Source: Mycolicibacterium smegmatis (GTDB taxonomy: Bacteria > Actinomycetota > Actinomycetes > Mycobacteriales > Mycobacteriaceae). From it: a DNA stretch of 32,000 nucleotides. The notes beneath the pieces are model-generated. The model saw nothing but the letters and a program-made list of their open reading frames with translations. It was not told where the DNA came from and did no database searches. Below are positions 1 to 32,000 of this stretch, piece by piece (within the stretch, counting starts at the first letter, position 1; every line of letters begins with the position of its first letter). Where the stretch lies: NCBI RefSeq assembly GCF_001457595.1, contig NZ_LN831039.1, positions 3,960,001 to 3,992,000 on the forward strand, read 5' to 3'. The position numbers and the translations under genes are program-made.

Positions 1-337
1 CCGCCGTGTCGCTCAGCGAGACCAGGGCCTCGAGCAGCACCTCATCCCCTTGCCGGGCAATCACGCGACGGGTCGACAGCATCCCGCCGTCGCGCATGTT
101 CATCACCTGCATCTCCACCGGGTACCGCGCGTCGCCGGCCCGTAGCAGATAGACGTGCAGGCTGTTGGGAACCCGCCCGGCCGCGGTGCGGCTCGCCGCC
201 ATCAGGGCCTGGGCAGATATGTGGCCACCGATGATGTGGTGCGCCTCGTTGTCGATCTGGGTCGCGACGAACATGTCGTGACCACAGTCGGTGATGTCGA
301 GCGTCGCCAGGACGTCAGCTAATTGCGGCAAGGGCAC
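1..337 (-). CDS. Acyl-CoA thioesterase II (TesB-like), 5' part only; the gene continues past the left edge of the window
   Basis: Reverse-strand translation from GTG at 337 gives VPLPQLADVLATLDITDCGHDMFVATQIDNEAHHIIGGHISAQALMAASRTAAGRVPNSLHVYLLRAGDARYPVEMQVMNMRDGGMLSTRRVIARQGDEVLLEALVSLSDTA. By eye this lines up with the E. coli TesB N-terminus (LKNLLTLLNLE..GGQVVGQAL..HSFHSYFLRPGD..LRDGNSFSARRV). It is absent from the ORF track because there is no stop codon inside the window. The start codon is uncertain. Confidence 0.7.
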   Translation of the reverse strand, partial: MPLPQLADVLATLDITDCGHDMFVATQIDNEAHHIIGGHISAQALMAASRTAAGRVPNSLHVYLLRAGDARYPVEMQVMNMRDGGMLSTRRVIARQGDEVLLEALVSLSDTA

Positions 338-699
338 TGCAGCATTATTCGGGTCATGCCCGCGTGGTGCGCGGCGGGGTCTCCGTGCGCTCGATCGTCC
401 AGCAATCGCAGCATGGTCAGGGCCATGCCGTCGCGCACCAGCCGGCGCGGTTCGGTCAGGTCGAAGCCCAGCTTTGCGCCGAGGTGTTCGACCCGGCGCG
501 CGACGCTGCGCGGGGCGTTTCGGCTGTTTCTGCCTGACGAGCAGACCGGTGTGTCGGAGGATCCGGTACCGGTGCACTCGGGAACGGCTGCGGTCATCCC
601 GCGGGGTCGGCGGCATCGGATCGAAGTCGACGAACCCTGCGAGATCCTGGCCTTCACGGCCAGACCGGGAACGCGGTTGGCGAAGCTCGGGGCATGAAT

Positions 700-742
700 G
701 ACGAACGCTCTCCTGCGAGCATGCCGCAGGAGAGCGTTCGTC
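700..742. terminator. Perfect 18-bp stem / 7-nt loop hairpin directly 3' of tRNA-Cys (candidate factor-independent terminator, no clear U-tract)
   Basis: GACGAACGCTCTCCTGCG (700-717) is the exact reverse complement of CGCAGGAGAGCGTTCGTC (725-742). It lies 5 nt beyond the tRNA 3' end on the minus strand. Confidence 0.5.
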
Positions 743-747
743 TGTCG

Positions 748-818
748 AGCGAGTGACGGGACTCGAACCCGTGTAGACGGCTTTGCAGGCCGCTGCCTAG
801 CCACTCAGCCACACCCGC
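748..818 (-). tRNA. tRNA-Cys (anticodon GCA), 71 nt, CCA not encoded
   Basis: The reverse complement folds by hand into a cloverleaf. Acceptor stem GCGGGTG/CACTCGC has one G-U pair. Anticodon stem GCGGC/GCCGT carries loop CTGCAAA (U33, GCA, A37). T arm is ACGGG-TTCGAGT-CCCGT. Variable loop is 4 nt. The short D stem with a 13:22 mismatch is typical of tRNA-Cys. Confidence 0.9.
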
Positions 819-1000
819 AGCATGTCTCACCTTGCCTGTGAACGTTCAAGTGCTCCAGCGTTTGGATCGCCGTGATTGCATCTCGCGCCGGTGACTGGCG
901 CACGCTCGCGGTCGCCGAGCGTTCGCCGAGTGCTGACGAAATGCGGTGTGTCGGGGTGCAGACGCGCACGGTCGCGGTGCAGAGTGACGCTTCGCACTTG

Positions 1001-1032
1001 CTCGCTCACTCAGTCACTCACTCACTTACTCA
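1001..1032. repeat. Imperfect tetranucleotide tract, 8 units of CTCA-like (CTCG CTCA CTCA GTCA CTCA CTCA CTTA CTCA)
   Basis: Read directly from the sequence. On the minus strand it reads (TGAG)n, and its first TGA is the stop codon of the MFS gene. Confidence 0.7.
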
Positions 1033-2415
1033 GCGGACGGCGCGGATCGAGGCGAGGGTGCCTGCGACGGCGAGGACGGCGAAGGCCGCGAACAGCCAGG
1101 TGGCGGACGAGGGGTTGCCGACGTTGACGAGATTGACCACCACACCGGCCAATCCGGCGCCGAAGGCACCGCAGATCAACTGGACCGTGTTGATCGCGGC
1201 GGCGGCAGCGGGGCCCTCGGCGGGATCGTCGACGCTGCTCATCGCCCACGCCGACAGGTGTGGCCAGGCGATGCCGATGCCTGCGCCGGTGACCAGCAGC
1301 GCGAGGGCCCACAGCACCACGAGCCAGACCGGCATGCCGTTGCGCACCAGCACGGCACCCGCCGCCAGGCCCAGCGCCATCACCAGCGGGGCGACGGCGA
1401 CCATGCGCCGGATGACCTTGCGGTTCTGCAGTGAGGCGCTTGCGATCTCGCCGAACGTCCACCCGACCGAGAGCACCGCGCCGAAGAACCCGGCCACCAC
1501 GGGCGTCATGTGCGCCAGCCGCTGACCGAACAACGGCACGTACATGTCGACCATCGTGGCGGCCATCAGCACACCCAGGCTCATGTAGATCCACTTGAGT
1601 GGGCCAGGCCCGAATGTGCTGGGCGGCAGGACCGATGCGCCCGCGCGCCGGTCGACGACGATGAATGCCACCACGAGAGCGACACCGACGAGCAGCAGGG
1701 CGGCCGTGCCGCGCGGATCGTGCGGGATGCCCGCGACACTGACCGCCATGGCCGCGGATCCGAGCAGTACCAGCGACCACACCGGAATCCCCGGCGGCAC
1801 AAGGGTATCGCTCCCCCGCCCGGGCAGTGCGAGGGGAACCAGCACGGCCATCGCCGCGGTGAGGATCACCAGCACGCCGAACGCCCACCGCCACGAACCG
1901 TACTGCGCGAACAGACCGCCGGATGCCGGGCCGACCACGGTGCCGACACCCCACATCGCGGACACCAGCGCAGATGCCTTGGTCCACAACGTGTTCGGCA
2001 ATGCGGTGTTGATGACGGCGTACCCCAGCCCGGCGAGCAGGCCGCCCGCGAAGCCCTGCACGAGCCGTCCCGCGAGCAGCAACTGCATGCTGGGCGCCAG
2101 CGCACACCCGAGGCTGCCCGCGCCGAACACCGTGAGCGCCACCAGATATGCCACGCGCGGGCCGAGGCGCATCAGCACCGAGTGCACGGTGGTCGCGGCG
2201 ACCACAGAAGCGACCAGATACACCGTCGTCACCCACGCGTAGAACCGTTGACCGCCGATGTCGGCCACCGCGCTCGGCAGCAGGCTGATGGTCAGGAACT
2301 CGTTGGTGGCATACAGCAGCACACCGCCGGCGAGAACGGTCGAGGCCCCGAGATACCGCCGGCCGAGAAGCTGCCGCCAAGTCCCTGCGGCCTCGGCCGC
2401 CGCGGTTTCAGTCAC
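1030..2415 (-). CDS. MFS transporter (drug:H+ antiporter-like; positional counterpart of M. tuberculosis Rv1634)
   Basis: The 461-aa ORF is strongly hydrophobic, with many predicted TM segments (e.g. LLYATNEFLTISLLPSAVADIGG, LVQGFAGGLLAGLGYAVINTALP). It lies directly downstream of uvrB, as in M. tuberculosis. The competing ORFs in other frames are R/P/G-rich shadows. Confidence 0.88.
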   Translation of the reverse strand: MTETAAAEAAGTWRQLLGRRYLGASTVLAGGVLLYATNEFLTISLLPSAVADIGGQRFYAWVTTVYLVASVVAATTVHSVLMRLGPRVAYLVALTVFGAGSLGCALAPSMQLLLAGRLVQGFAGGLLAGLGYAVINTALPNTLWTKASALVSAMWGVGTVVGPASGGLFAQYGSWRWAFGVLVILTAAMAVLVPLALPGRGSDTLVPPGIPVWSLVLLGSAAMAVSVAGIPHDPRGTAALLLVGVALVVAFIVVDRRAGASVLPPSTFGPGPLKWIYMSLGVLMAATMVDMYVPLFGQRLAHMTPVVAGFFGAVLSVGWTFGEIASASLQNRKVIRRMVAVAPLVMALGLAAGAVLVRNGMPVWLVVLWALALLVTGAGIGIAWPHLSAWAMSSVDDPAEGPAAAAAINTVQLICGAFGAGLAGVVVNLVNVGNPSSATWLFAAFAVLAVAGTLASIRAVR

Positions 2416-2459
2416 GACGACACGCTAGAAGGTCAACCGCCGTTGAGGTCAAGACCGGG

Positions 2460-4619
2460 TCATCTCAGCCCGGCGGCATCCATCCCGCGCAGTTCCTTCT
2501 TCAGGTCGGCGATCTCGTCTCGGATGCGTGCCGCGAGCTCGAACTGCAGGTCCCGCGCGGCAACCATCATCTGGTCGGTGAGCTCCTTGATGAGGTCGGC
2601 CAACTCGGCGCGTGGCATGTTCGAGGTGTCCTTGCCCTCGACGATGCCCGCGCTGACCGCCCGGCCCGGCTCGCCCTGCGCGCGACGACCACGCGACGAG
2701 TTGCGCCCCGATCCACCGATCTCGACCGACTCAGTGTCGTCGGCCTCGCGGTAGACCTGGTCGAGGATGTCGGCGATCTTCTTGCGCAAAGGCTTCGGGT
2801 CGATGCCGTTGGCCTCGTTGTAGGCGATCTGCTTGGCGCGACGACGCTCGGTCTCGTCGATGGCCTCACGCATCGAGTCGGTGATCTTGTCCGCGTACAT
2901 GTGGACCTCACCGGAGACGTTGCGGGCCGCGCGGCCGATGGTCTGGATCAGGCTGCGCGTGGACCGCAGGAAGCCCTCCTTGTCGGCGTCGAGGATCGAC
3001 ACCAGCGACACCTCGGGCAGGTCGAGGCCCTCGCGCAGCAGGTTGATGCCCACCAGCACGTCGTACTCACCGAGCCGCAGCTGCCGCAGCAGTTCCACGC
3101 GGCGCAGCGTGTCGACCTCGGAGTGCAGGTACCGGACCCGGATGCCCATCTCGAGCAGGTAATCGGTGAGGTCCTCGGCCATCTTCTTGGTCAGCGTCGT
3201 GACCAGCACGCGCTCGTCACGCTCGGTGCGGGTGCGGATCTCGCCGATGAGGTCGTCGATCTGGCCCTTGGTGGGCTTCACGACGACCTTGGGGTCGACC
3301 AGGCCGGTCGGGCGGATGACCTGCTCGACGAACTCGCCGCCGGCCTGACTGATCTCGTACGGCCCCGGTGTCGCCGACAGGTACACCGTCTGCCCGATCC
3401 GCTCGGCGAACTCCTCCCACGTCAGCGGACGGTTGTCGACCGCGGACGGCAGCCGGAAGCCGAAGTCCACCAGGTTGCGCTTGCGCGACATGTCGCCCTC
3501 GTACATACCGCCGATCTGCGGCACCGTCACGTGCGACTCGTCGATGACCAGCAGGAAGTCCTCGGGGAAGTAGTCCAGCAGCGTGGCCGGTGCCGACCCG
3601 GCGGGCCTGCCGTCGATGTGGCGCGAGTAGTTCTCGATGCCCGAGCAGAACCCGACCTGGCGCATCATCTCGACGTCGTAGTTGGTGCGCATGCGCAACC
3701 GCTGCGCCTCCAGCAGCTTGCCCTGGTTCTCCAGCTCGGCCAGACGCTCCTCGAGCTCCTTCTCGATGGACTCGATCGCCGCCGCCATCCGCTCCGGACC
3801 GGCAACGTAGTGCGTGGCCGGGAAGATCCGCAGTGACTCGACCTGACTGACGACGTCGCCGGTGAGCGGGTGCAGGTAGTACAGCGCCTCGATCTCGTCG
3901 CCGAAGAACTCGATGCGCACCGCGAGTTCCTCGTACGACGGGATGATCTCCACGGTGTCGCCGCGCACACGGAACGTGCCACGCGTGAACGCCACGTCGT
4001 TGCGGTTGTACTGCACGTCCACCAGCAGTCTGAGCAGCCCGTCGCGCGGCACCTCCTGACCCACCTGCAACTCGACCGAACGGTCCAGATACGACTGCGG
4101 CGTGCCCAGGCCGTAGATGCACGACACCGACGCGACCACCACGACATCGCGGCGCGACAGCAGACTCGACGTCGCCGAGTGCCGCAATCGCTCGACGTCG
4201 TCGTTGATCGAGCTGTCCTTCTCGATGTAGGTGTCGGTCTGCGCGATGTACGCCTCGGGTTGGTAGTAGTCGTAATACGAGACGAAGTACTCGACGGCGT
4301 TGTGCGGAAGCATCTCCCGCAGCTCGTTGGCCAGCTGCGCGGCCAGCGTCTTGTTGGGCGCCATCACGAGGGTGGGCCGCTGCAACCGCTCGATGAGCCA
4401 CGCGGTGGTGGCCGATTTACCCGTACCGGTGGCGCCGAGCAACACCACGTCACGCTCGCCCGCGCGGATGCGGCGTTCCAGCTCGTCGATGGCCGCGGGC
4501 TGATCACCCGCGGGCGCGTAGGGGCTGACGACCTCGAAGGGTTTGCCGGTGCGGACGATCTCGTCGACGGCCCGGTACTCCGAATGTGCGAGCACAGGAT
4601 GTTCGGTCGCGAAGGCCAT
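2460..4619 (-). CDS. uvrB: Excinuclease ABC subunit B
   Basis: Motifs seen: Walker A GATGTGKS, helicase motifs (DESH), and a C-terminal UVR domain ([20 protein letters not shown]). I prefer the ATG at 4619 ([22 protein letters not shown]..) over the longest ORF start at 4688. A -10 hexamer sits 7 nt upstream of 4619, which suggests a leaderless mRNA. Confidence 0.96.
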
Positions 4620-4626
4620 GTTCACC

Positions 4627-4649
4627 AGGGTAGAACTGCGCACCGACAA
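4627..4649 (-). promoter_or_regulatory. RecA-NDp (PafBC-type, LexA-independent DNA-damage) promoter motif of uvrB
   Basis: The minus strand reads TTGTCGGTG-cgcagttc-TACCCT-ggtgaac-ATG. This is a full match to the published consensus tTGTCRgtg-N8-TAnnnT. The -10 element ends 7 nt before the ATG at 4619. Confidence 0.6.
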
Positions 4650-4752
4650 GTTCCGATGATGTTCACCCACCGCGTAGGCTGACGCCATTCACGCGCCGAA
4701 ACACGAGACATTCGACCTGGTAGCCCGCACGAACACCGATCCGAAGGGAGTC

Positions 4753-5193
4753 GTGCGGGCCGTCGACGTCTACACCGTCGAGCCGTGGGGCCTCTACATG
4801 GCGCGTCCGACACCGGGACGTGCGCAGTTCCACTACCTGCAGTCCTGGCTGCTGCCCTCGCTCGGGCTGCGCGCGACGATCTTCCACTTCAATCCCGGTC
4901 ACGAGCGTGATCAGGACTTCTACCTCGACGTCGGCCACTACACGCCCGGCGAGACCAGGTGGCATTCCGAGGATCACTACCTCGACCTGGTGGTTCGCAC
5001 CGGCCGAGGCGTCGAGCTGTGCGATGTCGACGAGCTGTTGACGGCCGTTCGGGCGGGCCTGTTGCCGCAGGAGGCCGGCGAGCAGGCCATGCAGACCGCG
5101 GCCGCCGCGATCGACGGTCTGGCCCGCCACGACTACGACCTGGACCGCTGGCTGACGACAAAGGGCATGGCCCTGAGCTGGCGCGCAGCGTAA
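4753..5193 (+). CDS. DUF402-family protein (counterpart of M. tuberculosis Rv1632c)
   Basis: 146-aa ORF with a GTG start preceded by SD GAAGGGAG (4743-4750). The segment FYLDVGHY..EDHYLDLVVRTGRGVELCDVDELLTAVRAGLL resembles the DUF402 core. It is divergent from uvrB, as in M. tuberculosis. Confidence 0.75.
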   Translation: MRAVDVYTVEPWGLYMARPTPGRAQFHYLQSWLLPSLGLRATIFHFNPGHERDQDFYLDVGHYTPGETRWHSEDHYLDLVVRTGRGVELCDVDELLTAVRAGLLPQEAGEQAMQTAAAAIDGLARHDYDLDRWLTTKGMALSWRAA

Positions 5194-5204
5194 GGTCACT
5201 TTTC

Positions 5205-5786
5205 ATGAGCTCGACTAAGTACGCATGGGCGACGTCCGCCGTGCTTGCGGGGCTGCTCATCGGTGCGCAGATCGCCCCCGCCACGGCACTGGCCGATCCC
5301 CCGGTCGAACCCGCTGTCGACCCGGCGGCGCCACCCCAGGTGGAGGGACAGACGGGTCCGCTGCACAACGTCACCTACCGGGCCCGCATCGACGGGGTGT
5401 CGCGCAACGCGACCATCGCCTACAAGATCGACGACAGCAACGTCAACACCGCCGATCCGACGATGCTGCCGGGCCGCACGTTCGAGGCCACCGGTGTCGT
5501 GACCGACCCCCAACTCGCGGGGATGACCGTCCGTATCGACTGGCCGTACTCGGCCAACCTGCACTGCGAGATCCTTGTAGACGACCAGGTGATCGCGCAG
5601 GCCGACACGTTCGTCGCACCCCGGCTCACGCGGCCCAAGAACGATCCCGGCTACGGCAGCCTGCTGTGCGGCGCCAACCTCGCCGACGGCACCGGCAACG
5701 TCATCAACACCGGGCCCGTCGAGCCCGTCGAACCTGTGGCCCCGGCCGAGCCGCCGCCACCTCCCCCGGCCCAGAACGCGGCCTAG
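5205..5786 (+). CDS. Secreted protein of unknown function (Sec signal peptide, Pro-rich N- and C-terminal tails)
   Basis: The internal ATG at 5205 gives MSSTKYAWATSAVLAGLLIGAQIAPATALA/DPP, a classical signal peptide with an AxA cleavage site. The mature part has two Cys residues and ends PVEPVEPVAPAEPPPPPPAQNAA. The upstream 82 codons of the track ORF (4959-5204) are R/G-rich and overlap the DUF402 gene. Confidence 0.72.
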   Translation: MSSTKYAWATSAVLAGLLIGAQIAPATALADPPVEPAVDPAAPPQVEGQTGPLHNVTYRARIDGVSRNATIAYKIDDSNVNTADPTMLPGRTFEATGVVTDPQLAGMTVRIDWPYSANLHCEILVDDQVIAQADTFVAPRLTRPKNDPGYGSLLCGANLADGTGNVINTGPVEPVEPVAPAEPPPPPPAQNAA

Positions 5787-6721
5787 AACACCGACCAGCC
5801 GGCCAACCGCGCGAACTCCTCGATCGCGGCGACGCCACCTGCGGAGTTCCCGTCGTCGTCGAGCGGCGGGCTCCACACGCACACCGTGCCGTGACCGGGC
5901 ATCACGGCCAGCACGCCGCCGCCGATGCCACTCTTGGCGGGCAGCCCGATGCGGTACGCGATGTCGCCGGCCGCGCCGTACATCCCCGAGGTCAACAGCA
6001 CCGCGTTGACCCGGCGCACGCTGTCGTCGTCCAGGACGGTCCGCTCCCCGGTCCGGTCGGCGAGAAACAGTGCCGCGCGTGCGATCGTGCGCACCGACGC
6101 CGCGATCGCGCACTGTGCGAAGTACTGCGGCAGCACCCGGTCGATGTCGTTGACCAGCCTGCCGTGCTCGGCCAGGACGTGCGCGATGGCCGAATTGCGG
6201 TGGTCGGCTTCGCTTTCCGAGAGCGCCACCGCTGGGTCGGAGCGCACGGGAGCGTCCGGGTCACCCGCCTGCAGCACCTCGATCGTCGCGCCGACGGCAT
6301 CGCCGGCATGCGTCATGAGCCGGTCGGTGACGACGAGGGCGCCGGAGTTCACGAACGGATTGCGCGGCCGCCAGTGGTTGCGCTCCAGATCGGCCACCGA
6401 CCCGTACCCCGCGTCGGTGGGCACCCATCCCACGTCGGTCCAGACATCCGGTTCGTGCCGCAGCAGCGCGCACAGCGCGAACAGCTTGGACAGGCTCTGG
6501 ATGGAGAAGGCCGTGGACGCCTCGCCGATGCAGGCCTCGGCGCCGTCGACGGTGGCGACGGCCATCGCGAACCGCGTGGCGGGCACCGCGGCGAGTGCGG
6601 GTATCTGGCGGCTCACCATCCCGCGCAGCGCGGCGCGGCGGCCGCGCAACTCCGCCGCTCGCAGATACTCGTGCATCTGCTCGCCGGCCACCGGCGCAAA
6701 CGGCATACGCGTACCTGGCAA
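5783..6721 (-). CDS. glsA: Glutaminase (GlsA family, serine-dependent beta-lactamase fold)
   Basis: Contains the S-x-x-K motif (FSIQSLSKLFAL), plus NPFVNSGAL and LPAKSGIGGG, which are typical of glutaminase A. I prefer the TTG start at 6721 because SD GAGGAGG lies 5 nt upstream. Alternatives are TTG 6745 (longest ORF) and ATG 6706. Its stop overlaps the stop of the convergent secreted-protein gene (CTAG, 5783-5786). Confidence 0.85.
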   Translation of the reverse strand: MPGTRMPFAPVAGEQMHEYLRAAELRGRRAALRGMVSRQIPALAAVPATRFAMAVATVDGAEACIGEASTAFSIQSLSKLFALCALLRHEPDVWTDVGWVPTDAGYGSVADLERNHWRPRNPFVNSGALVVTDRLMTHAGDAVGATIEVLQAGDPDAPVRSDPAVALSESEADHRNSAIAHVLAEHGRLVNDIDRVLPQYFAQCAIAASVRTIARAALFLADRTGERTVLDDDSVRRVNAVLLTSGMYGAAGDIAYRIGLPAKSGIGGGVLAVMPGHGTVCVWSPPLDDDGNSAGGVAAIEEFARLAGWSVF

Positions 6722-6755
6722 GACAACCTCCTCGGGGAATGTCAAGAGTTTAGGC

Positions 6756-6777
6756 GAAAATATCCAGTCTTTAGACC
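6756..6777 (-). promoter_or_regulatory. Operator-like element copy A1 (GGTCTAAAGACTGGATATTTTC on the minus strand)
   Basis: 15/22 identical to copy C at 17719-17740. The 11-mer TTTAGACCAAA (6770-6780) is the exact reverse complement of TTTGGTCTAAA at 17716-17726. It contains the compact palindrome GTCT-TT-AGAC. Confidence 0.5.
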
Positions 6778-6838
6778 AAACCGCTGCGAGCCGAAAGATG
6801 CTCGTGTAAACGTTGTGTCACGCGTCGACAGTTTAGGT

Positions 6839-6860
6839 TTATGGGTCTTGTCTTTAGACC
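6839..6860 (-). promoter_or_regulatory. Operator-like element copy A2 (GGTCTAAAGACAAGACCCATAA on the minus strand; GGTC-N9-GACC dyad)
   Basis: 17/22 identical to copy C. The exact 11-mer GTCTTTAGACC occurs at both 6767-6777 and 6850-6860. It lies in the AT-rich glsA/permease divergent region. Confidence 0.55.
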
Positions 6861-6899
6861 TTTTCGCTTCTACGCTCTCGACAACCGAATGAAAGGCAG

Positions 6900-8441
6900 G
6901 TGGCGATGGCAGTTGAATTCGACCAGGGCACGGGGGCGGGAAGTACTGCGCCCCGTGACAATTCGGCCACCCTGAAACGTGGTGCGATCGGTCTTGCCGG
7001 CGTCGTGTTCATGGTGGTGGCCTTCTCGGCGCCGATAACGGCGATGACCGGCAACCTGCCGGTGGCCGTGGGCTTCGGCAACGGACTCGGTGCGCCGGGC
7101 GGATTCCTCATCGCAACCGTCGTCCTGACCATCTTCAGCATCGGCTTCGTGGCGCTGGCCCGCCACATCACCGCGGCCGGGGCGTTCTACACGTTCGTCT
7201 CACGCGCGTGGTCACGAATTCCCGGCCTGGCCGCAGGTGTCATGCCGGCCTTCACCTACATGACCATGGAAGCCGGACTCGTCGGCATCTTCTCGGCGTT
7301 CGCCGATCAGGCCTTCTCGATGCAGTTCGGCATCGATCTGCCGTGGGAGGTCTACGCGGTGATCGGCCTGGTCGCCATCGCGGCGCTGTCGCACTTCGAC
7401 ATCTCGGTGGCAGCCAAGGTGCTCGGCGTGGTGCTGGTCGCCGAGATCATCATGCTGTCGATGACCGCGATCGCGGGCCTGGTCCACCACCCCGACGGCA
7501 TGAGCTTCACATCGCTGAACCCGGTGACCGCGCTGAGCGTCAACAACGTCGCAGGCGGCGTGGTCGGCCTCGGCCTGCTTATGGCGTTCTGGTCGTGGGT
7601 CGGATTCGAGTCGACGGCCATCTACGGCGAGGAGTCGAAGAACCCCAAGCGCATCGTGCCGCTGGCGACGATGATCGCGGTGATCGGTATCGGCGTGTTC
7701 TACACCTTCATCTCGTGGGGCGTCGTCGTCGGCAACGGACCCGACAAGGCGGTCGAACTCGCTTCCGGGCCTGCACCTTTCGACCTGCTGTACGTCCCGA
7801 CCGCGGAGTACCTCGGACCATGGGCGGTGACGGTGTTCGAGTGGCTGGTGGTCGGCGGATCGTTCGCCTGCGCACTGGCGATCCACAACTCGGCCGCGCG
7901 GTACCTGTTCGCGTTCGGACGCGACGGCCTGCTGTGGCACCGCCTCGGTGAGGCCCACCCGAGGCACAGGTCGCCCTGGGTGGCATCGCTGGCCCAGAGC
8001 GCCTTCGCCGCAGTGCTTCTGGTGGTCTGCTCACTGACCAAGTCGGATCCCTACGCCGACCTGTTCGTGCTGGTGGCCATCCTGGCGACACTTCTGCTGC
8101 TGATCGTGCAGACGATGTGCTCGGTCGCGACCGTCGTGTACTTCCACGTCAAGAAGCAGCACCCCGAGACGGCATCATGGTGGCGAACCCTATTGGCCCC
8201 CATCATCGGAGGCGCGGGCATGCTCTACGTCATCTACCTGATGACCTCGAACATGCAGGCCGCGGCCGGCACCGCGTCGGACACCTTGTTCTTCAAGTTG
8301 ATCCCGTACGCGGTGGTCGGACTGACCCTCGGGTCCATGCTGCTGGCGCTGTACTGGCGCAAGGCCCGGCCCGACCTCTACGACCGGATCGGGAGCACGA
8401 TCTTCGACGATCGCGAACCCGTGCGCGAGCCGGCGAACTGA
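6900..8441 (+). CDS. APC-superfamily amino acid (or amine) permease
   Basis: 513-aa ORF with about 12 hydrophobic segments and an APC-like N-terminus (LKRGAIGLAGVVFMVVAFSAPITAMTGNL). The start is either GTG 6900 or ATG 6906; AGG at 6898-6900 favours 6906. Confidence 0.85.
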   Translation: MAMAVEFDQGTGAGSTAPRDNSATLKRGAIGLAGVVFMVVAFSAPITAMTGNLPVAVGFGNGLGAPGGFLIATVVLTIFSIGFVALARHITAAGAFYTFVSRAWSRIPGLAAGVMPAFTYMTMEAGLVGIFSAFADQAFSMQFGIDLPWEVYAVIGLVAIAALSHFDISVAAKVLGVVLVAEIIMLSMTAIAGLVHHPDGMSFTSLNPVTALSVNNVAGGVVGLGLLMAFWSWVGFESTAIYGEESKNPKRIVPLATMIAVIGIGVFYTFISWGVVVGNGPDKAVELASGPAPFDLLYVPTAEYLGPWAVTVFEWLVVGGSFACALAIHNSAARYLFAFGRDGLLWHRLGEAHPRHRSPWVASLAQSAFAAVLLVVCSLTKSDPYADLFVLVAILATLLLLIVQTMCSVATVVYFHVKKQHPETASWWRTLLAPIIGGAGMLYVIYLMTSNMQAAAGTASDTLFFKLIPYAVVGLTLGSMLLALYWRKARPDLYDRIGSTIFDDREPVREPAN

Positions 8442-8457
8442 CAGGCCGACACATGCC

Positions 8458-8497
8458 CGCCCGGTGCGATCCACTCCCCCCAGGATCGCACCGGGCG
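8458..8497. terminator. Bidirectional stem-loop between the convergent permease and gntR genes
   Basis: A 15-bp perfect stem (8458-8472 pairs with 8483-8497, core CCCGGTGCGATCC/GGATCGCACCGGG) with a 10-nt loop. There is no strong U-tract, as is common in mycobacteria. Confidence 0.55.
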
Positions 8498-8517
8498 TTC
8501 CATTCGAATGCGAAAGA

Positions 8518-9252
8518 TCAGCGCTTGAGCCAGGACTCGATGGTGTGGCGGGTGTCGTTGATGTGGGCTTCCATACGGGCCGCGGCCAACTCGGGCTCGC
8601 GGTTCTCGATGGCTTCGAGGATCGACTCGTGATAGTCGTTGGCGTTCGGTTCCAGCCTGCCGAAGATCGCGCCGACCGGCAGCCACATCCGCCGGCGCGC
8701 GTCGGCCACCGCGTCCAGCAGGCGATCGTTCTGGGCGGCCTGGGCGATGCCGAGGTGGAACGCCGAGTCCAGCGTCTGAAAGTCGGTGGTGTGCTTGGGC
8801 GACTGGTCGTCCAGCGCGGTCTTGAGCGCCTCGTCCATGCCGTTGAGCAGCTTGTGCAGGTCGTTGAGGTCCGCCGCGCGGCGGCGTTCGGCCGCAAGCC
8901 GTGTCGCGCCGGTCTCGACGACCACCCGGTAGTCGAAGGCGTCGCGGACGGCGCGTTTGTTGCGACGCATCTCGCGGCGCATCTCCACCGGATCGTATTC
9001 CGGTGCCTGCACCGTGAACCCGCCGCCGCGGCCCCGGCGCACCGCGATGAGACCTTCGCGTTCCAGCACGGCCACCGCGGTCCGCACGGTCGTCCTCGAG
9101 ACGTCGAGCATCTCCGAGAGCTCGCGCTCCGTCGGCAGCCTGTCGCCCGGACGGAACTGCCCGAGCTCCAAGGCCCGCCGCATCTGATCCACGACGAGTT
9201 CATGGGCCGGGATCTGCCGGACCGGGACCAAAGCTGGTTTCGCTGCTGTCAT
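8518..9252 (-). CDS. GntR-family transcriptional regulator, FadR subfamily (winged HTH plus FCD ligand domain)
   Basis: ATG at 9252 with SD GAAGGGGG 8 nt upstream. The N-terminal segment LPTERELSEMLDVSRTTVRTAVAVLEREGLIAVRRGRGGGFTV is a canonical GntR HTH. The helical C-terminal domain with conserved His/Asp (FHLGIA.., YHESILEAI) fits FCD. The 23 upstream codons of the track ORF are rejected. Confidence 0.88.
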   Translation of the reverse strand: MTAAKPALVPVRQIPAHELVVDQMRRALELGQFRPGDRLPTERELSEMLDVSRTTVRTAVAVLEREGLIAVRRGRGGGFTVQAPEYDPVEMRREMRRNKRAVRDAFDYRVVVETGATRLAAERRRAADLNDLHKLLNGMDEALKTALDDQSPKHTTDFQTLDSAFHLGIAQAAQNDRLLDAVADARRRMWLPVGAIFGRLEPNANDYHESILEAIENREPELAAARMEAHINDTRHTIESWLKR

Positions 9253-9343
9253 ATACCGGACCCCCTTCAAGTGTGCACAGGCTACCCCATATCCCCTGCT
9301 GAAGACGTATGCCTTGCCCAATAGACCAAAGAAAAAAATAAAA

Positions 9344-9365
9344 GTCCTAAAAACTTGACCTATAG
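9344..9365 (+). promoter_or_regulatory. Operator-like element copy B (GTCCTAAAAACTTGACCTATAG) overlapping a TTGACC -35-like hexamer
   Basis: 19 of 21 aligned positions (one 1-nt gap) are identical to copy C. The exact 9-mer GACCTATAG is shared (9357-9365 and 17732-17740). An extra half-site TAGACCAAA at 9322-9330 is identical to 6772-6780. Confidence 0.55.
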
Positions 9366-9425
9366 CCCTATTGCGTCGAAACTTGGTGGAGTTCAGCGCA
9401 GCTCACACTTCGAAGGGATCGTGGA

Positions 9426-10157
9426 TTGAGTAACAAGGTGATCGTGACGGGCGGGGCGGGCGTGATCGGTCAGGCGATCTGCCGTCGACTGCTGCAGAGC
9501 GACTACGTCCCGGTGGCGGCCGATCTCAAGCCCGCCGTGGACCAACTCGATCTGACGCAGGAGAACATGACCGGCGCGCTGAAGGTCGCGATGGACGTCT
9601 CGGACCGCGAGAGCGTGCAGAGCGCGGTGGACTCGGTGGTCGAGGACGGCGACACTCTTTACGGACTGGTCAATTGCGCTGGCATTCTTCGCGATTCGTT
9701 CCTCGGCGAGCTGGACGAGGCCAAGCTGGAGCTGATGTTCCAGGTGAACATCGCCGGCATGGCCCGGGTGACCGACGCGGTGGCACCGCATCTGCGTGAA
9801 GGGTCCGCGATCGTCAACATCGGCAGCCTCACCGGGCACTTCGGCCGTTTCCGCGGTGCCTCGGTGTACGGGGCGACCAAGGCCGGGATCGCCGCCTACA
9901 CCCGTTATCTGGCCGAGGAACTGGCCCCCCGCGGCATCCGCGTCAACAACATCGCCCCCGGCGTGATCCGGGCCCCGATGAGCCCGTCGATGGCCCGGGT
10001 GTCCGGCGGTGAGGAGATCAGCGCCAGTTACGCCATGCTCAAGCGCATCGGCGAACCCGAAGAGGTCGCCGAGGCCGTCGAATTCATGCTCTCACCGCGG
10101 GCGTCGTTCATCACCGCCCAGACCCTGCTCGTCGACGGCGGGGTGGTGGCCTGGTGA
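9426..10157 (+). CDS. Short-chain dehydrogenase/reductase (SDR 1)
   Basis: TTG start with SD GAAGGGA 7 nt upstream. Motifs: cofactor motif TGGAGVIG, NCAG, and catalytic S..YGATK. Confidence 0.85.
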   Translation: MSNKVIVTGGAGVIGQAICRRLLQSDYVPVAADLKPAVDQLDLTQENMTGALKVAMDVSDRESVQSAVDSVVEDGDTLYGLVNCAGILRDSFLGELDEAKLELMFQVNIAGMARVTDAVAPHLREGSAIVNIGSLTGHFGRFRGASVYGATKAGIAAYTRYLAEELAPRGIRVNNIAPGVIRAPMSPSMARVSGGEEISASYAMLKRIGEPEEVAEAVEFMLSPRASFITAQTLLVDGGVVAW

Positions 10158-11437
10158 CCACCGAGATCCACACCCCCACCGCCGCGACCGACGGGATCGA
10201 CGTCGAGGCGGCCAACGCCACCGCGTTCGCTCGCCTCGACGAGGCCGACCCGTGGGTGATCGACGTGCGCCCCGCCCGCGAGGTGCTCCCCGGCTACCGC
10301 GACAACGTGGTGCTGACCTCCGGGGCGCCGATGCCGTGGTCGGCCTACACCGGTGGGCAACGCGAAGCCCTCATCGGCGGCGCCCTGTTCGAAGGCCTGG
10401 CCGCCACCCGCGAGGAGGCCATCGCGAAGTTCGACGACGGCACCATCGAGGTCGGGGCGTGCCACGATTACGGCGCGGTCGGATCGCTCGCCGGGATCTA
10501 CACCGCCTCCATGCCGGTGTTCGTCGTGGAGAACCGCGCGCACGGCAACCTCGGGTTCTGCAACTTCTACGAAGGCAAAGAACCCCGCCGGCTGAACTAC
10601 GGCTGTTACGACGCCGGCGTCCACGAACGCCTCGAGCATGTCAACACCGTGCTGGCCCCGGTGGTCGGCGAGGCCATCCGCCGCCAGGGCGGCATCGCGC
10701 TCAAACCACTCATCGCCCGCGCCCTGCGGATGGGTGACGAGGTGCATTCCCGCAACGCCGCGGCCTCGATCCTGTTCAACCGCGAGATCCTGCCCGCGGT
10801 CCTCGACATGGTGGGCGAAGGTGTCGCCGGGGTGCGCGAGACCATGCTGCACCTGGCCGAGAACGACTACTTCTTCCTGCGTCTGTCCATGGCCGCGGCC
10901 AAGGCGTCGGCCGATGCCATGGTGACCCCGGGGTCGACGCTGGTGTCGGCGATGGCGTTCTCCTGTCGCGGGTTCGCCATCAAGCTCGCGGGCCTGGGCG
11001 ACCAGTGGTTCGAGGGGCCCCCGCCGATCCACCAGGGCAAGCTGTTCGCAGGCCACAGCGAAGACGAGATCACCTGGATGGGCGGGGAATCCCCGATCAC
11101 CGAGACCATCGGCCTCGGCGGGTTCGCCCAGGCGTGTGCCCTGTCGCTGCAGGAGTACCAGGGCGGACTGCCCGAGGTGATGATCGAGCGCAACCGCGAG
11201 ATGTACGCCATCACCCACGGCGAGAACAGCACCTACCGCATCCCGCTGTTCGCGTTCCGCGGCACCCCGACGGGCATCGACGCACGCAAGGTCCTCGACA
11301 CCGGCGTCCTGCCGGTCATGGACGTCGGCCTGGCCGGACGCGACGGCGGGCAGATCGGCGCGGGCGTCATCCGAGCGCCGCGTGAGTGCTTCGCCGACGC
11401 CATGGCCGAGCACACCCGTAGATTCGGACGACCATGA
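10154..11437 (+). CDS. DUF1116-family protein (YlbE/AllG-like), function unknown in this context
   Basis: 427-aa ORF. The GTG start overlaps the SDR1 stop (GTGA). Overall length and blocks such as GACHDYGAVGSLAGI, NFYEGKE, HSRNAAAS and GGESPITETIGLGGFA match my recollection of the YlbE family. This needs HMM confirmation. Confidence 0.65.
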   Translation: MTTEIHTPTAATDGIDVEAANATAFARLDEADPWVIDVRPAREVLPGYRDNVVLTSGAPMPWSAYTGGQREALIGGALFEGLAATREEAIAKFDDGTIEVGACHDYGAVGSLAGIYTASMPVFVVENRAHGNLGFCNFYEGKEPRRLNYGCYDAGVHERLEHVNTVLAPVVGEAIRRQGGIALKPLIARALRMGDEVHSRNAAASILFNREILPAVLDMVGEGVAGVRETMLHLAENDYFFLRLSMAAAKASADAMVTPGSTLVSAMAFSCRGFAIKLAGLGDQWFEGPPPIHQGKLFAGHSEDEITWMGGESPITETIGLGGFAQACALSLQEYQGGLPEVMIERNREMYAITHGENSTYRIPLFAFRGTPTGIDARKVLDTGVLPVMDVGLAGRDGGQIGAGVIRAPRECFADAMAEHTRRFGRP

Positions 11438-12228
11438 CCGTAGCCGCACAGACCGGACAAGCACCGACGAAGTCGCTCGCGTACACGTTCACCGGTGGCG
11501 ACGCCGTCGTCACCGGCGCAGCGTCGGGCATCGGTGCCGCCACGGCCGCGATGCTGATCTCGGCAGGTATCCGCACGATCCGCCTCGACATCCGCACACC
11601 CGAACCGGACCCTGGTTTCGGCGCAGACCTGCAGGTCTGCTGTGCCGCCGATGTCCGCGACCCGGATCTGCTCACCACGCTGCGTGGACAGGGCGCGCCC
11701 GTGGACACCGTGAGCTACGTGGTGAACTGCGCAGGCGTCATCGACGACACCGGATTCGCCGGTGTGAGTCGCGAGCACTGGCTGCGGTGCCTTGAGATCA
11801 ACCTGATGGGCGCCTACAACGTGCTCGACGCGTTCACCCCGGTGCTGCGGCAGAACCCACCGGCCGCGATCGTCAACGTCACCTCGATCGAGGCCGCCCG
11901 CGTCATCGCGCTGTCCAACCCCGATCCGACGCCGCAGTACGCCGCGTCCAAAGCCGGCCTGCGCATGCTGACCGAGACCAGCGCGCGGGCCCTGGCCGCC
12001 GACGGGATCCGCGTCAACAGCGTCGCGCCCGGATTCGTCGCGACGCCGATGGCCGCCGCGCACGGCAACACCGCGACCCTGCCGCCGTCGCTCGCACCGC
12101 GCGTGCCCGCGGGCCGATTCGCCCGGCCCGCCGAGATCGCCTGGGCCACCGCGTTCCTGCTGTGCGACCAGGCCACGTACATCACGGGTTCCGAACTGCG
12201 CGCCGACGGAGGATTTCAGCTGACATGA
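11434..12228 (+). CDS. Short-chain dehydrogenase/reductase (SDR 2)
   Basis: ATGA overlap with the DUF1116 gene. Motifs: TGAASGIG, NCAG, and catalytic S..YAASK. Confidence 0.85.
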   Translation: MTVAAQTGQAPTKSLAYTFTGGDAVVTGAASGIGAATAAMLISAGIRTIRLDIRTPEPDPGFGADLQVCCAADVRDPDLLTTLRGQGAPVDTVSYVVNCAGVIDDTGFAGVSREHWLRCLEINLMGAYNVLDAFTPVLRQNPPAAIVNVTSIEAARVIALSNPDPTPQYAASKAGLRMLTETSARALAADGIRVNSVAPGFVATPMAAAHGNTATLPPSLAPRVPAGRFARPAEIAWATAFLLCDQATYITGSELRADGGFQLT

Positions 12229-13295
12229 CGCGGACACCCGTCACCCGGAACCCGGTGGCCTACGAGCCGGCACTGGGCCGCAACGCGCGCACCGGCGACT
12301 GGCAGGAACTGGCGCGCGGCACGTTCCGCACCGCGATCGAACGCGTCGAGGCACAACAGTGGGAGGCCGCGGCGCAACTGGTCGAGGTGGCGGTGCTCGA
12401 AGCCGAGGAACTCAACGACGTCTACCAACGCTGGCCGGCCGCCACCATGCAGTGGATCCGCGACCACGATGTCGCTCAGGCCGACCTCGACCGTGCCCTC
12501 GCACGCCTCACCGCACTCATCGGAGACCAGGCCATGGCGGGGATCAACGCCGAGTGGCCCACGTTCACCGACGCGGTCGCGGTGGCCGCCCGCGCGTGCC
12601 GCGACCAGGACCCCGCGGCCGCCGGGCTGATCGAGACCGCCCGGCAGGCATGGCAGCAGATCCACGACCGTGCCGTCGACCGCGTCGCGGGCATCGTCGA
12701 CATCGCGGTCACGCTCGTCGGCGAACCAGCGCTCGGCGAGCTGTGGGATTTCCTCATGGCCGACTGGTACGAAATCCACGAGCGCCGTTACGCATTGGAC
12801 AACCAGCCGTGGAGCGAATCAGCACACCAGCTGATGATCGCGATCGTCGACGGTTTCCACGCACATCTGGCAGGCACCGGGCGCCAGGGCGACATCGAAC
12901 TCATCGAGGAGCCCGGGCGCACCGGATTCCGTTTCGCGCCATGCGGATCCGGTGGCCGGTCGCTCGACGCCCGCATCACCGACGGGGTACCCCGCTCCGG
13001 TGCACCGTTCGGTTTCGCCGTCACCACCGAACCACACGACTGGGCGTGGAACACCGTCGGCATCTGCTCGTACTGCGTGCACTGCTGCCAGCTCAACGAG
13101 GTCATGCCGATCGACCGGCTGGGCTACCCCACCCGCGTCATCGACCCGCCCACGTGGACACCGGATTCGCCGACCACATCCTGCACGTGGTGGGTGTACC
13201 ACGATCTCGCCGACATCCCCGACCACGTCTACCACCGCGTCGGGCGCGATCCCGCCCGCCGGCCGAGCCCGACCAGAAGGAGTGCCGATGGCTGA
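12225..13295 (+). CDS. Cys-rich protein of unknown function (356 aa)
   Basis: ATG at 12225 overlaps the SDR2 stop (ATGA). The N-terminal half is helical. The C-terminal half carries PCGSGG, CSYCVHCC and SCTWW cysteine motifs, which suggest a metal or Fe-S site. I recognise no family. The coding frame is supported by GC3 and by coupling on both sides. Confidence 0.7.
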   Translation: MTRTPVTRNPVAYEPALGRNARTGDWQELARGTFRTAIERVEAQQWEAAAQLVEVAVLEAEELNDVYQRWPAATMQWIRDHDVAQADLDRALARLTALIGDQAMAGINAEWPTFTDAVAVAARACRDQDPAAAGLIETARQAWQQIHDRAVDRVAGIVDIAVTLVGEPALGELWDFLMADWYEIHERRYALDNQPWSESAHQLMIAIVDGFHAHLAGTGRQGDIELIEEPGRTGFRFAPCGSGGRSLDARITDGVPRSGAPFGFAVTTEPHDWAWNTVGICSYCVHCCQLNEVMPIDRLGYPTRVIDPPTWTPDSPTTSCTWWVYHDLADIPDHVYHRVGRDPARRPSPTRRSADG

Positions 13296-14580
13296 CCACG
13301 TCGCGATGACGCAGCTCGAAGTCGCCGATTACGACCTCGGGCTGCGCGGCAAGCTGGTGCGCTCATCGAAGACGCACGGTGCGTCGGGCCTGGCGTTCTG
13401 CACCATCCTGTACGGCCTCTCGCTCATCGACGATGTCACCGACACGCCGTTCAGCAACGCCGCCAACGGCTATCCGGACGCCCAGCTGGTGCCCGACGAG
13501 ACCACCAGGGTCGCGCTGCCGTGGCGGCACGGCACCGACGCGGTGATCGCCGAACTCGTCGACGAGCAGGGCCGCCCGCTGGAGGTCTCGCCCCGCGCGG
13601 TGCTCGCCGGCCTCGCGGCCCGCTACGGCGAGCTGGGCCTGGCTCCCGTGCTGGGATACGAGTACGAGCTGTGGATCTTCCGCGACGGCGAGGGCACCTC
13701 ACCGCCGATCCTGGGTGGGAGACCCGCGCACGGCCGCACAGAGAACGCCTACAGCCTCACCCGGTGCGCCGAGATCAACGACATCGCAACAGAGTTCGTC
13801 AACCGGATGGACCAGATCGGCATCGAGGTCGAGATGTTCCACGCCGAACTGGGTCCCGGGTTCTTCGAGTTCACCCTCGCTCCCGAGACCGCGCTGCGGG
13901 CCACCGACAACGCCGCGCGGGCGCGGCAGTACCTGCGGGACCTGTGCGCCGAGCGCGGTCTGCACGCGAGCTTCATGGCCAAACCGTTCGCCGACAAGTC
14001 CGGTGCGGGCGGGCATGTGCACTCGAGTCTCACCCGTGACGGCAACAACGTGTTCTCCGACGGGGCGGGCGCGCTGTCGGCCGAGGGCAGCCGCTACCTG
14101 GCCGGACTGCTGGCCGGGATGGCCGACACGTCGCTCATGCTCAACCCACATGTCAACTCCTACAAGCGCATCGACCCTGAGATGTTCACACCGGCCCTGG
14201 CGAACTGGGGATATGACGACCGTGGCACCTCGGCCCGCGTGATCCTCCCCGATGCGAAGTCCGCCCGCGTCGAACACCGCCGCCCCGGCGCCGACGCCAG
14301 CCCCTACCTGGTCGCCGCGGCGCTGCTGGCCGCGGGTCTGCGCGGCCTGCAGGAGGAGTTGCCGCTGCCGGAACGGGACGCCGAACCGACCGAACTGCCA
14401 GGGGATCTGGCAGGCGCGCTGGCGCATTTCGAGAACTCGACCTGGCTACCCGATCTGCTCGGCAAGGCGTTCTGCACGTCGTACGCCGCGACACGGCGGG
14501 CCGAACTGCAGCGGTACGAGCAGTGGCTACGCACGACGATCACCGACTGGGAACTGCATCGACACCTGGAGCACCAATGA
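13288..14580 (+). CDS. Glutamine synthetase-like ATP-dependent ligase 1 (gamma-glutamyl-amine synthetase type)
   Basis: ATG at 13288 with SD GAAGGAG 5 nt upstream, and an 8-nt overlap with the preceding gene. GS catalytic motifs are present: YEYELWIF, FHAELGPGFFEF, GAGGHVHSS, NSYKRI, VEHRRPGADASPY. Confidence 0.85.
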   Translation: MADHVAMTQLEVADYDLGLRGKLVRSSKTHGASGLAFCTILYGLSLIDDVTDTPFSNAANGYPDAQLVPDETTRVALPWRHGTDAVIAELVDEQGRPLEVSPRAVLAGLAARYGELGLAPVLGYEYELWIFRDGEGTSPPILGGRPAHGRTENAYSLTRCAEINDIATEFVNRMDQIGIEVEMFHAELGPGFFEFTLAPETALRATDNAARARQYLRDLCAERGLHASFMAKPFADKSGAGGHVHSSLTRDGNNVFSDGAGALSAEGSRYLAGLLAGMADTSLMLNPHVNSYKRIDPEMFTPALANWGYDDRGTSARVILPDAKSARVEHRRPGADASPYLVAAALLAAGLRGLQEELPLPERDAEPTELPGDLAGALAHFENSTWLPDLLGKAFCTSYAATRRAELQRYEQWLRTTITDWELHRHLEHQ

Positions 14581-15956
14581 GCAGCACATCTGCACTTCTC
14601 GACCTCGACCAGTTCGAAAAGCTCGCCGCGGCAGGCGAGATCACCACGGTGATCTGCGCGGCGCCCGATCCGTACGGCCGCCTGGTGGGCAAGCGCCTGA
14701 CCATATCGGCCTTCCGGACGCTGGGCCTCGACGGCGGCGGCGTGAACGCCAGCAGCTTCATCTTCGCGGTCGACCTCGAGATGAACCCACTCGACCTCCC
14801 GGTGTCCAACGCCGCCAACGGCTGGGTGGACATCCGTCTGGTCCCGGATCTCTCGACGCTGCGGCGCGTGCCGTGGGAACCCACGGCGGCACTGGTGATC
14901 TGCGACGCCTACCACATGGATTCCGACGAGCCGCTGGCCGTCGCTCCGAGAACCATTCTGCGCCAACAGATCGACCGGGCCGCGCAGCAGGGTCTGCGGT
15001 TCAAGTTCGCATCCGAACTCGAGTTCTACCTGTCGTGCACCCCGCCGCGTCAGGCGTGGGACCTGGGCTATCAGAACCTCAAGATGATGTCGGACTACCG
15101 GTCGGACTACCAGATGATCCAGGCCGCGCGCGACGACTGGTTCATCGAGCGGATCCGCAACCAGATGCCCGAGTTCGGCGTACCCATCGAATCGTCGAAA
15201 CCCGAATGGGGACTGGGCCAGCAGGAGGTCACACTCGACTACTGCGACACCTTGGAGATGGCCGACCGCCACGTACTGTTCAAGTACGGCGTCAAGCAGT
15301 TGACCCACAGCGCCGATCTGACCGTGACGTTCATGGCGAAACCCAAGATCGACGAGGTCGGCTCGTCGTGCCACCTGCACGTCAGCATGTGGTCGACCGA
15401 CGACGACCAACCGCTGTGCTGGTGTCCCGAGCGCCGCGGCATGTCGGACCGCTTCGGCGCGTTCGTGGCCGGGCAGTTGCGTCACGCCATCGACATGAGC
15501 CTGATGTACGCCCCGACGGTCAACTCCTACAAGCGCTTCAAGCCCGATCAGTTCGCCGGGACCGCGATCGCGCTGGGGATGGACAACCGGTCGTGCGCGT
15601 TCCGGCTCGTGGGCAACGGACCGTCGTTCCGGGTGGAGAACCGCATCCCCGGTGCGGACGTGAATCCTTACTACGCGTACGCGGCGACCATTGCGGCCGG
15701 CCTCGACGGCGTCGAGGCGAACCTGCCCGCACCCGACATCTTCGACGGCAACGCCTGGACCCGCGAAGGTGTGGCGACCGTGCCGACATCGTTGCACCGC
15801 TCGCTGGACCTGTTCGCCGAGAGCAAGATGGCCCGAACCGCGTTCGGCGACGAGGTGTTCGACCATCTGCTGTCCTCGGCGCAGGGCGAGTTGGAGGCGT
15901 TCGACTCGCACACCGTGACCGACTGGGAGTCGCGCCGCTACTACGAACGCGTCTGA
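14577..15956 (+). CDS. Glutamine synthetase-like ATP-dependent ligase 2 (gamma-glutamyl-amine synthetase type)
   Basis: ATGA overlap with ligase 1. GS catalytic motifs are present: SELEFYL, KPEWGLGQQEV, GSSCHLHVS, NSYKRF, FRVENRIPGADVNPY. Confidence 0.85.
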   Translation: MSSTSALLDLDQFEKLAAAGEITTVICAAPDPYGRLVGKRLTISAFRTLGLDGGGVNASSFIFAVDLEMNPLDLPVSNAANGWVDIRLVPDLSTLRRVPWEPTAALVICDAYHMDSDEPLAVAPRTILRQQIDRAAQQGLRFKFASELEFYLSCTPPRQAWDLGYQNLKMMSDYRSDYQMIQAARDDWFIERIRNQMPEFGVPIESSKPEWGLGQQEVTLDYCDTLEMADRHVLFKYGVKQLTHSADLTVTFMAKPKIDEVGSSCHLHVSMWSTDDDQPLCWCPERRGMSDRFGAFVAGQLRHAIDMSLMYAPTVNSYKRFKPDQFAGTAIALGMDNRSCAFRLVGNGPSFRVENRIPGADVNPYYAYAATIAAGLDGVEANLPAPDIFDGNAWTREGVATVPTSLHRSLDLFAESKMARTAFGDEVFDHLLSSAQGELEAFDSHTVTDWESRRYYERV

Positions 15957-15999
15957 CCAGCAATTCGTTTCTCATTGCATTGATTCAAAGGAGCAAAAC

Positions 16000-16944
16000 A
16001 TGCCGATCGATCCCATTGCCCAGAAGATGCTCGACGACGCCAAGGCCTCCGGGCGCCCCAACGCGCACCTGCTGCCGGTGCCCACCGCGCGGGAGAACTT
16101 CGAGAACACGTTCGCGGCGCTGCAGAAGCCCGATGTGCACCGCGTCACCGACGTCGCCATCGAGACCCGCGACGGTGCGGTCATCCCGGGCCGGCTCTAC
16201 GTTCCCGCCGAGGGCGACGACCTGCCGTTGACGGTCTACTACCACGGTGGTGGCTGGCTGCTCGGCAGCGTCGACTCGCACGATGCGGCGACCCGACTGC
16301 TGGCCAAGGCCTCCGGCAGTGCGGTGCTTTCGGTGGGCTACCGCCTGGCCCCGGAGTCCCGCTTCCCCACCGCCGTCAACGACGCGATCGATGCCGTGGA
16401 ATGGGCGCGCGCGTTCGGCGCGACGCTCGGAGTCGACACCTCGCGCCTCGCGGTCGCGGGTGACAGCGCCGGTGGCAACCTGGCCGCCGCCGTCGCGCTG
16501 CACTACCGCGACGCCGGGGAACCGGTGATCCGCCACCAACTGCTGGTCTACCCGGTGACCACGACCGACCTGACCAAGGGCATGGACCCGGAGTACGACG
16601 GCGTGATGCTCGAACGTGATGAGCTGCAATGGCATCAGGACAACTACCTGCCGGGGCCCGATGCGGCGTCGGATCCCCGGGTCAACGTTCTCGGCGCGGA
16701 TCTGCACGGCCTGCCCGAGGCCACCGTCATCCTCGCCGAATGTGACCCGATTCGCCCCCAGGGCGAGCTCTACCTGCAGGCGCTGAAGGATGCGGGTGTG
16801 CCGGTGGAGAGCCACCTGACACCCGGTCAGGTGCACGGGTTCTTCGGCCTGGACGAGATCTTCCCGGCCGCCACCGCAGCCATGACATTCGCCGGGCAGC
16901 GCCTGGCGTCCGCGCTGGCCGTCGCCGGGCAGTCGACCCGATGA
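16000..16944 (+). CDS. Alpha/beta hydrolase fold-3 esterase/lipase (hormone-sensitive-lipase family)
   Basis: SD AAGGAG lies 6 nt upstream of the ATG. Motifs: oxyanion motif HGGGW, nucleophile elbow GDSAGG, and distal D (ECDP) and H (VHGF). Confidence 0.88.
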   Translation: MPIDPIAQKMLDDAKASGRPNAHLLPVPTARENFENTFAALQKPDVHRVTDVAIETRDGAVIPGRLYVPAEGDDLPLTVYYHGGGWLLGSVDSHDAATRLLAKASGSAVLSVGYRLAPESRFPTAVNDAIDAVEWARAFGATLGVDTSRLAVAGDSAGGNLAAAVALHYRDAGEPVIRHQLLVYPVTTTDLTKGMDPEYDGVMLERDELQWHQDNYLPGPDAASDPRVNVLGADLHGLPEATVILAECDPIRPQGELYLQALKDAGVPVESHLTPGQVHGFFGLDEIFPAATAAMTFAGQRLASALAVAGQSTR

Positions 16945-17669
16945 GCCGCACCGCGCTGGTCACCGGCGCCAACGGCGGCATCGGCTCGGCCACCGTCGCC
17001 CGGCTGGTCAAAAACGGCGTCGAGGTGATCGCGACCGATCTCGGCGAGCGCTCGGACACTGTGCCCGCCGACGCCGATTACGTGCCGTTCGATCTGCGCA
17101 GCGGTGATCCGCACGAATTGTTCGAACGGCTGGACGGCCGCGGACTGGACTACCTGGTCAACGCGGCAGGCGTGGCCCTGTTCGACCGCGACGGGTCGAT
17201 GCTCGACATCGACGAATCCATCTGGGACGTCACGCTCGGGGTGAACCTGCACGGGCTGCGCAAGGTCACCGCAGCTGCGGTGGAACACCTGCGCAGGGGC
17301 AGCGGCAAGAGCATCGTCAACGTGGCGAGCACGGCCGGTTTGCGGGGTATGGACTCCCCTCTGGACGCCTATCAGGTGAGCAAGGCCGCCGTGGTGTCGT
17401 TGACACGCGCGCTGGCCCTGCAGCTGGCGCCGGAAGGCATCCGCGCGAACACCGTGTGTCCCGGTGCGATCCTCACCCCCATGATCGACCACCTCTACGT
17501 CGAGAACCCGGCACGCAGGGTCGACATGGAGAACCGCACGCCGATGCGCCGCCTGGGTATGCCCGACGAGATCGCAAGTGCCATCGCATTTCTGCTGTCC
17601 GACGAGGCGTCGTTCGTCACGGCGACCGACCTGGTGGTCGACGGCGGCTGGACCGCCCAGATCAAGTAG
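16941..17669 (+). CDS. Short-chain dehydrogenase/reductase (SDR 3)
   Basis: ATGA overlap with the esterase gene. Motifs: TGANGGIG, NAAG, and catalytic S..YQVSK. Confidence 0.85.
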   Translation: MSRTALVTGANGGIGSATVARLVKNGVEVIATDLGERSDTVPADADYVPFDLRSGDPHELFERLDGRGLDYLVNAAGVALFDRDGSMLDIDESIWDVTLGVNLHGLRKVTAAAVEHLRRGSGKSIVNVASTAGLRGMDSPLDAYQVSKAAVVSLTRALALQLAPEGIRANTVCPGAILTPMIDHLYVENPARRVDMENRTPMRRLGMPDEIASAIAFLLSDEASFVTATDLVVDGGWTAQIK

Positions 17670-17718
17670 TCCCGAACGCCTCACGGGTGACGCCGCGGGC
17701 ATTGACAATCCCCTTTTT

Positions 17719-17740
17719 GGTCTAAATACTCGACCTATAG
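17719..17740 (+). promoter_or_regulatory. Operator-like element copy C (GGTCTAAATACTCGACCTATAG; GGTC-N9-GACC dyad) downstream of a TTGACA hexamer (17702-17707)
   Basis: This is the reference copy of the element that recurs at 6756-6777, 6839-6860 and 9344-9365. It lies 22 nt upstream of the monooxygenase ATG. Confidence 0.55.
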
Positions 17741-17762
17741 ATCTTATGAGACAGGAGTCAGG

Positions 17763-19220
17763 ATGAGCGGGTCACCACGGGTCGCAATCATCGGATCAGG
17801 ATTCAGCGGTATTGCCGCGGCGATTGCGCTGCGCAACAAGGGCATCGAAGACTTCGTCATCTTCGAGAAGGCGCCCGCACTGGGCGGGACCTGGTGGTAC
17901 AACCGTTATCCGGGCGCTGAGGTGGACCTGGAGTCCCACATCTACTCGTTCTCGTTCGAGCGCTACGACTGGACGCGCACCCACGCCGGCTGGGCAGAAC
18001 TGCAGGAGTACCTGAACCACGTCGCGGACAAATGGGACCTGCCGCGCCGGATCCGGTTCAACGAGAAGGTCGTCGACGTCCGCTGGTCGGATGCCGACCA
18101 GACCTACACCATCAGGACCGAATCCGGTGACGATCACGGGCAGTTCACCGCGGTCATCAGCGCCGTCGGCTTCCTCAACATCCCGCTGATCCCGCCGTTC
18201 GCGCGCGAGCAGAACGACTTCGAGGGCGCGATCTGCCACACGTCACGGTGGATCGACGGACTGGACATGACCGGCAAGAAGATCGGCGTGCTGGGCACCG
18301 GATCATCGGCCGTGCAGGTGGTCACCGAGGCCGAACGCGTCGGCGCCGAGGTCAAGATCTTCCAGATCGAGCCCAACTGGATCCTGCCGAAGGACAGTCG
18401 CGACTTCAGCCCGCTGGAACGGCGCCTCAACCGTCTGGCACCGGTCTACGCATACCGGCGGCTCAAGCTGTACCTCGGCTACGACCTGCGCCAGGTCCGC
18501 TCCAGCCACGCCAGGAGTGACGGCCGCACCAACCAGCGCAAGCACAGGGCCGCGGTGGCGTACCTGCAGCGCGAACTCGGCGACCGGCCGGACCTGCTCG
18601 AGCTCGCCACACCGTCGTTCCCGTACGAGGGCAGACGGACCGTCGTCAGCGACACCTACTACCAGGCGCTGCGCAGCCCCAAGGTGACGCTGGTCCCCCA
18701 CGCCGTCAAGGGACTGTCCCGCACCGGCGCCATCGACGCCAACGGCGACGAACACGAACTCGACATCATCGTGCTGGCAACTGGTTTCGACGCCGCGAAC
18801 TACCTGGGCAACTACCAGGTGCACGGCCGAAACGGAGTGGAACTGCACGACGCGTGGCAGGGCGAACCCGAGGCATTCCTGGGCATGATGGTGCCGAAGT
18901 TCCCGAACTTCTTCATCATGTACGGGCCCAACACCAACTCGATCCCGCTGGTGTCGTTCTACGAGGCGCAGGCAGCCTTCGCCGCGAGCCTGATCGCGCG
19001 GGCCACCAAGACCCGCGCGGGCAGCATCGAGGTCCGCCGGTCGGCGTTCGTCCTGTACAACGACTGGATCCAGGCCGCGCTCGCGAAAACCGTGTGGGCG
19101 CAGGTGCAGAACTACTTCCAGGCCGGCACGGGCCGCGTCGTGTCGCAGTGGCCGTTCGGCGCGACGCCCTACATCCTGGCGACAAAGCTGCTGCGCCGCA
19201 TCGCCGTACGGCTGTCCTGA
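17763..19220 (+). CDS. Type I Baeyer-Villiger (flavin-containing) monooxygenase, EthA-like
   Basis: SD AGGAG lies 5 nt upstream. Motifs: FAD motif GSGFSG, GGTWWYNRYPG, BVMO fingerprint FEGAICHTSRW (FxGxxxHxxxW), and NADPH motif GTGSSA. Confidence 0.85.
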   Translation: MSGSPRVAIIGSGFSGIAAAIALRNKGIEDFVIFEKAPALGGTWWYNRYPGAEVDLESHIYSFSFERYDWTRTHAGWAELQEYLNHVADKWDLPRRIRFNEKVVDVRWSDADQTYTIRTESGDDHGQFTAVISAVGFLNIPLIPPFAREQNDFEGAICHTSRWIDGLDMTGKKIGVLGTGSSAVQVVTEAERVGAEVKIFQIEPNWILPKDSRDFSPLERRLNRLAPVYAYRRLKLYLGYDLRQVRSSHARSDGRTNQRKHRAAVAYLQRELGDRPDLLELATPSFPYEGRRTVVSDTYYQALRSPKVTLVPHAVKGLSRTGAIDANGDEHELDIIVLATGFDAANYLGNYQVHGRNGVELHDAWQGEPEAFLGMMVPKFPNFFIMYGPNTNSIPLVSFYEAQAAFAASLIARATKTRAGSIEVRRSAFVLYNDWIQAALAKTVWAQVQNYFQAGTGRVVSQWPFGATPYILATKLLRRIAVRLS

Positions 19221-19241
19221 CCCGCGGCGGGCTGGTGGAAG

Positions 19242-20369
19242 CTAGGGCCGCCAGCCCGTCGCATCCGCCCACTCCCACGCGCGACGATAGGCGTCGGAGA
19301 TGTCGGCACCCGGGTTGGCCCGCAACCAGTCGGTGAACAGCAACGCGTACTGCTGGTTGGGCCAACCCGCCACGCGCAGATGGACATTCGTGGGCCGCCC
19401 GGGATCGGCCGAGGCATGCAGCCTGCTGCGCCACAGCGCGGCGTCCTCGGTGTGGTCGAACTCCGCGACGGTGCTGCGCGCGTCGGACTCGACCGCGTCG
19501 ACACCGTCGGCGAGTGGCAGGTAGCCGACCGCGCGCAGGGCGTCGGCGAGTTCGTCGGCGATCTCCAGCGATTCCACCGTCACCTGCACGTCGATCACGT
19601 CGGGGGCATCCATGCCCGGCACGGCGGTGGGCCCGACGTGGTCGACGCGCACCACGCGATGTCCGCATGCGGTCTGCAGCCGCGCGACGATGCGGGCCGC
19701 CTGATCGGCCCACGTGTGGTCGAACGGCACCGGCTGCAACGGGGCAGCCACCGGTTCGCCGGCCTGGAGGTTACGTGCGAACGGCAGAATCCGGTTGAAC
19801 CACAATTGCTTTGCGCGTTGCACCAGATCGTCCTGGCTTCCGGTGTTTTCCAGCCACACATCGGCGACGGCGCGGCGCTCCTCGACCGTGGCCTGCGCGG
19901 CGATACGCGTCCTGGCGTCCTGCTCGCTGAAGCCGCGATAGGAGATCAGCCGCTGCACGCGCACCTCCTCGTCGGCGTGCACAATCACCACCAACGGGAA
20001 CAGCGGCGCCATCTTGGATTCGACGAGCAGCGGGATGTCCTCGACGATCACCGCGTCCGGCGGGGCCGACGCGATGAGCTCGGCGCGGCGTTCGGCGACC
20101 AGCGGGTGCACGATGCCGTTGAGTGTCGCACGCTTCTCGTCGTCAGGGAACGCGATCGCCGCCAGCGCGGGCCGGTTCAGCGCGCCGTCGGGAAGCAGGA
20201 TCTCCTCGCCGAACGCCTCGACGAGGCGGGCGAGGCCCACGGTGCCCGGTTCGACGACCTCGCGGGCGATGACGTCTCCGTCGACGACGATGCCGCCGCA
20301 CTCGGCGAAGGTTGCCGACACGGTTGATTTACCGGCACCGATGCCGCCGGACAGTCCGATACGCAACAT
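19242..20369 (-). CDS. coaE: Dephospho-CoA kinase with a C-terminal GrpB/UPF0157-like domain (mycobacterial long form)
   Basis: ATG at 20369 gives MLRIGLSGGIGAGKST (P-loop at the N-terminus). SD GAGGAG lies 7 nt upstream. The 18 upstream codons of the track ORF are rejected. The extended C-terminal domain matches M. tuberculosis CoaE. Confidence 0.9.
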   Translation of the reverse strand: MLRIGLSGGIGAGKSTVSATFAECGGIVVDGDVIAREVVEPGTVGLARLVEAFGEEILLPDGALNRPALAAIAFPDDEKRATLNGIVHPLVAERRAELIASAPPDAVIVEDIPLLVESKMAPLFPLVVIVHADEEVRVQRLISYRGFSEQDARTRIAAQATVEERRAVADVWLENTGSQDDLVQRAKQLWFNRILPFARNLQAGEPVAAPLQPVPFDHTWADQAARIVARLQTACGHRVVRVDHVGPTAVPGMDAPDVIDVQVTVESLEIADELADALRAVGYLPLADGVDAVESDARSTVAEFDHTEDAALWRSRLHASADPGRPTNVHLRVAGWPNQQYALLFTDWLRANPGADISDAYRRAWEWADATGWRP

Positions 20370-20410
20370 GTGAGCGCTCCTCGACCACAGCTGGGGGTGA
20401 CAGAAGGTGG

Positions 20411-20455
20411 AAAAAGAAACCACGCAGGAAGTCTGTTGACTTCCTGCGTGGTTTC
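20411..20455 (-). terminator. Canonical intrinsic terminator of rpsA
   Basis: A perfect 18-bp stem (20416-20433 pairs with 20438-20455) with a 4-nt loop, followed on the minus strand by TTTTT (20415-20411). It lies 23 nt after the rpsA stop. Confidence 0.8.
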
Positions 20456-20478
20456 AAACGACGTGACCTGCCGGGTGG

Positions 20479-21918
20479 CTAGGCGTTGCCGGCGAGCTTC
20501 TCCCGCAGAGCGGCGAGCTGCGCGTCGCTGGCCAGGGTGCCACCGGAGGACTCCTCCGAGCGCGACGAGCCGTTGGACACCGGTGCGTTGGCCGCCTCGG
20601 CCTCGGCAGCGGCGAACTTCTCCATCTGCGCGGTGTGCATCTTGTGGCGACGCTCGGCCTCGGCGTAGCGGGCCTCCCACTCCTCACGCTGCTTGTCGAA
20701 GCCCTCGAGCCATTCGTTGGTCTCGGGATCGAAGCCCTCGGGGAAGATGTAGTTGCCCTGCTCGTCGTAGCTGTCGGCCATGCCGTACTTCGACGGGTCG
20801 AACTCCTCGGTGTAGTCCTCGTTGGCCTGCTTGAGGCTCAGCGAGATCCGGCGACGCTCCAGGTCGATGTCGATGACCTTGACCATCGCGTCGTCGCCGA
20901 CCTGGACCACCTGGTCCGGGACCTCGACGTGGCGCTCGGACAGCTCCGAGATGTGCACCAGGCCCTCGATGCCCTCCTCGACGCGGACGAACGCACCGAA
21001 CGGCACCAGCTTGGTGACCTTGCCCGGGACGATCTGGCCGATCGCGTGGGTGCGGGCGAAGTGGCGCCACGGATCTTCCTGGGTCGCCTTGAGCGACAGC
21101 GAGACCCGCTCGCGGTCCATGTCGACGTCGAGCACCTCGACGGTGACCTCGTCGCCCACCTGGACAACCTCGGACGGGTGGTCGATGTGCTTCCAGGACA
21201 GCTCGGAGACGTGCACCAGGCCGTCGACGCCGCCGAGATCGACGAAGGCGCCGAAGTTGACGATCGAGGACACGACACCCTTGCGGATGGCGCCCTTCTG
21301 CAGCTGGTTGAGGAACTCGCTGCGCACCTCGGACTGGGTCTGCTCCAGCCAGGCGCGGCGCGAGAGCACCACGTTGTTGCGGTTCTTGTCGAGCTCGATG
21401 ATCTTGGCCTCGATCTCCTTGCCGATGTACGGCTGCAGATCGCGGACGCGACGCATCTCGACCAGCGACGCAGGCAGGAAGCCGCGCAGGCCGATGTCGA
21501 GGATCAGGCCGCCCTTGACGACCTCGATGACGGTGCCCTTGACGGCCTCGTCCTTCTCCTTGAGCTCTTCGATGGTGCCCCAGGCACGCTCGTACTGAGC
21601 GCGCTTCTTGGACAGGATCAGTCGGCCTTCCTTGTCCTCCTTGGTGAGGACCAGAGCTTCGACCTCGTCGCCGACGGACACAACCTCGTTGGGGTCGACG
21701 TCGTGCTTGATGGAGAGCTCACGGGAAGGAATGACGCCTTCGGTCTTGTAACCGATGTCGAGCAGAACCTCGTCGCGGTCGACCTTGACGATGGTCCCTT
21801 CCACGATGTCGCCATCGTTGAAGTATTTGATGGTCTTGTCGATGGCGGCGAGAAAGTCCTCAGCCGAGCCGATGTCGTTGACGGCTACTTGCGGCGAGGT
21901 GACGGAGGGACTTGGCAT
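20479..21918 (-). CDS. rpsA: 30S ribosomal protein S1
   Basis: 479-aa ORF with repeated S1 domains (GDIVEGTIVKVD.., GTVIEVVKGGLILDIG.., GVVSSIVNFGAFVDLG.., GKVTKLVPFGAFVRVE..). Confidence 0.97.
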   Translation of the reverse strand: MPSPSVTSPQVAVNDIGSAEDFLAAIDKTIKYFNDGDIVEGTIVKVDRDEVLLDIGYKTEGVIPSRELSIKHDVDPNEVVSVGDEVEALVLTKEDKEGRLILSKKRAQYERAWGTIEELKEKDEAVKGTVIEVVKGGLILDIGLRGFLPASLVEMRRVRDLQPYIGKEIEAKIIELDKNRNNVVLSRRAWLEQTQSEVRSEFLNQLQKGAIRKGVVSSIVNFGAFVDLGGVDGLVHVSELSWKHIDHPSEVVQVGDEVTVEVLDVDMDRERVSLSLKATQEDPWRHFARTHAIGQIVPGKVTKLVPFGAFVRVEEGIEGLVHISELSERHVEVPDQVVQVGDDAMVKVIDIDLERRRISLSLKQANEDYTEEFDPSKYGMADSYDEQGNYIFPEGFDPETNEWLEGFDKQREEWEARYAEAERRHKMHTAQMEKFAAAEAEAANAPVSNGSSRSEESSGGTLASDAQLAALREKLAGNA

Positions 21919-22123
21919 GTGGTGGGTTGCTCCGGACAGGTGTAATCGTAGGGACAGTTCTTTTGTTGATCGTGCTCATTTCGGGCGGCGAATCTCTCGG
22001 CGTCGAAATGATGTATGCCGTGCTGGTCGTACACACGGGTACTCCCAGAGCCTACTCGACCGAGCACACGCAGGACAAACTCGCCCACCCCGGGTGGGTT
22101 CTCCCGCTCGTCAGAGACCCTTC

Positions 22124-22705
22124 TCACACCGGGCCTGTGCGTGCGAACGCACAGATCGCACGTGCGACGCGATCCAGATATTCCGACGTCACAGGCCGAA
22201 ACAGTGCGATCAGACGCCAGAAGACCAGCGCGCCCATCGCGTCGACCAGCAGTTCGGAGTCGGCACCGGGGGCAAGCTCTCCGCGAGTGGCGGCGCGATC
22301 GAGAATATCGCGCGCACGCGCCCGGCGCGGCGTACCGACGGTGTCCATCAGTGCCTCGGCCAGCACCGGGTTGCGCTGGGCCTCGGCCAGCAGATCCGGG
22401 TACAGCCGGCGCATGCGTTCGTCGCCGATCCACCGGTTGACGTCCGCCAGGAGCGCCAGGACGTCACCGTACAACGATCCGGTGTCCGGCGCCGCGCCCT
22501 CGGGCAGCGCCAGGGTGCGCATCGCGGCCGCGGTCATCTCGATCTTCGACGGCCAGCGACGGTAGATCGCACCCTTGCCCGCACCGGCTCGTTTGGCCAC
22601 GCCGTCGACGGTCATGGACCCGAACCCGTGTTCGGCCAGTTCCGAGAGCGCGGCATCGAGGATCGCCGCGGTGACCCTGGCCTCTTGCGGCCGTCCGGCC
22701 GTCAC
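22124..22705 (-). CDS. TetR-family transcriptional regulator
   Basis: GTG at 22705 gives VTAGRPQEARVTAAILDAALSELAEHGFGSMTVDGVAKRAGAGKGAIYRRWPSK, a canonical TetR HTH. The 304-aa track ORF extends upstream into R/S/T-rich non-protein-like sequence that other genes occupy in another frame. Confidence 0.85.
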   Translation of the reverse strand: MTAGRPQEARVTAAILDAALSELAEHGFGSMTVDGVAKRAGAGKGAIYRRWPSKIEMTAAAMRTLALPEGAAPDTGSLYGDVLALLADVNRWIGDERMRRLYPDLLAEAQRNPVLAEALMDTVGTPRRARARDILDRAATRGELAPGADSELLVDAMGALVFWRLIALFRPVTSEYLDRVARAICAFARTGPV

Positions 22706-22863
22706 GGGCGCCTGGCGGTGTGCGACCGCACGAAGTCGGCGAACGACCGGGGTGCGGTGCCGGTCAGCCGTTCGACGGTGTCGGTGACCGTCGATTCCAG
22801 GCCGGCGCGGATCCGGTCGTCGAGCGCGGCGAGCACCAGGACGGTCGTCGCGGGGGCGGTCAT
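22702..22863 (-). CDS. Small ORF (53 aa), possibly a remnant of the C-terminus of an NmrA-like NAD(P)-binding protein
   Basis: It falls below the ORF-track cutoff. Translation: MTAPATTVLVLAALDDRIRAGLESTVTDTVERLTGTAPRSFADFVRSHTARRP. Nearly all third codon positions are G/C. The start overlaps the SnoaL-like stop (ATGA) and the stop overlaps the TetR start (GTGA). Confidence 0.5.
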   Translation of the reverse strand: MTAPATTVLVLAALDDRIRAGLESTVTDTVERLTGTAPRSFADFVRSHTARRP

Positions 22864-23318
22864 TGCCCGTTACCCGAGAACGCGCTGGCGAGGGCCTCCA
22901 CGCCGCCCGTTGCGCCGGCGATCGCGTGCGGGTTCCAGTAGTCACGGAAGGACTCGATGCCCTCGTCGCCGACCGTGATGACGACGACGTAGTCGATGTC
23001 GTACGGCTTTCCGGTCGCGCGCACGATGCCCGTGACACCCCACTCGAGCACGACCGTGCCGGGATCGGCTGTGTCGTGGCGGGTCTGGTGGCGGATACCC
23101 CGGATCTCGACGCTGCCGGACAACCCGCTCAGGTAGGTGCGCACCTCGTCGCGCCCCTTCGGTGACGGCCATCCGGGCGGTGCGAACGGGAACGTCGCGG
23201 TGCCGTGCGGCGCCCATTCGTCGGCGAAGGCGTTCATATCGCCTGCGAGCAGCGCCTGCTGCAGGCGATCGATGGTGCGGTGCGTGCGGGTGCGGGCCTC
23301 ATCGGGCTCATGGGTCAC
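22860..23318 (-). CDS. SnoaL/NTF2-like small protein
   Basis: 152-aa ORF with a GTG start and SD GGAGG 5 nt upstream. The size and sequence pattern (IDRLQQALLAGDMNAFADEWAPHGT.., VVLEWGVTG, YVVVITVGDEGIESFRDYWNP) are typical of the NTF2-like fold. Confidence 0.65.
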   Translation of the reverse strand: MTHEPDEARTRTHRTIDRLQQALLAGDMNAFADEWAPHGTATFPFAPPGWPSPKGRDEVRTYLSGLSGSVEIRGIRHQTRHDTADPGTVVLEWGVTGIVRATGKPYDIDYVVVITVGDEGIESFRDYWNPHAIAGATGGVEALASAFSGNGQ

Positions 23319-23335
23319 GGCCGCCTCCGAATTCC

Positions 23336-23351
23336 GGAACGAGTTGGTTCC
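23336..23351. promoter_or_regulatory. Small dyad GGAAC-N6-GTTCC in the SnoaL-operon/prsW divergent region (candidate TetR operator)
   Basis: The inverted repeat was read directly from the sequence. It sits just upstream of the SnoaL-like gene SD. The arms are short, so support is weak. Confidence 0.25.
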
Positions 23352-23457
23352 ATTATTGCTGTGGGCAGAACAACCTCGGTGATCGCGGAGATATTTCTGC
23401 GGGCGCGCCCGCGAAGTGCCGCGCCCGATCGGCGCTGGTCACCGCTAGTCTGCGGGA

Positions 23458-24633
23458 GTGGCGAACACCCCGATGCCCCATCCGGCCCCGTCGCCGTGGT
23501 TCCACCCGCCCGCACCGCTGCCCCGTCCGGTCCGCGCGGTCGGTGCGCCGCTGGCGGTGGTCGTCAGTCTCGGCGTGCTCACGTGTTGCCTGGTGCTGCT
23601 GTTCACCGCACTCAACCCGGTCGGCGCGATCATCGGCCTCGTCCTGTCGAGCATCGCGATGGCCGGGGTGATCCTGGCGTATCTGTGGCTGGACCGATTC
23701 GAGCCCGAACCGCCGCGTCTGCTGCTGTTCGCGTTCGGCTGGGGCGCCTCGGTGGCCGTGGTGCTGTCGGTGATCCTGAGCCTGCTCGGCGACGCGCTGT
23801 TCCCGCCGAACCCCATGCTGCCGGAAGGTTTCGGGTCGACCGCGATCCGCGCGCCGATCATCGAGGAGGCCGCCAAGGGCCTGTTCCTGCTGATCATGAT
23901 GACCGGCAGGCGGCGCAACGAACTCAACTCGCTCACCGACTGCCTGGTGTACGCGGGCATGGTCGGCGTGGGCTTCGCGTGGCTCGAGGACATCATGTAC
24001 ATCTCCAGCGCCGACTCGGTGGCCGGATCTCTCGTGACCGCGGCCATGCGCCTGGTCATGGCGCCGTTCGCGCACTCGCTGTTCACCACCATGACCGCGA
24101 TAGGCGTGTTCTACGCGCTGCACCGGCGCAGCGGCGCGGCCAAAGCCCTGTGCATCCTGCTGGGCTATCTCGCCGCGGTGCTCATGCACGGCCTGTGGAA
24201 CGGCTCGTCGCTGCTGGGCCTCGACACCTACTTCGTCGTGTACGTGGTGTGGATGGTGCCGATCTTCGCGCTGACCATCGTGCTGGCCGTCCACAGCCGC
24301 CGCCGCGAGCAACGCATCGTCGCCGCCAAGCTCCCCGGCATGGTGGACGCCAACCTCATCACCCCCAACGAGGCCACGTGGCTGGGCTCGCTGCGCACCC
24401 GTCGCGACGCCATCACCGTCGCGACCCGCGCAGGCGGCCGGCCCGCGGGCCGATCGGTCGCCGAGTTCGCCTCAGCCGTCGTCGAACTCGCGTTCGTCCG
24501 CGACCGCATCGACCGGGGCTTCGGCGACCAGCGCGTGTACGCGCTGCTGCAGGAGGAGGTGAACGCCGTCGCGCACGCCCGCGGGGCCGCACCGATTCTC
24601 GGCTGGCTCGCGCACTACCGCGCCGCGCGCTGA
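23458..24633 (+). CDS. PrsW-family intramembrane metalloprotease
   Basis: Multi-pass membrane protein with the signature motifs IIEEAAKG (EExxK) and HGLWN (HxxxN). The start is GTG 23458 or ATG 23473. Confidence 0.8.
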   Translation: MANTPMPHPAPSPWFHPPAPLPRPVRAVGAPLAVVVSLGVLTCCLVLLFTALNPVGAIIGLVLSSIAMAGVILAYLWLDRFEPEPPRLLLFAFGWGASVAVVLSVILSLLGDALFPPNPMLPEGFGSTAIRAPIIEEAAKGLFLLIMMTGRRRNELNSLTDCLVYAGMVGVGFAWLEDIMYISSADSVAGSLVTAAMRLVMAPFAHSLFTTMTAIGVFYALHRRSGAAKALCILLGYLAAVLMHGLWNGSSLLGLDTYFVVYVVWMVPIFALTIVLAVHSRRREQRIVAAKLPGMVDANLITPNEATWLGSLRTRRDAITVATRAGGRPAGRSVAEFASAVVELAFVRDRIDRGFGDQRVYALLQEEVNAVAHARGAAPILGWLAHYRAAR

Positions 24634-25856
24634 GGCGCCGTGGACCGCCGCAACCGCAACAGTTGCCACAACACCAGCCCCGCCTGAAGACCCAGCGCCA
24701 CCGAGATCATCGAGATCACCGTCGCGGGAAACGCCGAGTCGCCGTCGGCACCGAAGAGTTCCGTCACGCCGATCAACCCCATCGAGCCGGGCACCAGCAG
24801 CCAGAACCCCGGCAGGATCAAGGTGATGGTGGGTGGCGCGCCGCGACGCCGCGAGATCGCGAGTGCCGACACCGTCAGCACCAGCCCTCCGCAGAAACCG
24901 CTCGCGTAGCTTCCCAGCACCGTGCCGCCCAGATACTGGGCCGCAAACGCCGTGTAGCAGATCACCACGAGCCAGGGCAGAAACGACAACGGCGGGGCGA
25001 GGAACAGCAGCACCCCGATCGCGTAGACCAGCACACCCAACCAGGGTGCCCACGGGCCGATCTTGTTGACCGCGTCGGTGCTCAGTGAGGACCCGTCGAC
25101 GCCGAGGAACTGCGTGGCGATGAGGATCCCGAACGCCAACTGCGCGATCTGGACGAACCCGGCGATCAGCCGGCTGGTTCCCGAGATGACGTCGCGCGCG
25201 GTCAACTCGACGACCGCCAGCGTGATCGCCGCGCCGGGAAGGAACATCGCCAATGGCGGGATCAAGGCCCGCAGGTTCACGTGATCCATGCCGAGGCGGT
25301 GTGCACCCAGAAGGCAGATGGCCGTCACCGTGAACGCACTCACCGCGGGCAGCAGATGCTGCAGCATCCCGGCGCGCTGCACCACGACGTGGAACAAGCC
25401 GACCAGGAAACCCAGCACCGTCGCGACGAGCAGATTCAGCGCCGTCGGCTCCAGCACCAGCGCCAGGCCGGCACTCTGCACGCCGTAGCCCACGACGGCG
25501 ACCCAGCCGGGAAACCGGTCGGGCATTTCCAGCACGCGATCGAGTTGCGCCTCACCGTCATCCGGGCGCACCGCGCCGCGCATGGCGTCCCGAACCAGAC
25601 GCGCGAGCGGGAACATCTGCGCGAACCGGAGCTCGTGGTCGAGGTGGGCGGCCTCGACGATGGTTCCGTGTGCACCGGTCGGCCCGACGACCTGCACGTA
25701 ATTGGGCAGGGCGATGAAATCGTTGCGCACCCCGTAGGCCGACGACGCGCGGTCGAGCATCTGCCGGATCAGGCTCACCGGGTAGTGCGCGGCGCCCATG
25801 GCGGCGCCCAGTCGAGTGATGAACCGGATCTGTTGTGCAGCAATCGGCTCGGTCAT
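24615..25856 (-). CDS. ThrE-family (threonine/serine exporter-like) membrane protein
   Basis: 413-aa ORF with a soluble-looking N-terminal part followed by about 10 hydrophobic segments, the typical ThrE (DUF1212 plus DUF3815) architecture. It starts 11 nt after the polA stop. Its 3' end overlaps prsW by 19 nt in convergent orientation. Confidence 0.7.
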   Translation of the reverse strand: MTEPIAAQQIRFITRLGAAMGAAHYPVSLIRQMLDRASSAYGVRNDFIALPNYVQVVGPTGAHGTIVEAAHLDHELRFAQMFPLARLVRDAMRGAVRPDDGEAQLDRVLEMPDRFPGWVAVVGYGVQSAGLALVLEPTALNLLVATVLGFLVGLFHVVVQRAGMLQHLLPAVSAFTVTAICLLGAHRLGMDHVNLRALIPPLAMFLPGAAITLAVVELTARDVISGTSRLIAGFVQIAQLAFGILIATQFLGVDGSSLSTDAVNKIGPWAPWLGVLVYAIGVLLFLAPPLSFLPWLVVICYTAFAAQYLGGTVLGSYASGFCGGLVLTVSALAISRRRGAPPTITLILPGFWLLVPGSMGLIGVTELFGADGDSAFPATVISMISVALGLQAGLVLWQLLRLRRSTAPQRAAR

Positions 25857-25867
25857 GGCAATCGGCG

Positions 25868-28594
25868 TCAGTGAGCCGCGGCGTCCCAGCTGCGGCCGTA
25901 CCCCACCGACACCTCAAGTGGCACGTCGAGCGGATACGCGTTGCCCATGTGCTCACGGACCAGCTGTTCGAGCTCCCCCCGCTCCCCTTCCGAGACCTCG
26001 AACAGCAACTCGTCGTGGACCTGCAGCAGGATCCGCGAGCGCAGCCCAGCATCCTTGATCGCCTGGTCGACGTTGATCATCGCGACCTTGATGATGTCGG
26101 CCGCGCTGCCCTGGATCGGGGCGTTGAGCGCCGCACGCTCGGCCGCCTCGCGGACCTGGCGGTTGCTGCTGTCGAGCTCGGGCAGATACCGCCTGCGGCC
26201 CAGCACCGTCGAGGTGTAACCGTCCTTGCGGGCCTGGTCGACCACGTCACGCAGATAGTCACGCACCCCGCCGAACCGGTCGAAGTACTGCTCCATCTGC
26301 ACCTTCGCCTCTTCGGTGGAGATCTTGAGCTGTTGCGCGAGCCCGTAGGCACTGAGGCCGTACGCCAGGCCGTAGGACATGGCCTTCACGCGGCGGCGCA
26401 ACTCGGGCGTCACCTCGTCGATCGGCACCGAGAACGCCCGCGACGCGACGAACGAGTGCAGATCCTCACCGGTGTTGAACGCCTCGATGAGGCCCGCATC
26501 GCGCGACAGGTGCGCCATGATCCGCATCTCGATCTGGCTGTAGTCGGCGGTCATGAGCTCGGCGTAACCCTCGCCCACCACGAACGCGTCACGGATCCGG
26601 CGCCCGGCCTCGGTACGGATCGGGATGTTCTGCAGGTTCGGCTCGGTGGACGACAGCCGGCCGGTCGCGGCGATGGTCTGGTTGAACGTCGTGTGGATGC
26701 GCCCGTCGGAGGCCACCGAGTTGAGCAGCCCGTCGACGGTCACCTTGAGACGGGTGGCGTCGCGGTGCGCCAGCAGATGCTGCAGGAACGGATGGCCGGT
26801 CTTCTCGAACAGCGATTGCAGCGCGTCGGCGTCGGTGGTGTAACCGGTCTTGGTCTTCTTGGTCTTCGGCATCTCCAGCTCGTCGAACAGAACGGCCTGC
26901 AACTGTTTGGGCGAACCGAGGTTGATCTGCTTGCCGATCACCGAGTAGGCGGCCTCGGCCGCGTCGCGGATCTGATCGGCGAACTCGCTCTGCAGCTGTT
27001 CGAGCATGCCGAGGTCGACCGCGATGCCGGCATGCTCCATCTCGGCCAGTGTCCGCTGGACCGGCAGCTCCATGCGGCTCAGCAGCGACAGCGAGTCGAT
27101 GCGAGCGAGCTCCTGGTCGAGCGCGTCGGCCAGGTCCAGCACGGCGCAGGCCCGCAGGATCACGGTCTGCACGGCCTGCTCGTCGACGCCGTCAGAATCG
27201 TCGAGCAGTGAAAGCTGCTGCTGCTCAGGGGTTTCCGCGCGCAGTTCGCGATGCAGGTAGCGCACCGCGAGGTCGTCGAGGGTGAAGCTGCGCTGCCCGG
27301 GCCGCACCAGGTACGCCGCGAGCGCGGTGTCCGACGTGACGCCCCGCAGCGTCCAGCCGCGCCCGGCCAGATCGTGCATCGCGAGCTTGGCCTCGTGCAG
27401 CGCCTTCGGCGGGCCCGGATCGGCGAGCCACGACGCCAGCGCGGCCTCGTCCTCGGGCGTCAGCGTCGAGGTGTCGATGTAGCGGCCGTCGCCGTCGGCC
27501 GCGACGATCGCGAGCGCGGTCGCATCGGCGTCGTACGCCTTGTGGGTGCCGACGACGGCGACGCCGAACCGGCTGCCGAGGCTGTGCTCGGAGAGCCACG
27601 CGGCGAGCTCACCGGGCTCCAGCGCGCGGCCGCGCACGTCGAAACCGTGCTCGACCTCTGGCTCGACCGCGACCAGCGTCTCGAACAGGCGGTCGCGCAG
27701 GACCCGGAACTCCAGGTCATCGAACAGCCGGTGGATCTGGTCGCGGTTCCACGGCTGCATGCGCAGCGTGTCGGGGGTCTGCGGGAGCGGCACGTCCCGG
27801 ATCAGATCCGTGAGCTCGCGGTTGAGGATGACGCTCGACAGGTTGGCCCGCAGCGCGTCGCCGACCTTGCCCTTGACCGCGTCGACGTTGTCGACCAGCG
27901 CCTGCAGCGACCCGTACTCGACGATCCACTTGGTGGCGGTCTTCTCCCCCACGCCGGGGATGCCGGGCAGGTTGTCGCTCGGGTCGCCGCGCAGGGCCGC
28001 GAAGTCGGGGTATTGCTGCGGCGTGAGGCCGTACTTCTCCACCACGGCGTCGGGCGTGAACCGGGTGAGCTCGCTGACACCCTTGCGCGGGTAGAGCACG
28101 GTGACCTGGTTGCTCACCAGCTGCAGCGAGTCACGGTCGCCGGTGACCACCAGGACGCGGTAGCCCTCCTGCTCGGCCTGCGTGGCGAGCGTGGCGATGA
28201 TGTCGTCGGCCTCGAACCCGGGTTCGGCGAGTACCGTGATGCCGAGGGCCCCGAGCACCTCTTTGGTGATGTCGATCTGCCCGCGGAACTCGTCGGGCGT
28301 CGCCGAGCGGCCCTCCTTGTACTCGGGGTACTTGTCCTTGCGGAACGTCTGCCGGGACACGTCGAACGCCGCGGCGATGTGCGTGGGCTGCTCGTCACGC
28401 AGCAAGTTGATGAGCATGGCGGTGAAGCCGTACACCGCGTTGGTGGTCAGGCCGCTCTGCGTCTTGAAGTTCTCCGCGGGCAACGCATAGAACGCCCGGA
28501 AGGCCAGCGAGTTGCCGTCCAGCAACATCAGGGTGGGCGTGTCGTCAGCGGCTTTGGCCGGTGTCTTCTTGGTTGCGGTCTTGGCGGGGCTCAC
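25868..28594 (-). CDS. polA: DNA polymerase I
   Basis: Contains a 5'-3' exonuclease N-terminus (LMLLDGNSLAFRAFYAL), a Klenow-like domain and polymerase motifs (DYSQIEMRI, RRxAKxxNFG-like RRVKAMSYGLAYG, QVHDEL). I prefer the GTG at 28594 (VSPAKTATKKTPAK..) because a -10 hexamer ends 7 nt upstream. The longest ORF starts at GTG 28636. Confidence 0.95.
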   Translation of the reverse strand: MSPAKTATKKTPAKAADDTPTLMLLDGNSLAFRAFYALPAENFKTQSGLTTNAVYGFTAMLINLLRDEQPTHIAAAFDVSRQTFRKDKYPEYKEGRSATPDEFRGQIDITKEVLGALGITVLAEPGFEADDIIATLATQAEQEGYRVLVVTGDRDSLQLVSNQVTVLYPRKGVSELTRFTPDAVVEKYGLTPQQYPDFAALRGDPSDNLPGIPGVGEKTATKWIVEYGSLQALVDNVDAVKGKVGDALRANLSSVILNRELTDLIRDVPLPQTPDTLRMQPWNRDQIHRLFDDLEFRVLRDRLFETLVAVEPEVEHGFDVRGRALEPGELAAWLSEHSLGSRFGVAVVGTHKAYDADATALAIVAADGDGRYIDTSTLTPEDEAALASWLADPGPPKALHEAKLAMHDLAGRGWTLRGVTSDTALAAYLVRPGQRSFTLDDLAVRYLHRELRAETPEQQQLSLLDDSDGVDEQAVQTVILRACAVLDLADALDQELARIDSLSLLSRMELPVQRTLAEMEHAGIAVDLGMLEQLQSEFADQIRDAAEAAYSVIGKQINLGSPKQLQAVLFDELEMPKTKKTKTGYTTDADALQSLFEKTGHPFLQHLLAHRDATRLKVTVDGLLNSVASDGRIHTTFNQTIAATGRLSSTEPNLQNIPIRTEAGRRIRDAFVVGEGYAELMTADYSQIEMRIMAHLSRDAGLIEAFNTGEDLHSFVASRAFSVPIDEVTPELRRRVKAMSYGLAYGLSAYGLAQQLKISTEEAKVQMEQYFDRFGGVRDYLRDVVDQARKDGYTSTVLGRRRYLPELDSSNRQVREAAERAALNAPIQGSAADIIKVAMINVDQAIKDAGLRSRILLQVHDELLFEVSEGERGELEQLVREHMGNAYPLDVPLEVSVGYGRSWDAAAH

Positions 28595-28601
28595 GGCCCT
28601 C

Positions 28602-28623
28602 ACTCTATTCGTGGCCACCGACG
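28602..28623 (-). promoter_or_regulatory. RecA-NDp-like promoter motif of polA, embedded in the 3' end of the LysR gene
   Basis: The minus strand reads CGTCGGTG-gccacgaa-TAGAGT-gagggcc-GTG. This matches 7/8 of the TGTCRGTG box, with the exact 8-nt spacer, a TAnnnT -10 element and 7 nt to the start codon. The geometry is the same as at uvrB. The TAG of the -10 element is the LysR stop codon. Confidence 0.45.
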
Positions 28624-29510
28624 CGATCGGGGTCACCGAGGCCGAGTCGGCGCCGCGCCATCGTGACCAGCGCCCGCGCGGCCGGGCTCATCGGGCCGGT
28701 GGCCCGCCACGCGAACACCAGCCGGCCCCTCAGTTCGGGCGTGATCGGCAGCGGATGCAGCGCGGCACGGGCCCGCGCGACCGATTCGGGCAGCACGGCG
28801 GCCCCGAGTCCGCGCTCGGCGAGATCGGCAAGCGCGCCCGGCGTGGTCGCCTCGAAGGCGACGCGGACGTCCACCCCGGCCGCCCGGCACGCGCGGTCCA
28901 GTTGCCGCCGGATCCCGGTGCCGCGGGGCAGCGTGATCAGTGGCACGCCGGCGAGATCGGTCAGTGCGATACGCCGACGTCGTCGCCACGGATGGCCGTC
29001 GCCAACGGCGGCGACGATGCGCTGATCGGTCACGACCTCGGCGGCCAGCCCTTCGGGCAGCCCGGACCCGACGGAGATGATCGCGGCGTCCAGCCGCCCG
29101 GCCAGCAGGCCGTCGATGAGCGCGTCGGACTCGTCGGTGCCGAGCGTGATGTCCACGAGTTGGTGTGCGCCGTGGAACTCGGCGAGCAGTCCGGCCATGT
29201 CGAAGTCGTGCGCGGTGACGGTGCCGACGACGACCGAACCGCGCACGAGCCCGCTCACCTCGGCGACCGCGGTGCGTGCCGCGGCGACCGACCGCAGCGC
29301 CGCGTGCGCGTGCGGCAGAACGGCCTCGCCGGCCGCGGTGAGCCGGACCTCGCGCCTGCTGCGGTCGAACAGCGGCTGGCCGAGCTCGCGCTCGAGCTGG
29401 CGGATCGATGCGCTGACCGCGGGCTGCGCGACATGGATGCGCTGTGCGGCCCGCGTGAAATTGGCTTCCTCGGCGACCGCGACGAAGTACTCGAGCTGCC
29501 TCAGCTCCAT
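28605..29510 (-). CDS. LysR-family transcriptional regulator
   Basis: The N-terminus MELRQLEYFVAVAEEANFTRAAQRIHVAQPAVSASIRQLERELGQPLFDRSRREVRLTAAG is a canonical LTTR HTH. The 301-aa length is typical. Confidence 0.9.
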   Translation of the reverse strand: MELRQLEYFVAVAEEANFTRAAQRIHVAQPAVSASIRQLERELGQPLFDRSRREVRLTAAGEAVLPHAHAALRSVAAARTAVAEVSGLVRGSVVVGTVTAHDFDMAGLLAEFHGAHQLVDITLGTDESDALIDGLLAGRLDAAIISVGSGLPEGLAAEVVTDQRIVAAVGDGHPWRRRRRIALTDLAGVPLITLPRGTGIRRQLDRACRAAGVDVRVAFEATTPGALADLAERGLGAAVLPESVARARAALHPLPITPELRGRLVFAWRATGPMSPAARALVTMARRRLGLGDPDRVGGHE

Positions 29511-29580
29511 AAGCGTTGATTATAGTTTCTGTTCTTTTTACGTATTGGATTTATGATTCTGGGCGGCCGAGGCTGGAGTC

Positions 29581-30729
29581 ATGTCCATCACCACCACCGT
29601 TGCCATCGCCGGCGCCGGTATCGGCGGTCTCACCGCGGCACTTGCCCTGCAGCAGCGCGGTTTCGAGGTCGTCGTGCTGGAGAGCGCACACGAGCTGCGC
29701 CCGCTGGGCGTCGGGATCAACCTGCTACCCCATGCCGTGCGCGAACTCGACCACCTGGGACTCGGTGACGCCGTCGGCGACGCGTCCGTGGCGCCGACGG
29801 CGATCCGCTTCTACTCCGCCGACGGCACACTGTTGTTCACCGAACCGCGCGGACTGGCCGCCGGAGACACCCACCCGCAGTTGTCGATTCATCGTGGTCG
29901 ACTGCAGATGCTGCTGCTCGCCGCGGTGCGTGAGCGCCTCGGTGCCGACGCCGTCCGGACCGGGGCGCGGGTCAGCGGTTTCCACGACGACGGCTCGCGC
30001 GTCGTCGTGCGCACCGATGCGGGCGACGTCAGGGCCGACGTACTCGTCGGCGCCGACGGCATCGGCTCGGTGGTGCGTGCGGCGCTGCATCCCGGCCCGG
30101 ACCCGCTGCGGTTCTCGGGGATCACGATGTTCCGCGGCGCCGGTCGTATGGCGGCGTTCCTCGACGGGCACACGATGGCGATCGTCAAGGGCGACAGGGG
30201 CGATCAGGGCGTCGACCTCGTCACGTATCCGATCGCACCGGATCTGGTGAACTGGGTGGTCCAGGTGCCGCAGTCGGCGCCCACGTCGGCCGGGTGGAAC
30301 ACCCCCGCGTCGGCGGCGGACGTGCTGCCCCACGTCGCGGGCTGGCGTCTGGACTGGCTCGACGTCGACTCGTTGATCGGGAGCACGCCGCAGATCTTCA
30401 CCTACCCGATGGTCGACAAGGACCCGGTGCGACAGTGGGGCCGCGGCGGCCGCGTGACGTTGCTCGGCGATGCCGCACACCCCATGTATCCCGTTGGCGC
30501 CAACGGCGGTTCGCAGGCCGTCGTCGACGCGCGGGTGCTGGCCGACCACCTCGCCGAGGCGGGCGTGCGCGGCCTGCGCACCTACGAGGCCGAACGCGCC
30601 GACGAGACCGCCGCGGTGATCGTCGCCAACCGCGAGATGCACCGCGCCGCCAACACGCGCTCGGCCACCGAACTCGACCGCGTCACCCGCAAGTACCGCA
30701 CCGACACCGCAAGGAGCACCCGAGCATGA
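29581..30729 (+). CDS. FAD-dependent (group A) aromatic-type monooxygenase/hydroxylase
   Basis: Motifs: GAGIGGLTAALAL (GxGxxG), GADGIGSVVR (DG motif), GDAAHPMYPVGANGGSQA (GD motif). It is divergent from the LysR gene. Confidence 0.85.
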   Translation: MSITTTVAIAGAGIGGLTAALALQQRGFEVVVLESAHELRPLGVGINLLPHAVRELDHLGLGDAVGDASVAPTAIRFYSADGTLLFTEPRGLAAGDTHPQLSIHRGRLQMLLLAAVRERLGADAVRTGARVSGFHDDGSRVVVRTDAGDVRADVLVGADGIGSVVRAALHPGPDPLRFSGITMFRGAGRMAAFLDGHTMAIVKGDRGDQGVDLVTYPIAPDLVNWVVQVPQSAPTSAGWNTPASAADVLPHVAGWRLDWLDVDSLIGSTPQIFTYPMVDKDPVRQWGRGGRVTLLGDAAHPMYPVGANGGSQAVVDARVLADHLAEAGVRGLRTYEAERADETAAVIVANREMHRAANTRSATELDRVTRKYRTDTARSTRA

Positions 30730-31397
30730 CCACCTTCGTCCTTGTCCCCGGAATGTGCCACGGCGCATGGTGTTTCGACACCGTCACCGCTGCGCTGCGC
30801 GCGGCCGGCCATGAGGTGCTGGCCGTGACCCCGACCGGGGTCGCCGAACGCGCACACCTGCAGCACGCGGGCGTCAACCTCGACACCCACATCACCGACG
30901 TCGTCGCCGTGGTCGAGGCCTACGCGGCCGAACCGGTGGTTCTTGTCGGGCACAGTTACGGCGGCATGGTGATCACGGGCGCCGCCGACCGGATCCCCGA
31001 CACCGTCGACGCGCTGGTGTACCTCGACGCGGTGGTGCCGCGCGACGGCGAGTCGTGCGCGGATCTGGTGAACGACGAGGAGCGCCGGTGGTACATGGAG
31101 ACCGACGCGTCCGGCTTCGGGGTGCCGCCGCTTGAGTTCTTCGATCCGCGCGCGACCCCGCATCCGCGCGCGAGCGTGCTGCAACCGCTGCGTATCGGCG
31201 TCGACGTGAACCGCTTCCGTCGGCGGGTGTTCGTCTACGCGCGCGACTGGCCGGGCGAATCGCCGCTGCAGGCCTCCTACGACCGCGTCCGCAATGATCC
31301 GAACTGGACGTGCCACGAACTCGACGCCAAGCACAACCTGATGCGCGACGCGCCCGAGGAGCTGCTGCGCATCCTTGTCGACGTCGCCTCCCGATAG
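30726..31397 (+). CDS. Alpha/beta hydrolase (small esterase-type, GHSYGG nucleophile elbow)
   Basis: The internal ATG at 30726 overlaps the monooxygenase stop (ATGA). Translation: MTTFVLVPGMCHGAWCFD..VVLVGHSYGGMVITGAA. The upstream part of the track ORF (30294-30725) is R-rich shadow sequence. Confidence 0.8.
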   Translation: MTTFVLVPGMCHGAWCFDTVTAALRAAGHEVLAVTPTGVAERAHLQHAGVNLDTHITDVVAVVEAYAAEPVVLVGHSYGGMVITGAADRIPDTVDALVYLDAVVPRDGESCADLVNDEERRWYMETDASGFGVPPLEFFDPRATPHPRASVLQPLRIGVDVNRFRRRVFVYARDWPGESPLQASYDRVRNDPNWTCHELDAKHNLMRDAPEELLRILVDVASR

Positions 31398-31409
31398 CCG
31401 GGACGAAAC

Positions 31410-31423
31410 TGCAACACGTTTCA
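31410..31423. promoter_or_regulatory. KstR-type operator TGCAACACGTTTCA, overlapping the -35 region of a candidate leaderless promoter
   Basis: Perfect match to the KstR consensus TnnAACnnGTTnnA. It is nested in a longer dyad GAAACTG-N10-CAGTTTC (31405-31428). A -10-like TAGTCT (31444-31449) ends 6 nt before the GTG at 31456. Confidence 0.55.
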
Positions 31424-31455
31424 GTTTCTGGGCTCTGATCGTCTAGTCTGACCGT

Positions 31456-31905
31456 GTGCCAGGTGATACCGACGCCGCAACGCAACTACCGGCCATCGAG
31501 GGATGGTGGAGCGCAGACGAGTCCGGCGCCCCCCATCTGATCGGCGGAAAGTGCACGAAATGTGCCACGTACGTGTTCCCGCCGCGGGCCAACAACTGCC
31601 CCAACCCCGCCTGTGACGGCGACGAGCTGGCGCAGGTGCCGCTGTCGCGTCGCGGCAAGGTGTGGAGCTACACCGAGAACCGGTACGCCCCGCCGCCGCC
31701 CTACCCGTCGCCGGACCCGTTCGAGCCGTTCGCCGTGGCCGCCGTCGAACTGGCCGACGAGGGCCTGATCGTGCTGGGCAAGGTCGTCGAGGGCACGCTG
31801 GCCGCGGATCTGAAGGTCGGCATGGAGATGGAGTTGACCACCATGCCGCTGTACACCGACGACGACGGCGTCGAGCGCCTGACCTACGCGTGGAGGATCG
31901 CATGA
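31456..31905 (+). CDS. Zn-ribbon/OB-fold DUF35 protein (counterpart of M. tuberculosis Rv1628c)
   Basis: 149-aa ORF. It has the Cys4 ribbon CTKCATYVFPPRANNCPNPAC followed by an OB-fold-like segment (GKVWSYT..AAVELADEGLIVLGKV). Confidence 0.8.
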   Translation: MPGDTDAATQLPAIEGWWSADESGAPHLIGGKCTKCATYVFPPRANNCPNPACDGDELAQVPLSRRGKVWSYTENRYAPPPPYPSPDPFEPFAVAAVELADEGLIVLGKVVEGTLAADLKVGMEMELTTMPLYTDDDGVERLTYAWRIA

Positions 31906-32000
31906 GCGCACCCGAACCCGTCTACATCCTCGGCGCGGGTATGCACCCGTGGGGCAAGTGGGGACGTGACTTCACCGAGTACGGCGTCGTCGCCGCGCGC
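31902..32000 (+). CDS. Thiolase-like lipid-transfer protein (Ltp, SCP-x type), 5' end only; runs off the right edge
   Basis: ATGA overlap with the DUF35 gene. The N-terminus MSAPEPVYILGAGMHPWGKWGRDFTEYGVVAAR is typical of Ltp-type thiolases that pair with DUF35 proteins. Confidence 0.7.
   Translation, partial: MSAPEPVYILGAGMHPWGKWGRDFTEYGVVAAR

Follow-up and report, generated by a model that had tools for sequence, protein, structure and literature searches.

A GntR-linked gene cluster of Mycolicibacterium smegmatis with a putative role in gamma-glutamylation-type catabolism

Within a 32,000-nucleotide stretch of DNA from Mycolicibacterium smegmatis (the window), a block of genes of about 13 kb (5783..19220) was recognized as an evolutionary unit by comparison of its sequence with those of other genomes, numerous soil bacteria among them having conserved it as a group. 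We consider, with a probability of about one half, that the block constitutes one substrate-inducible catabolic regulon, using gamma-glutamylation, Baeyer-Villiger monooxygenase (BVMO)/esterase and hydrolase steps, and that a small nitrogen compound is probably degraded by it after tagging with glutamate. The first-pass annotation had taken the cluster as uncharacterised and, in fact, no paper assigning a function to it was found in the searchable literature.

Organisation of the cluster

The cluster comprises the following genes:

5783..6706, minus strand: glsA, glutaminase A (MSMEG_3818), 307 aa in the public call, divergent from the permease gene; PF04960 1.4e-84, TIGR03814 above cutoff
6900..8441, plus strand: APC-family permease, 513 aa, putative importer; PF13520, PF00324
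8518..9252, minus strand: GntR/FadR-subfamily regulator with FCD domain (gntR, MSMEG_3822); PF00392, PF07729
9426..10157, plus strand: SDR1, opening the overlapping six-gene chain; adh_short_C2 2e-53, TGxxxGxG and YxxxK motifs
10154..11437, plus strand: AllG/YlbE-like DUF1116 protein, 427 aa; PF06545 8.8e-74
11434..12228, plus strand: SDR2; adh_short_C2 5.6e-45
12225..13295, plus strand: Cys/His-rich protein of an unmodelled family, 356 aa; no family match
13288..14580, plus strand: glutamine synthetase (GS)-like ligase 1 (MSMEG_3827); Gln-synt_C 1.5e-77
14577..15956, plus strand: GS-like ligase 2 (MSMEG_3828); Gln-synt_C 2.7e-83
16000..16944, plus strand: hormone-sensitive-lipase-family esterase; Abhydrolase_3 4.9e-67, HGGG and GDSAG motifs
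16941..17669, plus strand: SDR3; adh_short_C2 3.8e-52
17763..19220, plus strand: type I BVMO, 485 aa; FMO-like and Pyr_redox_3 domains

The gene order and the start/stop overlaps described in the first-pass annotation were borne out by the sequence: the chain is joined by GTGA at 10154, ATGA at 11434 and 12225, 8 nt at 13288 and ATGA at 14577, and a further ATGA at 16941 links the esterase with SDR3. The boundaries of the chain were reproduced by independent gene calls in identical public M. smegmatis assemblies, where two minus-strand starts had to be moved, from 6745 to 6706 for glsA and from 9321 to 9252 for gntR, while the other boundaries stood. Such overlaps indicate co-translation; they are frequent in high-GC operons and unremarkable alone. 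The fingerprint FxGxxxHxxxW of type I BVMOs is present as FEGAICHTSRW, and the best PDB matches of this protein were CHMO, STMO and PAMO, all at about 2e-60. For the permease, the NCBIfam profile search gave no equivalog.

Conservation among genomes

The description of the block as a co-conserved and co-regulated unit was upheld by a neighbourhood survey of 64 loci together with a position weight matrix (PWM) for the predicted operator. In 35 of the 64 loci, which span Mycolicibacterium, Rhodococcus, Gordonia and Nocardioides, the full set of 11 genes, permease through BVMO, is found together, across versions that are near-colinear and actinobacterial; gntR is present in 53 loci, glsA in 22 and the esterase in 55, while 48-55 retain the esterase-SDR3-BVMO block. 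A Pseudonocardia copy is truncated by a contig end, and in two Rhodococcus versions an acetate-CoA ligase gene directly follows that of the BVMO, a clue in favour of a ketone module that comes from 2 loci. The block had also been called an island; it shows no compositional anomaly relative to its flanks, and it is the comparative context alone that supports the term, with uvrB and coaE flanking the cluster in just 6 of the 64 loci.

Rearranged versions are carried by alphaproteobacteria, in which a Liv/HAAT-type ABC system is found instead of the APC permease, and the Rhodococcus copies include plasmids with flanking IS21. The genomic contexts of the cluster are varied, and the exchange of transporters is typical of catabolic cassettes. 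Transporters of the APC or Liv type would suit amino acids and amines equally, a point which counts against the proposal.

Predicted operator and regulator

The first-pass annotation had pointed to one operator-like element common to the intergenic regions. A PWM trained on 105 orthologous sites from other genomes agreed, locating exactly three strong sites in the window (O1, O2 and O3; maximum in shuffled sequence, 2.0), and the pattern GTMTTTAGACC had 3 matches there against 0.08 expected. The features outside the genes are:

6750..6780, minus strand: second operator-like copy, weak and degenerate, between glsA and the permease gene, forming a direct repeat (D19) with O1; 14.5 bits
6833..6863, minus strand: 31-bp operator-like O1 in the glsA/permease divergent promoter region; 44.6 bits
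8458..8497, no strand assigned: perfect 15-bp GC-rich hairpin, candidate bidirectional terminator where the permease gene and gntR converge; fold -38.1 kcal/mol, z = -5.55
9341..9371, plus strand: operator-like O2 in the gntR/SDR1 divergent promoter region; 49.4 bits, the best of the window
17702..17746, plus strand: promoter-like site of the BVMO with overlapping operator-like O3 (17716-17746); 46.3 bits

The gap between permease and gntR, which carries the hairpin, is not AT-rich, and the earlier description has been corrected in this respect. The 31-bp inverted repeat is kept before the same three units (glsA/permease, gntR/SDR1 and BVMO) in about 39 genomes: in 39 genomes the conserved block of O1 lies directly 5' of a -10-like hexamer (TAnnnT), O2 is kept in 36 of 39 orthologous regions, and TTGACA plus the O3 operator in 37 of 39 genomes. 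The BVMO site (TTGACA, 17 nt, AATACT at 17702-17730) is the sole sigma-70-like match across 5700-19300. The regulator itself has been listed as FadR-type with 267 aa (PMC2018728), and the start at 9321 is that of an older annotation. This regulon architecture, with its predicted operator, is a part of the proposal that the sequence displays. By binding to the conserved repeat overlapping the promoters, the GntR/FCD protein would repress three of them, namely that of glsA/permease, its own together with that of SDR1 to GS-like 2, esterase and SDR3, and that of the BVMO.

These data bear on whether two unrelated modules acting on different compounds have been brought together, one for gamma-glutamylation and nitrogen (permease, glsA, SDR1 to GS-like 2) and another for ketones or secondary alcohols (esterase, SDR3, BVMO), comparable with acetone/cyclohexanol oxidation or with the mymA operon. 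The BVMO does possess its own promoter-like site, Paeniglutamicibacter has an extra, separate BVMO-like/carboxylesterase pair with its own GntR and, counting against our proposal, a BVMO or esterase was not found within 10 kb of two reduced versions (L054 and L064). Nevertheless, we consider such a composite unlikely, since the operator at the BVMO promoter is that of the other units in the 37 genomes mentioned, the esterase begins 44 bp after GS-like 2 and neither an operator nor a promoter match lies in the interval, and the block has stayed contiguous through inter-genus transfers and on plasmids.

GS-like ligases

As anticipated in the first-pass annotation, the two GS-like proteins look like active ligases, judging from intact glutamate and ATP sites and a non-ammonium acceptor site. 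With the E. coli GlnA sequence as reference, residues E129, E131, E212, E220, H269, H271, R321, R339, R344, E357 and R359 are invariant in both; all the metal, ATP and glutamate ligands are invariant in 49 orthologues of GS-like 1, and the same pattern was found in 55 of GS-like 2. The ammonium-site residues have been lost in both, with Y179 deleted, S53 replaced by Ala and the flap residue E327 by Phe, or by Tyr or Trp in a few GS-like 1 orthologues. The proteins are 29% identical to each other and, therefore, are not redundant copies. The best PDB matches of GS-like 2 were 11zs and 5dm3, and all NCBIfam GS equivalogs remained far below cutoff for both proteins (GGputSyn scored 178-196 bits, the cutoff being 650).

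That they are ordinary extra glutamine synthetases which, together with the glutaminase, serve nitrogen assimilation is suggested by their annotation as 'glutamine synthetase family protein' and their inclusion among the putative GS genes (PMC7816997). This is hardly credible given the (near-)invariant changes at E327, Y179 and S53, the low equivalog scores, and the location of the genes in a substrate-type GntR regulon. Moreover, the cluster is missing from the differentially expressed genes listed in two nitrogen-limitation studies, an absence that also counts against our own proposal. Alternatively, rather than glutamylating an amine, the enzymes might amidate, or activate in another way, the carboxylate group on an imported amino-acid-like compound (an analogue of glutamate), the cluster degrading a hydroxylated or keto amino acid. 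The amino-acid-type transporters (APC and Liv/HAAT), the low identity between the ligases and their remodelled acceptor pocket would fit such a function, but it appears improbable, as the glutamate-binding R321 and the phosphoryl-transfer residues are all invariant, and the co-occurrence of the ligases with a PuuD-type hydrolase and with the glutaminase fits the formation and removal of gamma-glutamyl groups.

AllG-like and Cys/His-rich proteins

The genes for these two proteins are interleaved with SDR1 and SDR2 and, to our knowledge, neither protein has a recognised role in gamma-glutamylation pathways. PF06545 (DUF1116) is now named AllG, and the match spans model positions 1-215 of 215; in the PDB, the uncharacterised protein 3clq was matched at 1.7e-66. 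The AllG-like protein is the most conserved of the cluster (82-91% identity among near-colinear actinobacterial versions), its best 120 database matches being 84-100% identical. The Cys/His-rich protein had no Pfam, NCBIfam, PDB sequence or Foldseek match, although it has 587 relatives among 50%-identity representatives. It contains the motifs PCGSGGR, CSYCVHCC and CTWW, with 6 invariant Cys and 6 invariant His, and is predicted to fold as a helical bundle with a small Cys domain (AF2 pLDDT 81).

The AllG match might indicate the handling of ureides or carbamoyl compounds, the protein being the core of an oxamate-carbamoyltransferase-like enzyme, as the oxamic transcarbamylase of E. coli has AllG among its subunits (PMC11326118). 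The E. coli activity, however, requires AllF (FdrA) together with AllH (DUF2877), with coupling to a carbamate kinase, and none of the three was found in M. smegmatis, either across the window or within 10 kb in the assemblies, nor annotated in the Rhodococcus plasmid version, which makes this function very improbable.

Hydrolases and proposed pathway

In 30 of the 64 loci the cluster includes a gene for a PuuD-type Peptidase_C26 gamma-glutamyl hydrolase, PuuD-like and GlsA being found side by side in Rhodococcus, Gordonia and Nocardioides. In the cluster comparison, M. smegmatis and its closest relatives lacked this gene, as well as a fourth SDR. The earlier idea that a GlsA-type glutaminase takes the place of PuuD/IpuF must thus be abandoned, the apparent replacement being a local gene loss, whereas the gamma-glutamylation reading becomes stronger than could be known from the M. 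smegmatis sequence. In the window, glsA and the permease share an operator-bearing promoter region.

The co-conservation of the genes and the intact active sites are observed; what we infer is the chemical steps and the class of substrate, which would most likely be an amine bearing, or acquiring, a secondary hydroxyl. After import of the substrate by the permease, its amino group would be masked through conversion into a gamma-glutamyl amide by one or both GS-like enzymes, at the expense of ATP and glutamate, the SDRs would oxidize the hydroxyl to a ketone, the BVMO would place oxygen beside it, and the resulting ester would be cut by the esterase; nitrogen and glutamate would then be recovered by the PuuD-type hydrolase (lost in M. 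smegmatis) and GlsA. If the ketone were alpha to the amide nitrogen, the BVMO and esterase steps would yield an unstable N-hydroxyalkyl-glutamine, decomposing into an aldehyde and glutamine. This collapse to glutamine itself would explain the presence of a true glutaminase. The AllG-like and Cys/His-rich proteins may carry out a further step on the same intermediates. Against the scheme it counts that about half of the genes are used, the second ligase, 2-3 SDRs and the AllG-like and Cys-rich proteins being left without a defined step.

The cluster could also be biosynthetic, forming a small gamma-glutamyl amide or ester (signal, osmolyte) with the permease acting as exporter. This would agree with the making of amides by GS-like ligases in natural-product pathways and with the very strong conservation of the AllG-like protein. 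We regard a biosynthetic role as quite improbable, since two gamma-glutamyl/glutamine amide hydrolases with an esterase and a BVMO, a repressor-type regulator with its operator over the promoters, uptake systems swapped between phyla, and carriage on catabolic-type Rhodococcus plasmids all fit degradation.

Comparison with known systems

The length of the AllG-like protein (427 aa vs 419 aa) and its full domain recall the AllF-AllG-AllH system of E. coli, from which the cluster differs in its other neighbours and in lacking AllF, AllH and carbamate kinase. We know of no demonstrated function for a lone AllG. The adjoining SDR, type I BVMO and esterase resemble the ChnA/B/C, AcmA/B and M. tuberculosis mymA modules, in which a secondary alcohol is converted to a ketone, then to an ester or lactone, and hydrolysed. 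Those modules are not known to be linked to a GS-like ligase, glutaminase or PuuD-type enzyme, whereas the BVMO module of the cluster shares its operator with nitrogen genes. A literature search found no gamma-glutamylation pathway including a BVMO, which counts against the proposal.

Precedents exist among actinobacteria, where gamma-glutamylation is used for polyamines by GlnA2/GlnA3 of Streptomyces coelicolor (PMC5403932, PMC8998196) and for an amino alcohol in its GlnA4 ethanolamine pathway (SCO1610-1615; PMC6529630), the GS-like gene likewise having genes for dehydrogenases, a hydrolase and a repressor as neighbours. The predicted GlnA4 route, which employs a formylglutamate-amidohydrolase-type enzyme as well as an aldehyde dehydrogenase, runs from alcohol to aldehyde to acid, while the cluster has no aldehyde dehydrogenase and follows a ketone, BVMO and esterase logic.

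The versions with the Peptidase_C26 gene are like the E. coli Puu system (PuuA, PuuB/PuuC, PuuD) in combining an ATP-dependent GS-like ligase with such a hydrolase, of the class I amidotransferase type, under substrate-type regulation, and in the placing of oxidation genes between those for ligation and hydrolysis; the M. smegmatis cluster departs from Puu in having no PuuD-type gene. The same resemblance holds for the isopropylamine (Ipu) pathway of Pseudomonas (IpuC, IpuD, IpuF). Unlike Puu and Ipu, the cluster has two divergent ligases, and 3-4 SDRs, a BVMO and an esterase stand where those pathways have an oxidase plus aldehyde dehydrogenase, or a P450; furthermore, the cluster contains a glutaminase, the AllG-like protein and a novel Cys-rich protein. 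It would represent a real, new and uncharacterised variation on gamma-glutamylation catabolism.

Organization of the gene cluster

The block at 5783-19220 comprises the following genes, in map order:

glsA: glutaminase (Pfam PF04960)
permease: APC family
gntR: regulator with GntR and FCD domains (PF00392 and PF07729)
SDR1: first of the three SDRs in the window
AllG-like gene: 427-aa protein of PF06545, once DUF1116 and today named AllG
SDR2: second SDR
Cys-rich gene, 12225-13295, plus strand: 356-aa Cys/His-rich protein without any family match
GS1: GS-like ligase 1 (MSMEG_3827), Gln-synt_C
GS2: GS-like ligase 2 (MSMEG_3828), Gln-synt_C
esterase: hormone-sensitive-lipase (HSL) type, Abhydrolase_3 (4.9e-67)
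SDR3: third SDR
BVMO: predicted type I Baeyer-Villiger monooxygenase, matching CHMO, STMO and PAMO at about 2e-60

The proposed reading frames translate to clean proteins, and the start/stop overlaps read in the first-pass annotation (GTGA at 10154; ATGA at 11434, 12225, 14577 and 16941; 8 nt at 13288) are present, with the same boundaries along the chain in the gene calls of five public assemblies; these calls corrected the starts of glsA and gntR to 6706 and 9252. The cluster is flanked in M. smegmatis by uvrB/DUF402 on one side and by coaE/rpsA on the other, coaE (MSMEG_3831, a locus tag anchored from a paper) starting 22 bp past the BVMO stop codon (19220-19242). The 267-aa FadR-type GntR protein is MSMEG_3822 (PMC2018728), the DUF1116 protein shows 100% identity to the database entry 'YlbE family protein [Mycolicibacterium smegmatis]', and the exact sequence of the Cys-rich protein is encoded in chromosomes of about 7 Mb, e.g. 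CP027541.1. Between the DUF402 gene and glsA lies a 193-aa ORF (5205-5786), which ends where glsA ends, is called in five of five M. smegmatis assemblies and gave no match in Pfam.

Operator and regulation

The sequence GTMTTTAGACC occurs three times in the window, with 0.08 occurrences expected. When the three orthologous regions, between gntR and SDR1, between SDR3 and BVMO and 5' of the permease, were taken from 39 other genomes, each was found to contain a shared element of about 31 bp, with the consensus AAAGAnCTAAAwACwwGACCwATAGnnCTTT and inverted arms (AAAGnnCTA / TAGnnCTTT). The element stands at three promoters, with conservation across about 39 genomes. Scoring with a PWM derived from 105 orthologous operator sites gave 44.6-49.4 bits for the three sites of the window (9341-9371, 17716-17746 and 6833-6863) and picked out a weak fourth site at 6750-6780, while the maximum over 20 shuffles, used as control, was 2.0 bits. 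The shared operator-like element proposed earlier is thus present and defines a regulon. The permease/gntR gap has no copy; between these convergent genes lies a perfect 15-bp GC-rich hairpin (8458-8497, -38 kcal/mol, z = -5.55), likely a bidirectional terminator.

With the operator at three sites, the cluster falls into three units on one operator, namely glsA/permease, gntR/SDR1...SDR3 and BVMO. This common operator weakens the alternative in which two independent modules merely travel together, which we consider unlikely. The copy 5' of the BVMO overlaps the -10 hexamer of TTGACA-17-AATACT, the only sigma-70-like promoter match in 5700-19300, and this is the geometry expected of a repressor. 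The position of its gene points to MSMEG_3822 as the regulator acting on the operator, and the features of a GntR/FadR-subfamily repressor can be recognized in a winged-helix GntR domain, an FCD domain and an inverted repeat as predicted operator.

Distribution and mobility

Two peptide patterns taken from the Cys-rich protein were searched for in one genome per species, which yielded 62 loci; all window proteins were then searched by tblastn against the surveyed loci (L numbers denote loci of cluster or Cys-family genes in other genomes). The colinear order permease-gntR-SDR1-AllG-SDR2-Cys-GS1-GS2-esterase-SDR3-BVMO recurs in many Mycolicibacterium, in Rhodococcus koreensis, Gordonia, Pseudonocardia (truncated by the contig), Nocardioides and a number of MAGs from actinobacteria. 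The full set of 11 genes was recovered from 35 of 64 loci, and contig ends interrupt several of the others; co-conservation, the object of the proposed neighbourhood survey, is indeed found. Conservation is strongest in the AllG-like protein, with 82-91% identity across near-colinear actinobacterial versions, the other proteins typically showing 55-80%. Rearranged versions occur in Paeniglutamicibacter, Gaiellales-like MAGs and alphaproteobacteria, the last having a Liv/HAAT-type ABC system in place of the APC permease.

Flanks of uvrB and coaE are seen at 6 loci only, those of the window and its close relatives. Beyond them, the cluster is located on three Rhodococcus plasmids, two of which were noted for the Cys-rich gene; the 361-kb plasmid of R. 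pyridinivorans SB3094 carries it complete (L071; NC_023144.1, 225427-248416), adjoining IS21 (istA/istB). The block is an evolutionary unit, operator-linked and horizontally mobile. Its description as an island holds by comparative context only, as base composition is no different from that of the flanks and no tRNA or integrase was found adjoining the block. The nearest tRNA, tRNA-Cys (GCA) at 747-818 on the minus strand, is far off and is not an insertion-site candidate.

Some further arrangements were observed. In several divergent versions (L045, L047, L048 and L051, at about 700-3800, and L041:1927-5200), two extra genes lie directly upstream of the permease, one FMO/BVMO-like, with about 30% identity to the window BVMO, and the other a third GS-like gene, with about 35% identity; some of these versions are without the terminal BVMO. 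In Paeniglutamicibacter (L040), the partners of the BVMO-like gene are instead a carboxylesterase and a second GntR regulator. Two Rhodococcus loci, L034 and L035 (Rhodococcus sp. WS4 and R. wratislaviensis), were set aside as uninformative: they appear to be decayed fragments in which only the GS2-like and Cys-rich genes are left, with a BVMO about 8 kb off; the L035 remnant adjoins IS110 and DDE transposases.

Glutamine synthetase-like ligases

Orthologues of GS1 (49) and GS2 (55) were aligned to E. coli GlnA, the reference sequence having been checked by its motifs. In this alignment, E129, E131, E212, E220, H269, H271, R321, R339, R344, E357 and R359, that is, all the metal, ATP/phosphate and glutamate ligands of glutamine synthetase (GS), are invariant in both proteins, while the ammonium site is altered: at the flap position, E327 gives way to an invariant Phe in GS2 and to Phe, Tyr or Trp in GS1, there is a deletion at Y179, and Ala stands in place of S53. 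Both proteins also score far below all cutoffs of the NCBIfam GS and gamma-glutamylputrescine synthetase equivalogs (169 and 205 bits for TIGR00653, cutoff 429; 182 and 217 bits for TIGR03105, cutoff 470). Given these ammonium-site and flap residues and equivalog scores, an identity as authentic glutamine synthetase (GlnA, EC 6.3.1.2) was rejected. The earlier proposal that they are ligases fares well, as with eleven ligands invariant and E327 changed to Phe they look active, with a pocket for something other than ammonium. The same residues and cutoffs speak against plain nitrogen assimilation as the role of the cluster, as does the absence of its genes from the differentially expressed genes listed in two nitrogen-limitation data sets, and we find this explanation scarcely credible. 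That the ligases act on an amino-acid-like substrate and not on an amine is, in our estimation, quite unlikely.

GS1 and GS2 are only 29% identical and both are kept in 58 of 64 loci, so they are non-redundant, representing either two specificities or a hetero-oligomer. The closest solved relatives of GS2 are 11zs (7e-94) and 5dm3 (8e-76), and that of GS1 is 5dm3 (2e-40). We take 5dm3 to be the protein of Chromohalobacter salexigens that has been linked with a predicted route of ethanolamine glutamylation. A route of this kind is mentioned in PMC6529630. An electron microscopy map was considered as evidence for GS2 expression and rejected: the data-availability statement of the shotgun-EM study PMC8244302 labels the D6 glutamine synthetase map EMD-11599 as MSMEG_3828, whereas its own LC-MS/MS table gives A0R079, 'Glutamine synthetase 1', 53.6 kDa. 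This entry is more consistent with GlnA1, and the MSMEG_3828 locus tag looks like a mislabel.

Hydrolases and the reduced M. smegmatis version

Compared with M. smegmatis, the cluster annotated on the Rhodococcus plasmid contains three further genes: next to glsA, one for a 'gamma-glutamyl-gamma-aminobutyrate hydrolase family protein'; between permease and gntR, a fourth SDR; and directly downstream of the BVMO, an acetate-CoA ligase. The first, a PuuD-like gene (Peptidase_C26, 4.8e-53; 98 bits against the NCBIfam PuuD cutoff of 266), was found in 30 of 64 loci; in most Mycolicibacterium it closely follows the BVMO, and in Rhodococcus, Gordonia and Nocardioides it lies beside glsA (L024:17326-18012 and L071:2648-3472 were compared with the window). 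The fourth SDR occurs in 32 loci and the acetate-CoA ligase in only 2. All three genes are absent in M. smegmatis and its nearest relatives, whose cluster is thus a reduced version. Puu/Ipu-type pathways are characterised by the pairing of a GS-like ligase and a PuuD-type hydrolase, and finding this pairing in the orthologous loci strengthens the gamma-glutamylation reading. The idea that GlsA substitutes for PuuD has, in turn, to be abandoned: both hydrolases coexist in many versions, so they presumably do different jobs.

Monooxygenase and esterase

The BVMO carries the Rossmann motifs GSGFSG and GTGSSA and the fingerprint FxGxxxHxxxW (as FEGAICHTSRW), and matches CHMO, STMO and PAMO at 2e-60 to 8e-53, although with 485 aa it is shorter than these enzymes (about 540 aa). 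These features are those of type I Baeyer-Villiger monooxygenases, the activity being predicted. The esterase shows YYHGGGW, AGDSAGG, CDPIR and VHGF, which supply the HGGG and GDSAG motifs and the putative catalytic Asp and His of the hormone-sensitive-lipase family; against NCBIfam LipP1 it scores 306 bits (cutoff 350).

The AllG-like protein

This protein matches the PF06545 model over its full length, and also PDB 3clq, an uncharacterised entry. In E. coli, AllG depends on AllF and AllH for its function, all three subunits being required, and acts alongside a carbamate kinase (PMC11326118). In the window, Pfam found only the AllG domain, without AllF (FdrA), AllH (DUF2877) or carbamate kinase; none of these families occurs within 10 kb on either side in five M. 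smegmatis assemblies, nor is any annotated in the Rhodococcus plasmid cluster. An identity as the oxamic transcarbamylase AllFGH was consequently rejected, and an OXTCase-like ureide metabolism, suggested by AllG but lacking the AllF and AllH that define it, is highly improbable. An AF2 model built on a shallow alignment, its sequences being 84-89% identical, reached a pLDDT of 41 and was set aside.

The Cys/His-rich family

No match to the Cys-rich protein was obtained in Pfam or NCBIfam, a profile search against PDB sequences returned only noise (E >= 0.2), and Foldseek of its AF2 model (pLDDT 81) against the PDB gave nothing at E <= 0.001. In the predicted structure, a long bundle of helices leads into a small beta/Cys domain. 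In 13 diverse members, C240 (PCGSGGR), C281, C284, C287 and C288 (CSYCVHCC) and C320 (CTWW) are invariant, as are six His and several Asp/Glu, which suggests a metal or Fe-S site.

An exhaustive HMM search yielded 587 clusters of the family at 50% identity, many of them a short form of about 250 aa. Pfam and NCBIfam recognised no domain of the family in 17 remote relatives, both short and longer forms, among which there were two apparent read-through fusions to neighbour genes, one to a GS and one to a CoA-transferase III. One short-form context, seen twice (L068:7136-10909 and L073:6188-9905), is a four-gene cassette encoding a protein without Pfam match, the Cys-family protein (about 245 aa), a 460-aa isomerase-like protein whose C-terminus faintly matches L-arabinose isomerase, and an SDR. 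The cassette adjoins a gene of the GH106 rhamnosidase family and possibly represents an uncharacterised system of its own for sugars or polyols; hhalign found no relation between AllG and the isomerase-like partner (probability 0.1). Another, seen three times (L070, L072 and L075), comprises acetoin-dehydrogenase-like genes (E1 and E2, with E3 and an SDR/alcohol dehydrogenase in R. jostii RHA1 pRHL3; L072, 11564-30046), an AMP-ligase and an acyl-CoA dehydrogenase. Further contexts are SDR-Cys-P450, with overlapping Cys-family and P450 genes, and gamma-glutamyltranspeptidase-Cys-SDR adjoining a luciferase-like monooxygenase. As an SDR or alcohol dehydrogenase is a neighbour in most of these contexts, the family seems to be tied to alcohol/ketone chemistry.

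Proposed pathway

One operator-linked mobile unit thus brings together apparently active ligases with a non-ammonium pocket, putative gamma-glutamyl and glutamine hydrolases, and an SDR, a BVMO and an esterase with intact motifs. In the general mechanism that we favour, the substrate would be imported and its amino group gamma-glutamylated, an SDR would oxidize a secondary alcohol to the ketone, the ketone would undergo Baeyer-Villiger oxygenation followed by ester cleavage, and glutamate and nitrogen would be released through PuuD-like hydrolase and GlsA. The probability of this catabolic scheme is put at about 0.5, confidence being limited by the fact that it offers no step for the second ligase, the extra SDRs, the AllG-like protein or the Cys-rich protein. 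A biosynthetic cluster is very unlikely. The acetate-CoA ligase of two Rhodococcus versions would, speculatively, fit a methyl ketone. As substrates, 1-amino-2-propanol, hydroxylated diamines and aminocyclitols were considered, none being preferred on present evidence.

A more specific and distinctly doubtful proposal is that the cluster, AllG-like and Cys-rich proteins included, encodes a previously unknown removal of amino groups, a 'Baeyer-Villiger deamination'. Here a gamma-glutamylated alpha-amino ketone would be oxygenated on its nitrogen-bearing side and, provided that the ketone stands alpha to the amide nitrogen, opening of the ester by the esterase would yield a carbinolamide (N-hydroxyalkyl-glutamine), which would collapse to an aldehyde and glutamine, the substrate nitrogen leaving as glutamine. 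Such a release would give a specific role to GlsA, a true glutaminase in the regulon, and the lone AllG-like protein and the Cys/His-rich protein, probably metal- or Fe-S-binding, might form a new enzyme preparing or rearranging the gamma-glutamylated intermediate.

Significance and relation to known systems

M. smegmatis is the standard mycobacterial model and is genetically tractable, so the cluster is directly testable, its conserved operator being a ready reporter element for inducer screening. Five 'extra glutamine synthetases' are listed for this organism, none with an assigned function, and MSMEG_3827 and MSMEG_3828 are entered solely as 'putative glutamine synthetase-encoding genes' (PMC7816997); two of the five are now placed in a defined, portable, operator-controlled regulon. 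In the searchable literature, subscription titles aside, no paper was found assigning the cluster a function or combining glutamylation with a BVMO; its MSMEG locus tags appear there in listings without function, and no paper treats DUF1116 together with glutamine synthetase. The view of the cluster as uncharacterised therefore stands. The identity of the substrate would add a gamma-glutamylation branch recruiting Baeyer-Villiger chemistry, and would provide the DUF1116/AllG protein with its first functional context without AllF and AllH, and likewise the Cys family, several hundred 50%-identity clusters without Pfam, NCBIfam or structural match. If the deamination were true, both families would gain a first function outside oxalurate cleavage. 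Compared with the systems described, the cluster is a variation on the known gamma-glutamylation catabolic theme, and what is new is the unprecedented enzyme set, together with the two function-less families at its core.

Follow-up and report, generated by a model that had tools for sequence, protein, structure and literature searches.

Gene content of the island

The window analyzed here, i.e. 32,000 nucleotides of the Mycolicibacterium smegmatis genome (NZ_LN831039.1, positions 3,960,001 to 3,992,000), contains 12 genes that we think form a catabolic, self-contained and GntR-controlled island, approximately MSMEG_3820-3831. Their products comprise a regulator, a permease, three SDRs of the NAD type, a pair of gamma-glutamyl ligases of the PuuA type, a glutaminase, an esterase with the GDSAG motif, a Baeyer-Villiger monooxygenase (BVMO), a DUF1116 protein and a Cys-rich protein. 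The original prediction, which concentrated on the last two, missed this wider context of a catabolic island with gamma-glutamyl ligases, a BVMO and an esterase.

The glutaminase of the GlsA type (5783..6745, reverse strand; PF04960, E-value 1.4e-84; TIGR03814, 283 bits, above its NCBIfam cut-off) is probably MSMEG_3820 or a nearby tag, and its synteny is kept in many related loci. It is divergent from an APC-family amino acid/amine permease (6900..8441, forward strand; PF13520 and PF00324), which is found in 38 of 45 loci with long flanks and shows weak NCBIfam matches, below cut-off, to amino-acid, ethanolamine and polyamine transporters. The GntR/FadR-type (FCD) regulator (8518..9321, reverse strand; PF00392 and PF07729), divergent from the operon, is MSMEG_3822, as indicated by its length of 267 aa and by the published 'operator' string (PMC2018728).

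The remaining genes are all on the forward strand: SDR1 (9426..10157; PF13561, E-value 2e-53; YGATK catalytic motif), the DUF1116/AllG homolog (10154..11437; MSMEG_3824, listed with 427 aa at 3893053-3894336), SDR2 (11434..12228; PF13561, E-value 5.6e-45; TGAASGIG and YAASK motifs), the Cys-rich protein (12225..13295; 356 aa, probably MSMEG_3826), the GS-like ligases GS1 (13288..14580; PF00120, E-value 1.5e-77) and GS2 (14577..15956; PF00120, E-value 3.1e-83), which would be MSMEG_3827 and MSMEG_3828, a hormone-sensitive-lipase-type esterase (16000..16944; PF07859, E-value 4.9e-67; HGG and GDSAG motifs), SDR3 (16941..17669; PF13561, E-value 3.8e-52; TGANGGIG and YQVSK motifs) and a type I Baeyer-Villiger-like flavin monooxygenase (17763..19220; FMO-like and Pyr_redox_3 domains; fingerprint FEGAICHTSRW at residue 153). 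In each of the three SDRs, the YxxxK motif is intact and a glycine-rich nucleotide-binding motif is present. The esterase and the BVMO are each found in 43 of the 45 long-flank loci.

At least 40 loci carry the same gene set, in Mycolicibacterium, Rhodococcus, Gordonia, Pseudonocardia, Nocardioides, Paeniglutamicibacter, Nanopelagicales and Gaiellales, and the synteny spans Actinomycetota; in one locus (L096) the genes are present in a shuffled order. In the alphaproteobacterium Microbaculum, an SDR-AllG pair is accompanied by genes for Peptidase_C26, a glutaminase, an esterase, a BVMO and two GS-like proteins. On a Rhodococcus plasmid (NC_023144.1) the island is flanked by IS21 and IS1380 elements and has an acetate-CoA ligase at its end.

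Two conserved modules

The coupling of the DUF1116 gene to SDR genes on both sides, noted originally, is borne out by 4-nt overlaps of its start with the SDR1 stop (GTGA, 10154-10157) and of its stop with the SDR2 start (ATGA, 11434-11437). Similar overlaps occur between SDR2 and the Cys-rich gene (ATGA, 12225-12228), between the Cys-rich gene and GS1 (ATGGCTGA, 13288-13295), and at the start of GS2 (ATGA, 14577-14580), which is likely the ATG at 14577 (the longest ORF begins at 14523).

Comparison of the related loci reveals two fixed modules, SDR1-DUF1116 and Cys-rich-GS1. The former is the best-conserved pair of the island (median identity of 87.6% for DUF1116, and of 85% across 40 loci for SDR1): of 52 loci, 50 have an SDR directly upstream of DUF1116; the remaining two show only a partial DUF1116 match, and there too the closest gene upstream is SDR1. 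As to the latter module, 46 of 47 genome loci have a GS-like gene next to the Cys-rich gene, with GS1 as the constant downstream partner. The two modules sit in separate operons in four loci (L035 and L050-L052), and one island (L003) is devoid of SDR1-DUF1116, hence this module may be peripheral. In Pseudomonas and most of the metagenome loci, Cys-rich family members occur with no DUF1116 alongside, so there is no obligate partnership between the two. Thus, contrary to one of the original suggestions, DUF1116 and the Cys-rich protein do not form a pair.

A family of Cys-rich proteins

The motifs PCGSGG, CSYCVHCC and SCTWW, described earlier for the Cys-rich protein, are found at residues 239-244, 281-288 and 319-323, respectively. 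We found no match for this protein in Pfam, NCBIfam or the PDB sequences, in agreement with the earlier failure to assign it to any family. In its AlphaFold2 model (pLDDT 93.9), the N-terminal part is a large helical bundle and the C-terminus forms a small Cys/His domain, and a Foldseek search of the PDB returned no fold match (best E-value 0.65). A remote relationship to AllF or AllH was considered and rejected (hhalign probability 0.2%). The protein defines a family that has no annotation and shares a conserved Cys4/His site; we found at least 400 homologs of the protein and, at 50% identity, 463 clusters.

The cysteine cluster CxxCxxCC, in which a metal or Fe-S center had been suspected, turned out to be conserved in part: C284 and C287 are retained in at least 90% of sequences down to 24% identity, but of 28 distant members four lack C281, and C288 varies. 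C240, C320 and H286 (the last within the motif) are invariant, and H214, D148 and E167 are also conserved. Together, C240, C284, H286, C287, C320, H214, D148 and E167 fit a candidate active or metal site, and a putative metal or Fe-S site is plausible. The spacing C281-x2-C284-x2-C287, with a CxxC at a helix N-terminus and single cysteines contributed by a loop (C240) and a strand (C320), resembles the Cys4 zinc and [4Fe-4S] motifs, i.e. those of the CxxCxxC ferredoxin type and the treble-clef zinc sites. The putative site differs from them in that neither C281 nor C288 is present in all members, in that an invariant residue, H286, lies inside the motif, and in the lack of any sequence or fold match to ferredoxin or zinc-finger families. 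As a speculation, the Cys-rich protein could be a putative metalloenzyme or metal-binding subunit that acts directly before or after GS1.

The Cys-rich protein might instead be a non-catalytic accessory of GS1 (a subunit for specificity, assembly or regulation, or a redox sensor with Zn or Fe-S), with DUF1116 as a non-catalytic scaffold of SDR1. The stop/start overlaps and the constant adjacency of the genes in the genome loci suggest stoichiometric complexes, a large helical N-terminal domain such as the one modeled here would be typical of scaffolds, and in one database protein (P0197) a Cys-rich part is fused to a fragment of Gln-synt_C. This fusion, however, may be a frameshift artifact, and many polar residues of the Cys-rich protein (D148, E167, H214, R220, Y283 and H286) are kept down to 24% identity. 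Moreover, some members of the family have no GS-like neighbor at all, occurring as tandem paralogs or, among distant members, beside SDR or amidohydrolase (Amidohydro_2) genes, which argues for a chemistry of their own that need not involve a ligase. We regard the accessory role as unlikely.

A putative gamma-glutamyl pathway and the role of DUF1116

Both GS1 and GS2 retain all metal, ATP and glutamate residues of GS and, like PuuA, are devoid of the ammonium-site residues D50, S53 and E327. From these features, together with the glutaminase of the window and the PuuD-like hydrolase of related loci, we infer a pathway of the gamma-glutamyl masking type. In our tentative judgement, the island may well import a small hydroxylated amine and degrade it in this way, with DUF1116 and the Cys-rich protein as two new components; the substrate could, speculatively, be an amino alcohol or a hydroxylated polyamine. 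The permease would import the amine compound, the two PuuA-type ligases would use ATP to join glutamate to its amino group(s), the NAD-type SDRs would convert a secondary alcohol to a ketone, the BVMO would convert the ketone to an ester to be cleaved by the GDSAG esterase, and the glutaminase (with a PuuD-type hydrolase in most relatives) would give back glutamate and ammonia. The motifs expected for the alcohol-ketone-ester sequence (YxxxK of the SDRs, the BVMO fingerprint, HGG and GDSAG) are all present. In the literature we found no experiment or paper tying these island genes to any substrate.

The classical Puu route requires an amine oxidase and an aldehyde dehydrogenase. The island resembles the Puu pathway and the gamma-glutamylation of polyamines and ethanolamine by actinobacterial GlnA2/GlnA3/GlnA4 (PMC5403932, PMC8998196, PMC6529630) in its PuuA-type ligases, whose catalytic core is intact but which lack an ammonium site, in the PuuD-type hydrolase gene of most relatives (27 of 45 loci), and in its permease and local repressor. 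It differs from them in the absence of an amine oxidase (PuuB type) and an aldehyde dehydrogenase (PuuC type), in the tandem arrangement of its two ligases, and in the presence of three SDRs, BVMO, esterase, glutaminase, DUF1116 and the Cys-rich protein. Counted against the masking pathway are the absence of these two enzymes, the scores of the GS-like proteins, which are far under the NCBIfam equivalog cut-off for gamma-glutamylputrescine synthetase, the lack of a PuuD-like gene in the M. smegmatis copy, the restriction of the acs gene 3' of the island to Rhodococcus, the L003 island, and the Cys-rich relatives that have no GS-like gene.

It is quite improbable that the island is biosynthetic, i.e. 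that its product is a gamma-glutamylated small molecule or signal and that no amine is broken down. ATP-dependent ligases and tailoring oxidoreductases occur in biosynthetic clusters too, but the permease, the glutaminase/PuuD-like hydrolase, the GntR/FCD repressor, the BVMO-esterase pair and the IS-flanked location on a plasmid are what catabolic islands typically show, the island encodes no NRPS, PKS or exporter, and the alphaproteobacterial versions replace the permease with a binding-protein-dependent ABC transporter of the import kind (Peripla_BP_6 type).

Ketones are degraded by a BVMO together with an esterase, e.g. AcmA/AcmB of Gordonia, and EthA-type BVMOs are further examples. The operon resembles such systems in its combination of alcohol dehydrogenase, BVMO (FxGxxxHxxxW) and alpha/beta-hydrolase esterase, and in the acs gene that follows the island in Rhodococcus, but here the set sits among ligases and a glutaminase in an island that handles nitrogen. 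By themselves, BVMO, esterase and SDRs would make up a classical ketone pathway, and the esterase scores, below cut-off, against the chloramphenicol hydrolase and LipP1 models; hence the substrate could be a non-amine ketone, ester or amide (e.g. a methyl ketone), with the GS-like proteins serving only to re-assimilate ammonia or to regulate. We give this little credence, as GS1 and GS2 lack the ammonium-binding residues of true GS and as two ligases and a glutaminase/PuuD-like hydrolase accompany the island across phyla.

The assignment of ORF 10154-11437 to DUF1116 is secure: the match to PF06545 (AllG) is full-length and scores 248 bits (E-value 8.8e-74) against a cut-off of 27, and the protein shows 37% identity with YlbE of E. 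coli across residues 4-409 and is strongly similar to PDB 3clq (E-value 1.7e-66). The role of AllG in oxamate carbamoyltransferase, initially cited as a proposal, is now firmer, since AllFGH (FdrA/YlbE/YlbF, acting with the carbamate kinase AllK) has been purified and shown to be the oxamic transcarbamylase (PMC11326118). The partners reported missing from the window are indeed absent: tblastn searches (E-value <= 1e-3) with E. coli FdrA, YlbF and the carbamate kinase YbcF revealed no homologs in the window or within ~10 kb in any of 52 related genome loci (~20 kb each), none of the three families turned up when the window's other long ORFs were scanned with Pfam, and none is annotated in ~25 kb of the Rhodococcus plasmid island and its flanks. 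In PLSDB the enterobacterial counts of DUF1116 and FdrA parallel each other, and the named tally for DUF1116, but not that for FdrA, includes Rhodococcus, Paenarthrobacter and Azospirillum, which is suggestive without being proof. Despite its homology to AllG, it is thus very improbable that the protein still serves an oxamate-carbamoyltransferase-like enzyme whose FdrA- and YlbF-like subunits are encoded elsewhere in the genome, its place in the operon being incidental, as it is the best-conserved gene of the island and is so constantly preceded by an SDR.

The DUF1116 protein shares its family with the AllG subunit of AllFGH, but its constant partner is a translationally coupled SDR, and its context consists of gamma-glutamyl ligases, BVMO and esterase in place of allantoin or purine genes. 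Within the proposed masking pathway, it is probably no subunit of oxamate carbamoyltransferase and instead makes up an obligate module together with SDR1. By analogy to AllFGH, which cleaves the N-acyl C-N bond in oxalurate, one may speculate that this module acts on a C-N bond of the amide or imide type in an oxidized gamma-glutamyl intermediate.

Gene order, regulation and spread of the island

The island, a GntR-controlled set of 12 genes, is placed by the annotation of the window, whose GC content is high (63-72%), between uvrB and coaE/rpsA/polA. First come a glutaminase gene on the - strand (Pfam/NCBIfam), an APC permease gene on the + strand (Pfam) and the gene of a GntR/FCD regulator (8518-9321, - strand), whose length (267 aa) and subfamily agree with those of MSMEG_3822. 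The + strand then carries, in this order, SDR1 (9426-10157), the DUF1116 gene (10154-11437), SDR2 (11434-12228), the gene of a Cys-rich protein (12225-13295), two genes of PuuA-type, GS-like ligases, GS1 (13288-14580) and GS2 (14577-15956), an Abhydrolase_3 esterase, SDR3 (16941-17669), and a flavin monooxygenase. The translational coupling of the DUF1116 gene to SDR genes on both sides, claimed in the original prediction, is borne out by a GTGA overlap at 10154-10157 (SDR1/DUF1116) and an ATGA overlap at 11434-11437 (DUF1116/SDR2); further overlaps on the + strand join SDR2 to the Cys-rich gene (ATGA, 12225-12228), the Cys-rich gene to GS1 (ATGGCTGA, 13288-13295), and GS1 to GS2 (ATGA, 14577-14580). 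The longest GS2 ORF begins at a GTG at 14523, which would give an overlap of 58 nt with GS1, but the more likely start is the in-frame ATG at 14577, which forms ATGA with the GS1 stop codon like other junctions of the operon, and gives a protein of 459 aa. A motif check found YxxxK retained in all three SDRs. In a transcriptome supplement MSMEG_3824 is given as a hypothetical protein of 427 aa, encoded on the + strand by 1284 nt (3893053-3894336), which is the size of the DUF1116 ORF. Taken with the agreement of the regulator with MSMEG_3822, this identifies the window as M. smegmatis mc2155 or a nearly identical strain; numbering by position would make the Cys-rich gene MSMEG_3826.

Several other features of the window were recorded. 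The ~1.1 kb that separate uvrB from the glutaminase gene (4689-5782) contain a single long + strand ORF (4959-5786, 275 aa), which yielded no Pfam or NCBIfam match and may not be a gene. Two long + strand ORFs devoid of Pfam matches (21755-22978 and 23205-25088) are overlapped by a TetR-family gene (22124-23038, - strand) and a ThrE-family gene (24615-25856, - strand), and are therefore probably high-GC shadow ORFs. A tRNA gene (748-818, - strand, Rfam 59.8 bits) is located directly downstream of an MFS transporter gene (1030-2415, - strand).

For MSMEG_3822 an "operator" has been published, TTGTTACTCAA (PMC2018728), which we located at 9427-9437 of the window. We reject it as an operator. Read on the opposite strand, it is simply the TTG with which SDR1 starts and the codons that come next, and orthologous promoters do not keep it as such. 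Many orthologous GntR-SDR1 intergenic regions (window counterpart 9322-9440) contain a palindrome of the GTGAT-N4-ATCAC or GTGAT-N5-GTCAC type, and ahead of the ribosome-binding site many also have a GA(A/G)ACT box. A riboswitch that might hint at the ligand was looked for and not found.

Synteny across the entire gene set was seen in Mycolicibacterium, Rhodococcus, Gordonia, Pseudonocardia, Nocardioides, Paeniglutamicibacter, Nanopelagicales, Longivirga and Gaiellales; outside Actinomycetota, Microbaculum possesses the complete set with its SDR-AllG pair, and one metagenome locus retains the full set in a shuffled order. On the Rhodococcus pyridinivorans SB3094 plasmid NC_023144.1 (224427-249416) the island has an IS21 element on one side and an IS1380 transposase on the other, and gives the impression of a mobile catabolic unit; RefSeq annotates there a gamma-glutamyl-GABA hydrolase family protein, glsA, APC permease, FabG, FCD regulator, SDR, DUF1116, SDR, a hypothetical protein, two GS family proteins, alpha/beta hydrolase, SDR, FAD oxidoreductase and acs (acetate-CoA ligase). 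The Cys-rich gene is present in full length on three large plasmids of Rhodococcus; NC_008271.1 of R. jostii RHA1 gave a weak partial match only. In a MAG of a distant actinomycete (L050, 2825-3934 and 12920-14518) a luciferase-like monooxygenase and an Amidohydro_3 protein stand in place of the BVMO and the glutaminase, which may be a non-orthologous replacement.

The DUF1116 protein and its SDR partner

The assignment of the ORF at 10154-11437 to DUF1116 was correct, and its coordinates exact. PF06545 spans the whole domain (profile 1-215 of 215, 248.1 bits against a cut-off of 27, E 8.8e-74), the 427-aa protein shares 37% identity with E. coli YlbE over residues 4-409, and the one solved member of the family, 3clq, is matched over residues 14-419 (E 1.7e-66 with the single sequence, 3e-79 with a profile). 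Judged by these sequence matches, the protein belongs to the AllG family. An AlphaFold2 model calculated from a shallow alignment of sequences with 84-91% identity reached a pLDDT of 41.

AllG functions together with AllF (FdrA) and AllH (YlbF) in interconverting oxalurate plus Pi and carbamoyl phosphate plus oxamate, and was reportedly tied to an enzyme only in 2024. The activity of this oxamic transcarbamylase needs all three genes (PMC11326118). We found nothing of the kind around the DUF1116 protein: the defining partners of the AllFGH system, its kinase and its genomic context are all missing. A tblastn search (E <= 1e-3) with E. coli FdrA, YlbF and the carbamate kinase YbcF gave zero matches in the window, as the original prediction had it, and in 52 related genome loci of ~20 kb each; YlbE found the DUF1116 gene in 48 of the same loci; the four exceptions (L002, L008, L022, L029) end near the Cys-rich gene or are rearranged. 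Pfam likewise reveals no AllG-partner families among the other long ORFs of the window, and RefSeq annotates neither FdrA nor YlbF in the Rhodococcus plasmid island. Genes of allantoin or purine catabolism, or for AllK, are not found near DUF1116, whose neighbors are SDRs, GS-like ligases, BVMO and esterase. In PLSDB, DUF1116 and FdrA counts run parallel in enterobacteria, and the named tally of DUF1116 alone contains Rhodococcus, Paenarthrobacter and Azospirillum; this pattern is no more than suggestive.

The original prediction offered, as one of two options, the SDRs and the Cys-rich protein as new partners of DUF1116, of which the first part stands and the second does not. In 50 of 52 cases the gene directly upstream of DUF1116 is an SDR gene, and the remaining two are partial matches. 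DUF1116 and SDR1 exhibit the highest conservation in the island (median identity 87.6% and 85%, respectively). The partner of DUF1116 is thus the SDR. The Cys-rich protein belongs to a separate module: in four loci (L035, L050-L052) SDR1-DUF1116 and Cys-rich-GS1 occupy separate operons. The Cys-rich protein and GS1 are among the least conserved products of the island (median identity 70.9% and 69.9%, respectively). DUF1116 and the Cys-rich protein are island-mates, not obligate partners. In Mycobacterium sp. DL99 (L003, 8800-9216) the island is kept, and the SDR1-DUF1116 pair is missing between the GntR gene and SDR2, which reflects either a natural deletion or a pair that was never gained.

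The Cys-rich family and its neighbors

The Cys-rich protein (356 aa) has the motifs PCGSGG (239-244), CSYCVHCC (281-288) and SCTWW (319-323), and the earlier failure to assign it to any family has held up under all searches. Neither Pfam nor NCBIfam matches the single sequence, Pfam at E <= 5 reveals no recurring family over 28 diverse members, and phmmer and profile searches of PDB sequences returned only helical-bundle noise, in the profile search from designed bundles. The suspicion that it is a hidden AllF or AllH can be dismissed, with an hhalign probability of 0.2%. It has at least 400 homologs, all "hypothetical" where named; an exhaustive search (E <= 1e-3) delineates a family of 463 clusters at 50% identity, and profile searches extend it to Pseudomonas cavernicola, Microbaculum and Rhodospirillaceae at ~40% identity.

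The six C-terminal cysteines and H147, H185, H212, H214, H271 and H286 are invariant among 48 close homologs. In 28 distant sequences (down to 23% identity) C240, G241, Y283, H286, G300, P302, C320 and G340 remain invariant and D148, E167, H214, R220, C284 and C287 are at least 90% conserved, while C281 is missing in four and C288 is variable; the expected conservation of the cysteines therefore holds for C240, C284, C287 and C320 and fails for the other two. At the sequence level the family thus has at least the four conserved Cys/His residues, as candidate ligands, that would be expected of an Fe-S or zinc metalloprotein. AlphaFold2 gave a confident model (pLDDT 93.9, pTM 0.90), with a long helical bundle (approximately residues 26-214). 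In its C-terminal domain, which is small, C284 and C287 open a helix, C240 lies in a loop following a hairpin and C320 is on a strand. The fold search proposed at the outset revealed no structural relative (Foldseek against the PDB, best E 0.65, TM < 0.2). The family is thus one that has no annotation and a predicted fold without a PDB match.

The commonest associates of the Cys-rich protein are a PuuA-type ligase and SDRs. Among 47 genome loci a GS-like gene adjoins the Cys-rich gene in 46, and within 5 kb of it an SDR is found in 45, an esterase in 45 and DUF1116 in 44. Of the 35 metagenome loci that have flanks, 16 show a GS-like gene adjoining the Cys-rich gene and 20 show one within 5 kb; 23 have an SDR at that distance, and none has DUF1116. 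Two loci (L029, L030) have only the GS-like and Cys-rich genes, next to an IS110 element. The locus of P. cavernicola comprises esterase, GntR, SDRs, BVMO, SDR, Cys-rich and GS genes and lacks DUF1116, another locus outside Actinomycetota has a creatininase-family gene in place of DUF1116, and a minimal one consists of RidA-like, Zn-ADH, Cys-rich and GS genes. In one sugar-type cluster, tandem Cys-rich paralogs occur together with an Amidohydro_2 gene.

Longer fused homologs carry no informative additional domain, with the possible exception of one database protein (P0197, 688 aa), in which the Cys-rich part is joined to a Gln-synt_C fragment; this could be a genuine fusion of the two genes of the module, or else an artefact of frameshift or read-through. 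In some distant lineages, two Cys-rich paralogs in tandem or close together were observed beside SDR or Amidohydro_2 genes in L057 (8824-11062), L110 (10001-13042) and L122 (6911-15097), where no GS-like gene was detected near them. The chemistry of the family may be independent of the ligase.

A candidate pathway and its significance

In the alignment of GS1 and GS2 with E. coli GlnA and PuuA, E130, E132, E213, E221, H270, R322, R340, R345, E358 and R360 are invariant, while D50, S53 and E327 of the ammonium site are absent from both, as they are from PuuA. With all ligands of metal, ATP and glutamate kept and the ammonium site missing, GS1 and GS2 look like gamma-glutamyl-amine ligases, not glutamine synthetases; with 177 and 196 bits they stay far short of the equivalog cut-off of 650 of NF045547 (gamma-glutamylputrescine synthetase). 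The Puu and GlnA2/3/4 routes mask amines by gamma-glutamylation (PMC5403932, PMC8998196, PMC6529630). In comparison with Puu, the island has PuuA-like ligases, but no Pfam families of a PuuB-type amine oxidase or a PuuC-type aldehyde dehydrogenase among its genes, and a BVMO and an esterase are added. The fingerprint of type I BVMOs (FxGxxxHxxxW) occurs in the monooxygenase as FEGAICHTSRW at residue 153, and the N-terminal FAD-binding motif (GxGxxG) as GSGFSG at residue 11, the esterase has HGG and the GDSAG nucleophile motif (GxSxG), and the Pfam families FMO-like and Abhydrolase_3 support a BVMO-esterase module. A PuuD-like (Peptidase_C26) hydrolase is present in 27 of 45 long-flank loci as well as in Microbaculum and the Rhodococcus plasmid; it is absent from the window, which has the glutaminase instead. 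As a general marker of acetate release acs fails, because it follows the island in Rhodococcus only; its position at the end of the Rhodococcus island fits a release of acetate, but the gene is lineage-specific.

By analogy with these routes, it is quite possible, if somewhat short of probable, that the island encodes a catabolic pathway in which an amine is masked by gamma-glutamylation. The amine would first be gamma-glutamylated, the SDRs would oxidize a secondary alcohol to a ketone, the BVMO would insert oxygen and the esterase would hydrolyze the resulting ester, while the glutaminase and the PuuD-like hydrolase would recover glutamate and ammonia. The substrate might, speculatively, be a small amino alcohol or a hydroxylated polyamine. 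Any particular chemistry proposed for a single orphan protein is much less probable than the pathway type. Speculatively again, SDR1-DUF1116 could cleave an N-acyl C-N bond of an oxidized intermediate, by analogy with the oxalurate bond cut by AllFGH, and the Cys-rich protein could be a Cys4/His metalloenzyme acting beside GS1. A full hybrid pathway of a kind not described before, leading from gamma-glutamyl masking to Baeyer-Villiger cleavage, in which SDR1-DUF1116 and the Cys-rich protein would each be a novel type of enzyme, is a tentative and rather unlikely proposal. It would cast the AllG-like protein, devoid of AllF and AllH, as the catalytic half that cuts an imide- or carbinolamide-type bond made by the dehydrogenase, and the Cys-rich protein as a Cys4/His metalloenzyme with a fold new to the PDB, paired with a PuuA-type ligase.

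In the literature searched for MSMEG_3820-3831 we found no paper that treats the cluster; its genes turn up only in gene lists, in a GntR census and, for MSMEG_3828, in a shotgun-EM map. PMC7816997 groups MSMEG_3827 and MSMEG_3828 with the additional putative GS genes of the species. The supplement of a nitrogen-starvation transcriptome has no entry for the island genes, and in a cholesterol/androstenedione transcriptome MSMEG_3824 appears at noise level only, with values identical to those of unrelated genes.

What is new here is one unannotated family, the Cys-rich protein, and one known family, AllG, in a new partnership. The finding is real, conserved and testable in a model organism, while the function itself is deduced from genomic context. 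An AllG lineage without AllF and AllH, always joined to a dehydrogenase, constitutes a natural experiment on AllG function, and the hybrid pathway, if true, would also indicate the job of AllG inside oxamic transcarbamylase. The Cys-rich family spans Actinomycetota and Pseudomonadota with at least 463 clusters (50% identity), and is found in catabolic operons of a model organism that is amenable to genetics. Solving the island would explain what MSMEG_3827 and MSMEG_3828 do, two of the many GS-like genes of M. smegmatis that are still orphans, and would add a pathway for nitrogen and carbon sources to soil mycobacteria, Rhodococcus, Gordonia and Nocardioides.
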